Notes under the pieces: model-generated
Told to the model about the DNA's origin: nothing
What the model saw: the letters and a program-made list of their open reading frames with translations, nothing else
Databases searched by the model: none
Assembly: GCA_963716395.1 (NCBI GenBank)
Contig: OY970309.1
Coordinates: 2,144,001 to 2,208,000, forward strand
DNA length: 64,000 nt
Source of the DNA: an uncultured Fibrobacteria bacterium
Lineage (GTDB): Bacteria; Fibrobacterota; Fibrobacteria; UBA11236
Reading direction: 5' to 3'
Translations under genes and position numbers: made by a program
Shown here: positions 1 through 64,000 of the stretch, one piece after another
Numbering within the stretch: position 1 is the first letter of the stretch
How the letters are laid out: every line of letters begins with the position of its first letter

Positions 1-50
1 GCGGCCGCTTCCGGCTCCAGCAATAGCAGGGTTTTGGATTCAAGGCTCAC
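1..50 (-). CDS. 5' end of a gene running off the left edge, possibly a receiver-domain protein
   Basis: Minus-strand GTG at 50 with GGAG upstream; reads MSLESKTLLLLEPEAA, like the first beta-strand of a REC domain. Only 16 codons are visible. Confidence 0.3.
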   Translation of the reverse strand, partial: MSLESKTLLLLEPEAA

Positions 51-257
51 GGACGGCGGAGTCTCCTGGCCGGATGGCGGCGGGAATTCGACTTCCGTCC
101 TAAAGTAATTTTTCCCTCCCTTTCCGCCCGAGTCGGATTGACCTTGTTTTCCGGGATTCGGTGACTTTTTGACCTTGGGAGCGATTGAATTCGGCGGGCT
201 TTGCCTTTCGGTGTTCGGGCATGCCATCATGGAGTGGGGCCCCGGGCCCGCTCGGCT

Positions 258-716
258 ATGAAACGGTTCCGCTTTCACCTGCAATCCCTGCTCAAATTGC
301 GGCGCTTCCAAGAAGAAGCCGCGCAACGCGCCTTGGGCGAAGCGCTGCGTCAGGCGCAGGCCCAGCGCGACGGAATCCGGGAGTTGGAAGACGAACGCGC
401 CGAGATGTTGAACACCGCGACGGAACAGGAGTCATTCCTTCCCGCGGAACGTCAGCGCCTGTCGCTGTATGTGGGCGATTTGGACCGGCGCCTGCGCGCG
501 GCCCGGGAAAATTTGCTGGCCCTGGAAAGCGTGGTGGCGCAGAAGCGCGAAGCCTTGCAAACCGCTTCCAAAGCGCGCAAGGCGCTGGAAAAATTGCGCG
601 ATCGGCGGCGCGAAACCTTCGCGGAAGAGCGTCGGCGCCGCGATTACGCCAATGTCGACGAGGCCGTGCTCCAACGCTTCGGCCGGGATACTGCGATGGA
701 AGCGTCCGGTTCTTAG
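258..716 (+). CDS. fliJ: Flagellar export protein FliJ
   Basis: N-terminus MKRFRFHLQSLLKLR, long coiled coil, C-terminal KALEKLRDRR...VDE pattern; 152 aa. Confidence 0.85.
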   Translation: MKRFRFHLQSLLKLRRFQEEAAQRALGEALRQAQAQRDGIRELEDERAEMLNTATEQESFLPAERQRLSLYVGDLDRRLRAARENLLALESVVAQKREALQTASKARKALEKLRDRRRETFAEERRRRDYANVDEAVLQRFGRDTAMEASGS

Positions 717-812
717 CTTATCTCCGCTTCGCGTTTTCGTCCGTTCATAATATGTTTTAGCGCCGGTGGTGGCGTCGGGCCGGAATCTCCGGCGCCTGGG
801 AAGGATTCCGAC

Positions 813-1298
813 ATGGCGGATTTCAGTCCGGCGATCGCGAAGACCCTGGCGCGCGAAGGTGGCGCCCGCTTCACCGATAATCCGGATGACCGCGGGGGCG
901 CCACCAAATACGGGTTGTCGCAGCGCGCCTACCCGAATCTCGACATCCGCAATCTCACCGAAGCCCAGGCGCGCGACCTCTACAAACGCGATTACTGGGA
1001 TCGCCTGGGCGGCGATCAAATCGCGGATCAATCCGTGGCCGAGAACCTGTTCGACACCGGCGTGAACATGGGCGTGCGCACGGCCTGCCGCCTGGCGCAG
1101 CTATGCCTCAACCTTCCGGCCGACGGCGTCTGCGGCGCGCAAACCTTGCAGGTTCTGAACGCAGCCGACCCGCGCCTTTTTCTGGCCAATTACACCGTGG
1201 GAAAAATCGCGCGCTATGCGGGCATTTGCAATCAAGACAAATCCCAGTCGAAGTTTCTGCTGGGTTGGCTCAACCGCGCTTTGGGGGCGAACGCATGA
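813..1298 (+). CDS. GH108 N-acetylmuramidase (endolysin-like) with C-terminal peptidoglycan-binding segment
   Basis: EGG catalytic motif, DDRGGATKYG, YKRDYW, FDTGVNMG, ADGVCG, FLLGWLNR. Confidence 0.9.
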   Translation: MADFSPAIAKTLAREGGARFTDNPDDRGGATKYGLSQRAYPNLDIRNLTEAQARDLYKRDYWDRLGGDQIADQSVAENLFDTGVNMGVRTACRLAQLCLNLPADGVCGAQTLQVLNAADPRLFLANYTVGKIARYAGICNQDKSQSKFLLGWLNRALGANA

Positions 1299-1738
1299 AC
1301 ACCTTGGATTGGCTGGCCAAAAGCGCCGACGTCGTGAACGAAACCGGCAAAGTTTTGGAAAATTTACCGCGCACCGACGAGGATCGCGCCGAGGCCGACG
1401 CCGAAACCGGCAAGGCCGAACGGGAGTACGACTTGCAAACGGCCAAGATGATTTCGGATCAGAACCTGGCACAGGCCGACGTCGACAAGACCGAAGCCGC
1501 CACCGGCAATTGGTTCATGGCCGGGTGGCGCCCGGCCATCGGCTGGATCGGCGCCTTGGCCCTGGCCTATCAATTCCTGCTCTACCCGCTGCTAACCTGG
1601 TTGCCGCTGAAAAAAGGCCCGCCGCCTCCGCTCGACTACACCATGCTGTATTCGCTCATCACCGGCATGCTGGGCATCGCGGGCCTGCGTTCTTTCGACA
1701 AGCTGAAAGGTACCGACACCAAATCCATCGGCGATTAA
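1295..1738 (+). CDS. Holin (3TM, GTA-release type)
   Basis: ATGA overlap with the GH108 stop; NWFMAGWRPAIGW, hydrophobic helices, GMLGIAGLRSFDKLKG. Confidence 0.85.
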   Translation: MNTLDWLAKSADVVNETGKVLENLPRTDEDRAEADAETGKAEREYDLQTAKMISDQNLAQADVDKTEAATGNWFMAGWRPAIGWIGALALAYQFLLYPLLTWLPLKKGPPPPLDYTMLYSLITGMLGIAGLRSFDKLKGTDTKSIGD

Positions 1739-1802
1739 CCATCGGAATTAAGCGCCCCGCGGCTGCCGGCAAGGGGCGATGGCCGAAGCCTATATTTCGT
1801 CA

Positions 1803-2156
1803 ATGCTCACCTTTTACGGATACAAGAAATGTTCCACCTGCCGCCGGGCCGAAAAAGCCTTGACCGGGGCCGGACGCAAATTCACCTTCGTCGACATCAC
1901 CGCAAAGCCGCCGTCTCAATCCGAACTGAAGCGCATCTGGGGGCAGACGGGATTGCCGCTGCGCAAGATTTTTAACACCAGCGGCGAGCAATACAAAACT
2001 TTGCGCATCAAAGACCGCCTCGACGGATTGAACGACGCGCAAGCCCTGGATCTCCTGGCCCAAAACGGCCGGTTGATCAAAAGGCCCCTGGTCACCGACG
2101 GCCGGCGCAGCACCGTGGGTTTCGATCCCGCGGCCTTTTCCGCCGTGTGGAAATGA
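1803..2156 (+). CDS. ArsC/Spx (YffB-like) family protein
   Basis: YGYKKCSTCRRA (CxxC), FNTSG, LIKRP, VGF motifs. Confidence 0.88.
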   Translation: MLTFYGYKKCSTCRRAEKALTGAGRKFTFVDITAKPPSQSELKRIWGQTGLPLRKIFNTSGEQYKTLRIKDRLDGLNDAQALDLLAQNGRLIKRPLVTDGRRSTVGFDPAAFSAVWK

Positions 2157-2163
2157 GGCCGCG

Positions 2164-3450
2164 GTGACGACGGCGACCGAACGTTCTTCCAAACTCGACG
2201 CGGCCTTGCCTCCGGCCTGGCGCGATGCGTTGCGCCCCGAGGATTGGGAAGCCTTGCGGCGTCTGGAAAGCGCCGGGCGTTTTTCTTTTCAGCAATTGCG
2301 CGAAACCGCGGCGTGGCTGCTCGATGCGCGCATGTGGGGCGACGAGAATATTCCCGCGCTGGCACGCCGCTTGGCGGCCGAAGGCGACGCGGGCCATGGG
2401 CCTTCCTGGCGCGACCGCGCTTTCACCGGTTTACGCCGGACGCATGCCGCCGCCGCCGCGCAACCCAAACGTTACCCCGGCGTTCCCGCCGCCGAAAACC
2501 CGCCCGCGGCCCGGTTCGAGGAAAAAGAGCTGCAAGGCCGCGTGTTCAAGCTGTGCCCCGCCGCCTCGGAGCGCGCGGTGTGCTGCAATCTGCATGTGAT
2601 CAACGTGGTGGAAAACTGCGCCTCGGCCTGCTCGTATTGCGTGCTGCAAACGCATTACGCCGATGCGCGCGTGGCCGTGCCCGTCAACCTCAAGGCCAAG
2701 CTGGCTGAAATTAGACTGAACCCGGATCGGCGCTACCGCATCAGCACCGGAGAATATTCCGATTCGCTGCTGTACGGCAACCGCAACGGCATTCTCGCCG
2801 ACCTGTGCGCCTTTGCAGCCGACCACCCCAATGCCGTGATCGAATTCAAAACCAAGTCGGCCAACGTGGCCTGGCTGCTCGACCACCCCGTGCCCGCCAA
2901 CGTGTGTTGTTCGTGGTCGCTCAACCCGCAAACCGTCATCGATGCCGAAGAGCACCGCACGGCGTCGCTGGTGCATCGCTTGGACGCGGCGCGGGCCGTG
3001 GCCGATCGCGGCCTGCGCGTGGGCTTCCACCTGCATCCCATGTTGTGGTACGAGGGCGGCGACGCCGAGTACGCGGCGCTTATTGCCGAACTGATTCGCC
3101 GCTTCGACCCCGGCGAGGTGCTGTGGGTTTCCTTGGGCACCGTGACCTTGCTCAAGGAATTTCTGTCCGCCTTCCGGGGCAAATACCGGCATTCCCAATT
3201 GCTGCAAATGGAGTTCGAGACCACGCCCGATGGCAAGCTGACCTATCCCTTCGCGGTGCGCGCCGACCTGTATCGCCGGGCCCTGAAGGCGCTTTGGCCC
3301 TGGCGCGATCGCGTGTTTCAATACCTGTGCATGGAACACAAGCCCATGTGGGAGGCGCTGTTCGGCTTCGCCTATCCCAGTATGCGCGCTTTCGACGACA
3401 CTTTCAACGACTCGGTGTTCGACAAGCTGGCGCGGCCCTCTCCGGCCTGA
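2164..3450 (+). CDS. Spore photoproduct lyase (SplB)-like radical SAM protein
   Basis: NCASACSYCVLQ (CxxxCxxC), GEYSDSL, EFKTKS, WSLNP, RLDAA, GFHLHP. Confidence 0.8.
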   Translation: MTTATERSSKLDAALPPAWRDALRPEDWEALRRLESAGRFSFQQLRETAAWLLDARMWGDENIPALARRLAAEGDAGHGPSWRDRAFTGLRRTHAAAAAQPKRYPGVPAAENPPAARFEEKELQGRVFKLCPAASERAVCCNLHVINVVENCASACSYCVLQTHYADARVAVPVNLKAKLAEIRLNPDRRYRISTGEYSDSLLYGNRNGILADLCAFAADHPNAVIEFKTKSANVAWLLDHPVPANVCCSWSLNPQTVIDAEEHRTASLVHRLDAARAVADRGLRVGFHLHPMLWYEGGDAEYAALIAELIRRFDPGEVLWVSLGTVTLLKEFLSAFRGKYRHSQLLQMEFETTPDGKLTYPFAVRADLYRRALKALWPWRDRVFQYLCMEHKPMWEALFGFAYPSMRAFDDTFNDSVFDKLARPSPA

Positions 3451-3471
3451 GCTTGGTGCGCGGCCGTTGTT

Positions 3472-3789
3472 TCAGGCCTTACGGCCTTCGGGATCGATTT
3501 CATTCAGCCAGGAGAGAATTCCGCCGGCGACGTTGTACCCGTTTTGATAGCCCTGCTTTTTCAAAAACTCCAAGGCTGTTCGTGAACGCCGGCCGGATCG
3601 GCAATACAGATACACCGGAACGTCGCGAGGCACTTCTTGCCAACGGCGATCGAATTCGCTGAGGGGAATGAGGCGGCCCGAAAGATTCACCTCGTCGAAT
3701 TCCTCCTGTTCGCGCACGTCGACGAGCACGACCGCAGGGTCATTTTCCAGGATATCGCTCAATTCCTGTACCGAAATTTCGTCTTGCAT
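3472..3789 (-). CDS. Single-domain rhodanese
   Basis: LVDVRE..EF, YCRSGRRS active-site loop, NVAGGILSW. Confidence 0.9.
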   Translation of the reverse strand: MQDEISVQELSDILENDPAVVLVDVREQEEFDEVNLSGRLIPLSEFDRRWQEVPRDVPVYLYCRSGRRSRTALEFLKKQGYQNGYNVAGGILSWLNEIDPEGRKA

Positions 3790-3864
3790 GCTTTCTTCCC
3801 CGTTTTCGCCATGGCGGTATCATCCGCAATGCTGCAAAATACATCCGGGACCGGGCGAACAGAG

Positions 3865-3893
3865 TTGAAATCCCGGCCCGGGTGAATTAACTT
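3865..3893 (+). promoter_or_regulatory. Sigma70-type promoter of rpsD
   Basis: TTGAAA-N17-TAACTT ending 38 bp before the ATG; AAGGA ribosome-binding site at 3921. Confidence 0.5.
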
Positions 3894-3931
3894 CTGGTGC
3901 CTTTAAAACGCGGTTTTTTCAAGGATTGCTT

Positions 3932-4537
3932 ATGCCGGCAGCAGCCAAGGTCAAGATTTCACGAGCGCTGGGATTGGCGCTGACGCCCAAAGCGGCGCGC
4001 ATCATGGAACGCCGTTCCTTCACGCCCGGCCAGCACGGCCTGGCGCGCAAAAAGAGCCCCACGACCTACAAGATTCAGTTGCTGGAAAAACAGCGGCTGC
4101 GTTCGATGTACAACGTGTCCGAGAAGCAATTGCGCCATTACTACGAACGGGCGACGCACAGCCATGAATCCACGGGCACGGCTTTGCTGGTCTTTCTCGA
4201 AACCCGCGTCGACGCCGCCATTTTCCGCATGGGCTTCGCCCGCACCGTGTATGCGGCGCGCCAGTACATCGCCCACGGCCATTTCAGCGTGAACGGCCGG
4301 CGGGTGCATACACCCAGCCATCCGCTCAAGGTGGGCGACGTGATTTCCGTGAATGAGAAGTCGAAGAGCCACGTACAAATCATCGAGGCCATGACCCAGT
4401 CGGGCAGCGTGGTGGTACCGGAGTATTACGAAATCAACAAGGTCAAAATGGAAGGGCGTCTCATCGCCCGCCCCTTGCGCGATCAGATTCCGGTCAAGCT
4501 GGTGGAACAGCACGTGGTCGAATTTTATTCCAAGTAA
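3932..4537 (+). CDS. rpsD: 30S ribosomal protein S4, stand-alone and cysteine-free
   Basis: SRALGLALTPKA, PGQHG, QLLEKQRLR, LETRVD, ARQYIAHGH..VNG, VVEFYSK. Confidence 0.95.
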   Translation: MPAAAKVKISRALGLALTPKAARIMERRSFTPGQHGLARKKSPTTYKIQLLEKQRLRSMYNVSEKQLRHYYERATHSHESTGTALLVFLETRVDAAIFRMGFARTVYAARQYIAHGHFSVNGRRVHTPSHPLKVGDVISVNEKSKSHVQIIEAMTQSGSVVVPEYYEINKVKMEGRLIARPLRDQIPVKLVEQHVVEFYSK

Positions 4538-4563
4538 TTCCTCCGCTTCGCCCCGCAAAACCC

Positions 4564-4585
4564 GCCCCGGCCGTCGTGCCGGGGT
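4564..4585. terminator. GC hairpin between convergent rpsD and fur
   Basis: GCCCCGGC-cgtcgt-GCCGGGGT stem-loop. Confidence 0.45.
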
Positions 4586-4637
4586 CTCGCAATAGTCTTT
4601 TCTCATGAACGACCGCCGCTTAAAAGCGGTGGCTGGC

Positions 4638-5096
4638 TCAGCCGCGCTTGGCGTGGCGCTGGACGAAATCGCCGAATACCTGAATCTTGTAGCGCTTGAT
4701 CGAGAAGTTTTCGCGGTCGGCCAATTCCTGCAAAGCGCTTTCAAGCTTGGCGCTGGCCACCTCTTTCACCTCATCGGTTTGTTGGCCGATGAGATGCACA
4801 TGCGGCTTGCGGCCCAAATCGATTTCGTAATGCGTGTGGCCGTGTCCGAAATCCGACTCCGACAGCACGCCGGCCGCGACCAGATGGTTCAACGTGCGGT
4901 ATAAGGTGGCGCGCGATACATGGATGCCGGTGCGCTGCATTTCGTACAGCAATTCGTCGGCGCTGAAATGCGCGGGCTGGGTGAGCACGAATTCGAGCAG
5001 GGCCGTGCGCTCTTTGGTCAACAGCATTTTGTTCCGCCGCAGGAACTCCCGATAGCGGATGCTGGCGTCGGCCAGCCGCTCGCGCGCCGTGGTCAT
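4638..5096 (-). CDS. Fur-family transcriptional regulator lacking CxxC motifs
   Basis: TKER, HFSADEL, VSRATLYRTL, HYE, HVHL; no cysteines. Confidence 0.88.
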   Translation of the reverse strand: MTTARERLADASIRYREFLRRNKMLLTKERTALLEFVLTQPAHFSADELLYEMQRTGIHVSRATLYRTLNHLVAAGVLSESDFGHGHTHYEIDLGRKPHVHLIGQQTDEVKEVASAKLESALQELADRENFSIKRYKIQVFGDFVQRHAKRG

Positions 5097-5123
5097 GGCT
5101 GTTTAAGGTAGGAAGGGGTGAAG

Positions 5124-7478
5124 TCAACCGCCAGGGGGCGGCAGAAAGGCGAACAACACCACGCCGGCGCATTTTCCCCGGCGTGATTCCAGGTATTCTT
5201 TGAAATCCTGCGTGACGACCCTCCCCTTCAATTCGCTGGCATGCCGCAACAAAGGCGGTCCGCCGGCAGGCGCATCGATGAAACCGGTGTGGGTGACGTC
5301 GAGACCGGGTAGGTTCGTGACGAACGCTACGCCCAGAAATTGATCGCCCAGGGTCCAATGGGCCGCGAGTTGCAGCGCCCGGTCATAGGGCAGATAGCGC
5401 AGATCGATTTGGGGATCGGCCGGCAGCGGGGGCAGCCCATGCGCCGCGAAGAGTTTGTTTTTGAACAGGGTCTTATGCACCACCGTATCGCCGGGCAAGG
5501 TCAAGACCCGGAACCATTGCGGATTGCGGTCGAGCCAGTCGCCCACGAAGAAGTGATTGCGCGTGGCAAAGCTGACCGTGTCGCCGTGGTAGCGGATGGG
5601 CAGGATGGCGGGGATCAGGTCGGCGGCCTGGTGCGCGCGGGCCAGGGCGATATCCGATTCGAGATAGGTGACGCAGTCGAACCGGTCGAAGTCGAGAATG
5701 GGTTTGGGATCGATGGCGCCGAAGCGACCTTCGCCCGTGGGCCCGAGAAAATACGGCGTGCCTTCGAGAGCGCGGGAAAAGTAGCGCAGCCGGGCGGTGT
5801 AATCCGTCGGGGCGTCGGAGCGCTGGAGCAGTTTGTAGGCCACCGCCTCCGCCGGCCGTTCCTTGTTGTACCAGCGGGTGATATGCGCGAACAGGCTGTC
5901 CATCAGATTCGCGGCGGCCTCCGGCGAGCCGCGGTAATCGTTGAGCATGGCCGCGGCCGCGAGGGTGTCGCCGTCGATGCCGAAGATGTAGCCACACAGA
6001 CCGCTTACGCGGGTGATGGTTCCGGTTTTATAACGCACCAGGTCTTCGTCGGAGAACAAACGCAGGCGCCGCCCTGTGACGCCGTCGACGCCGGGCTGGG
6101 CCAGCGAGGCCACATAGTCGCGGCCGAAGGGGCGGCGCGCCATGCGGCTCAGCAGCAGGGCCATGGCGCGGGGTTTGACCCGATCGTCATGCGACAGGCC
6201 GCACCCGTCGTGCAGATCGAAATCCGCGGTATCGATGCCCAGGCGCGTGAGAAAAGCGCGCTCGGCGCGCAAGCCCGCTTCGGCGCTGCCTACGCCGTAA
6301 ACTCGTTTGCCCAGATGGCGTAACAGCAATTCGGCGTGCAGATTCTGGCTGCGCTGGTTGGCCTCTTCCACCAGGGCGATGAGTGGCGCCGTGGTGAGCC
6401 GGTAGGTCTTGAGCAGCGGCATCGAGGAATCCGCCGTCGTATCGGGAAGAAAGGCGACGCCGCCGGCATTCAATGCCTGCAGGAAGGCGGCCCGGAAATA
6501 CCGGGGCGGATCGCGCACCGGCAACACCCAGGAGCGTCCGGGACTGCGCAGCCCGACATGGCCGCTCACCGTGACCACGGTGGAATCCTCGCGCTGATAG
6601 AGGCCCAGGCGGCTTCTCCCGCCGCCGCGGGTACGGGCTTTGTCGATGACCCGCACATAGCCCACGTCGGGGACCACCTGCACTGCGGCCGGCTGCCCGA
6701 TCTTTTCTGCCGGCGTGACGCTGAGCACATAGCAATTGTCGTTGAACGACAGGGCCGACACCTCGGCGCCGTACCAGGTGTCGAAGTGATGCGGCAGCCA
6801 GGCTGCGGGCCGGTGCGGGCCGGTGAAAAAGCTGTCCGAAACCTCGACCCGCCCGCGCACCGTGTCGATGCCGGCCTGCCGCAGCGAATCGACCCAGGTC
6901 CGCAACGGTTGCAGGGCGTCGGGGAAGAAACGGTCGGAAATGTTGGGGTCGCCGCCGCCGATCACGCGCAGCAGGCCGCGCAGGGTTTTTCCCGACACCG
7001 TGCCCGACACTTCCAAGGTGGTGGCGGGAGCGTAATTGACGGGAAAGGTGTCGAGCACGGCCGCCGTGACCAAGAGCTTGAGACAGGACGCCGGCGTGAA
7101 CCAGTCGGTGTCGTTCCACTCGGCTTCGAAGCGCTGAAAGCGGAGCGAATACACGGCCAGGCCCACGCGTCCGCGCACGCGGCTGTGTTTGACCTTGTCT
7201 TGCAGGTCGCGCAAAAGCAGGGGCGACGGCTCGGTATGCCAGTTTTGCGGCCAAGGGATGGCGGCGGCCGATGGGATCGAGGCAGTCGCCGAGGTCGAGG
7301 TGGTGGAAGTATCCGCGCCGGAGGAGTCGGCCGCGGGCGATGCCTTTCCCGTCGAATCCTGCGCGGCCGAATCTTTGGCTGCGGGTTGGGCGCGGCAGGC
7401 CGAGCCGATGAGGCACAGCGCCCAGAAGCAACGCAAGCAAAGTCGGCCTCGGGCCGAAGCGACGGCGGCGGGATTCAT
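5124..7478 (-). CDS. dacB: Secreted D-Ala-D-Ala carboxypeptidase/endopeptidase (PBP4, peptidase S13) fused to a DUF1460 amidase-like domain
   Basis: ATG overlaps the aroA stop; signal peptide; PASCLK (SxxK), GGGDP, SQN, HDGCGLS, KTG; then GTPY, FDCVTYLE, RNHFF, THTG, HAS (DUF1460/NlpC-P60-like). Confidence 0.88.
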   Translation of the reverse strand: MNPAAVASARGRLCLRCFWALCLIGSACRAQPAAKDSAAQDSTGKASPAADSSGADTSTTSTSATASIPSAAAIPWPQNWHTEPSPLLLRDLQDKVKHSRVRGRVGLAVYSLRFQRFEAEWNDTDWFTPASCLKLLVTAAVLDTFPVNYAPATTLEVSGTVSGKTLRGLLRVIGGGDPNISDRFFPDALQPLRTWVDSLRQAGIDTVRGRVEVSDSFFTGPHRPAAWLPHHFDTWYGAEVSALSFNDNCYVLSVTPAEKIGQPAAVQVVPDVGYVRVIDKARTRGGGRSRLGLYQREDSTVVTVSGHVGLRSPGRSWVLPVRDPPRYFRAAFLQALNAGGVAFLPDTTADSSMPLLKTYRLTTAPLIALVEEANQRSQNLHAELLLRHLGKRVYGVGSAEAGLRAERAFLTRLGIDTADFDLHDGCGLSHDDRVKPRAMALLLSRMARRPFGRDYVASLAQPGVDGVTGRRLRLFSDEDLVRYKTGTITRVSGLCGYIFGIDGDTLAAAAMLNDYRGSPEAAANLMDSLFAHITRWYNKERPAEAVAYKLLQRSDAPTDYTARLRYFSRALEGTPYFLGPTGEGRFGAIDPKPILDFDRFDCVTYLESDIALARAHQAADLIPAILPIRYHGDTVSFATRNHFFVGDWLDRNPQWFRVLTLPGDTVVHKTLFKNKLFAAHGLPPLPADPQIDLRYLPYDRALQLAAHWTLGDQFLGVAFVTNLPGLDVTHTGFIDAPAGGPPLLRHASELKGRVVTQDFKEYLESRRGKCAGVVLFAFLPPPGG

Positions 7479-8773
7479 ACCGGCGCCACAGTTGCGAAGT
7501 CGCGGAAAAATCCCGGATAGGTTTTGCGCACGCAGCCGGGGTTGCGCAGGGTGACGGGAACTCCGCCGAAGGCCGCCAACGCAAAACACATGGCCATGCG
7601 GTGGTCGTCGTAGGTCTCGATTTCGGCCGGCCGCAGCGTTTCCGGCGGCCGGATGATGAGGCCGTCTGCGTTCTCGTCCACCGCCGCGCCGACCTTGCGC
7701 AGCTCGGCGGCCATGGCCGCCAACCGGTCGGTTTCCTTGTGCCGCCAGTTGGCGACGCCGCGGATCACGGTGGGGCCTTGGGCGAAAAGGGCGGTCACCG
7801 CCAAGGTCATGCCCGTGTCCGACATGGAGTCCATATCGGCGTCGATGCCTTGCAGCTTTCCCGCCGGCGCCCGCACCGTCACGCCGGAGGAGCCGTACTC
7901 CACGCCGGCGCCCATGCGGCGCAGCACTTCGGCAAAACCGATTTCGCCCTGCGCCGAATCGCGCCCGAGGCCCGCCACCGTTACCGGCCCGCCGCCGATG
8001 GCGCCCGCCGCCAGGAAATACGAGGCCGACGAGGCGTCGGGCTCGACGGCGAAGGTTCCGGGTGAGGCGTACCCGGCCGGCTTTTCTACTGCAAAGCGGT
8101 GCGGGCCGTCGACCGCAAGGCGCGACCCGAAGGCGCGCATGATGCCCACGGTGAGATCCACGTAGGGCGCCGACGCCAGGGTTCCCGCGACCTCGATTGC
8201 GGCGGCCCGCCGGCACAGCGGCAGCGCCAGCAGCAAGCCGGTAGTGAATTGGCTCGACACATCGCCGCGGATGCGCGCGCTGCCGCCTTCCAGCCCTTGC
8301 GCCGTAAGGCGCAGCGGCAGGAAGCCCGCACGGTGTTCATAATCGAACCGGGTTTGCGGGGCGGCCAGTTGGCGCAGCGCCTCCACCAAATCCCCGAGGG
8401 GGCGCTCGCGCATGCGCGCTACTCCGTCGAGCCGGAAAACGCCATGACCCGCGGCCAGTAAGGCCGTGAGAAAGCGCGTCGCGGTTCCGGAATTCCCGAG
8501 AAACAGCGACACATCTGCGCCGGCAGGCGCCTGAAAGCCGCGGCCGATCCCCTCGATTTCAAGTTCGGATCCTTCGCCGTGCAGGCGGATGCCGAGGTGC
8601 GCCAGGGCCGTGCGCATCAGGTTTACGTCGTCACCGTCGGGCAAGTGCAAGAGGCGCGTGCGTCCCGCGGCCAGGGCCGCCAGGGGCAGCGCGCGGTTGG
8701 CGATGCTTTTCGATCCCGGCGGCCGCACCGTTCCGGCGGCCCGTTTGCGGGGGGGTAATACCAGGGTTTCCAT
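7475..8773 (-). CDS. aroA: 3-phosphoshikimate 1-carboxyvinyltransferase
   Basis: PGSKSIANR, LGNSGTATRF, RMRERP, VSSQF, KETDR, DDHRMAM, CVRKTYP. Confidence 0.97.
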   Translation of the reverse strand: METLVLPPRKRAAGTVRPPGSKSIANRALPLAALAAGRTRLLHLPDGDDVNLMRTALAHLGIRLHGEGSELEIEGIGRGFQAPAGADVSLFLGNSGTATRFLTALLAAGHGVFRLDGVARMRERPLGDLVEALRQLAAPQTRFDYEHRAGFLPLRLTAQGLEGGSARIRGDVSSQFTTGLLLALPLCRRAAAIEVAGTLASAPYVDLTVGIMRAFGSRLAVDGPHRFAVEKPAGYASPGTFAVEPDASSASYFLAAGAIGGGPVTVAGLGRDSAQGEIGFAEVLRRMGAGVEYGSSGVTVRAPAGKLQGIDADMDSMSDTGMTLAVTALFAQGPTVIRGVANWRHKETDRLAAMAAELRKVGAAVDENADGLIIRPPETLRPAEIETYDDHRMAMCFALAAFGGVPVTLRNPGCVRKTYPGFFRDFATVAPV

Positions 8774-8792
8774 CTACCAGGAAACTTACAAG

Positions 8793-9472
<680 letters not shown>

Positions 9473-9476
<4 letters not shown>

Positions 9477-10219
9477 GGGCGCTCCAGCACGAAATGGAGC
9501 CGTTCGCTGCGGTCGGTGCCGGGTCGAAAGCCGAAACCCGCCAGACAGGCGCGCACGCGGAAGCCCGCGCGTTCCGCCCACCGTCGCAGCGCCGAGGCCG
9601 GGTAAATGCGCTGCTGATGCAGTTCCTCGCGTGTTACCGTGCTTCCGCCGCCGCCGGCATCGTTCAGGAAAAAGGTAAAGGCGTTGATCTGCAGGCGGGT
9701 TTTTTCCAGGTAGCGGCTGCGGCGCACATAGGCGCCGCCGGCCAGCTCTTCGGCGTCGACGCCGTCGGCGAAATGGCGCCGCGAGCATTGGGCGGTGGTG
9801 ACGTCGAAGACGAACAGGCCTCCCGGACGCAGCACGGCTTTGGCCTGGCGCAGCGTCCGCAGCACCTCTTCGCCGCGGAGCAGATAGTTCAAACTGTCGT
9901 ACAGCATGAGCAGCAAATCGAAAGGCCCGCGCACCGCCAGCGCCCGCGCATCGAAAGCCGCGCGCCGGGCCGGAGCCGCGGCGGCCCGCAACATGGCCGG
10001 GCTGCAATCCGAATGCAGCAGAAATGCGCCGGGAAACAGGGGCGGCGCCGCGAAAGGGCAGGTGCCCGCGGCCAATTCCAACACGCGCCGGGGCGGGGTG
10101 GCGCCGCCGAAGCGGTGCCACAAGGTGCGCACATGCCGGGCCCAGGCGTCGTAATCGACATGCGCCATGATGCGATCATAAAAGGGGGCCATGGCTTGGT
10201 ACGGCGCGGCGCCGGCCAT
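9473..10219 (-). CDS. Class I SAM-dependent methyltransferase
   Basis: FYDRIMAHVDY, VLELAAGT, DSLNYL, LRPGGLFVFDV. Confidence 0.85.
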
Positions 10220-10223
10220 GAGG

Positions 10224-11600
10224 TTATTCCGGCGCCGAGGTGGTATCGCCGCCGGCCGAGGCGTCATCGGCAGCGCCGCCGGCATGGAATTCCGCCAATC
10301 GGTTTTCGATATGCACGTGTTGACGCCAATCCTTCACCAGACTCGCGAGCTTTTGCGAGATGATCCACTGCTTGGCCATGGCGCTGATCTGGGCGTAATC
10401 CTCTTCCAGCGAAAGATGGCGGGCCGCGGCCTTCCGGTCGACGCGGAACAGGTTATAACTGTCGCCGATGAGAATGGGCTGGGTGACCTGGCCCGAGTCC
10501 AGCGAATCCACCGCCGCCTTATAGGCCGGATCGAGTTGATCCCTGGAGAACCAGCCGAGATCGCCGCCTTGATCGCGCGTATCGCGGTCTTCGGAAATCT
10601 CGCGCGCCGCGGCGGCGAACTCCGGCCCGGTTTTCAGGGTTTGCCGCACCGAATCCATGAAGGCCAGGGCGCGCGCCGTGTCCTGGGTCGAGGGAATGAC
10701 CCGGATGAGAATGTGCGAGGTGCGGATTTCGTTGTCCTTCTTGCCGGTAACGAGGATGATATGGTAGCCGAAGCGCGAACGCACGGGATGGGTCGAGTAA
10801 TCGCCCACGTCCAGGGCCCAGGCGCCGCGCTCGTAATCGGGATCGAGCGTGCCGCGCTTGGTGTACCCCAGGTCGCCGCCGTCCTTAGCCGAAGGATCGT
10901 CGGAATAGATCTTCGCCAGATTGGCGAAGCTCGCGCCCGCGTCCAGTTGCTTGATCAGCGAGTCGGCCTTGGCCTTGGAGGCTGCATCGATTTTGGGATC
11001 GGCTTTGATGCGCCATTGGATATGCGAGAGGCGCACGCCGTCTTTCTGGATGGGCAGGCTGTCGTGGTAGTCGTGGAAGAACTGCTGCACCTGCAACTGC
11101 GAAGGATCGGGATCGCCGATGTATTTCATCTGCAGTTTCTGTCGGTACAGCTGATCGCGCACCTGCTCCTGCAACCGCGCCTTGAACTGCCCCAGCGTCA
11201 TGCCCGTGGTCTGCCGCAACGCCAGTTCGAGTTGCTTCTCGCCGCCCTGCTGCTCGGCGTCGTGGTTGTACACATCCTGCACGTGGCTGCTGACCTCCTG
11301 ATCGGTTACGCGCAGCGACGTGTCCTGTTGGGCCTTGGCCAGAATCACTTTCTCGTCGATGAGGCGCTGCAGCGCCTGTTCGCGTTGTTCCGCCACCGGC
11401 AGGGCTGCGAACGAAGGCTGTTGCTCGTCCATGGCCTGGCGGAATTCCTCGACGTCGGAGAAAAGAATCGGATCGTCGTTGACCACGCCGGCCACGCCTT
11501 CGACCGAAACCCGTTCCGCGGCCGCGTGGCGGGGCAGAAACGCGGCAGCGACCAGCACGGCGGGGAACAGTTTAAGGATCCGGAGCGGCATTGGGAGCAT
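10224..11600 (-). CDS. surA: SurA-type periplasmic chaperone with two parvulin domains
   Basis: Signal peptide, GVVNDDPILFSDV, SHI..., FANLAKIYSDD, GGDLG (twice), SRFGYHII. Confidence 0.88.
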   Translation of the reverse strand: MLPMPLRILKLFPAVLVAAAFLPRHAAAERVSVEGVAGVVNDDPILFSDVEEFRQAMDEQQPSFAALPVAEQREQALQRLIDEKVILAKAQQDTSLRVTDQEVSSHVQDVYNHDAEQQGGEKQLELALRQTTGMTLGQFKARLQEQVRDQLYRQKLQMKYIGDPDPSQLQVQQFFHDYHDSLPIQKDGVRLSHIQWRIKADPKIDAASKAKADSLIKQLDAGASFANLAKIYSDDPSAKDGGDLGYTKRGTLDPDYERGAWALDVGDYSTHPVRSRFGYHIILVTGKKDNEIRTSHILIRVIPSTQDTARALAFMDSVRQTLKTGPEFAAAAREISEDRDTRDQGGDLGWFSRDQLDPAYKAAVDSLDSGQVTQPILIGDSYNLFRVDRKAAARHLSLEEDYAQISAMAKQWIISQKLASLVKDWRQHVHIENRLAEFHAGGAADDASAGGDTTSAPE

Positions 11601-12705
11601 GATCGGTTCCTGACGGCGAGGGAGTGGGGGGATTCGATGCGGGCGGCGGATCGGTTACGGCGGGCTTCTGCGCGGGATCGACGTCTGGCGCCGGCGATTC
11701 GGCCGCAGGCGTGGCCGCGTCGGGAGCGTGGGCGGGAATGCGGGCCACGGCATGGCGGCGCGGCGGATTTCTCTTGTGCTTGGGCGGCAGAGGCGGTACG
11801 TTGGGCGGCGGCGCCGCCACCACTTCGGGCTCGACGGTGTCGGGCGTCGCTTCGCGTCCCGGAATCTGATCGAGATTCAGGCTGATGGCTGCGCCTTCTT
11901 TGAACTGGCGGATTTTGGCCGCGCGCATTTCGTCTTTATGCTCCATGACCAATTGCGCGATGATGGATTCCTTGGCTTCGGTGTAGGGGATGGGCGAACC
12001 CGCTTCTTCGCGATCGAGCAGTTTGACTAGATAAATGCCGTCGGCGCAGGTGAGCGGCGGCGAGACGAAACCGGGTTTGGCTTCGTCGAGCGCGGCCAGA
12101 ATGCACAGGGGAATCTGCGAGGCCTTGCGGAAGGGAATGGCGGAAATTTCCCCTCTGGCCGAATCGAGGGAATAGCGCACCCCGAGGGCCATAAAATTGT
12201 CGCCTTTGATCTGGGTGCGCACGGTTTGGGCTTCTTTCAACGAAGCCATGCGGATATGGGCGTAACGGAATTCGGGCGCCGTGCGTCGAAACGCGTCTTT
12301 GTGCGATTCGTAATAATGAGAGATGGCTTCCTCGTCGGGCTCGTAATCTTCGTTGGTATTCTGGCGCGCGAGAAATTCTTCGATCAGCACCTTGCGGCGC
12401 AGAGCCTGGAGGCGGCTTTTCACCTTGGGATCCTGATCGATTCCGTGTTTGAGGGCTTGCTGGTACACCACTTCGTCGTCGATCCAGCGTTGGATGAAAT
12501 TGAGGTATTGTTCGCGCGGCAGCACTTTTTCCAATTCGGGCGGGAAGGTTTCGCGCAAATCATTCAACGTCAAGCGGGATTGATCCACCTGGGCCAGAAC
12601 GGTTTGCGGGGGTTCGGCTTTGTGGCAACCCGCCAGACACAACACTGCGATGCTGACGGCCGGAAAAAACGGCTTCAAAACGTCGGAAAAGACGCGGCGA
12701 TTCAC
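11572..12705 (-). CDS. PPIase (rotamase)-like lipoprotein with Pro/Ala-rich tail
   Basis: Lipobox LAGC, LAQVDQSRLT, IQRWID, YYESHKDAF, degenerate parvulin domain. Confidence 0.72.
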   Translation of the reverse strand: MNRRVFSDVLKPFFPAVSIAVLCLAGCHKAEPPQTVLAQVDQSRLTLNDLRETFPPELEKVLPREQYLNFIQRWIDDEVVYQQALKHGIDQDPKVKSRLQALRRKVLIEEFLARQNTNEDYEPDEEAISHYYESHKDAFRRTAPEFRYAHIRMASLKEAQTVRTQIKGDNFMALGVRYSLDSARGEISAIPFRKASQIPLCILAALDEAKPGFVSPPLTCADGIYLVKLLDREEAGSPIPYTEAKESIIAQLVMEHKDEMRAAKIRQFKEGAAISLNLDQIPGREATPDTVEPEVVAAPPPNVPPLPPKHKRNPPRRHAVARIPAHAPDAATPAAESPAPDVDPAQKPAVTDPPPASNPPTPSPSGTDHAPNAAPDP

Positions 12706-12839
12706 GGGGCCAATATAGCTAACGCACTGCCTGGGCAGTATCGGGCCTGCCCCTGTGTTGATGAAGCGTTTAGAGTTCAGCCTGCGCCCGTCTCAGGCTT
12801 CGCCCATCCGCCCAGACGGATTCGCCCGGGTAGCGAAAG

Positions 12840-15800
12840 TTACAGCCAGCCGCGCAGGATTTGTGCGGCCTGGGAGATGGCGGCCATGGCGTCGCCGGAT
12901 CGCGGCGGGTTGAGTTCCACCACCATCTGCAGGGGCTCGGTGTTCAGAAAGCGCAGGGGCCGTGGGCAGCGCGCCGCCAATCCCGCCAACTCCGGCTTTT
13001 CGGGTTCGCGCAGCGGCGCGTACTGCAATTGCAGCAAATTGCCTTCGAGCGTGATTTTTTGCAGCCCCAATTGCTGGGCCGCCACCCGCGCCAGCATGGT
13101 GCGCAGCAGGACGGCGGCGGGCCGGGGAACGGGGCCGAAGCGGTCGATCAGTTCTTTTTCCATCTCGTCGACCTGGCCGGGTTCGGAACAGCGCGAGAGC
13201 TTCTGGTACAGAAGGGTGCGTTGCAGCCCGTCTTCGACGTAGTCTTCGGGGAGGAAGGCGTCTTCGGGAAATTCGACTTCCGGGTTCAACGGCGGCAGCA
13301 CCTTTTGCCCCTGCATTTCCCGGACGGCGTCGCGCAGCATGCGGCAATAGGTTTCGAAACCCACGGCCGCGATATGCCCGCTTTGCTCCAGCCCCAGCAA
13401 ATTGCCCGCCCCGCGGATTTCCAGATCGCGCATGGCGATTTGAAAGCCGCTGCCGAGATCGGTGTACTTCTCCAGCGCGTAGAGTTTGCTTTTCGCTTCG
13501 TCGGTGAAGCGGTTGGCGTCGGGCGCGATCAGCAGGCAATGCGCCTGCGCCGCGGAACGACCCACGCGTCCCCGTAATTGATACAACTGTGACAACCCGA
13601 ACAAATCAGCGCGGTGGATGATCATGGTGTTGGCGTTGGCGATATCGATGCCCGACTCGATGATGGCGGTGCACGCCAGCACGTCGTATTCGCGGTGGAC
13701 GAAGGCGGCCATCACGCGTTCGAGCTGGCCTTCTTCCATCTGGCCGTGGGCCACGCCCACGCGGGCCTGGGGCACGAGCGCCTGCACCCGGTCGGCCATC
13801 TCGTGCATGTCGGCGACGCGGTTGTAGACGAAGTAGGCCTGGCCGCCGCGGCTCAATTCGGCTTCGAGGGCATCGCGCACCACGGCCGGATCCCAGGCCA
13901 CCACGCGGGTCTCGATGGGCAGGCGGTTGCGGGGCGGCGTGGCGATAATGGAAAGGTCGCGCGTGCCGAGCATCGACATGTGCAAGGAGCGGGGAATGGG
14001 CGTGGCCGACAGCGCCAGCACGTCGACGTGGGCGCGCATCTCTTTGAGGCGTTCCTTTTGCTTGACGCCGAATTTTTGTTCTTCGTCGACGATCAGCAAT
14101 CCCAAATCCTTGAAGGCGACGTCTTTGGAAAGCAGACGATGCGTGCCCACCACCAGGTCCAGCGTGCCGTCCGCCAACGCGGCCAGAGTGGCTTTCTGTT
14201 CCTTGGGCGAGCGGAAGCGATCCAAGGCCTCGATGCGCACGGGCCAGGCCGCGAAACGTTCCGAAAACGTATCGAAATGCTGCGCCGCCAGAATGGTGGT
14301 GGGCGCCAGAATCGCGACCTGTTTTTTGTCACATACGGCCTTGAATGCGGCGCGCATGGCCACTTCGGTTTTGCCGAACCCCACATCGCCGCACACCAGC
14401 CGATCCATGGGCTTCTTCGTCTCCATATCGCGTTTCACGTCGGCGATGGCTTTGGCCTGGTCGGGGGTCAGATCGTATTCGAAGGCCGCTGCGAATTCGC
14501 GCTGTAAATCGCCGTCGGCGCTGAAGGCGAACCCCTCGGCCACCGATCGCTTGGCATAGAGATCGATCAAATCCTTGACCAGGACGACGATGGCCTTGCG
14601 GGTTTTTTCCTTGGCCGTCTCCCACGACTTGCCGCCCAGCTTCGACAACACGGGCACGAGGCTTTCTTCGCCCGCGAATTTTTCCAGCTTGGCGAGATCC
14701 GCCACCGGCAAGGTCAACTTGTCGCTGCCGTGGTAATGCAGCAAGATGCAGTCGAGATCGCGTCCGCCTACCTTGACTCGGCCGATGCCCACGAAGCGCC
14801 CGATGCCATAGGCTTCGTGCACCACGAAGTCGCCGCGGTTCAAGGCGTCGAAGCTGGGAATGGCCGCGCCGCCCCCGCGGAATTTGCGCTTGCGCACGTT
14901 GCGGCTGAAGCGGTTGAAGATCTGGTGATCGGTGAGCAGGGCCACGCTTTGGGTGCGGTCGATGAAGCCGCAGTTGAGATGGCCCACGCACACGCCGTCG
15001 ACGGGCAGGGTCTGCGCCAGCTTGCGCAGGCGTTCGGCCTGCCCGGCATTGGGGCAGAGCAGATACACCTGCAGGGCTTCGGCGGCCAATTCGCGCAGCA
15101 GCGGTTCGGCTTCGCTCAAGCCCGCGCCGCCGCGCTGCTGGGGCTGCTGATCCACGGTCACGCTGCCCGCCCCCTCCCAACTCAGCCGGCTGAGCTGCAG
15201 CACCGGCCGGGTCGACAGGCTGCGCGCCAGTTCCGCGGCCGACAGCAGCAATTCTTCGGGCGTGTTGACGAAGCGATCTTTGCCGCGGGCCTCCTGATAG
15301 CCGCTGCGCATGGCCGCCCAGGCCTTTTCCACCGCGTCGGCCAGACCGTCGGCGTCGCCCACGATCACGCGGGCCTCGGCGCCGAGAAAGTCGAGCAGGT
15401 TGTGGTTCAAGTCCTTGAAGAAGGCCTTTTGCCAGTGGATCCCGGTGAGGTCGCGCTTCTCCACCAGCCGGTGGCGCTCGGCCGCCCAGGCGTCTTCGTC
15501 GCCCAGCCGGTCGAGATGGCTTTCCAGGCCCTGATCCAGCGCCTCCGGCGGATAGCAGCATTCGTCCAGCGGGAACAGGGCGATGGAATCGACCGCGCGC
15601 ACGGATCGCTGCGAGAAAATGTCGAATTCCTTGATCGACTCGATGGTGTCGCCGCCCAACACGATGCGATAGGGGTTCTCGGCCAAATAGGGATAGATGT
15701 CGAGGATTTCACCGCGCACGCCGAAGGTGCCGAGATCCTGCACCACGGTTTCTTCGCGAAAGCCGAGGCCGAGCGCCGCTGCGCGGAAGGTGCCGGGGCT

Positions 15801-16265
15801 CAAGGCGTCGCCGGCCTGGAGCGTCACGATTTCCTGATGCAGGCTGCGCGGGCTCGACAGCTTTTCCAAAAACGCGGATACCGTGACGATCATTACAACC
15901 CGCCGGCCGCGGTACAGGGCGTCGAAGCCTTCCAGCCGCCGCTCGCGCACCGGGCCGAAGGGCGCGCGCCATTCATAGGGTTTGAGATCGAGGCCGGGGA
16001 AATGCAGCACCTCGTCTTCGTTCAGAAACGACTGCAGGTCTTCGGCCAGGGCTTCGGCGGCTTTGGTGTCGGGGGCGAGAACCAACAGCGATCCCGCATG
16101 CCGGCGGAATTGCGCCGCGGCCAGGGCCGCCGGCCCCGAGCCCGCCAGGCCGGCCACGTGCAAGGGTTCGCCGGGTTTGGCCGCCAGGCCGCTGAAGGCG
16201 GGAAAGGCATGCGCGTCGAGCAGACGGGAAAGCGGAATCGGTCCGGAATCGCGGGTCGGGGGCAT
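12840..16265 (-). CDS. mfd: Transcription-repair coupling factor
   Basis: GDFVVHEAYGIG, MDRLVCGDVGFGKTEVA, VDEEQKFGV, LSATPIPRSL, QLRGRVGRS, DLEIRGAGNLLG. Start uncertain (16265 or 16382). Confidence 0.97.
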   Translation of the reverse strand: MPPTRDSGPIPLSRLLDAHAFPAFSGLAAKPGEPLHVAGLAGSGPAALAAAQFRRHAGSLLVLAPDTKAAEALAEDLQSFLNEDEVLHFPGLDLKPYEWRAPFGPVRERRLEGFDALYRGRRVVMIVTVSAFLEKLSSPRSLHQEIVTLQAGDALSPGTFRAAALGLGFREETVVQDLGTFGVRGEILDIYPYLAENPYRIVLGGDTIESIKEFDIFSQRSVRAVDSIALFPLDECCYPPEALDQGLESHLDRLGDEDAWAAERHRLVEKRDLTGIHWQKAFFKDLNHNLLDFLGAEARVIVGDADGLADAVEKAWAAMRSGYQEARGKDRFVNTPEELLLSAAELARSLSTRPVLQLSRLSWEGAGSVTVDQQPQQRGGAGLSEAEPLLRELAAEALQVYLLCPNAGQAERLRKLAQTLPVDGVCVGHLNCGFIDRTQSVALLTDHQIFNRFSRNVRKRKFRGGGAAIPSFDALNRGDFVVHEAYGIGRFVGIGRVKVGGRDLDCILLHYHGSDKLTLPVADLAKLEKFAGEESLVPVLSKLGGKSWETAKEKTRKAIVVLVKDLIDLYAKRSVAEGFAFSADGDLQREFAAAFEYDLTPDQAKAIADVKRDMETKKPMDRLVCGDVGFGKTEVAMRAAFKAVCDKKQVAILAPTTILAAQHFDTFSERFAAWPVRIEALDRFRSPKEQKATLAALADGTLDLVVGTHRLLSKDVAFKDLGLLIVDEEQKFGVKQKERLKEMRAHVDVLALSATPIPRSLHMSMLGTRDLSIIATPPRNRLPIETRVVAWDPAVVRDALEAELSRGGQAYFVYNRVADMHEMADRVQALVPQARVGVAHGQMEEGQLERVMAAFVHREYDVLACTAIIESGIDIANANTMIIHRADLFGLSQLYQLRGRVGRSAAQAHCLLIAPDANRFTDEAKSKLYALEKYTDLGSGFQIAMRDLEIRGAGNLLGLEQSGHIAAVGFETYCRMLRDAVREMQGQKVLPPLNPEVEFPEDAFLPEDYVEDGLQRTLLYQKLSRCSEPGQVDEMEKELIDRFGPVPRPAAVLLRTMLARVAAQQLGLQKITLEGNLLQLQYAPLREPEKPELAGLAARCPRPLRFLNTEPLQMVVELNPPRSGDAMAAISQAAQILRGWL

Positions 16266-16415
16266 GGGATCGGTTTCGGCCTGTAGCGTTGAGGTTACGA
16301 TGGTTCCCCGCGCTTCGGACGCAGAAGGGAAATCCTGCGAGAAAATTAACCGGGTCGGGCCGAAGTTTGGTCGGCGCGACATTCGCGGCGTGCCGTTTTA
16401 ATGTAAACTCACCCG

Positions 16416-17054
16416 ATGTGTTTTTCGGCCACGGCCAGTTTTGTCGCCAGCGGCGCGCTGGTGGCGCTCGGGGGCGCCACATTCGCGTTCGCCAGGAAGC
16501 GAGACAAAGTGCTGGTGGCGATCCCGATTCTTTTCGGCATTCAGCAGGCCTTGGAGGGGTATCAGTGGCTGCGGCTTGACGGGGGTTCGTCTTCGCGGGC
16601 GGCGGGGTACGGGTATTTGTTTTTCGCCCTCGTCCTTTGGCCCGTTTACGTGCCGTCCTTTGTCTACTTCCTGGACAAAAACCGGAAAACGCTGTTGCGC
16701 TGGTTTGTGCTCGCGGGCCTCGCGGTGGCGGCCATTTTTCTGGGACTGCTGGCCGCACACCCTTTGCACGTGCGCATCACCTCGTCCTGCGTGAGCTACG
16801 CCTTGGGCCTTCCCCCCTTCTGGGTCGTCGGACCTCCCTATCTGTTGGCCATTCTGGGTCCGCTGTTCCTCTCCAGCCGCAAAATTTTCCGGTGGTTTGG
16901 AGCCGCCATTCTCGGGCTGGCCGTTCTATCCTGGAGGCTGTACCAGTTTAATTTCATCTCCGTGTGGTGCTTTTTCGCCGCGGCCGTGAGTTCGATGTTC
17001 TTTCTCTACGTGCAAAACAACCGCCGGCGGAAAAACGCCCTGCGGACTTCCTAA
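16416..17054 (+). CDS. Multi-pass membrane protein, DUF6629-like
   Basis: MCFSATASF start, PILFGIQQALEG, SVWCFFAA, about 7 hydrophobic segments. Confidence 0.75.
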   Translation: MCFSATASFVASGALVALGGATFAFARKRDKVLVAIPILFGIQQALEGYQWLRLDGGSSSRAAGYGYLFFALVLWPVYVPSFVYFLDKNRKTLLRWFVLAGLAVAAIFLGLLAAHPLHVRITSSCVSYALGLPPFWVVGPPYLLAILGPLFLSSRKIFRWFGAAILGLAVLSWRLYQFNFISVWCFFAAAVSSMFFLYVQNNRRRKNALRTS

Positions 17055-17092
17055 GCAAGAGGTTTTGTTGTTGCTGCCGGGCGGTACCCAAA

Positions 17093-17902
17093 TTACCCCG
17101 GAACCGGACGATCGAGTGAACGTAAGAAAGATCGGACGGCAACCGAAAACCGTTCGGGCTGATCATAAAAAATTCCGTGTCCGGCATCCTGGATGTGAGC
17201 GACTTGGAGCTTCGGATGGATAAGTTGCAGATCCGAGGCCGATTTTTCCGAAATGATGCCGGCATCACCAATGATTAACAAACATGGAATTTCAAGCGAA
17301 CTCACGAGTTGCTTATAATCCGGATTCGGTGGGGTGAGAACGTCAAACGCGCTCATACTCGTTTCACGGCGTGCTCTGGCGATTCTCTCAACCATAGGCA
17401 AAGAGCGGTTGGGGCGCCGAGTTTGCAGATCTTTCACGATTTCTTCCAGGGGTTGATGCAATTGCCTTCGGTGTTGATCGGCCACATCGCCGTCGCGCAC
17501 TTCGCGTTGTTGCTTCGAACTGAGGAAGGCCGGATCCGCCAGGATTAAGCCGCGGATCGACGCAGGATAAAGGCTTGCAACCATCGCCGCCACGAGGCCT
17601 CCCATGGAATGTCCAATCAGGATCGGGCGATCGATCCCAAGATTATGCACGAGACCGGCAATATCCTTCGCGTGATCCTCGTATCGGTATCCAAAATCAG
17701 GTACGCTCGACTTTCCGTGACCGCGAAAATCCGGCATGATGACGTCATATTCATTTTCCAGCGCCCGGGCGATGTCGGTCCAGCATAGTCCATTCGCCAT
17801 CAAGCCGTGCAAGAGGAGAAGCGATGGTTTTCCGGGCCCGGTCCGCGTGTAATGCAGGTTTATTCCATTGGTCTCACAAAGTGCTGAATTCCACCGGGCC
17901 AT
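17093..17902 (-). CDS. Alpha/beta hydrolase
   Basis: LLHG, DFRGHGKS, GHSMG nucleophile elbow, AGH. Confidence 0.9.
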   Translation of the reverse strand: MARWNSALCETNGINLHYTRTGPGKPSLLLLHGLMANGLCWTDIARALENEYDVIMPDFRGHGKSSVPDFGYRYEDHAKDIAGLVHNLGIDRPILIGHSMGGLVAAMVASLYPASIRGLILADPAFLSSKQQREVRDGDVADQHRRQLHQPLEEIVKDLQTRRPNRSLPMVERIARARRETSMSAFDVLTPPNPDYKQLVSSLEIPCLLIIGDAGIISEKSASDLQLIHPKLQVAHIQDAGHGIFYDQPERFSVAVRSFLRSLDRPVPG

Positions 17903-18163
17903 CTTTCGACTCCTAAAAAAGATTTAACGCATAATTTTTGCGCGCCTTTTCGTCCTCGAACGACTCCGCGTCGTCCTCGACTTCCTGTGCGCCCACGTAT
18001 CGGCCGTGCGCCGTGTGGATTCTTGTTCGGGTTTGCGGCCCATCAACTCACCTTTTCCTCTTTCGCCGCTCGTCCGATTCTTCTATGAGATCAACCAACC
18101 GGCGAACTAGAAAAGGCCGGGGAATGCGTTTCCCGTTTTCCCCATGGTTCACCGAACGATAAG

Positions 18164-20824
18164 TCAGTGCTGGGCTGCCCGCTTGGGATGCAGGAGTTTG
18201 GCGATCAAGCCGGTCCACCCGGTTTGATGCGAGGCTCCCACGCCGCGGCCTGAGTCGCCGTGGAAGTATTCGTGGAACCACACATAGTCGCGGAAATGCG
18301 GATCGGCATGGAATTTGGGATACAGCCCATGCACGGGGCGGCCGCCGCCGGCATCTTTGAGAAACAGTTTGGCCAGCCGGCCCGAAAGCTCGGTGGCGAT
18401 TTCGTTCAGGGTCAGCATTTGCCCCGAGCCGGTGGGGCATTCGACTTTGAAGTCGTCGCCGAAATAATGGTGGAACTTTTGCAGTGATTCGATGATGAGG
18501 TAATTGACGGGCATCCACACCGGGCCGCGCCAGTTCGAATTGCCGCCGAACAGGCCCGAGTCGCTTTCGCCGGGCACGTAGCCGACCCGCAATTCTTCGC
18601 CGGCCAGCGACAGCGTGAAGGGCGCATTTTCATACACCTTGCTCACCGCGCGGATGCCGTAAGGCGACAGGAATTCAGCCGGGTCGAGCATGCGCCGCAG
18701 CACGCATTTGATGCGGTGGCCGCGCAGCAGCGACAACAGGCGGCGCTGGCCGCGGCCCGGTTCGTTCCAGCGCGAAACCAGGCCCGCCAGCTCGGGCCGA
18801 TGGCGCAGGTACCATTCCAGCGCGTCGCGGAAGGCCGGCAATTTTTCCAACAGTTCCGGCTCCAAGGTTTCCACTGCGAACAGGGGGATCAGACCCACCA
18901 TGGATCGTAGTTTCAGGGTCACCGTGCCGCCTTGCGGCATCTTCAGCTCGTCGTAATAGAAAGCATCAACCTCGTCCCACAATCCCAATTCTTCGCCATC
19001 GAGATTGGTCATGGCTTCGGCGATGCACAAGAAATGTTCGAACAGCTTGGTGGCCATGTCTTCGTACACCGCGTCGTTCTTGGCCAGCTCCAGCGCGATG
19101 CGCATGAGGTTCAGGCAATAAGCGGCCATCCAACTGGTGCCGTCGGCCTGGTTCACCGTGCCGCCGCCGGGCAGGGGACGGCTGCGATCGAAAGCCCCGA
19201 TGTTGTCGAGGCCCAGGAACCCGCCCTGGAAAATGTTGCGGCCGGAGGCGTCTTTGCGGTTCACCCACCACATGAAATTCAGCAGCAATTTGTGGAAAAT
19301 GCGCTCCAGAAAATCGAGGTCGCCGACGCCTTGCTGTTTGCGATCGATTTGGAAAACGCGCCACGCGGCCCAGGCCTGTACGGGCGGATTCACGTCGCCG
19401 AAGTTCCATTCATAGGCGGGGATTTGTCCGTTGGCATGCATGCTGAAGACGCGGCAGAGAAACAGCAGTTGTTCTTTGGCGAAGGCGGCGTCGACGAGGG
19501 CGAGGGGAAGGCAGTGAAAGGCCAAGTCCCAGGCGGCGAACCAGGGATATTCCCATTTGTCGGGCATGGAAACGATTTGGGCGTGGTGGATATGCAGCCA
19601 TTCGGAATTGCGCCCCTCGTTGCGCTGCGGCGGTGGCGGCGGTTGCCCCGGATCGCCGCGCAGCCATTCCCGCACGTCGTAGTGGTAATACTGCTTGCTC
19701 CAAATCATGCCGGCCAGGGCCTGGCGCTGCACCAGGCGCGCATCGGCATCTTCAATCCCGGCTTGCAGCGCCTCGTAATAGGCTTCGGCTTCGGCGCTGC
19801 GGGTCGCGAACACCGCGTCGAAATCGCGAAACGGATCCGGGTTGCCCTTCCGGGTCAGGCGCAGGCGGAATTGGCGGGATTGTCCGGCCGCGATGGTTTC
19901 AATGAAATGCGCCGCGGCCTTGGTGCCGGATTGATCGGGGTTCACGGCTTCACGCTTGCCCTGCACGAGGTAGTCGTGAAACCCGTCTTTGAAATACCCG
20001 GCAAGATTCGGGTCGCCGAACACACGCGGATTGGTTTCGTTCTCGCAGAAAAGCAACTCCGACGCGGCCTCGGCGTGAAACCAGTATTCCCCCAGTTCCG
20101 CATGGGTAACTTGAATGGTACTGTGGTCCTGGGCGCGGAGATCCGGCCGGGCCGAACCCGGCGCCCAGGTCCAGGTATTGCGGAACCAGAGTTGCGGCAG
20201 CACGTGCAGGGCCGCCGCGTCGGGGCCGCGGTTCCATACCGTGACGCGCAGGAGCACGTCTTCGGGATCGGCCAGCGCGTATTCCACAAACACGTCGAAA
20301 TAGCGATCGGCGTCGAATACGCCCGTGTCGATCAGCTCGAATTCGAGTTCACCTTTGCCGCGCCGCCGGTTTTCTTCGACCAGGCGCGCATAGGGATATT
20401 CGGCCTGCGGATATTTGTACAGGAATTTCAAATAGGCGTGCGTGGGCAAGGCGTCGAGATGGTAATAGCATTCCTTGACGTCTTCGCCATGATTGCCCTG
20501 GCCGTTGGTGAGGCCGAACAGCCTTTCTTTGAGAATGGGATCGCGGCCGTTCCACAACGCCAGGCCCAGGCATAGGCGCTGCCGGTCATCGCTGAAGCCC
20601 GCCAGGCCGTCTTCGCCCCAGCGGTAAGCGCGGCTTTTAGCCTGGTCATGCGGAAAATAATCCCAGGCGTCACCGTCGGCGCTGTAGTCTTCGCGCACTG
20701 TGCCCCATTGGCGGTCGCTGAGATAGGGCCCCCAGGTTTTCCACCGTTCCCGGCCGGCTTGGACCGCCTGCAAACGCGCGCTTTCGGCCGTGGGTTTCAT
20801 GCCGGGAAAATTACTCGCTGCCAT
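18164..20824 (-). CDS. GH63-related (MGH1-like) glucosidase, cytoplasmic
   Basis: WGPYLSDRQWGTVREDYS, SMPDKWEYPWFAAWDLAFH, FLGLDNIG, NSNWRGPVW, FHEYFHGD..GASHQTGWTG. Confidence 0.9.
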   Translation of the reverse strand: MAASNFPGMKPTAESARLQAVQAGRERWKTWGPYLSDRQWGTVREDYSADGDAWDYFPHDQAKSRAYRWGEDGLAGFSDDRQRLCLGLALWNGRDPILKERLFGLTNGQGNHGEDVKECYYHLDALPTHAYLKFLYKYPQAEYPYARLVEENRRRGKGELEFELIDTGVFDADRYFDVFVEYALADPEDVLLRVTVWNRGPDAAALHVLPQLWFRNTWTWAPGSARPDLRAQDHSTIQVTHAELGEYWFHAEAASELLFCENETNPRVFGDPNLAGYFKDGFHDYLVQGKREAVNPDQSGTKAAAHFIETIAAGQSRQFRLRLTRKGNPDPFRDFDAVFATRSAEAEAYYEALQAGIEDADARLVQRQALAGMIWSKQYYHYDVREWLRGDPGQPPPPPQRNEGRNSEWLHIHHAQIVSMPDKWEYPWFAAWDLAFHCLPLALVDAAFAKEQLLFLCRVFSMHANGQIPAYEWNFGDVNPPVQAWAAWRVFQIDRKQQGVGDLDFLERIFHKLLLNFMWWVNRKDASGRNIFQGGFLGLDNIGAFDRSRPLPGGGTVNQADGTSWMAAYCLNLMRIALELAKNDAVYEDMATKLFEHFLCIAEAMTNLDGEELGLWDEVDAFYYDELKMPQGGTVTLKLRSMVGLIPLFAVETLEPELLEKLPAFRDALEWYLRHRPELAGLVSRWNEPGRGQRRLLSLLRGHRIKCVLRRMLDPAEFLSPYGIRAVSKVYENAPFTLSLAGEELRVGYVPGESDSGLFGGNSNWRGPVWMPVNYLIIESLQKFHHYFGDDFKVECPTGSGQMLTLNEIATELSGRLAKLFLKDAGGGRPVHGLYPKFHADPHFRDYVWFHEYFHGDSGRGVGASHQTGWTGLIAKLLHPKRAAQH

Positions 20825-20843
20825 CCGCGGTGACGCCCTCGGA

Positions 20844-21614
20844 TCAATAGCGCGTGACTTGCTGGGTCAAACCGCCGTCGACGTAATAGGTGCAACCCGT
20901 GACGTAGTCGGATTCGCCGCCAGCCAGGAACACCGCCACCGAGGCCACTTCTTCGGGCCGGCCGAAGCGGCCCCAAGGGATTTCGCTGATGGCGTCGGCG
21001 CGCGCCTGAGGATCGTTCAGCACGGCCTGGTTGATGGGCGTGGCAATGGCGCCGGGCGCGATGTTGTTCACGTTGATTTTATGCGCCGCCAATTCCATGG
21101 CCAAATTGCGCATCAGCATGCGCATGCCGCCTTTCGAGGCGCAGTACGCGCTATAGCCCGGAAAGGGAATGTCTTCATGCACCGAGGAAATATTCACCAG
21201 TTTTCCGCCTTGGCCCTGCTTGACCATTTGCCGCGCCACGACCTGGCTGATGAGAAAAGACCCGTACAAATTCACGTGGATCACCTTGCTCCACTCGTCG
21301 TCGGTGACATCGAGAAACGGTTTTTTGATTTCGATGCCGGCGTTGTTCACGGCGATGTCGATGCGGCCGAGTTGGGCCACCACGGTCTGGATCATGGCTT
21401 CGACCTCGGTGCGATTGCTCACGTCAGCCGGAACCGCGATGGCCTTGTGGCCGAATTTTTGGGCTTCGGCAAAGGCTTCTTCGAAGGCCTGCGGTTCGCC
21501 GGGGCGGAAATTCACGGCCACGTGCGCGCCTTCGGTGGCGAAGCGGTGGGCGATGGCCTTGCCGATGCCGCTGGTGGCGCCGGTGATGAGGGCGACTTTG
21601 TCTTTCAAACGCAT
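20844..21614 (-). CDS. SDR oxidoreductase, glucose 1-dehydrogenase-like
   Basis: TGATSGIG, NNAG, SSVHE.IP, YCASK, PGAIATPIN, VDGG. Confidence 0.9.
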   Translation of the reverse strand: MRLKDKVALITGATSGIGKAIAHRFATEGAHVAVNFRPGEPQAFEEAFAEAQKFGHKAIAVPADVSNRTEVEAMIQTVVAQLGRIDIAVNNAGIEIKKPFLDVTDDEWSKVIHVNLYGSFLISQVVARQMVKQGQGGKLVNISSVHEDIPFPGYSAYCASKGGMRMLMRNLAMELAAHKINVNNIAPGAIATPINQAVLNDPQARADAISEIPWGRFGRPEEVASVAVFLAGGESDYVTGCTYYVDGGLTQQVTRY

Positions 21615-21717
21615 GGAATCCTCGGGGCGGGCGGTGAAAACGGAAAATAGTTAGGACTGCAAACTACACGAAAGCGGCGACTGTGGCCATGGCTACGCAG
21701 ACCGGCGGCCGGTGAAA

Positions 21718-21741
21718 TTTGTTCGCACCGGTGCGAACAAA
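21718..21741. promoter_or_regulatory. Perfect 24-bp palindrome, probable operator
   Basis: TTTGTTCGCACCGGTGCGAACAAA equals its own reverse complement; lies between divergent SDR/GH63 and kinase genes. Confidence 0.6.
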
Positions 21742-21979
21742 CGATAGGGGAATCACAAAAGCGAATCGCCCCCTGCACGCCGGACATCAAAATGCTCAAG
21801 CACCCGTTCGGGTGTGTGGATAATCCCGGCGCCAAGGGATTGGGTTTTTTCCGGTCCCGTGCAATAATGTCACACGTAGGATCTGGGAACTTTTCACCCG
21901 GTTTGGATTTGCATGCATCCGAAATTCGTGACCAAGCCTTTTGATACCGATGCTTGGGCCCAAGGGAAAACGGGAACCG

Positions 21980-23686
21980 ATGTCTGAAATCATCCGCATT
22001 CTGCATCTCGAGGACGATGCGCGCGACGCGGAACTGGCGTCCATGGCCCTGCAGTCGGAAAACCTCCGGGCCGAAATCGAGGTGGTGGATAGCGGCCAGG
22101 CTTTTTTGCATGCCTTGCGGGCGGGCGGCCATGATGTCATTCTCGCCGACTACCAGTTGCCCGACTATGACGGCGCGCGCGCGCTTGATGCGGCCAAAGA
22201 TGAATGCCCCGACACCCCCTTCATTTTCGTGTCGGGAAAAATGGGTGAGGCCCTGGCCGTCGAGTCGCTGCAACAGGGCGCGGCCGATTACGTCTTGAAA
22301 CGGTATTTGATGCGCCTGCCCGGCGCGGTGCAGCGCGCTTTGCGCATCGCCGCGGATCAGCGCGAAAAGAAAGCGGCGGAAAAAAAATTGCGCGCGTCCG
22401 AAGCCAAGCTGCTGGCCTTGATCGACAACTCGCAGGATTCCATCTGGTCGGTCGACGCCCAGTTCCGGCTCGTGACGTTCAACCTGGCCGCGGCCATGCG
22501 TTTTCGCGACACCCTCGGAGTCACCTTGCGTGCGGGCCTGCCCATGCACGAGGTGCTGCCCGCGCAGACGCGCGACTTGTGGCAGCGCTGTTTTAATCGC
22601 GCCATGGCGGGAGAGTCGTTTCAATTGGAAATTCCCTACACCGAAGAAGGGGCGGAACGTCAATCGGAAATGTCGCTCAACCCGATTCGCAACGGCGGCG
22701 AGATCACGGGTGCGGCGGTGTTCAGCCGCGATGTGACCGAACGCAACCGGACGCAATTCGAAATCAAGGCCCAACGCGACAAGCTGGAAAAAATGAACCA
22801 GCGGCTGATTGAACACCAGGCTTTTTTGGTGCAGACCGAAAAGCTGGCGTCGTTGGGCCAGCTTTCCGCGGGCGTGGCCCATGAAATCAACAACCCCATG
22901 TCTTTCGTCACCAGCAATTTGCGCACGCTGGCGGAGTATGTCGAACAATTACAAGCGGCGGCCCGGGCGGCCGCCGCCCTGGTCGGCCGGTTGCCTTCTC
23001 ATCCGGATCCCGCGGTAGAGGCCGAACGGGCGCGGCTGGAAGCGCTGCTGCAAAGCCGCAAACTGCAAAACGCGCTCGCCGACGGTGAAAGTCTCGTGGC
23101 TGAGTCGCTGGAAGGCGCGCGACGGGTCAATGAAATCGTGCGCAGCCTGAAAAGCGTGGCGCGCGCCGACGACGGCGTGCGGGAGGCGACCGACGTCAAC
23201 GCCTGCTTGGAAGACGCCTTGAAGCTGGCTTGGAACCAAATCAAGCACAAAGGGGAAATCCGCAAGGACCTGGGTGCCTTGCCGCTCATTTCGGCGTATC
23301 CCGGCCCGCTCCAGCAGGTTTTTCTGAACCTCCTCATCAACGCGGCCCAGGCCATTCCCGAAAAGGGGTTTATTGAAATCCGCTCGGCCGTCGCCGACGG
23401 GAAAATCGCCGTCTCCGTCACCGACAGCGGAGTCGGTATTCCCGAAAAAAACCGGTCGCGGTTGTTCACGCCTTTTTTCACTACCAAGCCCACGGGCCAG
23501 GGCACGGGCCTTGGACTTTCCATTTCCTACGGCATCGTACAGAAGCATCACGGTGACATCCAGGTGGCGTCGCAACCGGGAAAAGGCACGACCTTCACCG
23601 TTCTTTTGCCCGTGGATGAAACTGGGCCGGAAGGCCGCGCAACCGAGGAGGGTCGGCATGCCGATTGGCATCCTGTTTCTCGATGA
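21980..23686 (+). CDS. Hybrid REC-PAS-histidine kinase (NtrB-like)
   Basis: LHLEDD..ILADY REC, PAS, EKLASLGQLSAGVAHEINNP H-box, NLLINA, DSGVG, PFFTTK, GTGLGL; no TM segments. Confidence 0.92.
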   Translation: MSEIIRILHLEDDARDAELASMALQSENLRAEIEVVDSGQAFLHALRAGGHDVILADYQLPDYDGARALDAAKDECPDTPFIFVSGKMGEALAVESLQQGAADYVLKRYLMRLPGAVQRALRIAADQREKKAAEKKLRASEAKLLALIDNSQDSIWSVDAQFRLVTFNLAAAMRFRDTLGVTLRAGLPMHEVLPAQTRDLWQRCFNRAMAGESFQLEIPYTEEGAERQSEMSLNPIRNGGEITGAAVFSRDVTERNRTQFEIKAQRDKLEKMNQRLIEHQAFLVQTEKLASLGQLSAGVAHEINNPMSFVTSNLRTLAEYVEQLQAAARAAAALVGRLPSHPDPAVEAERARLEALLQSRKLQNALADGESLVAESLEGARRVNEIVRSLKSVARADDGVREATDVNACLEDALKLAWNQIKHKGEIRKDLGALPLISAYPGPLQQVFLNLLINAAQAIPEKGFIEIRSAVADGKIAVSVTDSGVGIPEKNRSRLFTPFFTTKPTGQGTGLGLSISYGIVQKHHGDIQVASQPGKGTTFTVLLPVDETGPEGRATEEGRHADWHPVSR

Positions 23687-24959
23687 CGAGCAAAACGTGT
23701 TGAACGCCCTGCGGCGCGTGTTCCGCGATGTGGAGGACGTCGAATTCTTGTTCACCACTTCTCCGGACGAGGCGCTGACCTTCGCGGTCCGGCCCGATAC
23801 CGCCGTGGTGTTTTCGGATCAACGCATGCCGTCCATGGACGGCGTCGCCTTTTTGGAACGGGTCAAAGAGGTCGCGCCCGAAGCCATCCGCATTCTGCTC
23901 ACCGGCCACGGCGACATGAAGATGGCCCAGGAGGCCATCAACCGCGGTGCGGTGTACCGCTTTCTCAGCAAACCCTGGGACGACGAAGAGTTGCGGCATA
24001 TCCTGGGACAGGCGCGCGAACGCTATGAGTTGGCGGCGGAAAACCGCCGCCTGCAGGAGGTGACCCGGACGCAGAACCAGGAGTTGAAAAAACTGAACGA
24101 AGGCCTGGAGCAGCGCGTGCGCCAGCGCACGCGGGAGATTCAGCAATTGAACGGCGAGTTGGAGAAAAGTCTGCTGGGCGCGGTGCGGGTGGCCGCCAGC
24201 CTGATCGAAGTGCACAACCAGGTGATCGGCAGCCATTCCCGCCGTGTGGCGGCGCTGGCCAAAGGCATGGCCCGCAAGCTGCGCCTGGCCGAAGGTGAAA
24301 TTCTGCAGGTGGAGGTGGCGGGCCTGTTGCATGACATCGGCGAAACCGTACTCCCGGCGGAGATTCTGAACAAGGAGGAACATGCGCTCACGGCCGACGA
24401 ACGGGAGCGCCTGCGGCGCCACCCGCTGCTCGGGGCGACCATCGTGCACATGGTTCCCAACATGGAGCGCGCCGCCCGCATGGTGCGGCATCACCACGAG
24501 CGGTTCTACGGAGGCGGCTTTCCCGATCGGCTCAAGGGCGATGACATTCCGCTGGGGGCGCGCATTTTGGCGGTGGCCGACGCCTATGACGAATGCCTCA
24601 ACACGCGCGCCGCTTTCCGGCAGGCTTCGCCCGCCAAGGTGCTGGAGCAACTGCGCAAGCGCTGTCCGACCGAGTTCGATCCCGAGGTGGTGGAGGCGCT
24701 CGAACAGTCCGTGCGCGACGGCGATCGCTTTCGCGAAGACACCGAAGAGGTGGAAGTGCGCGTGCAGGATTTGCGGGCCGGCATGCGGGTGTCGCGCGAC
24801 ATCCGCGATTTGCGCGGCAACCTGTTGGTGTCGGCCTGCTCCACCCTGACCGAAGAGTTGCTCAAAACCCTGCAAGACTATCCCGAAACCTCGCGTTGCT
24901 TCGAGGGAATTTTCATCTACCGCAAGGATCCTTTTGCGCAGCCGCTGGCCGTCCCGTGA
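23658..24959 (+). CDS. REC-HD-GYP phosphodiesterase response regulator
   Basis: FLDDE..SDQRMP..KPW REC; HSRRV, HDIG, HHER, GGGFP, ARILAVADAYD. Confidence 0.9.
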   Translation: MPIGILFLDDEQNVLNALRRVFRDVEDVEFLFTTSPDEALTFAVRPDTAVVFSDQRMPSMDGVAFLERVKEVAPEAIRILLTGHGDMKMAQEAINRGAVYRFLSKPWDDEELRHILGQARERYELAAENRRLQEVTRTQNQELKKLNEGLEQRVRQRTREIQQLNGELEKSLLGAVRVAASLIEVHNQVIGSHSRRVAALAKGMARKLRLAEGEILQVEVAGLLHDIGETVLPAEILNKEEHALTADERERLRRHPLLGATIVHMVPNMERAARMVRHHHERFYGGGFPDRLKGDDIPLGARILAVADAYDECLNTRAAFRQASPAKVLEQLRKRCPTEFDPEVVEALEQSVRDGDRFREDTEEVEVRVQDLRAGMRVSRDIRDLRGNLLVSACSTLTEELLKTLQDYPETSRCFEGIFIYRKDPFAQPLAVP

Positions 24960-24975
24960 ACGCCGGGAAATTCTG

Positions 24976-27093
24976 ATGTCCGAAACACCTCCGACCCTGC
25001 GCCTCCTGCATCTTGAAGACGACGCAGCCGACGCCGAATACTTTGCGCATCTTTTGCGCGCAGGCGGGCTTGCCTGCGAGATCACCTCCGTGGCCACCCA
25101 ACCCGAGTTTGAGCAGGCACTGCGAAGCGCCCCGGCCGACCTCATCCTGTGCGACAACAGCCTTCCCGGCTATAGCGGCGAAGAGGCGCTGGTGTTGGCG
25201 CACCGGCTGCGGCCCGAGGTGCCCTTCATTTTCCTTTCGGGTTCCATCGGCGAAGAGGCGGCCATCGAGACCCTCAAGAACGGCGCCACCGATTACGTGC
25301 TCAAATCGCGCACTTCGCGGTTGATCCCGGCGGTGACGCGCGCCTTGCGCGAGCGCCGCGATCGCGAAGAACGCCTGCGCGCCGAAGCGGCACTGCGCCA
25401 CAGCGAAGAGCGTTACGCGCTGGCGGCGCGCGGCGCCAACGACGGATTGTGGGACTACGACCTCCGCGCCGGCAAAGTGTTCTTCTCGCCGCGCTGGAAA
25501 AGCATGCTGGGATACGCCGAAGACGAAGTCGGTTCGGACCCCAAGGAATGGTTCGAGCGCATCCACCCCGAAGACGCCGAAATGGTCAATTTGCAATGGG
25601 ACCGGCATCTCGCCGGCAAAACCGCCCAATGGCAATGCGAACACCGGTTGCGCGCCAAGAGCGGAAGCTATTTGTGGGTGCTGGGCCGGGGCATGGCCAT
25701 TCGCGCCGTGACGGGCGAACCCACCCGTGTCGCCGGTTCGATCAGCGACATCGGCGACCGCAAGCGGGCCGAAGAACAGTTGTTGTACGATGCCTTTCAC
25801 GACGCGGTCACCGGCCTGTTCAACCGCAATCTCTTTCTCAACCGGCTGCAGCGTCTGTTATGGGTGGGCAAACGCCGGGGCGTGCCGCGCTTCTCCGTGC
25901 TGCTGCTGGGATTGGATCGCTTTGACGCCGTCCACGACGGGCTGGGTCGCCAGGCCGCCGACCAGATGTTGATCGAAACCGCGCGCCGCATCGAACGCAA
26001 GATGCGCCCGGGCGACACCTTGGCCCGCATCGGCCACGATGTTTTTGCGGTCTTGATGGAGGAGAACGCGGTGCCCGGCGAAGTGGTGCACCTCATCCAG
26101 AACATCCGCGGCTTATTCCAGGAGGCGTTGCGTCCCGAAGGCCGCGAAGTCTTTGTGACCCTCAGCGCCGGGGTCGTGCACGACGTCGACCGCCAGGCGT
26201 CGGCCGAAGAGATTCTGCGCGACGGCGGCCTGGCGCTCGGCAAAGCCAAGGCCAGGAAGGCTTCGGGCTTTGCGGTGTTCAACGAAGAGATGCATGCCCA
26301 GGCGTTGGCGTTGCTCGATTTGGAAACCGATTTGCGCCATGCGCTGGAGCGCCATGAATTCCGGGTGCATTACCAGCCCGTCATTTCGCTGGCCTCGGGA
26401 ACGCTGTCGGGCTTCGAAGCCCTGGTGCGCTGGCAGCACCCGCAGCGCGGCCTGGTGCCCCCCATGGAGTTCATCCCCTTCGCCGAGCAAAGCCATTTCA
26501 TCAATGCCATCGGCAAAACCGTGCTCGATTCGGCCTGTGCGCAACTGCGCGCCTGGCAGGATTCCCATCCGGGCCGGGAAGATTTGACCGTCAGCGTCAA
26601 CGTATCGGGCAAGCAATTTCGCCAACCGGATTTGTTCCGGCAAATCGTGACCGTGCTGGAAGAAACCGGGTTAAATCCGAAATGTCTGAAGCTCGAAATC
26701 ACCGAAACCGCCATCATGGAAGATCCGGAAGCCGCGGCCAGGCTGCTCATCGAACTCCGGAATGCGGGCATCGGGCTGCAAATCGACGACTTCGGAACCG
26801 GTTATTCGTCGCTGGGTTATTTGCACAGGTTTCCCACCCAGGCGCTCAAGATCGATCAGTCTTTCGTTTCCAAAATCGGCCGGCAGGGCGAAAACGCCGA
26901 AATCGCCGCCACCATCATTTCCATCGCCCATCATCTGGGCATGCAGGTGATCGCCGAAGGTATCGAGGCGCCTTACCATTTGCGCGCGCTCAAGAATATC
27001 GGCTGCGAATACGGCCAGGGGTTTTTGTTCTCCCGGCCGGTGGAAACCGATCAGGCCGAAAAGTTGATCGCCGCGCAACCGTTCGCGGTTTGA
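24976..27093 (+). CDS. REC-PAS-GGDEF(degenerate)-EAL c-di-GMP phosphodiesterase
   Basis: GGDEF position reads GHDVF; EAL domain intact (FEALVRW, VNVS, LEITE, IDDFGTGYSSL, LKID, AEGIE). Confidence 0.92.
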   Translation: MSETPPTLRLLHLEDDAADAEYFAHLLRAGGLACEITSVATQPEFEQALRSAPADLILCDNSLPGYSGEEALVLAHRLRPEVPFIFLSGSIGEEAAIETLKNGATDYVLKSRTSRLIPAVTRALRERRDREERLRAEAALRHSEERYALAARGANDGLWDYDLRAGKVFFSPRWKSMLGYAEDEVGSDPKEWFERIHPEDAEMVNLQWDRHLAGKTAQWQCEHRLRAKSGSYLWVLGRGMAIRAVTGEPTRVAGSISDIGDRKRAEEQLLYDAFHDAVTGLFNRNLFLNRLQRLLWVGKRRGVPRFSVLLLGLDRFDAVHDGLGRQAADQMLIETARRIERKMRPGDTLARIGHDVFAVLMEENAVPGEVVHLIQNIRGLFQEALRPEGREVFVTLSAGVVHDVDRQASAEEILRDGGLALGKAKARKASGFAVFNEEMHAQALALLDLETDLRHALERHEFRVHYQPVISLASGTLSGFEALVRWQHPQRGLVPPMEFIPFAEQSHFINAIGKTVLDSACAQLRAWQDSHPGREDLTVSVNVSGKQFRQPDLFRQIVTVLEETGLNPKCLKLEITETAIMEDPEAAARLLIELRNAGIGLQIDDFGTGYSSLGYLHRFPTQALKIDQSFVSKIGRQGENAEIAATIISIAHHLGMQVIAEGIEAPYHLRALKNIGCEYGQGFLFSRPVETDQAEKLIAAQPFAV

Positions 27094-27281
27094 CGCATCC
27101 CGGCCGCGTTTCGCCCGAGGTTCGGTTTGGATGGGGGCGGAACGGGCGAGGCCTGCGCCTGGTTCCTTGCCGAGGGATGTTGAAGAGGATCCGCCGGCTT
27201 CTTTTCGGCCGGTGAGCCTGTCGAACCGGCCGAGGGTCGAATAAGTTTTGGCGAAATTCGAGCTTCGCCCGAGCCTGGATT

Positions 27282-27308
27282 TAAGCCCAAGGCTGTCGAC
27301 GCCGATAA
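27282..27308 (+). promoter_or_regulatory. Sigma28 (FliA) promoter
   Basis: TAAG-N15-GCCGATAA, 46 bp upstream of the flagellin-like ATG. Confidence 0.85.
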
Positions 27309-27354
27309 GAGAATAGGGGCCGCTCCGTCCGGTCCCGATGCGGGGAGAATCGCC

Positions 27355-28182
27355 ATGCTCATCGGCAGCGCCACATCAACCGATCTCTATCAGAATTACG
27401 CGGCGACCCAAAAACGCCAATCCGGCCTGCTGGAAAAGCTCGCCACCGGAAACCAGTTGAACCGGGCGTCCGACGGAGCGGCCAACATGGCCATTTACGA
27501 AGCCGCGGATCAATTCGTAAACGGCTATCTCACGGCTTCGCAGAATGTTTCCGACGGATCGAGCGCGGTGCAAATCGCCGACGGCGGGAGTTCGACGATC
27601 CTGGACATTCTCCAGCAGCAAAATACGCTGGCCAATCAGGCTTCCAACGGCCTGCTGACGACCGATCAACGTCAATCGTTGAACCAGGAATACCAATCGC
27701 TTTCGCAGCAAATCGATCAGATTTCCAACGCGACGAATTTCAACGGGCTGCCGCTCTTGAACGGCCAGGGACCATTGGCCGACGGCACCGGGCAGGTGCA
27801 ATCCGGGGGCAATGCGGGTCAAACCGAACCGCTGCCCGGGAGTAACCTGACGGTTTCGGCCCTCGGTTTGGCGGGAACCGGCATCGATACCGCCGAAGGC
27901 GCCAATCAAGCGCTGTCGGCCGTGACCCAGGCCATGCAAACGGTGTCGACCGCCCAGGCCGGGCAGGGTGCCGCGGAAAACCGGTTCGACATCGTTCAGC
28001 AGAACGATCAGACCCAGATCGTCAACGGCACCCAGTCTCTGTCTGCGGTGATGGACACCAACTACGCCAGCACCCTGACCGATCAGGTGAGCGCGAGCAT
28101 TCTCTCCCATGCGCAAACCGCGGCCATCGGGCAATTCGACAATCTCACCAGCGCCAATGTTATGGCGCTGATCGGCAGTTAA
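27355..28182 (+). CDS. Short divergent flagellin-family protein
   Basis: LEKLATGNQLNRASD, NVSDGSSAVQIADG, IDQISNATNFNGLPLL, GQGAAENRF, MDTNYA; sigma28 promoter. Confidence 0.85.
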   Translation: MLIGSATSTDLYQNYAATQKRQSGLLEKLATGNQLNRASDGAANMAIYEAADQFVNGYLTASQNVSDGSSAVQIADGGSSTILDILQQQNTLANQASNGLLTTDQRQSLNQEYQSLSQQIDQISNATNFNGLPLLNGQGPLADGTGQVQSGGNAGQTEPLPGSNLTVSALGLAGTGIDTAEGANQALSAVTQAMQTVSTAQAGQGAAENRFDIVQQNDQTQIVNGTQSLSAVMDTNYASTLTDQVSASILSHAQTAAIGQFDNLTSANVMALIGS

Positions 28183-28204
28183 AATCGGCGGTTTTTCGGC
28201 GCGC

Positions 28205-29719
28205 TTAAAGCGCCTGCATCCGGCGGTTGAAACGCCGGTACCAATTTCGCTGCACCCACAACACGGGCAGAAAACCCAACAGGCAGGCGACGCGCAGGCC
28301 CCAGGGCGCGTGCAGGCGAATGGCTCCGCCCGCGATCAACCCGAGCCAGAGGCCTTCGGCGATGATGGCCAGCCAATATTCCCGCAGAAACAATCCGGTG
28401 CGGTAATACCCCATCAGGTAAATCAGATATGCCAGACCCGAGACCGCATTCGCCAAACCCAAGGCCACGGCGGCGCCGGCCGTATCCCAACGGGGAATCA
28501 GGACGTAGTTCAGCCCCACGTTGGCGACGAAAAAAAGCACCTGTACCAGCGGGAAAACCGTGGTGCGCCCCAAGCCCAGAGCCAGAATGCCGACAAAATC
28601 ACACCAGGTGTTGGCGTAAACGAAAAAGGCGGTGAGCACCAAGGTCCAATAGCCAGCGGCGTACTGCGCATTGATGGCGCGCAAGCCTTCGACGCCGAAG
28701 AGAACAAGCAGCGCCAAGGCCGCGCCCTGAATACTCGTCACCAGCCAATTCGAGTAGTTGAAATAGTGTTTCACCTTCAGGGTGAGGCGCCCGGCGGCCG
28801 AGGTCGCCGAAGTGGAAAAAGCCGAAAGCAGAATGTTTTCGAACGATTGGCGGATCGAGGTGAGCGATTTTCCGATCATGCTCACGACCGCGTAGATCTC
28901 CACGCTGTGCACATTGGTGAATCCCGCCAGCATGAAAATGTCGGCCCGAACCGCCAGTGCCGAAAAGATGTTCGCGCCGGCCAGCGGTATGGAGTAGCGC
29001 ACCATCCGCCGCGGCGGCGTCGACCAGGAGAGGTCGCGCCAGCGCGGGCGATGCACGCGGAAGAATCCCACCAAGGCCACGGCCGCGCCGGCGGCGTAGC
29101 CGGCCACAAAACAGCGCGGGAGCCGCAGGAGGGTCGGCGCGACGAAGTGTCCGAGGATGGCCAGGGTGAACACAACCAACGGCACCACGATGCCGGGCAC
29201 CACAATGCGGTATTTCAGGTTCTGCTTGTTCACGTTGGCCTGGATGCACAATTCCGCAATCACCATCATGGGTACGGCCGACAGGTACAGCAAAAAATCG
29301 CCGCCCGAAATGTCGAATGACGCGAAGTTTTTGCCCAACACCCAATCCGCAAACGGCAGCCAGCCCGCGTAATTGGCCCAGGCGAACAGTCCCAATCCCA
29401 GCGACCCCAAAAGGCACCATGTCAGGCTGCGGAAAAAGGCCTGCACATACAGCGGTTCTTCGACCTGGGAGTAATACCAGATGATGCCCTTGTCCATGCC
29501 CAGCAGGCTGACGCGAAACAGCAAATAGACGAGCGATTCGTAAAACTTGTACCGGCCCCACCGACCGCCGGCGAACAGCCCCGCACACACCAATTCCATC
29601 AGCGGTGCTATGGGTTTGAAGGTATTCTCGAGCAAGGTGAAACCCAGGGCGCGGTTGATGAATTGGTGCGCGGCGTCGGCCGGAGGCGATGTGTCGGGAG
29701 GGAAGGCGGTGGGGGCCAT
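28205..29719 (-). CDS. Polysaccharide flippase (Wzx/MATE-like)
   Basis: About 12-14 hydrophobic segments, LLGMDKGI, YSIPL, RADIFML, LNYVLIPRWDTAGAAVA. Confidence 0.8.
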   Translation of the reverse strand: MAPTAFPPDTSPPADAAHQFINRALGFTLLENTFKPIAPLMELVCAGLFAGGRWGRYKFYESLVYLLFRVSLLGMDKGIIWYYSQVEEPLYVQAFFRSLTWCLLGSLGLGLFAWANYAGWLPFADWVLGKNFASFDISGGDFLLYLSAVPMMVIAELCIQANVNKQNLKYRIVVPGIVVPLVVFTLAILGHFVAPTLLRLPRCFVAGYAAGAAVALVGFFRVHRPRWRDLSWSTPPRRMVRYSIPLAGANIFSALAVRADIFMLAGFTNVHSVEIYAVVSMIGKSLTSIRQSFENILLSAFSTSATSAAGRLTLKVKHYFNYSNWLVTSIQGAALALLVLFGVEGLRAINAQYAAGYWTLVLTAFFVYANTWCDFVGILALGLGRTTVFPLVQVLFFVANVGLNYVLIPRWDTAGAAVALGLANAVSGLAYLIYLMGYYRTGLFLREYWLAIIAEGLWLGLIAGGAIRLHAPWGLRVACLLGFLPVLWVQRNWYRRFNRRMQAL

Positions 29720-29811
29720 CGGCAAAACGCGTCCGGAAGCTCTGGATTGGAAGGAATCTAAGCTATTATTTGCCGCCTTCTTTCCATAGAGGCGCGTGCG
29801 CCTTCCGACTT

Positions 29812-30984
29812 ATGACGCGCATCCCGCCGGTCCTGAACTTCTACTCCTACGATTCCACCGACAACCCGTGGTTGGGAGGCGGTGGCGCCTACCGCGATTT
29901 CGAAGTGTTGAGCCGCCAGCGCGCCCATTGCAGCGCGGTGCGCCTCTTCGTCGGGGCCTATCCCGGCGCCCGGCGCCGGCAATTGCGTGGGGTCGAAATC
30001 ATACCCCTGGGGTTCGGTAAAAATGAAATCGTCTCGAGAATCACGTATGTAATCTTCGCCAACCTGCGCATCCTGCAGCCGGGCCGATGCCTGTTGGGCA
30101 TCAGTTCCTCCATCTACAGCCCCTTGCCGACGGCGGCTTTCCACCGCAGTCACCTGTATGCCGTGCTGCACCATGTCATCGGACGGAACTGGATGAAAAA
30201 GCTCGGGGCGCCGGGCCGGATCGTCTGCGCGCTGGAGGATAGGATGGTCCGCATGCCGCGTTATCTGCTGGTTTCCAACAGCGAACTCGCGCAATCGATT
30301 TCTCTCCGCCACCGCAACGCACATGTCTTTCTGACCGCCAACGGATTCGATCCGGACTTGCTCTCCTTGCCGCGCGAACCCGAAGCCCGTCCGCCTTACG
30401 TCCTCTTTGTCGGCCGCCTCGACCCCAATATGAAAGGGCTTGATCTACTGGTGAACGCCTTCGCCACCCTGGCCGATCGCTATCCCGATTTGCATTTGGT
30501 GCTGGCTGGCCGCGGCGATCCGGCTTCGGAGCGCGCCTTGCAAGCCCTCGCTGAGCAAGGCGGGGTGGCCCGCCGCGTGCGCTTGCAAACCAATATCAGC
30601 GAAGCCGAAAAGCGGAAACTGCTTTCGGGTTGCCTCTTTTTTTGCAGCCCGTCGCGCTTTGAAGGCTGGGGCATCGCGGCCCTCGAAGCCAACGCCGCGG
30701 GCAAACCCGTGGTGGTCTCCAACGCTTCGGGATTCCGCGACAGCATCCGCCATAACGAATCGGGAATCCGGGTCGATCTCGATGCGGGCGAAAGCCTTTC
30801 CCAGGTCATGAGCGAATTGCTGGATCATCCGGAAAGAAGGGCAGAGATGGGCCTGCGGGCGCGCGCGTGGGCCCGGCAATTCAGTTGGGACGACATTGCC
30901 GAAAAGGAATGGCGCTGGCTGTGCGCCCAAGGCCTGGCGCCGGGGGCAGCGGCTACGGCGAGCGACGACGCTGGACCGGAATAA
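29812..30984 (+). CDS. GT4 glycosyltransferase
   Basis: GGGA, NGFD, LFVGRL..KGLD, PSRFEGWGIAALEANAAGKPVV. Confidence 0.9.
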   Translation: MTRIPPVLNFYSYDSTDNPWLGGGGAYRDFEVLSRQRAHCSAVRLFVGAYPGARRRQLRGVEIIPLGFGKNEIVSRITYVIFANLRILQPGRCLLGISSSIYSPLPTAAFHRSHLYAVLHHVIGRNWMKKLGAPGRIVCALEDRMVRMPRYLLVSNSELAQSISLRHRNAHVFLTANGFDPDLLSLPREPEARPPYVLFVGRLDPNMKGLDLLVNAFATLADRYPDLHLVLAGRGDPASERALQALAEQGGVARRVRLQTNISEAEKRKLLSGCLFFCSPSRFEGWGIAALEANAAGKPVVVSNASGFRDSIRHNESGIRVDLDAGESLSQVMSELLDHPERRAEMGLRARAWARQFSWDDIAEKEWRWLCAQGLAPGAAATASDDAGPE

Positions 30985-32311
30985 ACGCCTTCGCCCCCGA
31001 GCCCAGACTTCTCCCGGCCACGTCAAAGGTTTCGGCCGCGGCGTGCGAACGCGTCCCGCCGGCTCCCGGTCTTACCGGCACGGCGCTGTAGGTGAAATCC
31101 GCCGAGGTCGTGTCGCAGCCGCAGTTGTCGGTGACCCGTACCGCGTAAGTTCCGTTGGCGTCGGGTTGATAGACCGAGTCGACGGCGCCGGGAATGATCT
31201 GGCCGTCGCGCAGCCATTGATTGCCTGCGGCCGCGCTGGAATGCAGCGCGCCGCCGCCCCAACGCACGGCGGGAACCGGCAAAGTGATGGGAATGATGCG
31301 CTCCACCAAAGCCCGCAGCGCTTCTTCGGTGGGCTGGATTTCGGGCGCGGTGCGCAACACGAAGAATACCGCGCTGATATTGCGGCAGCGGTCGATCCAG
31401 GGCGTGAAGCCGAAGGCGCCTTGGTCGCCCAATTCCACCGGCATGTTGTTGTGCGGGTTGACGCGCTCCAGCCAGGTGCCGAAACCGTAGCGGATGTCGG
31501 CATGCATCGGGTCATCGACATAGGGCGTATAAACCAGCGGCACGCCATGGGTTTGATCGATTTCCATGGTCTTCACCGACACCGAGTCGAGAATGCGCAC
31601 GCCGCTGTCGGCGCCGAAATGGCACATGAAGTTCAGGAATTTGGCGTAGTCGGGCAAGGTGGTGCCCATGCCGCCGGCGATGCGGAAATTGGTGGTGGCG
31701 CCGAGGCCGAGGTAGTCGGTGTGCTGCAATTTCAGCGGGGCGGCGATTTTGAGGTTGAAGAGAGAATCCCAACCCATGCCGCCGGCGATCTCGGCCATGC
31801 GGCCGGCAACGTGCATGTCGACGCCCGAATAGATAAAGGCGGTGCCGGGCGCGTAAGGGCTCATGGGGGTGTAAAGTCCGATGCTGTCCACCGCTTCGGC
31901 CAAGGTCATTGCGTTGTCGCTGAGATACGGCGAACTGTCCGGCAGGCCCGAGGTATGGCTCATCAGTTCGGCTAGGGTTATGACGGGCTTGCCCCCGAAG
32001 CTCGGCAAATAATTCTGCACCGTGTCGTCGAGATGCATAACACCGGTTTCGACCAAGGTCATGATTACGGCCATCGACGGCATCTTCGATCCCGAGGCGA
32101 CGGGCCGGTAGGTGCTGTCGTTCCAGATGCCGAAATAATGTTTGTAGAGTACCGAGTCGTTGCGGGTGATGATGAAACTGCAATTGGGGCCGACCCGGGC
32201 GAGGGAATCGGTGATGAGCTGGGTCACGGGGGCAAAGTCGTCGGCGGTTTGGGCCGCAGCGAGTCCCGCGGCGGCGGCGAAAAAGAGCAGGAAGCGGGAG
32301 GTCATTTTCAT
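30953..32311 (-). CDS. Secreted serine hydrolase (class C beta-lactamase-like) with Ig-like segment and short sorting tail
   Basis: Signal peptide, ASGSK (SxxK), LMSHTSGL, FIYSG, GAFGFTPWID; tail GNQWLRDG..YAVRVTDNCGC..FDVAGR. Confidence 0.85.
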   Translation of the reverse strand: MKMTSRFLLFFAAAAGLAAAQTADDFAPVTQLITDSLARVGPNCSFIITRNDSVLYKHYFGIWNDSTYRPVASGSKMPSMAVIMTLVETGVMHLDDTVQNYLPSFGGKPVITLAELMSHTSGLPDSSPYLSDNAMTLAEAVDSIGLYTPMSPYAPGTAFIYSGVDMHVAGRMAEIAGGMGWDSLFNLKIAAPLKLQHTDYLGLGATTNFRIAGGMGTTLPDYAKFLNFMCHFGADSGVRILDSVSVKTMEIDQTHGVPLVYTPYVDDPMHADIRYGFGTWLERVNPHNNMPVELGDQGAFGFTPWIDRCRNISAVFFVLRTAPEIQPTEEALRALVERIIPITLPVPAVRWGGGALHSSAAAGNQWLRDGQIIPGAVDSVYQPDANGTYAVRVTDNCGCDTTSADFTYSAVPVRPGAGGTRSHAAAETFDVAGRSLGSGAKAFIPVQRRRSP

Positions 32312-32763
32312 GTTACGGTGCTTTTGTCCGGTATTCGAAGTCGGAGAGGGGCGGCATGATTCCCAAGGTATTTCGTCGGGGGCTAAATCTCAATTAAAAT
32401 TGATTAAACGGATAACATAATAAAACGAAATAAAGCAAAAATAAAGGATAAAATTGGTTTATTTTATGAATATGTAATTCGTATATTTAAAATAAAGATA
32501 ACGATTCAGCACCCCCTTGTGGTTCGGGGTCGTAGTCTTCGTATTGCGATGGTGTTCCCGTCTTAATGCGATTGTTCGGCGAAATGGAATGCAAGCCGTC
32601 AGGATGTATTTCAGATCAGAAACGAATCGATTTCAGTTTCAACAGAGTGGATTCTCCCTCACGTAAATCCCCTCGCTTCGCATACTTTCCCGCCGGCGAT
32701 GCGGGTGCATCCCTATCAACGATCCATTTCACACCAACCAAAATGAGGGCAAAGGAGAATCGT

Positions 32764-35157
32764 ATGCATCAAGCTTGTGGTTTGTGCACACCAGGAGGGG
32801 AAAGCCGTTTCCGGTTTCCGGGGGCGGCTTATGGAATTTTATTGGCCGTCGGAATTTCGGGTTTTGCGGCGCCGACGGGAGATCTCCTCATCAGCCGCTC
32901 GATCTATGCGGGCGACTCGAACACGGTTCACATTGGCCAGTCTCTGCCGGGTGGCGGAACGGCCGTTTCCGACGGGTCTTACCCGGGAGTGTGGAACAAC
33001 GAAAACCCCGATCCCAGCTTCGGGGTGACCGCGCCCATTTTTCTCGATCGCCGCGCCCTGGCGGGAAATTCCCTCACGCCCGTCAACACGGTGACGGTGC
33101 CCACCGCTCAAATCGTCACCAGCTTTTCCTCCAAATCCGAACTGGCGCTCACCCTTTCCACCGACGGCCGGCATATCACCTTCATGGGCTATGCCGCGCC
33201 GGTGAACGCTCTCGACGTTTCCAACTCCAACACCGCCAACCACGTCGACCCCACCAATCCCGTGGCCGCGATTTATCCGCGCGCGGTCGGCGATCTCGAC
33301 GCCACCGGCGCCAGCCGTACCGTGCAGGTGACGGCGGTCGACGCGTATAGCGGCAACAACGGCCGGGCCGCCATTCTGGATGCGGCCGGCAACCAATACT
33401 TCCTGGTCGGCAACGCCGGCAACGGATCGGGCACCGAACCCGTCAATATCGTCGACAACACCGGCGTGCAGCTCGCGGTGCCGGGAGCCGCCGGAGAAAC
33501 CATGGTGGTCGGTCAGCAGCAGGGCACGCCCGGATCCAAAAACGGCTTTCAGTTCGGATTCTCCATCGCCCAACTGGGATTGGGAACCGACAAATCCGGC
33601 AAAGACGACAACTTCCGCGGCGTGGCGATTTTCGGGAACACCTTGTACGCCACCAAGGGCAGCGGCAGCAACGGCGTCAACACGGTGTACCAGGTGGGAA
33701 GCGCGGGCGTCTTGCCCACGGCCGCCTCCGCGTCAACTACCCCCATCACCATTCTTCCTGGTTTTTCCAACATTATCGCGAAAAGCGCGTCGGGCGTGCA
33801 GAACCCCTTCGGCCTCTGGTTCGCCGACTCGGCCACGCTGTACGTCGCCGATGAAGGCGATGGGAATGCCGCGGATGCGGCCACGAGTCCCGAAGCGGGC
33901 CTGCAGAAATGGGTGCTCGCCGGCGACGGCCAATGGCACAATGTTTACACGCTGCAGAACGGGTTGAATTTGGGAACTTCCTACGGGGTGCCGGGCATGC
34001 CCGATTCGCTGAATCCTGCCACCGATGGCTTGCGCAGCTTGACCGGACGGGTGAACGGCGACGGCACGGTGACCTTGTTCGCCGCCACTTCGACCGTCAG
34101 CCAGGCTGTGGATCAGGGCGCCGATCCGAATGAATTGGTAACCATCACCGATACCGTGGCCTTGCAGACGGCGGCCCAGGCCGCCAATGAACAATTCACG
34201 GTTTTGCAAACCGCCGCTTTCGGCGAGGTGCTGCGCGGTGTGGCTTTCGTTCCGCTGGATGCGCCCACGGCCGTGGCCGGTTCCAATCAGATGACCCAGG
34301 TCGGCCAAACCGTGCATCTCGACGGCAGCGCTTCTTTCGCGCCCAACACTTCGGCCGACAGCCTTCTCTATGCCTGGAGCTTTGTCTCCCAGCCGGGCGC
34401 GAGCTCGGCGGCGCTCACCGGCGCCGCGACGGAGCATCCCAGCTTTTCGGCGAACGCCCCGGGAACCTATGTCCTGCAGTTGGTGGTGACCGATCCGCAT
34501 ACGGGATTGTCCAGTGCGCCGGCGCAAGTGACCGTGTCGTCGGTTTATGTTCCACCCACCGCGGATGCGGGACCGGATCAATCGGCGTTGGTGGGGGCCA
34601 CAGTGACCCTGAACGGCAATGGAAGCGATCCCAGCGGGTTGTCCCTCAATTATGCCTGGAGTTTCGCGGCGCGTCCGGCGGGAAGCACGGCTTCGCTCTC
34701 GGCGGCCAACACTGCGGACGCTTCCTTCCGCCCGGATCGGGTCGGTTCCTATCTGCTCAGCCTGACGGTGGGCGATGTGTACGGAAGTTCCGCACCCGAT
34801 ACCATGGGAGTGACCGTCATCACTGCGGGCGATTATGCCCAACAGCAAATCGCCGCAGCCATCAACGAAGCGGCCGGTTTGCCGGCAGCGGATTTCGCCG
34901 CCCCCGGCCTGCGCCGGGCCTTTCAGGTGATTTTGCGGGGAGCGATCTTGGCCTTGCAGGGCGGGCATTGCGATGCGGCCAAGGTGTTCCTGGATCTCGC
35001 CGTCCTCCGCACCGACGGCGTTCCGCTGCGCGGGCATGTCGACACCAACGGCCCGGGCAAGGATTGGATCACCGCCGCGGCCGCGCAGACCGCGATTTAC
35101 CGCGATCTGGAAAAGGCCCTGGGCGTGATCGGTTCGGCCGCTTGCCGCCATCGGTAA
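32764..35157 (+). CDS. Secreted protein: uncharacterised beta-rich domain, two PKD/Ig-like domains, helical C-terminal domain
   Basis: AAGGAG then ATG; SFSSKSELAL, GNNGRAA, LYVADEGDG; PTAVAG..V.LDGS.S..YAWSF and PTADAG..LNG.GSDP..YAWSF repeats. Confidence 0.75.
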   Translation: MHQACGLCTPGGESRFRFPGAAYGILLAVGISGFAAPTGDLLISRSIYAGDSNTVHIGQSLPGGGTAVSDGSYPGVWNNENPDPSFGVTAPIFLDRRALAGNSLTPVNTVTVPTAQIVTSFSSKSELALTLSTDGRHITFMGYAAPVNALDVSNSNTANHVDPTNPVAAIYPRAVGDLDATGASRTVQVTAVDAYSGNNGRAAILDAAGNQYFLVGNAGNGSGTEPVNIVDNTGVQLAVPGAAGETMVVGQQQGTPGSKNGFQFGFSIAQLGLGTDKSGKDDNFRGVAIFGNTLYATKGSGSNGVNTVYQVGSAGVLPTAASASTTPITILPGFSNIIAKSASGVQNPFGLWFADSATLYVADEGDGNAADAATSPEAGLQKWVLAGDGQWHNVYTLQNGLNLGTSYGVPGMPDSLNPATDGLRSLTGRVNGDGTVTLFAATSTVSQAVDQGADPNELVTITDTVALQTAAQAANEQFTVLQTAAFGEVLRGVAFVPLDAPTAVAGSNQMTQVGQTVHLDGSASFAPNTSADSLLYAWSFVSQPGASSAALTGAATEHPSFSANAPGTYVLQLVVTDPHTGLSSAPAQVTVSSVYVPPTADAGPDQSALVGATVTLNGNGSDPSGLSLNYAWSFAARPAGSTASLSAANTADASFRPDRVGSYLLSLTVGDVYGSSAPDTMGVTVITAGDYAQQQIAAAINEAAGLPAADFAAPGLRRAFQVILRGAILALQGGHCDAAKVFLDLAVLRTDGVPLRGHVDTNGPGKDWITAAAAQTAIYRDLEKALGVIGSAACRHR

Positions 35158-35171
35158 AGTGAAATCCGGGT

Positions 35172-35210
35172 TCGACAGGTATCTGAAATATTTCGGGTAC
35201 CTGTCGATTT
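35172..35210 (+). terminator. Long stem-loop after the PKD protein gene
   Basis: TCGACAGGTATCTGAAA-ta-TTTCGGGTACCTGTCGA (17-bp stem with two G-U pairs), then TTT. Confidence 0.55.
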
Positions 35211-35419
35211 CCCGTCTCAGCCACGTGACCTGGCAGGTGGGCCAGAGGCGAAACCCTCCGCGTTTGCGAATTCCCGGGTAACCGATCATTTTCGAATGAA
35301 TCTTGGGTGGTTCACTTGCTGGCGATGCGGTTCCGAAGCCGTCGGGGCGGATGCCGAAGGGGGTTATATTTCAAAACGTTACGAATATGAAGTATTAAAA
35401 TCGAATTAAAAAAGCATTA

Positions 35420-36619
35420 ATGATGAGAATCCTGCATGTTACCGATACTTCGGTGTTCAACTTCGACGGGATATCAACGTATGTGAACGAATTGTTGGAA
35501 TGCTCCGGTCGTACCGGCGACGAGGCCTGCGTGTGGATGCCGCCGCCCCTGCGTCCGGAGCCGCACCGGAAAATCGGCCACCTCGCGGGGATCCGGGTTT
35601 TTCCCAAAGTCGGGGTGTTTTCCTCGCGCCGCTTCGTGGTGGCTTTGCCGGTGGGTCTACGGCGAGAATGGTCCGAGTTCCGACCCGATTTGGTTTGGAT
35701 TCACACGGTGGGGCCCCTGGGTGTGGTAGCGGCGCGACTGGCTGCGGGTCGATGCCCTATACTGTACACCAAACATTGCTTCGACGGCGATTTGTGGATC
35801 AAGAATCTGGGCATAAGGCCTTCCCTGCAACACACCGTCCGCCGCCTGGCCTTTAAGATGGAAAGTTGGGTGCTCGCCGGCGCCGACCGGGCCCTGCATC
35901 ATTTCGAAGATCGGTCCAAAATCGAAAACCGGAAGTATTTGCACAAGTTCACCTACCTGCCGCCGCCATTGAGCATCCGGTTTCTTCAGCCCCGATCGCG
36001 CGCGCCCTCGGGGATCCGCGACGACGGGTTCACGGTCGGCTTTTGCGGCCGGCTCGAACCCGAAAAAGGATTGGAAGAGCTTTTCGAGGCCGTCGATCGC
36101 GCGCAAGCCGCGCATCCGTCGAGGAAAACGCGCCTGCTGCTGATCGGCGACGGCGTTGCGGGCCGCGCCTTGCAGCGCCAGTACGCGCATCTGGAGGTGG
36201 CCATCACCGGTTTCGTCGATGACGTGGTGCCGCATCTCGATGCGCTCGATGCCTTCGTGCTCTCTTCGAAAACCGAAACCACCTCCCTGTCCTGCCTCGA
36301 AGCCTATGCGCGCGGCCTGCCGATTTTTTCCCGCCGGGTCGGATTTCTGGGTTTGCGGCCCCGGCACCATCGCAACATCTTCAATTTCGAAACCGCGACC
36401 GAATTGGCGGCCTTGCTGAAAACCGTGTTGCCTCAGGCGCGGCGCTTGGCGCCGCTTTCTCCGGAAACGCTCGATCCGCAGCTCATCACTTTTTCGCAGC
36501 TTTATGACGCGGTGATTCCCCATGAAAAAAATGGCGCTATGCCTTCACGATGTGAAATTATCGCAGGGCGAACGGATTCCCGCGGTGATCCGTGGCCTTC
36601 GCCGGCGCTTCGGGGTTGA
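35420..36619 (+). CDS. GT4 glycosyltransferase
   Basis: MRILHVTDT..DGISTY, PDLVWIHT, GFCGRLEPEKG, SKTETTSLSCLEA. Confidence 0.85.
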   Translation: MMRILHVTDTSVFNFDGISTYVNELLECSGRTGDEACVWMPPPLRPEPHRKIGHLAGIRVFPKVGVFSSRRFVVALPVGLRREWSEFRPDLVWIHTVGPLGVVAARLAAGRCPILYTKHCFDGDLWIKNLGIRPSLQHTVRRLAFKMESWVLAGADRALHHFEDRSKIENRKYLHKFTYLPPPLSIRFLQPRSRAPSGIRDDGFTVGFCGRLEPEKGLEELFEAVDRAQAAHPSRKTRLLLIGDGVAGRALQRQYAHLEVAITGFVDDVVPHLDALDAFVLSSKTETTSLSCLEAYARGLPIFSRRVGFLGLRPRHHRNIFNFETATELAALLKTVLPQARRLAPLSPETLDPQLITFSQLYDAVIPHEKNGAMPSRCEIIAGRTDSRGDPWPSPALRG

Positions 36620-37217
36620 ACCGGTTACCTGTCACCTCATCGTCGACGTCGATCCCGCCGCCGGAGAGGCCTGGGAGTTTCTGCGCGGCGAATGCGCGGC
36701 CGGAACCTTGGAAGTGGTCTTTCACGGCAGCACCCATTGCTGTCCCCAAGGCACGGCCCGATGGCTGGCTTGGTACCACAAAAATCAGGCGGAGTTTTTA
36801 GGCCGCGGCTTCGACGCCGAAGTCAATGCCCGGCGCTATCGCGCATTGAACGCAGGTCTCGGTCATACCGCCGCCATCTGTCCCCCGTGCTGGCTCGCGG
36901 GGCGGGAAGGGCGCGCTTTTCTCGTCGGGTTGATGCCGGCCTACCTGGAGTTCATGTTTTCGTTGCAGGTCGGCGGCCGGCGCAGCTTTTCTCCCGTGGT
37001 GGGTCTCGGAGGCCTCACGCCGTCCGAACTTTTTTTCCTGCGGGCGTTTTCGGGAGGGATGAGGCATTTCGCGTCCTGGGTCGGGGCCCGCCGTCTTCGC
37101 CTGGTGGTTCACCCCGTTGATTTGGAAAACGAACGCTCTCTGCGGCATTTGGAGCATTGTTTCACCGTGCTTGCAGGCCGGGGCTATCGACCTGTTTTGC
37201 AAGCCGACTTGCTTTGA
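36522..37217 (+). CDS. DUF2334 / polysaccharide deacetylase-like protein
   Basis: LCLHDV, VVFHGSTH, AEF, CPPCWL, RLVVHPVD. Confidence 0.75.
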   Translation: MKKMALCLHDVKLSQGERIPAVIRGLRRRFGVEPVTCHLIVDVDPAAGEAWEFLRGECAAGTLEVVFHGSTHCCPQGTARWLAWYHKNQAEFLGRGFDAEVNARRYRALNAGLGHTAAICPPCWLAGREGRAFLVGLMPAYLEFMFSLQVGGRRSFSPVVGLGGLTPSELFFLRAFSGGMRHFASWVGARRLRLVVHPVDLENERSLRHLEHCFTVLAGRGYRPVLQADLL

Positions 37218-37309
37218 GCCCAATGGGCGTGGGTAATTAGATTCGGAATGAAGTCCGGTTCAAGGGCCGCAATCCGAATGCCCCGCGCGGATCGGAAAAA
37301 GTGGCGCGA

Positions 37310-37336
37310 TGTCGATTCGGCCGGGGTTGGTTCGAC
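37310..37336 (+). promoter_or_regulatory. ECF42-type sigma promoter
   Basis: TGTCGA-N17-CGAC upstream of a DGPF gene, the promoter/target pairing known for ECF42 sigma factors. Confidence 0.6.
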
Positions 37337-37405
37337 GTAAGGGCAGAAGCGAAGATCCGCCGGACAATTCCGCCCGGTGCGCTTCGCCGAGAAAAGGAGA
37401 CCACC

Positions 37406-37831
37406 ATGCGTTTCATGTTGCTGATGTACCCGAGTGCCAAGGCCGAACAAGGCGCCATGCCCGACGAAAAGCTGATCGCCGCTATGATGATGTTCAACGA
37501 AGAGCTGACCAAGGCCGGCGTCTTGCTGGCGCTCGATGGCCTGCATCCGACCTCGCAGGGCGCCCGGGTCAAATTCGAAAACGGCCAGCCGCGGGTGATC
37601 GACGGCCCCTTCACCGAGTCGAAGGAAATCGTGGGCGGCTATTGGATGATTCAGGTGAAGTCCAAAGCCGAGGCCGTCGAATGGGCCAAGCGGTGCCCCG
37701 ATACCGACGCGCAATGGATCGAAATCCGCCGCGTGTTCGAAATGTCGGATTTCGGTCCGGAAGTCGCGGCGCAAGAAGGCGAACTGGCCAAGCAGATTGA
37801 ACAAGGAATGGCGAAGAACGCGAAGCGATAG
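37406..37831 (+). CDS. YciI/DGPF-family protein
   Basis: AAGGAG RBS; LTKAGVLL..DGLHP, IDGPFTESKEIVGGYW, EAVEWAKRCP. Confidence 0.92.
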   Translation: MRFMLLMYPSAKAEQGAMPDEKLIAAMMMFNEELTKAGVLLALDGLHPTSQGARVKFENGQPRVIDGPFTESKEIVGGYWMIQVKSKAEAVEWAKRCPDTDAQWIEIRRVFEMSDFGPEVAAQEGELAKQIEQGMAKNAKR

Positions 37832-37852
37832 CGGCAAATATTCTGCGCAGGG

Positions 37853-38287
37853 TTAGCCCGAATCGCGCGCGGTCGAGTCTTGGCCGCCGAAGTCGAGCGG
37901 GGCCGTCTCCGGTAGTTTTGTGATATTTGTGATCACAATGTTATCATTGGGCCAATCCACGCTCAACACGAATTCGATTTTATCGCCCGGCTTGAGGGCG
38001 GAGAGCGAGAGCCCCTTGGCCGGCGTGAAATCCATGGTCATCGATTCCATTCCCACCACCTGGCCCGACTTGTCCACGAATCCGGGAATGGCCTGGTGGT
38101 GAATGAGCAATTCGCTGCCGGGATTGCCGGCTGCGGGCACTTGCACCACCTGGCCGCGGATGGTGTAGGTTTGGGCCTTGGCCGAGGAGTGGTGACGCGG
38201 GGCTTTGCAGGCCGTGAAAGAAAGCGGCGCAGCCAGCGCCGCGGCCAAAACCAAATGCGGAATTCCCGGCATTCTCGTCTTCTTCAT
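37853..38287 (-). CDS. CusF-like copper-binding lipoprotein
   Basis: Lipobox-like FTAC; IHHQAIPG..GMESMTMDF..LKPGDKIEF. Confidence 0.75.
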   Translation of the reverse strand: MKKTRMPGIPHLVLAAALAAPLSFTACKAPRHHSSAKAQTYTIRGQVVQVPAAGNPGSELLIHHQAIPGFVDKSGQVVGMESMTMDFTPAKGLSLSALKPGDKIEFVLSVDWPNDNIVITNITKLPETAPLDFGGQDSTARDSG

Positions 38288-38389
38288 GGAGAACTTCCTT
38301 TGCAAAAATAGTCCGCAGGAAAATGGATGCAAGTCGAGGCGGTCAAAAATCGCAGGGTGGAGGCGAGCACCCGGAATTCTCAATGCGGA

Positions 38390-39520
38390 TTAATATCCCA
38401 GGGTAATTTTTTGCGCGAATGTTTGCCCGTTTTGCGTCAGCTTCAGGAAATACAGCCCTTTCAGAGCCAACCGGCCTAGGTCGAAAACGCGGCTTCCCGA
38501 GCCGGCGCTTTCCCAGATCTGCTTGCCGGACAAATCATTGAGGCGCAGGGAATAAGGCCCCGGCGAATTCAGAGCGAGTCGGGCGCGCAAGGCGTCGAAG
38601 GACATGGGATTGGGAGCCGGGACTCCACTCGAAATAGACGTGACCTCGCAGGCGGTGGGATCGCTGTGCACCAGATAGGACTTGTAATTGAGCGAGGCCG
38701 GATCCATGCACCCGGCGAGATTGGCTACCTCCAACCTGCGAAAACGGATGGGGGCGCCTTCGCCCTGAATGGCGATGGTTCCCATGGTGACGGGCGTGCT
38801 ATCCACGATGGCTACGGTATTGCCATGTACGTTGCCGTCTTGCCTCTGCACCGGTCGATAGAACGAGAGCACCAATTGGGCACCGGCATAATATTTGATG
38901 ACGGAATCTCCGAGCACCAGAGCCGAGACCGAAGTCCATGCCGGGGCCAGGGTCATGGAATTGGCGGCCGCGTTGGTGCAATGCGCCGTGATTAGGGCTC
39001 CGGAAGAGTCGTGATACGCCATGCCGTCGGTACAGAGATTGGCCGTGCCTGAAGCCCCGACCTGGTTGCCGGGGCCGACGAGTTGATCCTCCAGGGTAAT
39101 GGCCCAATCTTGGTTCAAGCCCATGCTGGCCATGCTTTGCGAATGCAGGAGCAGCGCGCTTTGTTGGGTGGAATAACTCGGGGTGCCGGGCGTCTGGGTT
39201 CCGAACAACTGGTATTCGGCGCGCAGCAGGTAATAGGAAAACGTCTGGGCTTTATAGCCGATGCGCCCCCAGGGGGTCCCGTTCCAGTTGGTGTAGTTGG
39301 AATAATTGAGTTCGAGACAATTCCCCGAGTCGTTCACGCACGGGGCCACCCGAAAGGTGTTCAGCGAATCCCAATTCAGGGGATGGCCCATGATTTTCAC
39401 GTCCCAGTTCTTCAAGTCGGACCCGTCGAACAGTGGGGTCCATACGGTATCGGCGGGACCGGCCGAGAGGGTGACCACAAACAAGAATGGAATCGCGAGA
39501 GTCAGAAACTTGGGGCTCAT
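38390..39520 (-). CDS. Secreted DUF1080 (3-keto-disaccharide hydrolase-like) protein with T9SS type-A-like CTD
   Basis: Signal peptide, WTPLFDGSDLKNW, IAIQGEGAPIRFRRLEV, GCMDP..NY linker, DLSGK..GLYFLKL..KI tail. Confidence 0.8.
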   Translation of the reverse strand: MSPKFLTLAIPFLFVVTLSAGPADTVWTPLFDGSDLKNWDVKIMGHPLNWDSLNTFRVAPCVNDSGNCLELNYSNYTNWNGTPWGRIGYKAQTFSYYLLRAEYQLFGTQTPGTPSYSTQQSALLLHSQSMASMGLNQDWAITLEDQLVGPGNQVGASGTANLCTDGMAYHDSSGALITAHCTNAAANSMTLAPAWTSVSALVLGDSVIKYYAGAQLVLSFYRPVQRQDGNVHGNTVAIVDSTPVTMGTIAIQGEGAPIRFRRLEVANLAGCMDPASLNYKSYLVHSDPTACEVTSISSGVPAPNPMSFDALRARLALNSPGPYSLRLNDLSGKQIWESAGSGSRVFDLGRLALKGLYFLKLTQNGQTFAQKITLGY

Positions 39521-39652
39521 GCTGCTCCGGCATCCACTCGAACCCGAGACCTAAAGGCTAGCGTAGAAATTTTATTGCAAAAGGGCGGCGGCACTTCAAT
39601 TTGGAATATTTGGCAATGCCAATTTAGCCGGCTACCAGTCGCAAAGATTTAA

Positions 39653-39982
39653 TTAGAGGGCGGGTTTTTTGATCTTGTTATCGATTAATTTCATGGTATA
39701 ACCGGCGTTGCTATAATCCCGCGTGCTAATAGAAAATTGCTTAATATCGCCACTTTCCTCGTATTGAATATCCCAATTTTTATTCTCACCGTTTTTTGAG
39801 TATTCAATATCGACGATTCTATCGATTATTATTTCCTGTCTTTGAAAGATTTTCCGGGGAAATCTCCAGCCGTGTTCAAAAATCAGCCTTCCATTTTGGA
39901 TGGAGGACTTCCAATAAATTTGAACTCTTAAAAAAATAAGAACAAGACCGATTATCAGAATAATTTTTGTTCCGACTTCCAT
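39653..39982 (-). CDS. Hypothetical AT-rich protein with N-terminal TM helix
   Basis: ATG 1 bp after the upstream stop; IILIIGLVLIFL; atypical codon usage. Confidence 0.6.
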   Translation of the reverse strand: MEVGTKIILIIGLVLIFLRVQIYWKSSIQNGRLIFEHGWRFPRKIFQRQEIIIDRIVDIEYSKNGENKNWDIQYEESGDIKQFSISTRDYSNAGYTMKLIDNKIKKPAL

Positions 39983-39983
39983 A

Positions 39984-40301
39984 TCAATCCGTAACAAAAT
40001 CGTTTAACATGGCAACTAGCCTGTTTTCTGGAATTTTTTGCCAGTTTTTTTCGCCAATATAAACGGTGTATGATCCGTCAGCCATTAAAAAGACAAGAAC
40101 GTCGCCAACATGACAAGTTGTTTCAACCTGAAAACTATATCCTCCGATCGCCTTTGCTTCGCTGGTAAGGGCTCCGAATTCCGGCATTTCATATGCGTGC
40201 AGCTTTATGCCGGGCCGGTAATTCCATTTCATTAGCGTTTCGGCATTCCCGACTTGAATAAGGCTTCTGATTTTCGTGGCTATTTCAAAGACGTCGGCCA
40301 T
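39984..40301 (-). CDS. Hypothetical AT-rich protein
   Basis: 105 aa, AGGA RBS, lower GC than flanks. Confidence 0.6.
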   Translation of the reverse strand: MADVFEIATKIRSLIQVGNAETLMKWNYRPGIKLHAYEMPEFGALTSEAKAIGGYSFQVETTCHVGDVLVFLMADGSYTVYIGEKNWQKIPENRLVAMLNDFVTD

Positions 40302-40371
40302 AAACTTGTTTCCTGCTTAAAAAAGAATCGAATTTTAAATCTTGTCAAGATTAATTCCTGGCGGCGTCTGT

Positions 40372-40562
40372 AGGGTACCTCTAATAATCGCATTCTCCGC
40401 GCGGCGGACTACCGGCTGGCGAAAGCCTCCGACTTCGTCGTCCGCCCGCAAGCGGAGCGATATTCAGCCATATCGCCTTTTTCGCACGCCTTGCCGGCGG
40501 CCTTCTCGTTCGGCCTTCCGCCGTAGGCGGGCCTTCGGCGGACCGATTATTAGAGGTACCCT
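40372..40562. mobile_element. MITE-like element with 19-bp perfect terminal inverted repeats
   Basis: AGGGTACCTCTAATAATCG (40372-40390) and CGATTATTAGAGGTACCCT (40544-40562); GC-rich hairpin interior; same ends recur at 51501. Confidence 0.75.
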
Positions 40563-40917
40563 TTATAGTTCAAATTTATTTGTTTCGCGTCGCCGGAAGC
40601 AATTAAGGTCGAGTCCCAAATCTTTTTTATTGACAAGGATCAGAAAAGGAAGATAAACACCGCTGAATTAAGCCGTGGTGCCCCCTGGGTTCCACCTCCG
40701 GGGGCCAAGCGTGTACCTTGGCGGCGAATGGATTTTCAGCAATCAAATAGCGTTCTCAATCGCATCGATCGCTTCATGCCAGATCGCTTGATGGGCGCCT
40801 GCAAAAATCGATTCACTCGCATCGGAGCGCCGAGCGATGCGACACGCCGAAAAGGATCACTTCCGAAGTGGCGGCATTCCAGCGAACGAAATGCCGGACC
40901 GGCAAGGTGGAAAATTT

Positions 40918-42039
40918 CTAAGGCAGGGGAAGTATCGCGAGCCGGCGGCCTTGAAGATCGAAAAGTGAGCCGCGCATGTTGTACACGCCGGGCATTCCCA
41001 TCGTTCGCAGCACGCCGGGCTTTTCCATCAGTACGGTCTGAATGGAGGTGGCCGCACTTAAGGCAGTCACGACGCCATCATAGGCGGGCTTTTGCGCAAA
41101 ACTCGCGTCGAACAGCAGCGGAACCGCGGCGGCACCCAGCCACGATTGGGCGTCATCCACTCCCCACGTCATAAAGGTTTTGCAGCGGGGATGACGCAAA
41201 CACAAGCTCATCAGGGCCTGGTAATTCGCCCCTTGGGCGTTGAGATTTGCCGTGGTATTCGACGTGGAGATATCCAATTCGGTGATGGAAATGTTCATAC
41301 CCAGAGCTTCGAAACGGCTCATGTTCTGGCCGATACTCGCGGTGTCGAAACCATTTAAGCTGAAGTGGCATTGCAGGCCCACACCGGTGATGGGAACGCC
41401 GCGTTTTACCAGCCCGGAAACGAGCGTGTACAGCGCATTGGATTTGGAATTCATAGCCTCCGCGCCATAATCGTTAAAATCCAATCCCGCATTGGGATCG
41501 GCTTCATGGGCGTACACAAAGGCCGAGTCGACATAATCGGGGCCGATATTGTTATACCAAACGGAGCGACGAAGCCCATCCGATTGGCTGGCATCGATGC
41601 CTTCGTTCACCACATCCCATTCATAAATTTTGCCTTTGTAATGCCCCCCGACATTGAGAATGTGGTTTTTCATTACGCTGAGCATGGAATCGCGGGAGAC
41701 GTTGAGGTTGGCGGCGTAACCGATTTGCGAATGCCAGATGAAATTATGTCCGCGCATGGCCATGCCATGGGCGATGGCGAAATTGACGATGGCATCACCC
41801 GCTGTATAGTTAAAGTTGTTTTGCGTGGGTTCGGTGCTTTGAAATTTCAGCGCATTCTCGGCCCCGGCAGTGTTGAAATTCTGGGATAGACACGAATCAT
41901 ACTGCGCCGCATTTCCCGGAAAGGTCACGGCGGCGGCCAAATGAATACCCCGGGAAGTGGCCAGATCCCGCAGGCTCTGGGTCTGAGCGCTCACTATTCC
42001 CAGAGACAAAAACAAAAAAAGGGTGGTTTTCATACTCAT
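40918..42039 (-). CDS. Secreted GH10 endo-1,4-beta-xylanase
   Basis: Signal peptide, ENALK, RGHNFIWH, WDVVNE, GLQCH, ITELD; tail TSI...FDLQGRR. Confidence 0.93.
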   Translation of the reverse strand: MSMKTTLFLFLSLGIVSAQTQSLRDLATSRGIHLAAAVTFPGNAAQYDSCLSQNFNTAGAENALKFQSTEPTQNNFNYTAGDAIVNFAIAHGMAMRGHNFIWHSQIGYAANLNVSRDSMLSVMKNHILNVGGHYKGKIYEWDVVNEGIDASQSDGLRRSVWYNNIGPDYVDSAFVYAHEADPNAGLDFNDYGAEAMNSKSNALYTLVSGLVKRGVPITGVGLQCHFSLNGFDTASIGQNMSRFEALGMNISITELDISTSNTTANLNAQGANYQALMSLCLRHPRCKTFMTWGVDDAQSWLGAAAVPLLFDASFAQKPAYDGVVTALSAATSIQTVLMEKPGVLRTMGMPGVYNMRGSLFDLQGRRLAILPLP

Positions 42040-42349
42040 CCTCCGTACTGTTTGAGAATAGTGTGAAGGGTTCGGAAGGGGTTGGAAAAAATGTGCCGAA
42101 TGCTTTTAAAGTTTGGGGCCTCGATTATAATCCAAAGCCCGCGCGTAATTCCGATTTCCGCGTTTATTTGTCGAAACGGGCAATTCCCACCAACGCATGT
42201 CGAGGCGGGGCGGGTCGAGGGAATGTTACATGTTGAGCGGGGATTTGAAAAATCCCAAAAGGACGTCAGGTTCTCCGGATAACCCCTCGGATTACGAAAG
42301 TCTGATCCGGGACGGTGGGAATTGCTGGGTGGCTGGAATTACCCCTGCG

Positions 42350-45300
42350 TTATTCCTCCGAAATCGCGTTGATGGAATAGGCGGGGAATTTCACTTTTTC
42401 CCCTTGCCGCAGCGTGCGTTTCTCGATGGATCCGCCTTGCGCGAGATTCGCCGAATCCAACTGCCGCCAGGTTACGGCGCCTTGGAATCCGGGAATTTTC
42501 ACATCGGCCATCACCGCCGTTTTGGGATATTTATTGATGAACAACAGAGTTTTCTTTCCCGCCGGGTTGACGGTTAAATAGCAACTCGTTTGATCATCGC
42601 CGGTATTGCATTCCACCAGCCGTCCGCGCAGACTTTCGCTGGCCAATTTAAAGGCGTAATAGGAAGGGCGGGGAACATCGTCGCCATCGGGAGCCCCGGC
42701 GCGCGACAGGTACCCGTAATCTCCGCCTTGCTCGGTGATGTTGTTCTGAATATCCCAATAATCGGCCTGGGCGATATTGTACCGGGCCAGCATTCCCAAA
42801 TAGTCCGCCACGAACAGACCATTGACGAGGCTGAGAGTTTGCGGCCCAGGGTTCATGGACACGGAGTTCCATTCCGTGAGCCAGAGCTGGTAGTGCTTTC
42901 CCGGAGCCCCGTACTCCGTCAATTGATGCCGTAAGTCGGGAATGATTTCGTTCAGGCTTTGCGGGGCCGACAATAAGCCGACATCATTTTCTTCTCCGGG
43001 AGTCTGGGGATAATGGTGTACGCTCACGGCATCGGCCAAATCCCGGGTGTACTTGAAAACCTCTTGGTTCCAATCCCCTTTCAAGACCCAAACCACCGAG
43101 ACCAAAATGGAGGGATCGACGGCCTTCATGGCCTGGATGAATTCCGCGGCGCGCTTCCCGTAATCCTCTCCGGTGGTGTGGTTGGGATGCCAATCGCCAT
43201 AAAGCTCGTTGCCGATTTCCCAGTAGCGCACGTGGGCTTTCTTCTCCACGTTCACGTAATGCACCCAGTCGGCGGCTTCCTGGGGGGTGCCCGTGCCGAA
43301 GTTCACCGTAATCATCGGTTCGGTACCCGTGCGGCGGCAATACGCCAGGAATTGGTCGGTATTCACCAACCCGTTCCCATTCTTCATGACCTCTTTCCAA
43401 TGATCCACGTCGGCGCGCAACCCGCCCGGATAGCGCAAGACTTTATGGTCAATGGCCTTGACATAGCCTTCGGTTTTGGGATTCAACAAATCGCCGTCCC
43501 AAAGCGCGGCGTTGATTCCGAAAATGCCGTCGTTGATGTGCTGGGTTACGGTCTGGTTCCAATCGCCGGTCACGGTGATTTCTTTTTGGGCCAATACCGG
43601 AGCTTTCTTCACCTCGCGTTGATTGGTGAGGGAGACATCGTCGATGAGGTAGGTTCCCCGGGTGCCGTCTCCCGCGGGTTTGAAATCCAGACTCATCACA
43701 TTGTCCAAATCGAATTTTCCGTTTTGCACCGCGTCCGGCGGTTGATAATAGGCGAACTTGGTGAAATCCTTGAAGGGCAGGATGATTTCGTTCCAACCCT
43801 TGGTGCCGCCGACATTGGCGTCGAAAATCTCGTCGCCGGCGTCATTCACCTGAACCGTAACTCCCTGGTACGCCCTGTCGGTGTATAAGAAGAAACGCAG
43901 ACCCCAATACCGGCTCCAATTCCGTTGTTGCGCCGGACGGTGGTTTTTGGCGTAATCAAACATGACGTCGCACCAGTCGGCCAATTGATAATCGATCGAC
44001 AAAGACTTTTTACCATGACCCATGCCCTTGGCCGCGACGATGGAGGCCGTCACTTGGGATTTGGGCCCGTGGTCGGTCGCCCAACCCTGATCCGCCGGCC
44101 CTTCGAAATCGTGCAGCAGCACATCCGGCGCCGTCGAATGGAAAGCGGCCCAGTACGCCTCCGGATCCACGTATCCCGGGATGGAGTCGACCAGCACCAT
44201 ATCATCCACGTAGAACGAGGCGGGCTGGGTGGAGTCGACCTTGTTCTCTCCCTTGTTGACGGAAAAGCGAATCTCGTTGATTTCATCCCAGCGTACCGGG
44301 GCGGAAATCTCGGCCTTGCGATCCGCATCCCAATACAAGCCGGTGGCTCCGAAACGCTTCAAGGGGATTTGGTAATAATGCCAGGTCGTATCCACGGGGC
44401 CGAAATCACTCAACACCACCTTGGTTTGCACCTTGATGTCATTGCCTTCATTGTCCAGCAGGCCCACATAAATCTTTTGCACCCCCGGAACGCCTTTACC
44501 CCAGAAGGAAAGACCCGCCGTGCCTTGGCGCAATTCGGTTAAATCGAGGTTATGGCCTTTACCCAGGGCCAAGGTGACGCCCGAATAATCCCCATTGTCG
44601 AGATAGCAGGCCAGAATCCCCGGATCCTCCTGGGAACCGGGCTGCACCTTGACCGCGGTTTTCCCGCCGTAGACATAGGTGAAAGCGCCGGCCGGAATTT
44701 CGTCGCGGAACAGGGTATGCACGACATGTCCCTTATCGCCGCGAACCAAGGGCGGGGTGATGGTCTCTTTCTTGTCTTCCCAGTATTCCTGATGCGATTC
44801 CGGTTTCGCGGCAAATACATCGCGCAACACGAAAATATCGTCGACCCAAATCCGGAAGGCGGTGTTGTCGCCTTTTTTGATTTCAACGCGAAACTCCGCG
44901 ACGTCATCCCAATCGAAAGGATTGGGCAATTCCACCTGTTTATGGGGGTCCCAATACACACCGCGGCGGGAGAAATCGGAAAGGGGAATGCTGACCAAAC
45001 GCCACGACTTGGTAATGCCGCCATAGTTGTTCAAGGGAAGGCGCACCACGGTTTTTTTGCCGTCGCGCGTTTCTCCGTCCACCAAAGAGACCCAGGCGAT
45101 TTCGCCGCCGTGCGCGCCTTTGACCCAAAATTGCAGCGCGCCGCGGGCATAATACGGCGTCAAATCATAAGACATGTTGTAAAGGCAGACCGCTCCGCCG
45201 GAATAGTCATTCGGATCCAAATCGAATTGCAAGGAGACTTCGCTGTCATGGCCCGATTCTTCCGGGATATAAACCTTGGACGCGTCGGGATAGGAATACT

Positions 45301-45511
45301 CATACCCCCCCGCGACAAAATCATCGTCGAAGAAACGGTAGACGACGCGGGGATCGACATGCTCCTGCGTGGCGCCCGTGGCGGCCTTGGCGGGCGTCGG
45401 CAGGGGCTTGAATTGCAGGGCACATCCGGCCAAAACCAGAACGGCCAGAAGTCCGTCCCACCATGGCCCGGGCGCCTTGCCGACGCCCAATGTCCGACGA
45501 AAATTTTGCAT
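42350..45511 (-). CDS. Lipoprotein endoglucanase: two CBM30-like modules, a CBM11-like module and a GH51-like catalytic domain (Fibrobacter CelF/Cel51A-like)
   Basis: Lipobox LAGC; duplicated DYSG..FW.KG..W....IPL..F...G.YWD modules; LLHDFE..YQP..NG.FDL; LRYPGG, WEIGNE, LTEWN. Confidence 0.82.
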   Translation of the reverse strand: MQNFRRTLGVGKAPGPWWDGLLAVLVLAGCALQFKPLPTPAKAATGATQEHVDPRVVYRFFDDDFVAGGYEYSYPDASKVYIPEESGHDSEVSLQFDLDPNDYSGGAVCLYNMSYDLTPYYARGALQFWVKGAHGGEIAWVSLVDGETRDGKKTVVRLPLNNYGGITKSWRLVSIPLSDFSRRGVYWDPHKQVELPNPFDWDDVAEFRVEIKKGDNTAFRIWVDDIFVLRDVFAAKPESHQEYWEDKKETITPPLVRGDKGHVVHTLFRDEIPAGAFTYVYGGKTAVKVQPGSQEDPGILACYLDNGDYSGVTLALGKGHNLDLTELRQGTAGLSFWGKGVPGVQKIYVGLLDNEGNDIKVQTKVVLSDFGPVDTTWHYYQIPLKRFGATGLYWDADRKAEISAPVRWDEINEIRFSVNKGENKVDSTQPASFYVDDMVLVDSIPGYVDPEAYWAAFHSTAPDVLLHDFEGPADQGWATDHGPKSQVTASIVAAKGMGHGKKSLSIDYQLADWCDVMFDYAKNHRPAQQRNWSRYWGLRFFLYTDRAYQGVTVQVNDAGDEIFDANVGGTKGWNEIILPFKDFTKFAYYQPPDAVQNGKFDLDNVMSLDFKPAGDGTRGTYLIDDVSLTNQREVKKAPVLAQKEITVTGDWNQTVTQHINDGIFGINAALWDGDLLNPKTEGYVKAIDHKVLRYPGGLRADVDHWKEVMKNGNGLVNTDQFLAYCRRTGTEPMITVNFGTGTPQEAADWVHYVNVEKKAHVRYWEIGNELYGDWHPNHTTGEDYGKRAAEFIQAMKAVDPSILVSVVWVLKGDWNQEVFKYTRDLADAVSVHHYPQTPGEENDVGLLSAPQSLNEIIPDLRHQLTEYGAPGKHYQLWLTEWNSVSMNPGPQTLSLVNGLFVADYLGMLARYNIAQADYWDIQNNITEQGGDYGYLSRAGAPDGDDVPRPSYYAFKLASESLRGRLVECNTGDDQTSCYLTVNPAGKKTLLFINKYPKTAVMADVKIPGFQGAVTWRQLDSANLAQGGSIEKRTLRQGEKVKFPAYSINAISEE

Positions 45512-45532
45512 GCTCAAGCCGTGTTCCCGGGG

Positions 45533-47536
45533 TTAAAAAAGCACGTGCAGAAAGAGATCGGTTTGCAATTGGGAGAAATTCTGATCCGGCAGGTAGCCGG
45601 TGTAATCCATGGAGATGAGTCCCAGGGAAAAATCCACATAGGCCCCCGCCGCGACTTTATATTCGGCGCCGCCCGCCAGGTTGCGTTGCGTGGAAGAATG
45701 CACGGCTCCGGCGACGGTGATGTCGGTTTTGATCTGTTGGTAACCGCCCATCAGGGCCGCGCGCTTCCAGAACTTGTAATACAAACTGGCGTTGGTGAAA
45801 TCACTGGTGACCTTGCGCGCCGCGTAGGTGGTGTCGGCGGCGATTCCGGCATTGTTGGCTCCGGATTGCACCAGGCTTCCCGACAGGGTCAGCGGATTCT
45901 GCAGCCCCAGCATGGAACCGATTTCCAATTTGAGGCCGCCGCCGTATTGGGAATAATCCGTGATGGGCAGCACTTCATTCGTGCCCACGGCCACTCCGGT
46001 GACGTTCTTCAGGCTGGCGAACAGCCCTTTGATTTGCAGGCGGTTCTTCCACACGTTGACGGTGGCATCGCCGGTCAGGCCGGTGCGGTTCGGCGTCGCG
46101 GGGCCGAAGGGCATCACCAGTTGCACGGCGGTATCCAAACGCGAGGCGGCAAAGGCGGCCATCTCCCGTTGGGTCATGATGGAGTTGGAGTACGAAAGCT
46201 TTTGAAAGGGCGCCCGCGCCCAAAGATTGGTCCCCAATTCGGGTGTGAACTTGAACACGGTCCGGTACATGGCGTCGAAGGTGGTGTAGTCGCGCGAGGA
46301 AACGTTGTCGGTGCGCACCTTGGCCGAATCGTTTTCGATGTTCATGATGCGCTGGCCGATAAAGGTGGGGCTTTGCGCCAGGGCATTGTGGTAATTCGCG
46401 TCGTTGCGGATGAAGTCCACGCCCGCGCTGAAATTGAAAGCCTCCGCGAGCGCGGCATTCCCGTGGACGCGCGCCAGCAACGCCGATCCGTTCTTAGCAA
46501 ACGGCGTCGCCGACAGCGAGTCGCCGAATACCGGAAAATATTCGGGCCGGTCCTGCGAAGCGGCATATTCCGCCGAGATGCCCGCGCCCCAATTCGTCAC
46601 CCCGAGCAGCGGCGCCAATTCCAAGCCGGCGCGCCCGTCGAGAATCGAAGTGTTTTGGGCCAGCGAATCGGCGCCGGCCACATACTCGTAGGTTGAATTT
46701 TTGTCGAAGATGAGCATGGCGCTGCCGCCCAGGGAAAAGCCTTTGGGAAAAACGGCTTCGAGATTGGTGGCCGCCAAGTATTTCTCCACCGGGGATTCTT
46801 CGATCTGGTCGGTGGGAAAATCGCCGTTGGCGATATCGGTTTCCACGTTGCGCAGCCGTGAACCCATGGCGTTAATATGCAACTCTTTCAGAATGCTGTT
46901 TCCGGTGGGCGCGTCCACGCCGGCGTCGAAATTGAAATTCACGCCTTGCAAAATCCGGTCGTTATTGCCGAGGAAGACCTCGTCTTCGGCCTCTTGCCGT
47001 TGGGTCTGAAAAATCTCGGGTTCGTACAATACGGAAAGCTCCGGCGCCCACAGCGTGAGGGGACTATAGCGCTGCCGGTATTCGCCGGCATCGTAGCTGA
47101 ACATGCTTTTCACCTTGCCGTCCAGACTGAGCCAGCGGGTGAAAATGGGATTGCTGATATCGGAAAAGAAATTGCGCCAATCCTGGTGCATGCGGAAAAT
47201 CACATGCCCCTGGGTCGCGGTATTGGGCCGGGCGTGGATGTCGAAATCCACCGAAGTGAATTCGGCGGTTTCATCCGATCGCAGATCCGAAATGAGGCCC
47301 GGGCCACTGAGGGACGAATTCAAATATTCCGAACGAAACACGCCGCCGATGGAAATGCCCTCTTTGGCTTGAATGGTTTCCAGGGTTTTCATCACGGAAT
47401 CCGCCACCGAGGTGGAATCCTGGGACCAGGACGAAATCGGGGAGGCGGCGCCCACCAGCAACCCCAACAGGATCAGCCCGATCTCCCCGGAACGCGGAGC
47501 CAACGGGGCTTTGGATGCGAATCGGAATGGGATCAT
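45533..47536 (-). CDS. Outer-membrane beta-barrel protein of unknown family (barrel 2)
   Basis: GGAG RBS, signal peptide, amphipathic strands, C-terminal TDLFLHVLF. Confidence 0.75.
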   Translation of the reverse strand: MIPFRFASKAPLAPRSGEIGLILLGLLVGAASPISSWSQDSTSVADSVMKTLETIQAKEGISIGGVFRSEYLNSSLSGPGLISDLRSDETAEFTSVDFDIHARPNTATQGHVIFRMHQDWRNFFSDISNPIFTRWLSLDGKVKSMFSYDAGEYRQRYSPLTLWAPELSVLYEPEIFQTQRQEAEDEVFLGNNDRILQGVNFNFDAGVDAPTGNSILKELHINAMGSRLRNVETDIANGDFPTDQIEESPVEKYLAATNLEAVFPKGFSLGGSAMLIFDKNSTYEYVAGADSLAQNTSILDGRAGLELAPLLGVTNWGAGISAEYAASQDRPEYFPVFGDSLSATPFAKNGSALLARVHGNAALAEAFNFSAGVDFIRNDANYHNALAQSPTFIGQRIMNIENDSAKVRTDNVSSRDYTTFDAMYRTVFKFTPELGTNLWARAPFQKLSYSNSIMTQREMAAFAASRLDTAVQLVMPFGPATPNRTGLTGDATVNVWKNRLQIKGLFASLKNVTGVAVGTNEVLPITDYSQYGGGLKLEIGSMLGLQNPLTLSGSLVQSGANNAGIAADTTYAARKVTSDFTNASLYYKFWKRAALMGGYQQIKTDITVAGAVHSSTQRNLAGGAEYKVAAGAYVDFSLGLISMDYTGYLPDQNFSQLQTDLFLHVLF

Positions 47537-47547
47537 TTTTACTCCTA

Positions 47548-49911
47548 TCAAAACCACATTTTAATTTCCGCCGACATCAGCACCGCGGTCCAGTCATTGT
47601 CGGTGTAATTCACGTCTTCGTGTTTCATCCACTTCAGGCGGCCGTGCAGGCCGGCCCGGGTGACGAAGTCCCAATCAAATCCGATTCCCGTGGCGTAGTC
47701 GCGGTAATCGATGGGGACCTTGGTCACGATTCCCGTCTGGGAATTCTGCATGTAGGCCAGGTCGGACCGCCAGTTTTCATAGCCCGCCAAACCCAACAGA
47801 TAAAACTTGTCGCTCAGCGCCAGGGCCGGTTCGAAGCGGAAATAGGTGCCCCACAACAGCATGTCGCCGGGGCCGAAGGCCGCCGGTTTGAAGGTGGTGG
47901 AAACGCCGTTCAGGGAGAAGAAAGCGCTCAGGAAAAAATCATGCGCATAGCCGATTTTCGGGCCGAGATCGTAGGCGCCGTCCATGTCGAAATTAAACGT
48001 CCACTTCTGATGGTCGGGCACGTAGGGGGAGGAGGTGAAAATCGTGGTGGCATTTTTCGCCAGGGTATTCGAGTCGGCCTGGGCGGCGTTTTCGTAGGGC
48101 ACAAAACCCTCGTACATCGAGAGGTAATCGCTGCGCAGGCCGCCGGCATCGGGCCCCTCGGGGGTGCCGGATTCCTGCGTGTGGTAACTCTCATCGCCCA
48201 GCCGCTTCTGGTATTTGGAATTCAGAGACACGTCGATGAGGTCGTTTCCCCAGCGGTTATAGGAGGATTGAAAAACGCTGCTCAAATCCTGCCCGTTCAA
48301 ACGGTAGGGAAAGAAGATCAGGTCGCGCGCGGATTCGAGCTGAAAATGTTGGCCGTAATCGATGCGTAAATGCCCATACCCCACCTTGGGGGATACCGTG
48401 AGCAGAATGCCGGCCATATTTTGCGTATAGGGAGACGCTTCTCCGCGCTCAATGAATTTACCGGCGCCCAGCAGATTCGCGCCGAAGGGGAAGAAGGCAT
48501 CCACGGGCGCGGCAAAGGAAAAGGGGGAGTAGAAGCCTTTGGGAATTACGGCGACATCGGCTTGGATGGGCAGCCGGGCCGTGTTTCTCACCATCAGGTA
48601 AAGCGCCGGATGCAGGGGGGTGCGCGTCTCGGTGATGCGCGTACTCGGCGCATACTGGTACAAGGTTTGTCCCAGCGAGTCGTGCTGGGAAGAGTCTACG
48701 GTATATCCGTTGTGGAACATGGTCGTATCCACAAAATTCACGGCCAGGTCCGATTGCATTTCCCAGTGGTCTCCGATGGGCCCCTTGACGTCGATGGAAT
48801 AGGTTTGCGGCTCTTTGTAAAACCCTTTGCCGGCGGGTACGCGCACGATTTTCCCCGAATACGGATCGATGAAGACCGAATCGCCGATCTGAAAGTTCCG
48901 GATAAACAACGGATCGAGATTGATATCGCGTTCGTAGATGATGCCGACGGCATTGAGCCCCACGGTCAGCTTGCCGATGGCGTCTTGCTGGGCCAGGCGG
49001 GCATGCCACATGTGCCGGTACGAATCGCCGATGCCCAGCGACTTGGCGGGGCCGGTTTCGTCGGCATAAGCCAGGTCATTGGAAAAGTCGATGTATTCGC
49101 GTTCGAAATTATCGTAGTTCTCGAAACCCGCGAAGAGAAAATTGAAATACAGATTCGCGGGCAGGTTGATGCTTTCGAGATTGATGCCGTTAAACGCTTT
49201 CTTGTTCCAGGCGGCGCGGCCGGTTTTTGCGCCCTTGGCCATGTCGTATTCGTAGTAGCGCTCGATGGGTTGTTCGACTTCGAAGGGGAGATAATCCCAG
49301 GCGAAGATTCGGGGCTGGGATTTCCAAATGGTCAGCGGCGAGGCCTGGGTCCACATGATGTTTCCCATCTTCAGCCAGAACGAGGCGGGAACGGTGCGGA
49401 TGGCGATGCCGGCGGACATGTCTTCGTCGATGGTGGCGGTTTGATCCGATTTGTCGTGGAACGATTGCGCCTGATTAAACCCGTCTCCATTCGGATCGAT
49501 GGCATAAGAGTTGGTGAAATTGCCCGGAAACGTGTTTTGAAAACCGATTTTGGACCACAACACCACATTGCGGCCGGCCCGGGCCACCATGCCCAGCCGC
49601 AGCATGGATTCGTTTCCCTCCCAGTTCGCCTGGGCCCAACTCACGTCCTGTTCGAGAAAGGTGGGATGATCGGAAAAATCATGCTCCTGCATTTTCAACC
49701 GGGCCAGGCCCGAAAAAGAAACCGGCGACGATCCGCCGAACAGCAGGGTGGATTGCACCTTGGCTTCCAGCGAATCCAAGGTCGACTGCGTGAGGTCTTG
49801 GGAACTGGCCGGGGTGAACAGGGAAAGAAAGGCGGGAAATAAAATGGCGGCTCCCAAGAGCCGAATCCCGGACGGGGCGGGACGAAGCGCCCGCGAAGCG
49901 TGGATTTGCAT
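47548..49911 (-). CDS. Outer-membrane beta-barrel protein of unknown family (barrel 1)
   Basis: Signal peptide, aromatic-rich amphipathic strands, C-terminal LMSAEIKMWF. Confidence 0.75.
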   Translation of the reverse strand: MQIHASRALRPAPSGIRLLGAAILFPAFLSLFTPASSQDLTQSTLDSLEAKVQSTLLFGGSSPVSFSGLARLKMQEHDFSDHPTFLEQDVSWAQANWEGNESMLRLGMVARAGRNVVLWSKIGFQNTFPGNFTNSYAIDPNGDGFNQAQSFHDKSDQTATIDEDMSAGIAIRTVPASFWLKMGNIMWTQASPLTIWKSQPRIFAWDYLPFEVEQPIERYYEYDMAKGAKTGRAAWNKKAFNGINLESINLPANLYFNFLFAGFENYDNFEREYIDFSNDLAYADETGPAKSLGIGDSYRHMWHARLAQQDAIGKLTVGLNAVGIIYERDINLDPLFIRNFQIGDSVFIDPYSGKIVRVPAGKGFYKEPQTYSIDVKGPIGDHWEMQSDLAVNFVDTTMFHNGYTVDSSQHDSLGQTLYQYAPSTRITETRTPLHPALYLMVRNTARLPIQADVAVIPKGFYSPFSFAAPVDAFFPFGANLLGAGKFIERGEASPYTQNMAGILLTVSPKVGYGHLRIDYGQHFQLESARDLIFFPYRLNGQDLSSVFQSSYNRWGNDLIDVSLNSKYQKRLGDESYHTQESGTPEGPDAGGLRSDYLSMYEGFVPYENAAQADSNTLAKNATTIFTSSPYVPDHQKWTFNFDMDGAYDLGPKIGYAHDFFLSAFFSLNGVSTTFKPAAFGPGDMLLWGTYFRFEPALALSDKFYLLGLAGYENWRSDLAYMQNSQTGIVTKVPIDYRDYATGIGFDWDFVTRAGLHGRLKWMKHEDVNYTDNDWTAVLMSAEIKMWF

Positions 49912-50100
49912 TTAAGAATAATCGATCCGTGCTAGTGTGGGGTATCTCTTCTCATGGCAATTTCCGCCTGCGGCGGACCGATGAAGCGAGACACCCCCAA
50001 ATTGGTATCCGTTCTCGGCGAACGGGTTTGAATTTTTAAAAAATTAATTCCGGGGAAACGCGGCCGGTTTTGGACTCAGGCATGCTTGTGAGCAACGTTT

Positions 50101-51480
50101 CTAAACCAATCGATTTTGCCGCATCACTTCGGAATACCATTTGCCGCTTTCCTTTACAATTCGGCGTTGGGTGGCGAAATCCACATGGACGATTCCAAAC
50201 CGTTTCGCGTATCCTTCCGCCCATTCGAAATTGTCCATCAAGCTCCAGGCGAAGAATCCGGCCAAGCCGATGCCTTCCGCCGTCGCCCGATGCGCCTCCG
50301 CAAGATATGCCCGCAGCCATTGCAGCCGGTCCAAATCCACCACGCGACCTTGATCGTCGACGCGATCGTCGCAGGCGCATCCGGCCTCGGTAATGTAAAA
50401 CTTCTCGACTCCGTACACTTCGCGCGCATGTCGGCACCCCCAATACAAGGCCTGCGGCACCTGCTTCAGCCAATCCAGCGCCATGGTCGGGTATTCGAGA
50501 GGGAATTCCATCTCTTCGTAGCCTTTGTCGTCGGCGGCTTCCCGGATATAGGTCCCGGTATAGACATTGACGCCCAGGAAATCCACCGGCTGGCGCATCT
50601 GCTCCAGATCTCCCGCCCGGATTTCCGGAGCATCGGCGCCCTGTTCACGCAGCCACCAGTCGGGATATCCGCCTTGGAACAAGGGCTGCATCAGTCTTCC
50701 GTTGCGTCGGATATATTTCTTGCGCGTGGCTTCCAAGCAGGCGGGGGTTTCCATCAAAGGCACGGGAATCCCCGGTGAATCGACCACGCCGATTTCCGCT
50801 CCGGGCTTGGCTGCGGCCCGCAGGAGTTGCACCGCCAAACCATGCGCCAGAAAAACATGGTGATAGGCTTGGTTCATCATTCGCGGGCCGAGTTGCAGGC
50901 CCGGGGCGTGAATGCCTTGCTGATACCCTTGGCCCAGGAAGATCGTGATTTCGTTGAAGGTCATCCAACTCGGCACGCGATCTCCCAACCGTTGGGCCAC
51001 GGCTTGCACGTACTCTCCGAAGGCCGCCACGGTTTCGCGATTGCACCAGCCGCCCCGATCCTGCAAGGGTTGGGGCAAATCCCAGTGGTATAAAGTCGCG
51101 CAGGGCAGGATGTTTTTGGCCAACAGGGCGTCGACCAGGCGGTCGTAAAACTCCAGCCCTTTGGGGTTCACGGCCCCGGTTCCCAAGGGCACGATGCGCG
51201 GCCAGGCGATGCTGAAACGGTAGGCTTTTACGCCCAGGTCGGCCATCAGGTCCAAGTCTTGTGGCCACCGATGATATTGATCACAAGCGGTTTCGCCCGT
51301 ATCGCCGCCGATCACCTTTCCCGGCGTGGCGCAGAACGTATCCCAAATGCTTTTCCCCCGGCCGTCGGCACGGGTGGCGCCTTCGACTTGAAACGCCGAA
51401 GTGGCCGCACCCCACTGGAATCCATCCGGAAATTTCCGGTAGTCGCGTTGCAGGGGTTCCTGAATCAGAGGGTGGGACAT
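50101..51480 (-). CDS. GH1 beta-glucosidase, cytoplasmic
   Basis: FQWGAATSAFQVEG, TLYHWDLP, TFNE, YITEAG, WSLMDNFEWAEG; no signal peptide. Confidence 0.95.
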   Translation of the reverse strand: MSHPLIQEPLQRDYRKFPDGFQWGAATSAFQVEGATRADGRGKSIWDTFCATPGKVIGGDTGETACDQYHRWPQDLDLMADLGVKAYRFSIAWPRIVPLGTGAVNPKGLEFYDRLVDALLAKNILPCATLYHWDLPQPLQDRGGWCNRETVAAFGEYVQAVAQRLGDRVPSWMTFNEITIFLGQGYQQGIHAPGLQLGPRMMNQAYHHVFLAHGLAVQLLRAAAKPGAEIGVVDSPGIPVPLMETPACLEATRKKYIRRNGRLMQPLFQGGYPDWWLREQGADAPEIRAGDLEQMRQPVDFLGVNVYTGTYIREAADDKGYEEMEFPLEYPTMALDWLKQVPQALYWGCRHAREVYGVEKFYITEAGCACDDRVDDQGRVVDLDRLQWLRAYLAEAHRATAEGIGLAGFFAWSLMDNFEWAEGYAKRFGIVHVDFATQRRIVKESGKWYSEVMRQNRLV

Positions 51481-51500
51481 TTCGGCGGCTCCTTTATTTT

Positions 51501-51538
51501 AGGGTACCTCTAAAAATGAATTTCATTAGAGGTACCCT
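51501..51538. repeat. 38-bp hairpin made of the two MITE ends
   Basis: AGGGTACCTCTAA-aaatgaatttca-TTAGAGGTACCCT; TTA flanks GGG...CCC on both sides. Confidence 0.75.
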
Positions 51539-54500
51539 TAATTGTCGCGAATCACTCCGATGCGCCGCACCTGGGAGGCGCCTCCGGCATTGGCCGCCGC
51601 CCCGTTGGAAAGCGGCCAGACCTGCATCTGCCAGATATAGACGCCGGTGCCGGCTTTGGTGCCCTTGTCGGAGCGGGCGTTCCAAATCACCCGGGTAAAA
51701 ACCTTGGTGGCATCGGGCGCCGACGCCGACCCGCCGGGGAAATATTGCGGGCCCACCTCGCCGGTAACCGCCGTCAGAAATTGCCCGGAATGGCTGAATA
51801 TTCGGGCTTCGTAACCGAAAGGGGACGGGCTTTGAATCACAACCCACGGACGGAAAGGATTGCGGATGGTGTCGGTCGAAACCACCGGGCATCCCCCGGT
51901 GCAAGCCACGGCCGAACCGGCCTGTGAGACTTGAATCGGTTGAATATTGCTGCCCGAAGAATCTTGCAAGGCAATCACCCAGGGGTATTCCCCTTCCGTC
52001 CATCCCCCGGCGCGGAAGACGGAGTTCCCCCAGGTCAGCTTCCAGGGGAGCTTGGTGGAGTCGGTGGCGGTGGTGGTGTCGTTGGTGTGCCGGGCCAACC
52101 CTTCCACCACCACCCAGCGGTTTACGGGCAGGGCGGGATTTCCCGCGGAGTCATGCACGCCCTGAGCGGCGCTGACGATGCGCAAGCTGTCGCCCGCATT
52201 GAGTTGCACCGCAGAGGTTGAATCCACCAGGAAGGTCCATTGATTTCCCTGGTTGTTCAGGACCTGGGTAATCGTCAACCCGGCGGCGTCGGTAATCGCT
52301 CCCGCCTGCCATGCCTGAAAGGGATGGCTGTAAGCCAGGTTGTAAACCACCGCTTCGCTGAAGGTCACCGCCAAGGTGTCGGAGGCCAACCGGGTACCGG
52401 AGGCTGACAAAGGCGAGGGATACAGCACCACGCGATCCAACACCGGTCCCGCGCTGTCCGCCAGGGTAAAGGCGGAAAGGCGCTGTTTACCGCCCACGGT
52501 CAGGAAGGAATGACCCGAATTCACATTCGATCCTGTGAACCCCGTCACACCCGACGGAAAAGGCGGCGCAATCGTGACTTCCACCTGGTTTCCGGCCACC
52601 TGAAAAGCGCCGGCGCGAAAGGTCCTTTGACCTGCAGCCGTAGGAAACCAAAGCTGCAAGGAGTCGGGCGGTCCGGCCAGCGCGCTGGAATAAACGACCA
52701 CGGCCTGGTCCACGGCGCCATCCCCGTTCGGGTCGAGGATCCATCCCCGGACCGCTTGGGGAAAGGTCGCCACCGTATACAGAAAAGCCCGTGATATGTC
52801 GGTGGGATCGGTGGGATCTTGATAGGTGGCCCACACCGTGTCGCCGCTGGCCATGGCCATTTGGAAGGGACCGAGCGCGGAGGGTGCGGAATCCAACACC
52901 GCCACCGGAACCTGGGACCGGAAAATACCCGTATGCGCCCCGGTCTCGATCAGGGTCAAGGTCAAACTGTCGTTCTGGTTGGGGTTTTGCACGACGGCAT
53001 ACAAGGTGTCGGCCTGATCGGAGATGTCTCCGTTTTTATCCTGAACTTGCACCAGAAACTTCGTCTGGCCAATCACCGCCAAGGTGGGGAGAGCGGTACT
53101 ATCCACCGGCGACAGCAAGGTGAGGGTGGAGGGATAGGCGTCGGTTTTGGTGTAGTCGATCTGAAAATTATCATCGACGAAGGCGCAGCCGGCGCAGCCC
53201 TGGCAACTGGGATCCGAACCGCCGAAGAGGGTGACATCCACGTCGTTGCGGCCGGGAGTCAGGGTCAAGGGGATGTTCAAATTCCATATATTGGCGGCGG
53301 AGTCGAAAACGGCCGCGGTTCCCAGATTCGGAACCTTGATGCCATTCACCCAGATGTCCGTTAACTTCCCGTCCCCCGAAATAGTTGCAGTGCCTTTGAC
53401 ATGGACCGTCGGCGACGCCTGTTGGATGATCTTGTAGGTTTCGGGCGGATCGTTCAAGGGCGAGGTGAGTTGCGCCGTCATCTGGTATTGGTTCACCTTG
53501 GTGGACTGTTCGGTGGCGGAAGGCGAATAACCCCAAATGAATTCACCCTTGCGGTACACGGTGAAATATTGATCCACTTCGGTGTGGATATACGCCGTGT
53601 CGACGCCGACCTTGGTGCCTGCTTGAATTCCCCCGAAATTCACCGGGTCGCCGTTGGCGGTGGAATGCACCGCCCAGGTCCAGTCGCTGGAATTGGGCAG
53701 GCGAGTGGAGGGCGTATCCAGTAAATCGCCGTTTTCATTGCGCTTCACGAAGGTGATATCCACCCGGAAACGCGCGCCGGATGACATGACCGCATTTCCC
53801 ATCGGCAGCGAGACATACCAGTCATAGGTATTGGTGGCGGGATCGTAAGTATCCGGCATTTTGACGGGAACCTGTTTTTGAATCAAGGTGTCGAGCGCCG
53901 TCTTGAAGGCATTGGTGGGATCGAGATACCCCGACGACAGATACGCCTGGCCGATGTCGTCGCGCACTCCGAAGTCGGCCATCTCCGAATCGGTGGCGCG
54001 CATGTAAAAACGCACGTCAAGCGAGTCATAGCTCTGAATGTCCTGGTTGACGATATTGAAACCCAAATATTGTTTGTCGCCGATATAATAGGTCAGCGCC
54101 CGAATGTCGAAATTAACATGCGTCACGGGCGTGGTGAAGGTGTAGTACTGGCCCTGGTTATTGTCGATGGCTCCGTCGGATTCGACGTAAAACCAGTAGG
54201 TGGTTTTTTCCTGCAAGCCGGAGAGATGCACATAATGGAATTTCACCGGATGCCCCGCCGAATCGACGTCTTGCACCATGGCCTTCGGCGGCTTCGTGGT
54301 GTCGTACACAACCTTGCTGTCGTATTGACCGTTGGGCGTGAACCATAAGATGTCCGCCGAGTTGGCCGTGACATTGCAAACCTTCACCTCTGCGATTTGT
54401 GCGGGCCCCGGCGGTTGGGCCAAGGTCGTGAAGGAGAAATCCTTGCCGCCATTGTTGTTGATGCCGGTGACTCCCTTCACATCGGTGGCTTCGGCCTGAA

Positions 54501-56817
54501 AGTAATACGTGGTTCCTGGCTTTAACCCCGTCAGCACGATGAGGTGATCCACCCCGGCCGAATCCCCGGCTTTGACGGTGGTCAGCGATCCGGTCGCGGT
54601 GCCGTAGCGAATCAAAGCCGTGCCATAATTGTTTTGCCGGATATCGATGATGGCGCTGTCCACCCCGACGTATTTGATCTGCACCTGAATGGTGACCGAA
54701 TCGATCGAGTCATCCTTGACCAGTCCCAATACCGGCAGAAGAATGTTGTCGGTTCCGTCGATGCACGATTCGGAATGGATGTAATCGCCCCAATATTCGG
54801 TGTACAGGCCGGGATCGCCGGCGGCGGGCGGGGGAAAGCCGCCCTGCAGCGCTCCGTCGGGCGGCCGGTAATGATAAAATGCGCCCGGCATATTGGTGCC
54901 TTCGGGGTTGGCGGCGCGATGATGCGGGTGGTTGAAATTCTTGGCGCCCACGCCGTAAATCATGCTGATGTCCCAGGGGTTCACGCCCAGGAAATAATCC
55001 ATTTGCCGCACCAGCAATTCATGTACTTCGGCGGCTTTCCAATCGGTGGTGGCGGGCGTATGCGGCAAGGTGACGCCGGACAAATCCTTGGCGATATCGT
55101 AGTAGCAGAAAAATTCCGTGGAATTGCCGGCGATATAGCGATTCCAAACCCACACCACGTCGGCCAGGGTGTTGATTTTCCACAACGGATCATAGGTCAA
55201 AGTATGCCCCCCCCACAGTGGGGGGTTGGAGGCCGGCAAGTCGATGGTCGCCGATCCCCCTTGCAACAAGCCGATGTTGTTGATGATGGAAAAGACGACG
55301 TTTTCGATGAGACTCAGGCGTTGCGCGGCGTTGATTCCGCAGGCGGCAGCCACGGTCGGATCTTTCAGAATCAAGCGATAAAACGCCCACAGGGTGATCG
55401 AATGGATGTTGGCGTAAGAAGTGTTGGTGCCGCCTTTTTGCAAAGTGGGAGCGTTATAGGCGAACCACCCCCCGGGAAAGGTCCCCGTGGTGAAATACGG
55501 GTTGGCGAACTTTCCCAAAGTCGAGTCTTCATATAGGTCGTAGCGATAACTGGTATCCTTGGTGGCCCACAACAAGGCCACGGCCGCCATGGCCATGTCA
55601 TCGTTGAAGGTGCCTTCGGTGGGATAGGCGCCCGTCGATCCCGAACCCGTCTGTTCCGACTTCCCGAAGGCGTACATTTTTTTGGCGGCAGCCAGGCATT
55701 GCGCGGCATACACGCTGTCATAGGGCGCATATTGTTTGGAAAAAAATGCCAGGCCGGCCGCCACCCGACCCATGATGTTCGAGCCTACTTCATTGCGAAC
55801 ATCGCGCACCGGTCCGCCCAAATTTTGTGGCATGAGATCCTGAAACTGGGGCTGGCCCCACCAGGAATGATCGTATCCGAAATTCCCGACCGAGGTATAC
55901 ATCTTGGAGGGATCGCCCTTCGCGACGTTATAGGATTTCATGAAGAAATCCACTCCCATTTTGGATTCGTACAACATATCGGGAACGCCGTCGGTGTGGT
56001 AGGTGTTGTTCTGATTGCGGCCGTAGTCGTCGGCGTCGCGATCGGGGAGCGCCGCATCCGACAATGCCAGCATCAGCAAGGTGTAGCTCATGGACATGGA
56101 CTCCTTGAGATGATCCCCGCAATCGTACCAGCCTCCGGTGAGCGAGCCGTCGCCATTCGGCCCATCCTTCAAATGCGCGGGTGGATGGAACCAGGAATCG
56201 GTGTTACCGTCCCGGGCGACGCCGAAAAATTTGAGCAGGTCGTCGCGCACCCAGGCGTAAATTTTGTCGTTCACCACGAAGGGCTCCGAGGTGTCGGGGC
56301 CCGACACGATGCGATAGCGCCCGGGCGCGATGGTTTGGGGAATCTGGCCCTCGGACACCTCACCCGCGTAAACCGGGCTCAGCATGGTGTAACGCGTATC
56401 GCCTCCTCCCACCAGCGAGGCGTTGTTGGAAGCCCGAATCGAAAGCTGTCCGGAGGTGGTTTGCCCGGTGGGAGTCAAGGTACCGTTGGCCACGGACATT
56501 CCGTTTTGATCGATGACTTGAAAAGTCGAACTCGAGCCGCCCACGACATAAAAAAACTTCTGATCTTCGGTGCGATACCCGGCCTGATTGACGCGGATTC
56601 TGGAAAACTTGATGTTGAGCGAATCCCGATACAGCTGATCCATGGTATCGGGCAAGGGGTTGGCGATGGGGGCATAAGGCGGCGGATCCACCGCTTGCGC
56701 CTGCGCAATTTTCGTCGTAAACCCGAGCAGGCAAATCAGGGAAAAACCAACCAAGGTTGATTTATGCCCAAGCCTGATAAGTCCACGCATGGACCGCCCC
56801 AAATTTCCCCTGTTCAT
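51538..56817 (-). CDS. Large modular secreted GH9 cellulase (Ig, GH9, two FN3-like, CBM3-like, Ig repeats, Fibrobacter-type CTD)
   Basis: IRVNQAGY, GGWYDCGD, HPHHR, DYIHSE; LTGLKPGTTYYF and LSGLQEKTTYWF; WNARSDKG..GTGVY tail. Start uncertain (56856, 56817 or 56790). Confidence 0.9.
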   Translation of the reverse strand: MNRGNLGRSMRGLIRLGHKSTLVGFSLICLLGFTTKIAQAQAVDPPPYAPIANPLPDTMDQLYRDSLNIKFSRIRVNQAGYRTEDQKFFYVVGGSSSTFQVIDQNGMSVANGTLTPTGQTTSGQLSIRASNNASLVGGGDTRYTMLSPVYAGEVSEGQIPQTIAPGRYRIVSGPDTSEPFVVNDKIYAWVRDDLLKFFGVARDGNTDSWFHPPAHLKDGPNGDGSLTGGWYDCGDHLKESMSMSYTLLMLALSDAALPDRDADDYGRNQNNTYHTDGVPDMLYESKMGVDFFMKSYNVAKGDPSKMYTSVGNFGYDHSWWGQPQFQDLMPQNLGGPVRDVRNEVGSNIMGRVAAGLAFFSKQYAPYDSVYAAQCLAAAKKMYAFGKSEQTGSGSTGAYPTEGTFNDDMAMAAVALLWATKDTSYRYDLYEDSTLGKFANPYFTTGTFPGGWFAYNAPTLQKGGTNTSYANIHSITLWAFYRLILKDPTVAAACGINAAQRLSLIENVVFSIINNIGLLQGGSATIDLPASNPPLWGGHTLTYDPLWKINTLADVVWVWNRYIAGNSTEFFCYYDIAKDLSGVTLPHTPATTDWKAAEVHELLVRQMDYFLGVNPWDISMIYGVGAKNFNHPHHRAANPEGTNMPGAFYHYRPPDGALQGGFPPPAAGDPGLYTEYWGDYIHSESCIDGTDNILLPVLGLVKDDSIDSVTIQVQIKYVGVDSAIIDIRQNNYGTALIRYGTATGSLTTVKAGDSAGVDHLIVLTGLKPGTTYYFQAEATDVKGVTGINNNGGKDFSFTTLAQPPGPAQIAEVKVCNVTANSADILWFTPNGQYDSKVVYDTTKPPKAMVQDVDSAGHPVKFHYVHLSGLQEKTTYWFYVESDGAIDNNQGQYYTFTTPVTHVNFDIRALTYYIGDKQYLGFNIVNQDIQSYDSLDVRFYMRATDSEMADFGVRDDIGQAYLSSGYLDPTNAFKTALDTLIQKQVPVKMPDTYDPATNTYDWYVSLPMGNAVMSSGARFRVDITFVKRNENGDLLDTPSTRLPNSSDWTWAVHSTANGDPVNFGGIQAGTKVGVDTAYIHTEVDQYFTVYRKGEFIWGYSPSATEQSTKVNQYQMTAQLTSPLNDPPETYKIIQQASPTVHVKGTATISGDGKLTDIWVNGIKVPNLGTAAVFDSAANIWNLNIPLTLTPGRNDVDVTLFGGSDPSCQGCAGCAFVDDNFQIDYTKTDAYPSTLTLLSPVDSTALPTLAVIGQTKFLVQVQDKNGDISDQADTLYAVVQNPNQNDSLTLTLIETGAHTGIFRSQVPVAVLDSAPSALGPFQMAMASGDTVWATYQDPTDPTDISRAFLYTVATFPQAVRGWILDPNGDGAVDQAVVVYSSALAGPPDSLQLWFPTAAGQRTFRAGAFQVAGNQVEVTIAPPFPSGVTGFTGSNVNSGHSFLTVGGKQRLSAFTLADSAGPVLDRVVLYPSPLSASGTRLASDTLAVTFSEAVVYNLAYSHPFQAWQAGAITDAAGLTITQVLNNQGNQWTFLVDSTSAVQLNAGDSLRIVSAAQGVHDSAGNPALPVNRWVVVEGLARHTNDTTTATDSTKLPWKLTWGNSVFRAGGWTEGEYPWVIALQDSSGSNIQPIQVSQAGSAVACTGGCPVVSTDTIRNPFRPWVVIQSPSPFGYEARIFSHSGQFLTAVTGEVGPQYFPGGSASAPDATKVFTRVIWNARSDKGTKAGTGVYIWQMQVWPLSNGAAANAGGASQVRRIGVIRDN

Positions 56818-57008
56818 GATTGGAAACCCCGCAATCTTAGTGGAGGGAAAAACCATTCCGGTTCAAACCGAGACTCGGCCTGTGTGCTGAAAATCTTGGG
56901 AAAAATCGAACCTGGAGGCGGAATTTCTAACTAATTGGGAGAGTCAAAACGCGTTGGATGCAAGGGCGGCTCACAGCGGGCCTCGTTTCTCGATTGCAGG
57001 ATTGGTGA

Positions 57009-58088
57009 ATGGCCGAGGTATTGCTCAAGAATATCAACAAAGTCTATGACGGAAACGTGGTGGCCGTCAAAGACGTCAGTCTGGAAATTCGCGATCGGGA
57101 ATTTATGGTGCTGGTCGGCCCTTCGGGGTGCGGCAAATCCACCTTGTTGCGGATGATTGCCGGTTTGGAAGAGATTTCGGCGGGCGATCTCATCATCGAC
57201 GGAAAGCGCTGCAACGAGGTGGCGCCCAAAGACCGCGATATCGCCATGGTTTTCCAGAATTACGCGCTTTACCCGCATATGACCGTGGCGCAAAACCTGG
57301 CCTTCGGCCTGAAACTGCGCGCCATTTCCAACCAAGAAATCCGTGCGCGCGTGCGCGAAGCGGCGGAACGGCTGGGATTATCCGAATTGCTCCACCGCAA
57401 GCCCAGGGCCCTTTCCGGCGGGCAACGCCAGCGCGTAGCCCTGGGCCGCGCCATGGTGCGAAAACCCAAGGTCTTCCTCTTCGACGAGCCGCTTTCCAAC
57501 CTCGACGCCAAACTTCGCGTGCAAATGCGGGTGGAAATCGCCCGCTTGGCCGCCCAGTTGGAAACCACCATGATTTATGTCACGCATGATCAAACCGAGG
57601 CCATGACCTTGGGGCATCGCATCGCCTGTTTGCGCGGTGGGGAAATCCAACAGTTGGGGGCGCCGCTTGAACTTTATAAACACCCCCAGAATGCTTTCGT
57701 GGCGGGGTTTATCGGCATGCCGCCCATGAATTTTTTCCCCTTTCGCCTTGAGGGCGAAACTTTGATCGTTCCCGGCACGCGGGGCAATTGGAAACCCCGA
57801 CTCTCCGAACTGCGCGCTCTGCCGGGTTTTTCACCCGCGAAGTCGATGCTGGGAATTCGCCCCGAACATTTGACCGTCGCCGGGGAAAACGGCGCGGGAC
57901 TTGAAGCCGACGTGGATATCGTGGAACCTTTAGGCGCCGAAACCATGGTGTATTGCCGGCTGGGCGATCTCAAAGCGGTGGCGCGCTTGCCGGCCGAGAC
58001 CACCCTGCGGCGCGGCGACAAACTTTCTTTGGTGCCTCTGTCGACCCACCTGCATTTTTTTGAACCCATTCAGGATACCCCATCATGA
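57009..58088 (+). CDS. Sugar ABC transporter ATPase (MsiK/MalK-like)
   Basis: GPSGCGKST, VFQNYALYPHM, LSGGQRQR, FDEPLSNLDAKLR, YVTHDQ, GIRPEH. Confidence 0.95.
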   Translation: MAEVLLKNINKVYDGNVVAVKDVSLEIRDREFMVLVGPSGCGKSTLLRMIAGLEEISAGDLIIDGKRCNEVAPKDRDIAMVFQNYALYPHMTVAQNLAFGLKLRAISNQEIRARVREAAERLGLSELLHRKPRALSGGQRQRVALGRAMVRKPKVFLFDEPLSNLDAKLRVQMRVEIARLAAQLETTMIYVTHDQTEAMTLGHRIACLRGGEIQQLGAPLELYKHPQNAFVAGFIGMPPMNFFPFRLEGETLIVPGTRGNWKPRLSELRALPGFSPAKSMLGIRPEHLTVAGENGAGLEADVDIVEPLGAETMVYCRLGDLKAVARLPAETTLRRGDKLSLVPLSTHLHFFEPIQDTPS

Positions 58089-59480
58089 AGAAAAAAATCG
58101 CGACTCTTTCCGCAGGCATCGGTTTGGCAGCCGCCGCTTGGCTCTCGGCCTGTCACGCAGAAAAAGGCCAAGCCGGGGCGCCCGACCAAACCGTGCGCAT
58201 CTGGATCATGCCCAATACCCCGAAACCCGAAACCGATATGCAAGCGGTTTTGCAAGGGTTTCAAGCCGATCATCCGCATGTGCGCTTTGAAATAACGGTC
58301 TTGGATTGGGGCAGCGCGTGGACGCGCATCACCACCTCGGCCATCTCCGGCGACGGACCGGACGTGATTCAATTGGGGAGCACCTGGGCCTCTTCGCTTA
58401 CCGATTTGGGCGCCCTGCTTTCCCTGGATGATTTGCAAGACTCGCTGCACGTCATGAATGACTTCCTTCCCGCCACGCGGGAAATCATGCACCCGCGTTT
58501 CGCGCAGCATGTCACTTCTCTGCCGTGGTTTTTGGATGTGCGTCCGCTGTTTTATCGCGCCGACATTTTCCGCAAGGCCAAAGCCGACCCCGCCACGATG
58601 AATACCTGGGATGGTTTTGTCGCGGGCCTGGAGAAAATCAAGCAGGCCAAAATCCATGATGAAAACGGGTTGGTCGAACCCATCGGATTTCCCGGTAAAA
58701 ACGATTGGAACGTGGTGCATAACTTCGCGCCCTGGATTTGGGGAGCGGGCGGGGGATTTTTAAACGCGCAGGGCGATCAATGCATTCTGAATCAACCCGA
58801 ATCCATGCAGGGCATTCTGTTCTATCTGAGCTTGGTGCGCAAAGGGTTGAACAACCCTTCCAATTTGGAGAAAAACACCGCGCAGATCTCCTCCGAATTC
58901 GATGCCGGGCATTTCGCTTCGATCTTCGAGACCACCACGAAAAATGTTTACCTCAATCTGCCCCCGGAACAGGGCGGTATCGGTAACGCCGAGGTGGCGC
59001 AGAATTACCAAGTCGCCATGCCGCCGGCCGGCCCGAAAAAACAGGTGTACTTCATGGGCGGTTCCCAATTGGCCTTGTTTCGCTCGTGCAAGAATCCGGC
59101 CTTGGCGAAAGAGCTGGTGTTGTATCTCTGCGCGAATAAGGCGGCCCAATTGCAGTATTCCAAGCTTATCCGGTTTTCTCCCGGCTTCGCTGGCCGCCTT
59201 GGATGACCCGTATTTCGTGCAAGACCCGAAGCGCAAAGTGTTCAAGGCCATGGTGGCTTACGGGCGCTTTTATCCCAGCGTTCCCTATTGGGCCGAAATC
59301 GAAACTTCGGTGCTGACGCGCCGCCTGGGAAACCTTTTCGACATTGCCGCCGAAGTGAATGGCCCCTATTCCGAGGCCAAGGTCCGCAAAGAAGTCGACG
59401 CGACGGTGCAGGAAATCGACGAAGTGATCCGGCAATATTTTGTCGCCCATCCGCGCCACCCGATGCCCGGGAAGCTTTGA
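58085..59480 (+). pseudogene. Sugar ABC solute-binding lipoprotein split by a one-base frameshift near 59165-59172 (real lesion or assembly error)
   Basis: Lipobox LSAC, GPDVIQLGSTW, PWFLDVRPLFYR, GGSQL; the C-terminus (GFLPA..DP..PYWAEIE) continues in the +1 frame to TGA 59480. Confidence 0.85.
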
Positions 59481-59486
59481 GTATCG

Positions 59487-60422
59487 GTGATGGGTCTTCT
59501 CCGGCGCACCTTCCGCCGTCACCGTGCCGCTTACACCTTCCTGGCGCCGGCGGCCTTGGGCATTTTGTTGCTGCAAGCGTTTCCCCTGTTGCAGGGCATT
59601 TATCTCAGTTTTCTGCGCAGCCGCAAAGACCTGTTGCTGAAATACCTGTCGGCGCCCTTCATCGGCCTGGAAAATTATCGCGAGATTCTCTTTAATCCCA
59701 ACAGCCCGCTGCGCTCCGGTTTAGGCGATGCCATTCGCAACACGGTCGTCTATACCATCACCGTGACCGCCGGAACTTTTGCCGTGGGCTTGGCGGCGGC
59801 CCTTCTGGTGAACCGGAACTTTGCCGGGCGCGGCCTGGCGCGCACCTTGATGTTGTTCCCCTGGATTGTCCCCACCTATGTGGTGGGCCTGCTGTGGGGC
59901 TTCCTCTGGCAGCAAGACAGCGGCCTCATCAATTTGATTTTGGTCAACGGACTGCATCTGTTCCATACGAAACCGGTTTGGCTGATTGGCCCCAACACCA
60001 TTTGGGCCATCGTGATTCCCACCATCTGGCGACAATGGCCGTTTTCGATGCTGATGATCCTGGCGGGCTTGCAGGGAATTTCCAAAGATGTGTATGAAGC
60101 GGCCCAAATCGACGGCGCCAATCCCTGGCAAAGTTTTTTCCGCATCACCTGGCCCTTGTTGACGCCGGTCTGGGCCATTCTCATCCTCAACGGACTGATC
60201 TTCAACGTGTATTCCTTCAACATCGTCATCATGATGTTCGGCAACGGGGCGGGCTTTCCGGGTAAGTACGGCGACTTGCTGATGACCAATGTGTTCCGCA
60301 ATTCCTTTCAGATGTGGGATTTCGGCGGAGGGGCCGCCATGGCTTCGTTAATGATGCTGGCCATGTTCGGGTTGATTCTGATTTGGTACCGCGTTTTCCG
60401 CAAACATCTTTCGGTGAAATAG
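59487..60422 (+). CDS. Carbohydrate ABC permease (MalF-like)
   Basis: FIGLENY, PWIVP, YEAAQIDGA EAA loop, about 6 TM segments. Confidence 0.93.
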   Translation: MMGLLRRTFRRHRAAYTFLAPAALGILLLQAFPLLQGIYLSFLRSRKDLLLKYLSAPFIGLENYREILFNPNSPLRSGLGDAIRNTVVYTITVTAGTFAVGLAAALLVNRNFAGRGLARTLMLFPWIVPTYVVGLLWGFLWQQDSGLINLILVNGLHLFHTKPVWLIGPNTIWAIVIPTIWRQWPFSMLMILAGLQGISKDVYEAAQIDGANPWQSFFRITWPLLTPVWAILILNGLIFNVYSFNIVIMMFGNGAGFPGKYGDLLMTNVFRNSFQMWDFGGGAAMASLMMLAMFGLILIWYRVFRKHLSVK

Positions 60423-60427
60423 CGACG

Positions 60428-62269
60428 ATGTCCCTGCTCCTGCGCCGGCGGCTCGTCGCCACTCTCTTGAACCTGGCGACGGTTTTGGTGGTGGGGATCA
60501 ATCTCGTTCCCATTGCCTGGATGATCTATTGCAGCTTCAAAGACAATAACGAAATCCTTTCCGGCAAGGTTCTGCCGGGCCGGCGCGACTACACCGTGGT
60601 CTTTCTTTCCCGGCACGCAGGCGATATTTTAATCGGCGCCTCCGACGGCAGCCTGACGTTGGCCGATACCATCGACCTTTCCACCGTTCGGGAGAAGCGT
60701 CTGGGGACCTTCTCCACCCATTATCTCAGGGATGGGGAAACCCTGTGGGTGCTCAGCGCCAACAAAGGCTTGTTGGAATTGGATTGGAAAACCCTGTCGC
60801 TGCGCCATCGCTATTCCGTGGGCGATATGGCCTCGGCTTATGGACCCGGATGGAAAACCCTGTGGGTGAATGACGTGGCGTCATCGAGCCTCGCCCGCAG
60901 CGGGGATAAGCTGTACTTCGGCTACCAGAACGCCAATTTTCCCGGGTTGGCGTACTTGGATTTAACCTCGCGCAAATTGGGGTTCGTCCGCGGTTTTTCC
61001 ACCGCGGAGAACGGCCGGCTCCGTGAACTGCAATCGTTGCGCAATGGAAATCTCGCGGTGCTGACCGACCAGGGACTGTGGATCGGGAACGGAACCGATT
61101 TTCACTCCGCCTGCGGGCACTGCGCCACATGGCCGGAAACCTTCGATCACCTCGTCGCGGCGGATTCGCTGCTGATCTTGGATCGTTCCGGGTCGCTGTA
61201 TTTTTACCATCCCCAACAGGATTCGGCCTTCGTGTACAGTACGCCGAATGCATCCGGCGCGGCCAATGCGTTCGCGCTGCCTTCCCATTTCTCGACCCTG
61301 CTCTGGCAAGGGTCGGACTTGTGGGCCGGATATGCGCAGGGGGCCATGCGCATTCCGCAGTCCTGGTTCTCCGGAGACACGACGCAGCCGCCGTGGGTTT
61401 CGGTTCCCGCGCAAAGCCCCGGCTACGAGGGGAACGGCGAGGTGGCGGGCATGGAAGTGACCTCCATTCTTCCTTTGACCCGCGGCGGCTTTCTGTTCGG
61501 CGGCCGCAAGGGAACGCTCTCACGCGAGTCTTTGGGCCGGTTGATCCACGTCAAAACGCCGCCATCTCCCTGGTATTTCCGCTGGCGCAATTACGTGGAT
61601 CTGTGGCGCAACATCGACTTCGGGTTGTACTTGAAAAACAGCCTGATCGTCTGCGGTACGGTCATGCTGTTCGCGGTCATCTTCGCCTCCATGGGCGGTT
61701 ATGCGCTCGCGCGCTACGAGTTCCCGGGAAAAAACTCCTTCAGCATGTCGGTATTGGCGACGCAAATGGTGCCGGGAATTCTATTGCTGCTGCCGATTTA
61801 TCTCATGTTCGTGCAAATCTCCAAAGTGACGGGATTCCAATTAAAAGGTTCGTATACCGGTCTCATTTTCACCTATACGGCGTATTTCGTCCCCTTCTCT
61901 ATTTGGATCTTGCGCGGCTTTTTCGCTTCTTTGCCCAAAGAGCTGGAGGAGGCGGCCCTCATCGACGGGTGCGGTCCTCTGCGCGCCTTTTTCACCATCA
62001 TCGTCCCCTCCGCCTGGCCGGGGATCATCGCCACCGGCATCACGGTTTTTCTTTCCTGCTGGGACGAATTGATGTTCGCCTGGGTCTTGACCAATGAAAC
62101 CACGGCCACCTTGCCGGTCGGTATTCGGCTGTTCGTGGGGAACTATCAAAATCGTTTCGATTTGATGATGGCCGCGGCCACCATTTCCACCTTGCCCCCC
62201 ATGATTCTCTTCTTCCTCATGCAAAAACAAATCGTCGCGGGGCTCACCGCCGGCGCCGTCAAAGATTAG
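60428..62269 (+). CDS. Carbohydrate ABC permease (MalG-like) with a large extracytoplasmic insertion
   Basis: TM1 plus SFK, about 330-aa beta-rich insert, then NY..NS, GYALAR, LEEAALIDG, GLTAGAVK. Confidence 0.9.
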   Translation: MSLLLRRRLVATLLNLATVLVVGINLVPIAWMIYCSFKDNNEILSGKVLPGRRDYTVVFLSRHAGDILIGASDGSLTLADTIDLSTVREKRLGTFSTHYLRDGETLWVLSANKGLLELDWKTLSLRHRYSVGDMASAYGPGWKTLWVNDVASSSLARSGDKLYFGYQNANFPGLAYLDLTSRKLGFVRGFSTAENGRLRELQSLRNGNLAVLTDQGLWIGNGTDFHSACGHCATWPETFDHLVAADSLLILDRSGSLYFYHPQQDSAFVYSTPNASGAANAFALPSHFSTLLWQGSDLWAGYAQGAMRIPQSWFSGDTTQPPWVSVPAQSPGYEGNGEVAGMEVTSILPLTRGGFLFGGRKGTLSRESLGRLIHVKTPPSPWYFRWRNYVDLWRNIDFGLYLKNSLIVCGTVMLFAVIFASMGGYALARYEFPGKNSFSMSVLATQMVPGILLLLPIYLMFVQISKVTGFQLKGSYTGLIFTYTAYFVPFSIWILRGFFASLPKELEEAALIDGCGPLRAFFTIIVPSAWPGIIATGITVFLSCWDELMFAWVLTNETTATLPVGIRLFVGNYQNRFDLMMAAATISTLPPMILFFLMQKQIVAGLTAGAVKD

Positions 62270-62391
62270 AGGCGTTCGGCCATCACGGCCTCGCCGTGAA
62301 CGCGTCGTGAACGAAGAGCCGCTTCGCCGGTTCGGATCCGGCGCGAAACCGCCGGTCCCGGAGCGCGCGTCAGGTGAAGATAACGGCCTAT

Positions 62392-62413
62392 TCCGCCGTC
62401 GGCGGATCTTTTT
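62392..62413 (+). terminator. Intrinsic terminator after the ABC operon
   Basis: TCCGCC-gtc-GGCGGA followed by TCTTTTT. Confidence 0.55.
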
Positions 62414-62567
62414 GGTGGGGCGGGCTTTAGTAGAAAAAGGCAACGCCATGCGGCGCATTTTCAGGCAGAGGCGGACGAAGCCGGAAGCAGGTGCAGGTTT
62501 GCCCGGTCAGGTGCGAGCACAGCCGGGTCACCGAAAAGATTAAACGACGAAGTCCGCCGCCCGCGCC

Positions 62568-64000
62568 CTATCGCCGCACAAATCCGAAAGACAAGACTTT
62601 AACGACGGATACCGGGCTCTGGCCCAAGTTTGCATTCAGGGTCGTGGCATCCAGGGCGATGCGGGCCAAGTAAGCGCCGGTTCCCGCCAACTGTCCGGTT
62701 TGCGAGCGACCGTTCCAGACGATTTTGATCTGGTAGGTTCCGTCGGACCTCCGGAGAAAATCTCCGGCTCCCGGAATAGGCGCGTCGTTATTATCTACGC
62801 CCAATTGGGCCGCGGTGATATTGCCGGAAAAGACATTTACGAATTCGGCCAGATTGGTATACAGCGTAATTTTGTAATTGACCGGACGATCGATATTCAA
62901 GGTCAGGGTCGGAATTTGGAATTTGCCCGAAGTGTCGGTGGTAATCGACGAGCCGCAATTCAAACCCGAGCAGTCGTAGGCGATATGGTTATTGCTGCCC
63001 TGGATGGGCAGCCAGTTCGTCCCGTCCTTGGTTCCCATGACGACGAAGTCGGTTTGCGAATTTCCCAGCGTTTGGAAAAACGGCTTGTCCGGCGAGACCA
63101 CCAAGGTGGGTGGCCGCGGAACCGGATGAAAGCCCAAAACCACCGGGCGGTTCAACGGATTGGGAAGATTGCCATAGACATCGCTGATGGGCCCCTGCGC
63201 ATTCAGCTTCAGCGAATCTCCCGATACGGGTGACTGGCTTCCCAAGTCTTCCACCACCACCTTATACCCGCCCGACGCGGTATCCACCGACCGAATGGAG
63301 AAGGGAATGGAATCCCGCGTTCCCTGTTTAATCAACACCAGGGAAGCGCCCGACAAAGAGGATTGGGGAATCGCTTCGCTGAAGAACACCAGCAAAGTAT
63401 CGGGCCCGCTGCCGTACTTTTCCCACACGATGGCGCTGTCCACCAGCGGGCCGACGGAATCGGCCAGGATCAGGGGAGAGGATTGCTCCGGCGCGCCGGC
63501 CACGGCCACATGGGTGTACAACACTCCCGGAGAAGTCGCTGAGTTGGAAGCGGTGATGCCCGCCGGAAAGGGGTTGGACAGGAGAACCGTGACGTGTTTC
63601 AAATTGGTTGCGTCAAGGGTGATGCCGCTGGACACATGCCGGGGCGTAGCGGTGCTGTCGGGCCAATAGAGCAGGACCGAATCCGGCGCCACCGCCAAGG
63701 GATTGACGAGGTAAATATCCGCGCGGTTGACGCTTCCGGTTCCGTCGTCGGCGAAATAGGCCGCCGACTGTACGGCCAAGGGCGGCGGCGGCAGAATAAG
63801 GAGCTTCAATACCACCGGCCGATTCAAGGCATTCGCCTTATTGGTGTAGAGATCGGTGAGCGGACCGGCCGGATTTATTTGCAAAGAATCGCCCGGCAAG
63901 GGTACGTCGGTTCCGCCGCTGGTCACGGTGACACGGAAATCAAGCCCGGTCGTGTCGAGCGCCGTGGCCTGGGTGACGGTCAAGGGAACGGGAGTCGCGT
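62568..64000 (-). CDS. C-terminal part of a large secreted fibro-slime-type repeat protein (truncated by the window edge)
   Basis: Frame open to 64000; repeats GDSL..N..GP..D.Y.N..N.LNRPVVL; tail WNGRSQTGQLAGTGAY similar to the GH9 tail. The fibro-slime domain itself is not visible. Confidence 0.7.
   Translation of the reverse strand, partial: ATPVPLTVTQATALDTTGLDFRVTVTSGGTDVPLPGDSLQINPAGPLTDLYTNKANALNRPVVLKLLILPPPPLAVQSAAYFADDGTGSVNRADIYLVNPLAVAPDSVLLYWPDSTATPRHVSSGITLDATNLKHVTVLLSNPFPAGITASNSATSPGVLYTHVAVAGAPEQSSPLILADSVGPLVDSAIVWEKYGSGPDTLLVFFSEAIPQSSLSGASLVLIKQGTRDSIPFSIRSVDTASGGYKVVVEDLGSQSPVSGDSLKLNAQGPISDVYGNLPNPLNRPVVLGFHPVPRPPTLVVSPDKPFFQTLGNSQTDFVVMGTKDGTNWLPIQGSNNHIAYDCSGLNCGSSITTDTSGKFQIPTLTLNIDRPVNYKITLYTNLAEFVNVFSGNITAAQLGVDNNDAPIPGAGDFLRRSDGTYQIKIVWNGRSQTGQLAGTGAYLARIALDATTLNANLGQSPVSVVKVLSFGFVRR

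Follow-up and report, generated by a model that had tools for sequence, protein, structure and literature searches.

A probable Sus-independent beta-glucan utilisation locus in an uncultured member of the Fibrobacterota, with a conserved outer-membrane triad at its core

Background

In Sus loci, an MFS permease is typically used at the inner membrane. Vibrio takes up chitin products with a TonB-independent, sugar-specific chitoporin, a family-5 binding protein with a (GlcNAc)2 Opp-type ABC importer, and a GH94 phosphorylase. Cellodextrins are bound by tmCBP of T. maritima, which also binds laminarins (PMC3850815), and by CbpB of C. thermocellum, which has G2-G5 as ligands and belongs to the sole cellodextrin transporter (PMC9601137). 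Both proteins bind laminari-oligosaccharides as well (PMC3850815, PMC9601137).

Fibrobacter is among the most active cellulose degraders, and the literature gives the route of its cellodextrins across the outer membrane as unknown (PMC6851124). A TonB-dependent barrel, which the authors could not identify, was postulated in the latest proteomic model (PMC6851124). The endoglucanase Cel51A of F. succinogenes is described as envelope-bound, shed with membrane blebs and constitutively expressed (PMC6204037). Among CAZyme genes, its gene has the highest expression (PMC6204037, PMC4668043), and the enzyme is listed as a confirmed cellulase (PMC6851124, Table 1). No published description of the locus analysed here was found in a literature search.

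Methods

The window is the whole stretch of 64,000 nucleotides that was analysed. Gene families were assigned by sequence searches against Pfam, NCBIfam and PDB. Plug, Sus and cellulosome families were searched for with Pfam in 12 ORFs between 38 and 64 kb of the window at E<=0.01. Structural models (AF2) were compared with Foldseek. For the MalG-like permease, codon 39 (ATG) in the ORF beginning at 60314 was taken as the start. The comparison set consisted of 53 related loci, and counts are given over evaluable loci. Signal-peptide-like N-termini, terminal residues of the barrels and lipoboxes of orthologues were classified by eye.

Results

Gene content of the locus

The minus strand of the window carries genes for a GH9 protein, a GH1 enzyme, two family-less proteins of 787 and 674 aa, a CBM30/CBM11/GH51 lipoprotein and a GH10 enzyme. 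A MalK-SBP-MalF-MalG operon is divergent from these genes. The same minus-strand series, with the two family-less proteins named barrels, and the divergent operon of a MsiK/MalK-like ATPase, a solute-binding protein (SBP) and two permeases had been recognised in the first-pass annotation, and the Pfam, NCBIfam and PDB matches bore this out.

In the 12 ORFs, Pfam matches to Plug (PF07715), TonB_dep_Rec (PF00593) and SusD were all absent at E<=0.01, and cohesin and dockerin matched no ORF between 38 and 64 kb at this threshold. Among 31 members of the barrel-1 family, Plug, TonB_dep_Rec, SusD, cohesin and dockerin gave no match even at E<=1. The description of the locus as SusC/D-independent holds. 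A Sus-like PUL with a SusC/SusD pair was rejected, since SusC combines a plug with a 22-strand barrel and neither Plug nor TonB_dep_Rec was matched. A SusD-family lipoprotein beside the barrels was rejected likewise, the adjoining lipoprotein being of the CBM30/CBM11/GH51 type and devoid of a SusD match, and so was a cellulosome, as cohesin and dockerin are both missing from the ORFs of this region.

The two barrels

Barrel 1 (47548..49911, minus strand, 787 aa) belongs to a Fibrobacterota-specific family for which no Pfam or NCBIfam model was found. At least 239 homologues with 46-64% identity, all annotated as hypothetical, come from Fibrobacterota MAGs, and a profile search returned 196 cluster representatives at E<=1e-3. 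The mean column identity of 49%, with many invariant residues, is unusually high for an outer-membrane protein. OMP_b-brl was matched in 6 of the 31 family members. The N-terminus is signal-peptide-like and the C-terminus (KMWF) ends in Phe. The AF2 model is all-beta and of low confidence (pLDDT 62.9), and its Foldseek matches are generic outer-membrane barrels with TM<=0.32.

Barrel 2 (45533..47557, minus strand) is a 674-aa ORF, or 667 aa from the ATG at 47536, and was likewise without a Pfam or NCBIfam family. Its N-terminus is also signal-peptide-like and its terminal residue is Phe. The AF2 model (pLDDT 82.6, pTM 0.82) has 22 long strands which start at residue 60, directly after a short helix, with no N-terminal plug. 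The best Foldseek match was MtrB (6r2q_B, TMq 0.40), with ushers, porins, AlgE and chitoporin next in rank. Paralogy of the two barrels was not demonstrable (hhalign probability 7%). For both proteins, Foldseek returned outer-membrane barrels only; the similarity is of a generic kind (TM 0.24-0.40), and secretion ushers and MtrB are among the matches. Signal-peptide-like N-termini, terminal aromatic residues and all-beta closed-barrel folds thus support the naming of both proteins as barrels. They are two new outer-membrane protein families, plug-less and TonB-independent.

The Cel51A-like lipoprotein

The third gene of the triad (42350..45511/45517, minus strand) encodes a predicted surface lipoprotein of 1055 aa with a lipobox, CBM30 (Pfam, E 3e-19), CBM11 (E 2e-25) and a GH51 catalytic domain. 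The best PDB match was the GH51 arabinofuranosidase 3s2c (E 3e-23), with further matches to CBM11 of C. thermocellum 'endoglucanase H' (1v0a) and to CBM30 (1wmx). G-N-E (767-769) and T-E-W (879-881) are invariant in 34 sequences; the Glu residues in N-E (768-769) and T-E-W we take to be acid/base and nucleophile. This is the architecture of Cel51A-type enzymes, CBM30 and CBM11 followed by a GH51 domain with two Glu, and endoglucanase activity is predicted.

LVLAGC at the N-terminus is followed by ALQFKPLP. In the window and in 22 of 33 full-length orthologues, xLQ[FL]KP comes after a lipobox; the remaining 11 have an ordinary signal peptide and still keep FKPLK. CBM30 and CBM11 are kept in the third gene of two loci (L048, L049) although the GH51 domain is absent, so the binding module is the conserved part of this gene. 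The contig of a further locus (L053) stops about 330 nt beyond its match.

Barrel-1 stop and barrel-2 start overlap or sit within about 12 nt of each other, and the gap between barrel 2 and the lipoprotein gene is 21 nt. Such spacing suggests that the three genes are co-translated.

Conservation across related loci

Barrel 1 was followed by barrel 2 in 48/48 evaluable loci, and barrel 2 by the Cel51A-like gene in 42/42. Conservation of gene order in relatives, on which the first-pass annotation had staked its proposal, was thus found for the core. Of the other genes it had named for a synteny search, the insert-bearing permease is kept within the window's own clade and GH9 is variable. GH1 also recurs in this clade.

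A sugar ABC importer lies within 10 kb upstream of the triad in 48 of the 53 loci: CUT1 in 10 (the window's clade) and Opp in 38, on the same strand in 26 and divergent in 12. Four of the 52 loci with upstream sequence showed none in the 6.9-10 kb seen (L012, L016, L021, L036). The CUT1 loci lie close together in a tree of barrel 1, where nine of them, the window among these, form one clade with a support of 92. The importer label requires 1-2 changes on this tree, a number reached in 0/500 shuffles. This clustering fits a single replacement of Opp by CUT1.

GH94 is encoded directly downstream of the triad in 14 of 28 evaluable loci, and neither GH94 nor GH9 in 10 of 28; termite-gut lineages have a GT35 phosphorylase in this place. 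GH9 or GH5 endoglucanases adjoin the triad in several loci, and some triads are flanked by housekeeping genes only. Many of the loci come from MAGs labelled Chitinivibrionales or Chitinispirillaceae. Since the same triad occurs with a different importer and cytoplasmic enzyme elsewhere, the module of triad, oligosaccharide importer and cellobiose-cleaving enzyme is kept while its inner parts are exchanged.

ABC importer and binding proteins

All four parts of a CUT1 importer are present in the window, with a frameshift in the binding-protein gene, and the relatives' orthologues align nearly full length. The MalK/MsiK-type ATPase (57009..58088, plus strand; ABC_tran, TOBE_2 and OB_MalK, with a TOBE/OB domain) has orthologues of 65-69% identity upstream of barrel 1 in close relatives. 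The gene of the CUT1-family solute-binding lipoprotein (58085..59459, plus strand; SBP_bac_1) is frameshifted near 59166-59221. The orthologue of a close relative (L003), an unbroken ORF of 484 aa, aligns with residues 7-393 in one frame (58097-59221) and with residues 375-472 in a second frame (59166-59459, 64% identity). This frameshift had been overlooked in the first-pass annotation. It could mean that import fails in this genome, or it could be an assembly error.

The MalF-like permease (59487..60422, plus strand; BPD_transp_1, NCBIfam MalF/UgpA) is 75-76% identical in close relatives. In the MalG-like permease (60428..62269, plus strand), the MalG-type match is limited to residues 438-651, and by hydropathy TM1 is placed at 47-65 and the one after it at 444. 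Between TM1 and the conserved core lies a periplasmic insert of about 375 aa, for which Pfam gave no match at E<=1. The protein is conserved over its whole length in close relatives (48-51% identity).

The best PDB matches of the CUT1-type SBP, searched with the L003 orthologue, were 7c63 (E 1e-101) and the cellodextrin-binding CbpB (7x0i, E 2e-87). Those of the Opp-type SBPs included tmCBP (2o7i, 4jsd; E about 1e-74), with the V. cholerae chitin-oligosaccharide binding protein 1zty at 1e-27 and OppA at 1e-8. The closest solved relatives of the two types, CbpB and tmCBP, are thus binders of cellodextrins and other beta-glucan oligosaccharides.

Further hydrolases and the terminal ORF

The GH1 beta-glucosidase (50101..51480, minus strand; Glyco_hydro_1, E 2e-144) has no signal peptide and is therefore presumably cytoplasmic. 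Its orthologue is divergent from the ABC operon in four close relatives (L001, L003, L004, L008). The GH9 endoglucanase (51538..56856, minus strand, 1772 aa) is a secreted multidomain protein with a signal-peptide-like N-terminus, CelD_N, GH9 (E 1e-57) and fn3-like domains; its C-terminal half had no Pfam match at E<=1. The secreted GH10 xylanase (40918..42039, minus strand; Glyco_hydro_10, E 5e-96) is accessory, and the neighbours scanned in 10 related loci included no GH10. Both GH9 and GH10 vary between loci as accessories and are not conserved parts.

The fibro-slime domain has Pfam and TIGRFAM models. The terminal ORF (62568..64000, minus strand, 5'-open), which had been called fibro-slime-type, covers the last 476 aa of a larger protein, secreted or at the surface, whose N-terminal part lies beyond the window. 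For these 476 aa neither Pfam nor NCBIfam gave a match, not even at E<=1, which leaves the label unsupported. Over its C-terminal ~390 aa the ORF shows homology to the C-terminal end of the GH9 protein (27% identity, E 9e-21).

Counterparts in F. succinogenes

Cel51A of F. succinogenes adjoins two co-expressed hypothetical genes, Fisuc_3109 and Fisuc_3110, which may be the barrel orthologues. Their transcripts lie about 4.8 rlog units under that of Cel51A and differ between cellulose and glucose by about 1 rlog unit or less. These two genes and the presumed matching tags FSU_0380/0381 were absent from the supplements of two envelope proteome studies, and no F. succinogenes-named homologue was among the 120 matches listed in either family search.

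Discussion

Interpretation

We hold, with a probability of about 0.6, that the locus serves Sus-independent use of cellulose/beta-glucan in an uncultured Fibrobacterota member of high GC, with a phylum-wide outer-membrane triad as its core. The conserved core is two large plug-less, phylum-specific beta-barrels followed by a Cel51A-type lipoprotein (CBM30-CBM11-GH51). The first-pass annotation had seen a whole chain from surface hydrolysis to cytoplasmic cleavage, a PUL analogue built from different parts. Independence from SusC/D and a conserved core order stand, but a complete chain in this genome is not supported because the SBP gene is frameshifted. Besides this frameshift, the generic fold matches of the barrels, the low confidence of the barrel-1 model, the four loci lacking an upstream importer and the 10 loci with neither GH94 nor GH9 downstream speak against our reading, as do the missing F. 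succinogenes homologues and proteome entries and, should Fisuc_3109 and Fisuc_3110 be the orthologues, their low and little-changing transcripts.

In the proposed mechanism, the lipoprotein, whose domains are seen and whose surface location is presumed, would bind single beta-glucan chains via its CBMs and cut them, assisted by the secreted GH9 and GH10. The cellodextrins would pass the outer membrane via one or both barrels, as synteny and fold suggest, and the barrels may also dock the lipoprotein through the conserved N-terminal xLQ[FL]KP motif. A CbpB-like binding protein, as its family indicates, would pass cellodextrins to the MalFGK-type importer, given an intact SBP gene, and the cytoplasmic GH1 would split them. 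In other lineages the triad would work with an Opp-type importer with tmCBP-like SBPs and a cytoplasmic GH94 phosphorylase. We tentatively propose that barrels and lipoprotein may form one TonB-independent outer-membrane machine which captures and cuts beta-glucan and feeds cellodextrins to the periplasm; it would be a SusCD counterpart of unrelated parts, ancestral to the Fibrobacterota, and the sought outer-membrane step of cellulose use by Fibrobacter.

The main rival fits equally well as import through the barrels. Here the barrels would be dedicated to exporting, inserting or anchoring the Cel51A-type lipoprotein, on a principle like that of Slam translocons, the MtrB sheath or usher pores, and cellodextrins would enter via other porins. 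The lipoprotein gene is the only invariant partner of the barrels (42/42), also in the four loci without an ABC importer, and the motif immediately behind the cleavage site of its signal peptide is kept whether or not the lipid-anchor Cys is there. Foldseek placed barrel 2 closest to MtrB, a protein that holds a lipoprotein partner at the surface, and to the FimD/PapC ushers, at low TM, however (0.27-0.40 to ushers and MtrB). The envelope-bound state of Cel51A and its shedding with blebs would also agree with an anchoring device (PMC6204037). Against this, two unrelated importer types and a cellobiose-cleaving enzyme adjoin the triad in most loci, for which a shared substrate stream is the easier explanation. 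We consider this rival possible rather than probable, and both roles could coexist.

It is unlikely that the locus targets not cellulose as such but other soluble or amorphous beta-glucans (mixed-linkage glucan, laminarin) or, in some lineages, chito-oligosaccharides. CBM11 of C. thermocellum endoglucanase H, matched by the lipoprotein, binds mixed-linkage glucans. Laminari-oligosaccharide binding by tmCBP and CbpB (PMC3850815, PMC9601137), the inclusion of chitobiose phosphorylases in GH94 (PMC4704652, table), the match to 1zty and the Chitinivibrionales or Chitinispirillaceae labels point the same way. However, cellodextrin binders score far above the chitin binder (1e-74 versus 1e-27), GH9 or GH5 endoglucanases stand beside the triad in several loci, and F. 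succinogenes Cel51A of the same architecture is a confirmed cellulase (PMC6851124).

That the barrels are general housekeeping proteins within an inherited gene order devoid of functional coupling, as the high conservation of barrel 1, the constitutive Cel51A expression (PMC6204037) and the triads among housekeeping genes could indicate, is very improbable, since the triad stays collinear at 42-64% barrel-1 identity despite flank inversions and importer exchange, which argues for selection on the triad itself, and its tight spacing suggests co-translation.

On the preferred reading of a beta-glucan utilisation locus, the triad supplies two concrete phylum-wide candidate proteins for cellodextrin uptake across the outer membrane of Fibrobacterota, physically linked to homologues of Cel51A, the most expressed cellulase gene of Fibrobacter, and in most lineages to cellodextrin-type importers. 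It makes this uptake step accessible to experiments. It also provides a marker by which beta-glucan utilisation loci can be recognised in MAGs of Fibrobacterota, in which predictors based on SusC/D find nothing.

Comparison with known systems

Cel51A of F. succinogenes S85 (endoglucanase F/EG2; Fisuc_3111 = FSU_0382) has the same architecture, with CBM30, CBM30, CBM11 and GH51 (PMC4668043, Table 1; PMC6851124, Table 1). The candidate Opp-type transporter genes of S85 have locus tags far from Cel51A (FSU_1687/1688, FSU_1691).

With the Sus-like PULs of Bacteroidota the locus shares a logic, a surface lipoprotein that combines glycan binding with a glycanase, beside large outer-membrane barrels and together with finishing enzymes, and the CBM-only lipoprotein of L048 and L049 resembles a SusD/SGBP-type binder. 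In contrast to them, it has neither SusC (plug, TonB box, TonB_dep_Rec) nor SusD, its two barrels are of unrelated, family-less types, and its inner-membrane step is an ABC importer.

The SBPs are closely related to those of C. thermocellum transporter B (CbpB, E 2e-87) and the T. maritima tmCBP operon (about 1e-74), and in both cases glucanases are encoded alongside the importer. An outer-membrane component is lacking in the C. thermocellum system, whereas the importer of this locus goes together with an outer-membrane triad; the periplasmic insert of the MalG-like permease is a further difference from the Gram-positive and Thermotoga systems.

A likeness to the Vibrio chitin system is seen in the chitoporin among the Foldseek matches of barrel 2 and in the V. 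cholerae binding protein among the SBP matches. The barrels described here share no detectable sequence family with chitoporin, are larger (667-787 versus 435 aa), are two in number and are always paired with a CBM/GH lipoprotein.

Gene content of the locus

The gene inventory was compiled from an ORF listing and from Pfam and NCBIfam family scans. The minus strand carries, in order of transcription, the gene of a 1772-aa GH9 protein (51538-56856; CelD_N, GH9, fn3-like), a GH1 gene (50101-51480; E 2e-144), two ORFs without Pfam or NCBIfam family, namely barrel 1 (787 aa, 47548-49911) and barrel 2 (674 aa, 45533-47557), the gene of a 1055-aa Cel51A-like lipoprotein (42350-45517; CBM30, CBM11, weak GH79n/ArfA matches), and a GH10 gene (40918-42039; E 5e-96). 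Barrel 1, barrel 2 and the Cel51A-like gene, here called the triad, are closely spaced: barrel 2 starts either in overlap with the barrel-1 stop or about 12 nt from it, and the gap between barrel 2 and the ATG of the lipoprotein gene is 21 nt. Divergent from GH9, the plus strand encodes a MalK-type ATPase, a solute-binding protein (SBP_bac_1), a MalF-like permease and a MalG-like permease.

The family scans and a PDB sequence search recovered all of these components as listed in the first-pass annotation. Its statement that TonB-dependent receptor, SusD, cohesin and dockerin are absent also held, as none was matched in the family scan of 38-64 kb. The same region gave no Rfam match. Promoter-like sites (8 versus 10.2 expected) and terminator-like sites (34 versus 28.2 expected) were at chance level, and inverted repeats were unremarkable in the three intergenic regions checked.

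The description was largely right, except for a fibro-slime label at the window end and an overlooked frameshift in the solute-binding protein gene. The ORF at 62568-64000 extends beyond the window, and its 476 visible aa matched no Pfam or NCBIfam family at E<=1. Its sequence is homologous to the C-terminus of the GH9 protein: about 390 C-terminal aa are common to the GH9 protein (51538-52700) and the end ORF (62568-63740), at 27% identity and E 9e-21, and end in a W-N-x-R-S...G-T-G-x-Y motif. This region, for which there is no family model, looks like a shared module rather than a recognisable fibro-slime domain, and may serve in surface anchoring or sorting. Pfam likewise returned nothing at E<=1 for the C-terminal half of the GH9 protein or for an insert in the MalG-like permease. 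The conserved core of this permease begins only at about residue 440 and is preceded by one TM segment and the insert of about 375 aa. By eye, hydrophobic and Gly-rich repeated stretches of the insert (60509-61633) resemble beta-propeller blades.

The unbroken orthologue of the solute-binding protein from locus L003 aligned to the window in two frames, residues 7-393 to 58097-59221 and residues 375-472 to 59166-59459 (64% identity). The frame changes at 59166-59221, and the last ~100 residues are read in the other frame, to 59459. Since inspection of the DNA revealed no long homopolymer at this site, the frameshift may be either a real lesion (pseudogene) or an assembly error.

Other features of the window

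A T9SS type A C-terminal sorting domain (TIGR04183, E 2e-8) was identified in a 3-keto-disaccharide-hydrolase-like (PF06439) protein encoded at 38390-39520 (minus strand); a type IX secretion system is therefore probable in this organism. Another PF06439 protein is encoded near a related locus (L017, 941-2230). Unlike the genus Fibrobacter, which has been described as non-motile, the lineage of the window may be motile, as a flagellin gene was found at 27355-28182 (plus strand; Flagellin_N, E 3e-23). Genes for response regulators, GGDEF/EAL proteins and hybrid kinases lie at 21941-27093. The first 38 kb (1-38000) have a G+C content of 0.58-0.67, versus 0.53-0.60 in the carbohydrate locus (38000-64000).

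Fold and family of the barrels

Both family-less proteins are outer-membrane barrels. Each has a signal-peptide-like N-terminus with a short predicted helix behind it, and a C-terminal Phe. The barrel 2 model, built from 48 aligned sequences, was confident (pLDDT 82.6, pTM 0.82); it contains 22 long strands, lacks an N-terminal plug and has a non-beta insert at about 379-483. The barrel 1 model (31 sequences) was all-beta, with low confidence (pLDDT 62.9). Foldseek searches against the PDB retrieved outer-membrane barrels only for both proteins, at TM 0.24-0.40; the matches were spread over TonB-dependent transporter barrels, porins, LptD, MtrB, ushers, AlgE and chitoporin, and pointed to no specific family. 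Pfam OMP_b-brl was matched by 6 of 31 barrel-1 homologues (best E 7e-7), Plug or TonB_dep_Rec by none of them. ESM Atlas leads to 'alginate export', DUF1302 and DUF6029 (scores 0.95-0.98) were not confirmed by Pfam. Paralogy of the two barrels was not demonstrable either, as BLASTP found nothing and hhalign gave a probability of 7% (E 0.005).

The barrel-1 family is small: out of 1.84 billion cluster representatives, 196 matched at E<=1e-3 and 68 at E<=1e-30. Among the matches listed, all named relatives were 'hypothetical protein' entries from Fibrobacterota MAGs. Mean column identity was 49% for barrel 1, 41% for barrel 2 and 65% for the lipoprotein. The barrel 1 alignment is strongly conserved, with many invariant aromatic and charged residues.

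Related loci and conservation of gene order

One genome per species was scanned with the barrel-1 alignment, which yielded 53 related loci (L001-L053). Neighbouring genes were counted by tblastn with proteins of the window, L002, L009 and L018 as queries. Nearly all loci came from MAGs labelled Fibrobacterota, Fibrobacteria, Chitinivibrionales, Chitinispirillaceae or Fibrobacteraceae. Two triad loci had other labels: L053 (Draconibacterium orientale, Bacteroidota), the most divergent locus at 36% identity, and L039 (Thermodesulfovibrionales, Nitrospirota). The latter groups within Fibrobacterota sequences on the barrel-1 tree, which suggests that it is mis-binned.

Gene order, on which the first-pass interpretation depended, was conserved for the triad. 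Barrel 2 directly follows barrel 1 on the same strand in 48/48 loci with at least 1 kb past barrel 1 (five run off the contig), and the Cel51A-like gene directly follows barrel 2 in 42/42 evaluable loci and in one partial one. The domain content and the invariance of the triad are established. The surroundings vary more. Downstream, 28 loci had at least 2.5 kb past the lipoprotein gene; GH94 was present in 14, GH9 in 7, and neither in 10. In termite-gut Chitinispirillales (L016, L028, L033, L036), the Cel51A-like gene is followed by a GT35 glucan phosphorylase gene, at the place of GH94 in other lineages; GT35 is in turn followed by a PTS enzyme I-like gene in L028 and L036.

An ABC importer lies within 10 kb upstream in 48/53 loci. 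Four loci (L012, L016, L021, L036) had no importer in the 6.9-10 kb seen upstream, which held hydrogenase or housekeeping genes and, in L021, GH9 and GH3; L038 had no upstream sequence. Two unrelated cellodextrin-type importers, and GH94 or GH1, often adjoin the triad.

Importer types and their probable substrates

The CUT1-type importer of the window (MalK, solute-binding protein, MalF, MalG) was found in 10 loci, all of which keep the permease insert; the insert-bearing permease is 48-51% identical. An Opp-type importer, comprising one or two SBP_bac_5 proteins, two permeases and two ATPases, of which one has oligo_HPY, was found in 38 loci; it is same-strand in 26 and divergent in the other 12. 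These counts include fragments at contig ends; the Opp genes of L047 are 6.9 kb away. In L001, L003, L004 and L008, GH1 and the CUT1 operon are divergent. Relative to these four, the GH1-ABC block of the window is inverted, and GH9 now lies in between.

A barrel-1 tree was calculated with FastTree from 51 rows, the window and 50 loci; three loci whose best match was shorter than 600 residues were left out. The CUT1 loci group together: the window and eight others make up one clade (support 92), and L010 and L014 are near it, with the Opp-bearing L002 beside them. The importer label required 1-2 changes on the tree, a number as low as in none of 500 shuffles. Because kinship alone clusters labels, this clustering shows one or two events, not selection. 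The pattern is consistent with a single event in which the CUT1 type replaced an ancestral Opp-type importer in the lineage of the window, where GH1 takes the place of the GH94 of other lineages.

The Opp-type solute-binding protein of L009 matched the group of sugar-binding 'oligopeptide' proteins of T. maritima (4pft, 2o7i, 4jsd, 1vr5) at E ~1e-74, versus 1e-27 for the chitin-oligosaccharide binder 1zty and ~1e-8 for OppA. The CUT1-type protein of L003 matched CbpB (7x0i) at E 2e-87 and, at 1e-101, 7c63-7c71, which we take to be the Thermus thermophilus beta-glucoside-binding protein. The protein tmCBP (4jsd) is a binder of cellodextrins and laminarins (PMC3850815). According to PMC9601137, CbpB has cellobiose to cellopentaose as ligands and serves the only cellodextrin transporter of C. 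thermocellum; the paper compares it with the beta-glucoside-binding protein of Thermus thermophilus. By similarity, these relatives speak against an ABC system that would bind sugars other than beta-glucans.

The Cel51A-like lipoprotein and its link to Fibrobacter succinogenes

By PDB sequence search, the catalytic region of the lipoprotein (1055 aa) belongs to GH51 (3s2c, E 3e-23), and its CBM11 (1v0a) and CBM30 (1wmx) were confirmed. The architecture is the same as that published for F. succinogenes Cel51A, given as CBM30, CBM30, CBM11, GH51 in two reports (Table 1 of PMC4668043; Table 1 of PMC6851124). In three divergent loci the match was shorter: the third triad gene of L048 (14727-16619, ORF read), a divergent branch, encodes CBM30 and CBM11 without a GH51 domain, that of L049 (8883-10757) has the same HSP extent and domains, and in L053 (12780-14528) the match stops past the CBMs, with the contig end ~330 nt further. 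The conserved partner of the barrels seems to be the binding modules rather than the enzyme.

The window protein has the lipobox LVLAGC at its N-terminus. An xLQ[FL]KP(L) motif is kept directly after the signal sequence of the window protein (42350-45511) and 33 orthologues (L002-L051), and could serve in sorting or docking. By eye, 22 of the 33 full-length orthologues have a lipobox, with the motif right behind its Cys; the other 11 have an ordinary signal peptide and retain the FKPLK form. The constancy of this motif behind either kind of signal sequence favours the main rival to a transport role, namely that the barrels may be an export or anchoring device for the lipoprotein, whose gene is also their only invariant partner. 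Against this stand the importers that recurrently adjoin the triad. Import and export or anchoring are not mutually exclusive roles.

According to PMC6204037 and PMC4668043, Cel51A (Fisuc_3111) is the top-expressed CAZyme gene, constitutive, and present in envelope fractions. It is flanked on one side by a DsbA gene and on the other by Fisuc_3109 and Fisuc_3110, two 'hypothetical protein' genes of the same expression cluster (PMC6204037 Table S2). Their profiles are near-identical, with mean rlog values of 8.69 and 8.68 (Cel51A 13.5) and ranges of 8.2-9.4 in cellulose and 7.7-8.7 in glucose cultures (PMC6204037 Table S2). That these genes are orthologous to the barrels is a guess. No match named F. 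succinogenes was among the best 120 of either barrel-1 family search. The tags Fisuc_3109/3110 did not occur in the supplementary files searched of PMC4668043, nor did FSU_0380/0381, presumed to be the matching tags, in those searched of PMC6851124; neither pair appeared in the main text of searchable literature.

Interpretation and comparison with known systems

The best explanation, to which we assign a probability of roughly 0.6, is a Sus-independent beta-glucan utilisation locus built around an outer-membrane triad. The Cel51A-like lipoprotein would be exposed at the surface and act together with the barrels, through which cellodextrins would pass. The first-pass reading of the cluster as an analogue of a polysaccharide utilisation locus is supported as a locus-level hypothesis and strengthened by the comparative data from beyond the window; transport through the barrels stays a proposal. 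In PMC6851124 the cellodextrin transport mechanism is called unknown, and a TonB-dependent barrel is proposed that its authors could not identify. No description of the triad or the locus was found in the searchable literature, which does not include subscription-only papers, or in the parts consulted of a termite-gut fosmid study and a phylogenomic survey of Fibrobacteres. Polysaccharide utilisation loci that combine an outer-membrane channel, an ABC importer and a cytoplasmic cleaving enzyme are an already known kind; what is new are the outer-membrane components and the fact that they are consistently paired with a Cel51A-type lipoprotein.

Follow-up and report, generated by a model that had tools for sequence, protein, structure and literature searches.

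Two adjacent genes encoding large secreted proteins lie directly upstream of a putative endoglucanase gene in the genome of an uncultured Fibrobacteria bacterium, which raises the question of whether their products serve the passage of cellulose fragments across the outer membrane. In the window, that is, the whole stretch of 64,000 nucleotides analysed here, gene A (47548..49911, minus strand; TGA stop at 47550-47548) encodes a protein of 787 residues with a signal peptide and a C-terminal MWF. Gene B (45533..47536, minus strand) also encodes a signal peptide and ends in VLF; an upstream GTG would give 674 residues, and the ATG at 47536 gives the 667-residue form present in the protein database as entry P0124. 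The 11-nt spacer between the two genes (47537..47547, minus strand, TAGGAGTAAAA) contains an AGGAG Shine-Dalgarno site, suggesting that A and B are carried on one mRNA. Coordinates and translations agree with a preliminary description of this DNA, which had reported two secreted, Phe-terminal proteins of 787 and 667 residues, 11 bp apart.

Both products are secreted and probably outer-membrane beta-barrels, that of gene A belonging to an uncharacterised family. A barrel fold is suggested by the signal peptides, the terminal Phe, amphipathic alternation and sub-threshold matches to OMP_b-brl, observed in 7/35 members of the A family and 16/35 of the B family (one of the 35 B members also gave a sub-threshold match to Porin_4). 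F787 of A, in an alignment with 232 columns at least 90% conserved, and F667 of B are invariant, and in the Bacteroidota family discussed below Phe is likewise the last residue in 33 of 35 members. Each protein has 14 amphipathic alternating segments, as compared with 5.0 +/- 2.2 in shuffles of A and 3.4 +/- 1.7 in shuffles of B; covariation analysis gave no usable strand-pairing signal. DUF6029 clusters among the language-model neighbours of A and of a B homologue (scores given below) were also counted for an outer-membrane character. At 750 and 630 residues, the mature proteins are far above the size of classical 16-18-strand sugar porins.

Neither protein matched any entry in Pfam, NCBIfam or PDB. 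At E<=1e-3, database searches retrieved 239 proteins for A and 216 for B; every named match of A is a Fibrobacterota 'hypothetical protein', and the other named relatives are all 'hypothetical protein' as well, in accordance with the earlier proposal that the pair is uncharacterised. No Plug or TonB_dep_Rec domain (Pfam) was found in A, B or 70 relatives scanned, and only about 25 residues lie between the signal peptide and the first conserved strand of either protein, which fits the previous statement that a TonB box and plug are lacking. Comparison by hhalign gave at most 0.3% with FhuA and at most 0.7% with LamB or ChiP, revealing no relation in sequence to the latter two. Scans of A, B and the relatives revealed no POTRA, TPR or DUF560-like domain. 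By sequence, neither A nor B matched TBDT, LptD or another named barrel family, the kinds of match that the preliminary description had set against its porin reading.

The motif that first linked the two proteins is SPLTIW in A (49324..49341, minus strand; residues 191-196) and SPLTLW in B (47048..47065, minus strand; residues 158-163). In A it sits within the most conserved, indel-free N-terminal third; its aligned counterparts are SPFT in the Bacteroidota family and SPLTL(W/Y) in B. SPLT followed by two further residues is present in 39/59 A-family and 39/54 B-family ORFs, and the pattern SPLT[ILV][WYF] is absent from 509 further genes at these loci, with a total of 235,119 residues. Direct comparison of A and B gave a best BLASTP E of 2.1 and a probability of 8% between family profiles, and their N-terminal parts alone aligned over the six motif columns only. 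The bridge is provided by A3, an intermediate family from Bacteroidota, whose profile matched that of A at 100% (E 1e-44) and that of B at 86% (E 5.1e-6). When A and A3 were merged (362 sequences), hhalign to B (164 sequences) gave 97.9%, E 5.8e-13, over 537 columns, against 0.5-0.9% for reversed-sequence controls. A and B are homologous at this profile level, and the distant paralogy proposed earlier is borne out. The common layout then described, from the N-terminal helix through PVSFSGLARLK / GISIGGVFRSEY, GMVARAGRN / DIHARPNTA, SPLTIW / SPLTLW and FNGIN / LQGVN to the C-terminal strands, is in register throughout the merged alignment, visible through A3 rather than pairwise. The long, highly conserved, indel-free N-terminal third of A need not itself form a pore.

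The pair was then considered in its context in 57 Fibrobacterota loci, fetched with 10 kb on each side. Fifty-three of them have B immediately after A in the same orientation, which makes 53/53 testable loci, as the remaining four break off within A or just where it stops; the gap, measured to the first Met, ranges from -44 to +99 nt with a median of 18. A CBM30/CBM11(-GH51) gene directly follows B in all 47 testable loci, those with at least 542 nt of room past B (the other six have at most 170 nt). The A-B pairing is obligate and the trio with the CBM protein invariant. Every named class of the phylum shows this synteny, which persists where A has fallen to about 30% identity (L053-L057), and the trio stays intact while the flanking genes are shuffled between loci. 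The very short spacers within it are consistent with an operon.

In the window the third member, gene C (42350..45511, minus strand), starts at an ATG at 45511, 21 nt past the B stop, and encodes 1053 residues arranged as CBM30-CBM30-CBM11-GH51-like. Pfam recognised CBM30 and CBM_11 in two stretches each, and PDB searches retrieved GH51 arabinofuranosidases (E 3.4e-23, residues 717-912) together with CBM11 and CBM30 chains. On the general pattern of clan GH-A enzymes, E769 of GNELYG (43196..43213, minus strand; near-invariant in 32 homologues) is the putative acid/base residue and E880 of LTEWNS (42863..42880, minus strand) the putative nucleophile. The product is a putative Cel51A-type endoglucanase, its domain string being that given for Fibrobacter succinogenes Cel51A (FSU_0382) in PMC6851124. 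A LAGC lipobox (Cys30) followed by ALQFKPL (45401..45433, minus strand) agrees with the earlier mention of a lipoprotein cellulase directly downstream. Among 47 homologues, 33 have the lipobox Cys followed by x(L/I)Q(F/L)KP and 14 keep the motif without the Cys (WLKFKPLKK, for example); the alignment consensus is CxxQxKPL. This conserved N-terminal segment is a candidate tether to the A/B barrels. Two studies of F. succinogenes describe FSU_0382 as a confirmed cellulose-binding endoglucanase present in outer-membrane fractions (PMC6851124, PMC6204037), and Burnet 2015 placed Fisuc_3111 statistically in the periplasmic fraction (PMC4668043), so the enzyme may lie off the surface.

The wider neighbourhood is one of glucan catabolism and import. 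A GH1 beta-glucosidase gene (50101..51480, minus strand; Glyco_hydro_1 E 2.3e-144; TIGR03356 538 bits, cut-off 478.5 bits) lies 189 nt upstream of A, followed by a gene for a 1772-residue GH9 endoglucanase with CelD_N and fn3-like domains (51538..56856, minus strand); homologues of each occur at 4/57 loci. Divergent from genes A, B and C is a sugar ABC importer (57009..62269, plus strand), which comprises a MalK-type ATPase (57009-58088), an SBP_bac_1 binding protein (58085-59206) and two BPD permeases (59487-60422 and 60314-62269, the start of the second being uncertain), all on the plus strand. In L002, L004-L008, L014 and L048 an importer with these same genes is located immediately upstream of A, and a solute-binding protein gene is found within 10 kb at 40/57 loci (30 SBP_bac_5, 10 SBP_bac_1). 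GH94 genes occur within this distance at 19/57 loci; in L012 and L003, both Pfam-checked, the order is Opp-type ABC, A, B, CBM-GH51, GH94, GH94. The window has the same gene set in a different order. The GH94 proteins examined, eight of each of two types, begin at the catalytic fold without a signal peptide, and most of the binding proteins examined have a lipobox-like signal peptide. The invariant trio, together with the flanking ABC importers, GH94 and GH1/GH9 genes, argues strongly for a link of the locus to cello-oligosaccharide use. Gene context of this kind establishes linkage and not mechanism. At 10/57 loci a glycogen-type phosphorylase is encoded downstream (PF00343 in L057 and L037); this is not a cellodextrin enzyme and counts against the cellodextrin reading.

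Taking these data together, we give a probability of roughly 0.55 to the joint proposal that A and B are anciently diverged paralogues of one uncharacterised superfamily in Fibrobacterota and Bacteroidota, and that with the Cel51A-type (lipo)protein they would form the TonB-independent outer-membrane module of a PUL-like locus for beta-glucan/cellodextrin utilisation. The absence of Plug and TonB_dep_Rec matches and the FhuA comparison were counted for TonB independence. The conserved N-terminal segment would dock the CBM/GH51 protein at the A/B barrels, with or without a lipid anchor, and the enzyme would bind and cut single beta-1,4-glucan chains. A and/or B might then let cello-oligosaccharides through the outer membrane with no input of energy from TonB; a periplasmic lipoprotein-type binding protein would capture them for the ABC importer, and GH94 phosphorylases or GH1 beta-glucosidase would cleave them in the cytoplasm. 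The barrel fold, pore function, cellodextrin substrate, heteromer and enzyme docking, all suggested in the preliminary description, are inferred, and that interpretation is supported in part. As strictly co-inherited tandem paralogues, A and B probably form a hetero-oligomer, which would also dock the endoglucanase. In S85, the 'hypothetical protein' genes Fisuc_3109 and Fisuc_3110, beside Cel51A, have a mean rld of 8.7 as against 13.5 for Cel51A and fall in a different expression cluster (PMC6204037); if these putative orthologues correspond to A and B, stoichiometric co-function becomes less obvious. On this proposal A and B are the best candidates yet for cellulose-fragment passage across the outer membrane of Fibrobacterota cellulose degraders.

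A doubtful but tenable alternative, compatible with this proposal rather than exclusive of it, is that A and B are mainly a device for export, surface display or anchoring of the Cel51A-type protein, by analogy with Slam-type surface-lipoprotein translocators or two-partner secretion barrels, with sugars crossing elsewhere. The closest association of the pair is indeed with the CBM/GH51 gene (47/47), the ABC and GH94 genes being more variable. Moreover, no T9SS sorting domain was found in the gene C product by Pfam or NCBIfam in an organism that uses T9SS (TIGR04183 on the protein at 38390-39520), and FSU_0382 is likewise outer-membrane associated yet has no BTD/T9SS signal (PMC6851124, PMC6204037). 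Retention of the N-terminal segment in the 14 homologues without Cys is also what would be expected of a barrel-docking or export signal. However, neither among the Bacteroidota relatives nor among those fused to CBM_4_9 is a Cel51A-type protein fused or named as a partner, an export role leaves unexplained why importers and cytoplasmic phosphorylases recur at these loci, and the POTRA, TPR and DUF560-like domains sought were not found.

That A and B serve as general-purpose porins or as structural outer-membrane proteins, their adjacency to the cellulase being inherited synteny without functional coupling, is improbable. Direct functional evidence is absent, and the differences in level and cluster between Cel51A and its putative neighbours in S85 (PMC6204037) would suit this idea. 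Nevertheless, synteny at such divergence, an intact trio amid shuffled flanks and operon-like spacers speak against it, and only 199 cluster representatives (E<=1e-3) among 1.84 billion proteins indicate a small specialised family rather than a major porin class.

Still less credible is a role as polysaccharide-export barrels of the Wzi, AlgE or DUF6029 kind, secreting exopolysaccharide. The nearest named language-model neighbours are DUF6029 clusters, for A (0.95, 184 shared features) as for a B homologue (0.96, 199 shared features), one neighbour cluster of A is auto-named 'putative Alginate export domain-containing', and plug-less Wzi-like barrels near OPX genes were reported to be HHpred-similar to DUF6029 (PMC9603273). 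In spite of this, no DUF6029, Alginate_exp or Wzi match was obtained with Pfam in 70 members at E<=1, and hhalign against PgaA, BcsC, GfcD and YjbH stayed at control level (at most 1.1%). The conserved neighbours are all catabolic or import genes: no OPX, Wzx/Wzy, synthase or glycosyltransferase was present among 26 neighbour proteins Pfam-scanned, and the glycosyltransferases of the window have no phmmer homologue in any locus.

The least likely role is that of an energised TonB-dependent-like transporter, the kind by which F. succinogenes takes up cellodextrins in the proposal of Raut et al. Although A and B approach 22-strand barrels in size, TonB/ExbB/ExbD are up on cellulose in S85 (PMC6851124) and CHU_1276, an outer-membrane protein of an analogous locus in C. 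hutchinsonii, retrieves TBDT folds (PMC12016534), the Plug, TonB_dep_Rec and FhuA comparisons were negative and a plug of about 150 residues cannot fit ahead of the first conserved strand.

Among more distant relatives of the family, 2 of the 50 scanned have an N-terminal CBM_4_9 domain, pointing to a glycan theme in the wider family.

Genes A, B and C lie closely packed on the minus strand within positions 42350-49911 of the window. Gene A (47548-49911, minus strand) encodes a protein of 787 aa with the C-terminal residues MWF. Gene B, read on the same strand from the ATG at 47536, encodes 667 aa ending in VLF, which is the form listed in the protein database (P0124), or 674 aa if read from a GTG. 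Gene C, also on the minus strand, runs from the ATG at 45511 to 42350 and encodes 1053 aa. The spacer between A and B has 11 nt, TAGGAGTAAAA, with an AGGAG ribosome-binding site, and that between B and C has 21 nt. The N-termini of A and B are Sec-type signal peptides, and C carries the lipobox LAGC. The hexamer SPLTIW occupies residues 191-196 of A, and SPLTLW residues 158-163 of B. When the ORFs were reread, the sizes, spacing, C-terminal Phe and hexamers reported in a preliminary description of this DNA, made by inspection of the sequence, were all found to be right. Promoter and terminator scans gave the same counts as in shuffled sequences, and Rfam, tRNA and tandem-repeat scans found none.

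It had also been proposed that A and B are distant paralogues. Compared directly, the two proteins align by BLASTP in the hexamer alone (E 2.1), and hhalign of their 35-sequence family alignments gives 8%, with six aligned columns only between the N-terminal parts; the B profile finds 0 matches among 150 representatives of the A superfamily. The SPLT hexamer is present in 39/59 A ORFs and 39/54 B ORFs, and SPLT[ILV][WYF] occurs in 0/509 other genes of the same loci. The profile of the A alignment, run against 1.84 billion representatives, returned just 199 proteins at E<=1e-3, and their distant members (590-800 aa) constitute a third family, A3, whose named members are all "hypothetical proteins" of Bacteroidota (Crocinitomix, Salibacteraceae, Schleiferiaceae, Flavobacteriales). 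It is via A3 that the proposed paralogy is borne out. In hhalign, A3 matches A at 100% (E 1e-44, 559 columns) and B at 86% (E 5.1e-6, 527 columns), and A and A3 merged (362 sequences) match B (164 sequences) at 97.9% (E 5.8e-13) over 537 columns, almost end to end, as opposed to 0.5-0.9% for reversed sequences used as control. The landmarks previously recognized by eye, namely the helix, the first strand, the AR(x) strand, SPLT and the (N/Q)G(I/V)N strand, fall in register along this alignment, which argues that A and B are true paralogues of great age. The C-terminal strands are also in register. Of the two proteins, A is closer to the Bacteroidota form. Two distant A-superfamily representatives, P0332 and P0349, have an N-terminal CBM_4_9 domain (residues about 24-150) before the homologous part.

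No Pfam or NCBIfam model scores above threshold in A, B or their relatives, and searches of PDB with the sequences of A and B and with the family profiles of A, B and A3 gave no match below E 0.2; thus both proteins are uncharacterised, as had been claimed. Several features point to outer-membrane beta-barrels. Both proteins combine the Sec signal peptide with a C-terminal aromatic residue that ends an amphipathic strand, a feature of the beta-signal. F787 of A and F667 of B are invariant in both family alignments, in which the A proteins end in MWF or TWF and the B proteins in V.F, and a terminal F is present in 33/35 A3 members. Amphipathic alternating segments are in excess in A (14, versus 5.0 +/- 2.2 in shuffles) and in B (14, versus 3.4 +/- 1.7). 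Moreover, sub-threshold OMP_b-brl matches were seen in 7/35 A members and 16/35 B members, and the protein-language-model similarity to clusters of the DUF6029 family is 0.95 for A and 0.96 for a B homologue. It is on the signal peptides, the terminal Phe, the excess of alternation, the OMP_b-brl matches and the DUF6029 neighbours that the barrel reading is based. In reduced-alphabet covariation (Meff 116 and 230) antiparallel ladders did not rise above the background of parallel diagonals, a windowed hairpin scan (A in part) gave gap-rich artefacts only, and residue classes among the conserved columns showed no remarkable enrichment. The N-terminal ~330 residues of A stand out by their conservation and are free of indels, and its length varies only at a few sites, after residues 335-356, 402-419, 563, 618 and 727.

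The three profiles were also compared by hhalign with 11 outer-membrane barrels of E. coli K-12 (FhuA, LptD, BamA, FimD, LamB, ChiP, FadL, PgaA, BcsC, GfcD and YjbH) and with 11 non-barrel controls. With single-sequence targets, and hence low sensitivity, all barrels gave <=1.8%, equal to the controls: <=0.3% for FhuA, <=0.2% for LamB, <=0.7% for ChiP, <=1.1% for PgaA, BcsC, GfcD and YjbH, and 0.2%, 1.4% and 0.1% with the three profiles for LptD. LptD was likewise rejected for want of a Pfam match, and the T9SS-associated barrels PorV and PorP/SprF for want of any such Pfam or NCBIfam match at E<=1. At the sequence level, therefore, no Pfam or NCBIfam match ties A and B to TonB-dependent transporters, LptD or T9SS Por barrels, the characterised families that the preliminary description had set against its own proposal.

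By Pfam, gene C encodes two stretches of CBM30 and two of CBM_11; the C-terminal domain of the protein matches GH51 structures in PDB (E 3.4e-23), and the clan GH-A Glu motifs GNE and TEW are near-invariant in 32 C homologues. With the domain string CBM30-CBM30-CBM11-GH51 and the conserved Glu motifs, C is a predicted Cel51A-type GH51 endoglucanase and, together with its lipobox, this agrees with the lipoprotein cellulase that had been placed downstream of the pair. The lipobox Cys is followed by x(L/I)Q(F/L)KP in 33/47 C homologues; the other 14/47 are without the Cys and keep the motif, and 12 of these 14 belong to one clade of the A tree. An N-terminal segment that outlives the loss of the lipid anchor resembles, we infer, a docking peptide. 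At four loci C is shortened to the CBMs. The Cys-less clade comprises L010-L013, L018, L025, L028, L032, L036, L045, L046 and L052 of the loci surveyed, and keeps an N-terminal (W/R)L(K/E)(F/I)KPLKK in its CBM-GH51 proteins; L039 and L053 are the Cys-less loci outside it.

The same domain string is found in Cel51A (endoglucanase F / EG2, FSU_0382 or Fisuc_3111) of Fibrobacter succinogenes, a confirmed endoglucanase that binds cellulose and is without BTD or T9SS signal (PMC6851124). In string and size C resembles this protein (118.6 kDa reported, versus 1053 aa for C); the two differ at the N-terminus, where C carries a lipobox Cys and FSU_0382 reportedly a signal peptide with cleavage at 23-24. 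[quoted passage not shown] The adjoining genes of S85, Fisuc_3109 and Fisuc_3110 (FSU_0380 and FSU_0381), are annotated as "hypothetical protein" (PMC6204037 supplement) and may be the orthologues of A and B. FSU_0383 was rejected as an S85 orthologue, as it is DsbA, and the alignment of one C9RQE2 peptide (Raut 2019 supplement) to the sequence sets of A and B did not exceed background.

A pattern scan with one genome per species gave 57 loci with an A homologue, all from Fibrobacterota MAGs but for two "uncultured bacterium" records and one Thermodesulfovibrionales-labelled contig. The latter (L034, JAOAEO010000110.1; Thermodesulfovibrionales belong to Nitrospirota) carries A and B and falls inside a Chitinispirillia clade, beside L044; it is probably a mis-binned contig and not a case of transfer. 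At 53/57 loci the next gene after A is B, read in the same direction, with a gap of -44 to +99 nt (median 18); the other four contigs break off inside A or where it ends. Wherever 542 nt or more remain beyond B, a C homologue comes next (47/47 loci); the other six loci have <=170 nt. The genes flanking the trio differ between loci and their theme is constant: an Opp-type importer (SBP_bac_5) is present in 30/57 loci, a MalK/SBP_bac_1 ABC importer in 10/57, GH94 cellobiose/cellodextrin phosphorylases in 19/57, a glycogen-type phosphorylase in 10/57, and GH1, GH9 or GH3 in a few. The GH94 proteins inspected are without signal peptide, and most of the binding proteins inspected have a lipobox-like one. 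The ABC genes of the window are transcribed away from its GH9-GH1-A-B-C string, whereas the nearest relatives have them directly upstream.

Thus, all the components of a PUL-like locus, in the broad sense, occur together: outer-membrane proteins, a protein that binds glycan, a glycoside hydrolase and an import system. The most economical reading, to which we assign a probability of about 0.55, is that A-B-C is a PUL-like cellodextrin system with A and B as its outer-membrane part. A and B would probably form a hetero-oligomer that arose from a homo-oligomeric ancestor; they would keep the Cel51A-type protein in place and pass its products without TonB; these could then be taken over by the periplasmic binding protein and the ABC importer and undergo phosphorolysis in the cytoplasm. 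The closest described system, as far as the accessible text of the report goes, is the atypical cellulose PUL chu_1276-chu_1280 of Cytophaga hutchinsonii, with two outer-membrane proteins (CHU_1276 and CHU_1277), a CBM-like cellulose binder (CHU_1279), an endoglucanase (CHU_1280) and no canonical SusC/SusD pair, the four named proteins being all required for growth on cellulose (PMC12016534). In gene content the two systems are alike, each having two outer-membrane proteins, a binder and an endoglucanase in a cellulose specialist of the FCB group. However, Fibrobacterota usually have binding modules and endoglucanase joined in a single polypeptide, A and B are paralogues of each other, and ABC importer and GH94 genes are linked. 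SusC/SusD utilisomes of Bacteroidota, as presented in the accessible part of a review (PMC13543919), similarly combine a co-encoded barrel, lipid-anchored glycan-binding or -cutting proteins and downstream genes for import and catabolism, but the A-B system is without plug, TonB box and SusD-like TPR lipoprotein (Pfam gave no match to TonB_dep_Rec, Plug or SusD), and its uptake across the inner membrane is via an ABC transporter. A passive, substrate-specific oligosaccharide channel that serves a periplasmic binding protein and importer encoded nearby, as in the working model, is known from LamB and ChiP of E. coli (ABC or PTS).

Some points speak against the PUL-like reading. A and B are unusually large; Fisuc_3109 and Fisuc_3110, their possible counterparts in S85, are expressed much below Cel51A (mean about 8.7 versus 13.5; PMC6204037 supplement); and the side of the cell that Cel51A occupies is uncertain from the fractionation of Fisuc_3111, in the accessible part of the report (PMC4668043). 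The main rival, that A and B chiefly export or anchor the Cel51A-type enzyme, is compatible with the PUL-like reading and seems to us rather doubtful. A bolder proposal, which we consider improbable, is that the A-B pair and the Cel51A-type protein are the long-postulated machine by which Fibrobacter-like bacteria draw single chains of cellulose, or long cellodextrins, across their outer membrane. The hetero-oligomer of large paralogous barrels would be the conduit, and the single-chain-binding CBM30/CBM11 modules and GH51 would be tethered at the channel by the conserved N-terminal segment, drawing in and cutting the chain without TonB. The tether could be on the periplasmic side of the channel, which would fit the periplasm and outer-membrane fractionation of Fisuc_3111, as given in the accessible text (PMC4668043).

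It is unlikely that A and B are export porins. The named clusters nearest to A and to a B homologue by language-model features belong to uncharacterised outer-membrane barrels tied to polysaccharides, DUF6029 (PF19494), which the accessible text of one report relates through HHpred to Wzi-like barrels of 18 strands that lack a plug (PMC9603273). However, 70 scanned A/B relatives gave no HMM match to DUF6029 or other polysaccharide-export barrels, no export genes (OPX, synthase, Wzx/Wzy) are found among the annotated neighbours of A and B, and the context is catabolic and import-related. A role as generic porins is unlikely as well. Membership in the LamB and OprD/ChiP families was rejected for lack of a Pfam match and of any sequence relation by hhalign; compared with LamB and ChiP, A and B are 1.5-1.8 times longer, and they form an obligate paralogous pair that an enzyme gene always follows. 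A TonB-dependent transporter of the SusC kind is also unlikely, since A, B and 70 relatives have no Plug or TonB_dep_Rec match at E<=1 and about 25 residues separate the signal peptide from the first conserved strand, so that a plug domain appears to be absent, with no space for one at the N-terminus, as the preliminary description had noted for both plug and TonB box.

Among anaerobic degraders of cellulose, Fibrobacter and its relatives rank with the most effective. The outer-membrane step for cellulose fragments is stated to be unknown in Fibrobacter in the accessible text of Raut et al. (PMC6851124), the accessible part of a 2026 review on bacterial glycoside transporters does not mention this genus (PMC13543919), and no description of the A and B genes was found among the papers open to search. 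A and B are two concrete candidates for this step, phylum-wide and tied to the signature endoglucanase Cel51A, and A, B and A3 together make up a putative outer-membrane protein superfamily without prior annotation that reaches into Bacteroidota. Should chains indeed be fed through the pair, it would be a new architecture of outer-membrane glycan uptake, a simpler form of which would be common to some Bacteroidota via the related single-gene family. A and B could also serve as parts when Gram-negative production strains are engineered to take up cellodextrins.

Further features were seen elsewhere in the window. The A, B and C genes place its genome among soil Fibrobacteria-like MAGs, and a flagellin gene is present at 27355-28182 on the plus strand (Flagellin_N, E 2.7e-23); cultured Fibrobacter species are not known to be flagellated. 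A 3-keto-disaccharide-hydrolase-like protein (38390-39520, minus strand) has a T9SS type A sorting domain (TIGR04183, 33.8 bits versus a 23-bit cut-off), and therefore the organism has T9SS cargo; Pfam and NCBIfam find no T9SS sorting signal on gene C. The GH9 protein of 1772 aa (51538-56856, minus strand) has Pfam domains at about residues 85-910 only; its last ~860 residues are without a match to Pfam or NCBIfam models, and the search gave no T9SS sorting domain. Four ORFs of 447, 269, 520 and 506 aa in 21605-25157 and 28205-29725 (both minus strand) match no Pfam family at E<=1e-4, and some of them may be spurious, the DNA being G+C-rich. Over the first 32 kb the G+C content is for the most part 0.60-0.67; it is 0.525-0.54 in 38001-44000 and 0.555-0.60 over the remaining CAZyme region. 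In the ABC permease ORF of 651 aa (60314-62269, plus strand) BPD_transp_1 is confined to the last ~190 residues, and this long form is kept in homologues of about 610-670 aa at loci L002, L004-L008, L014 and L048.
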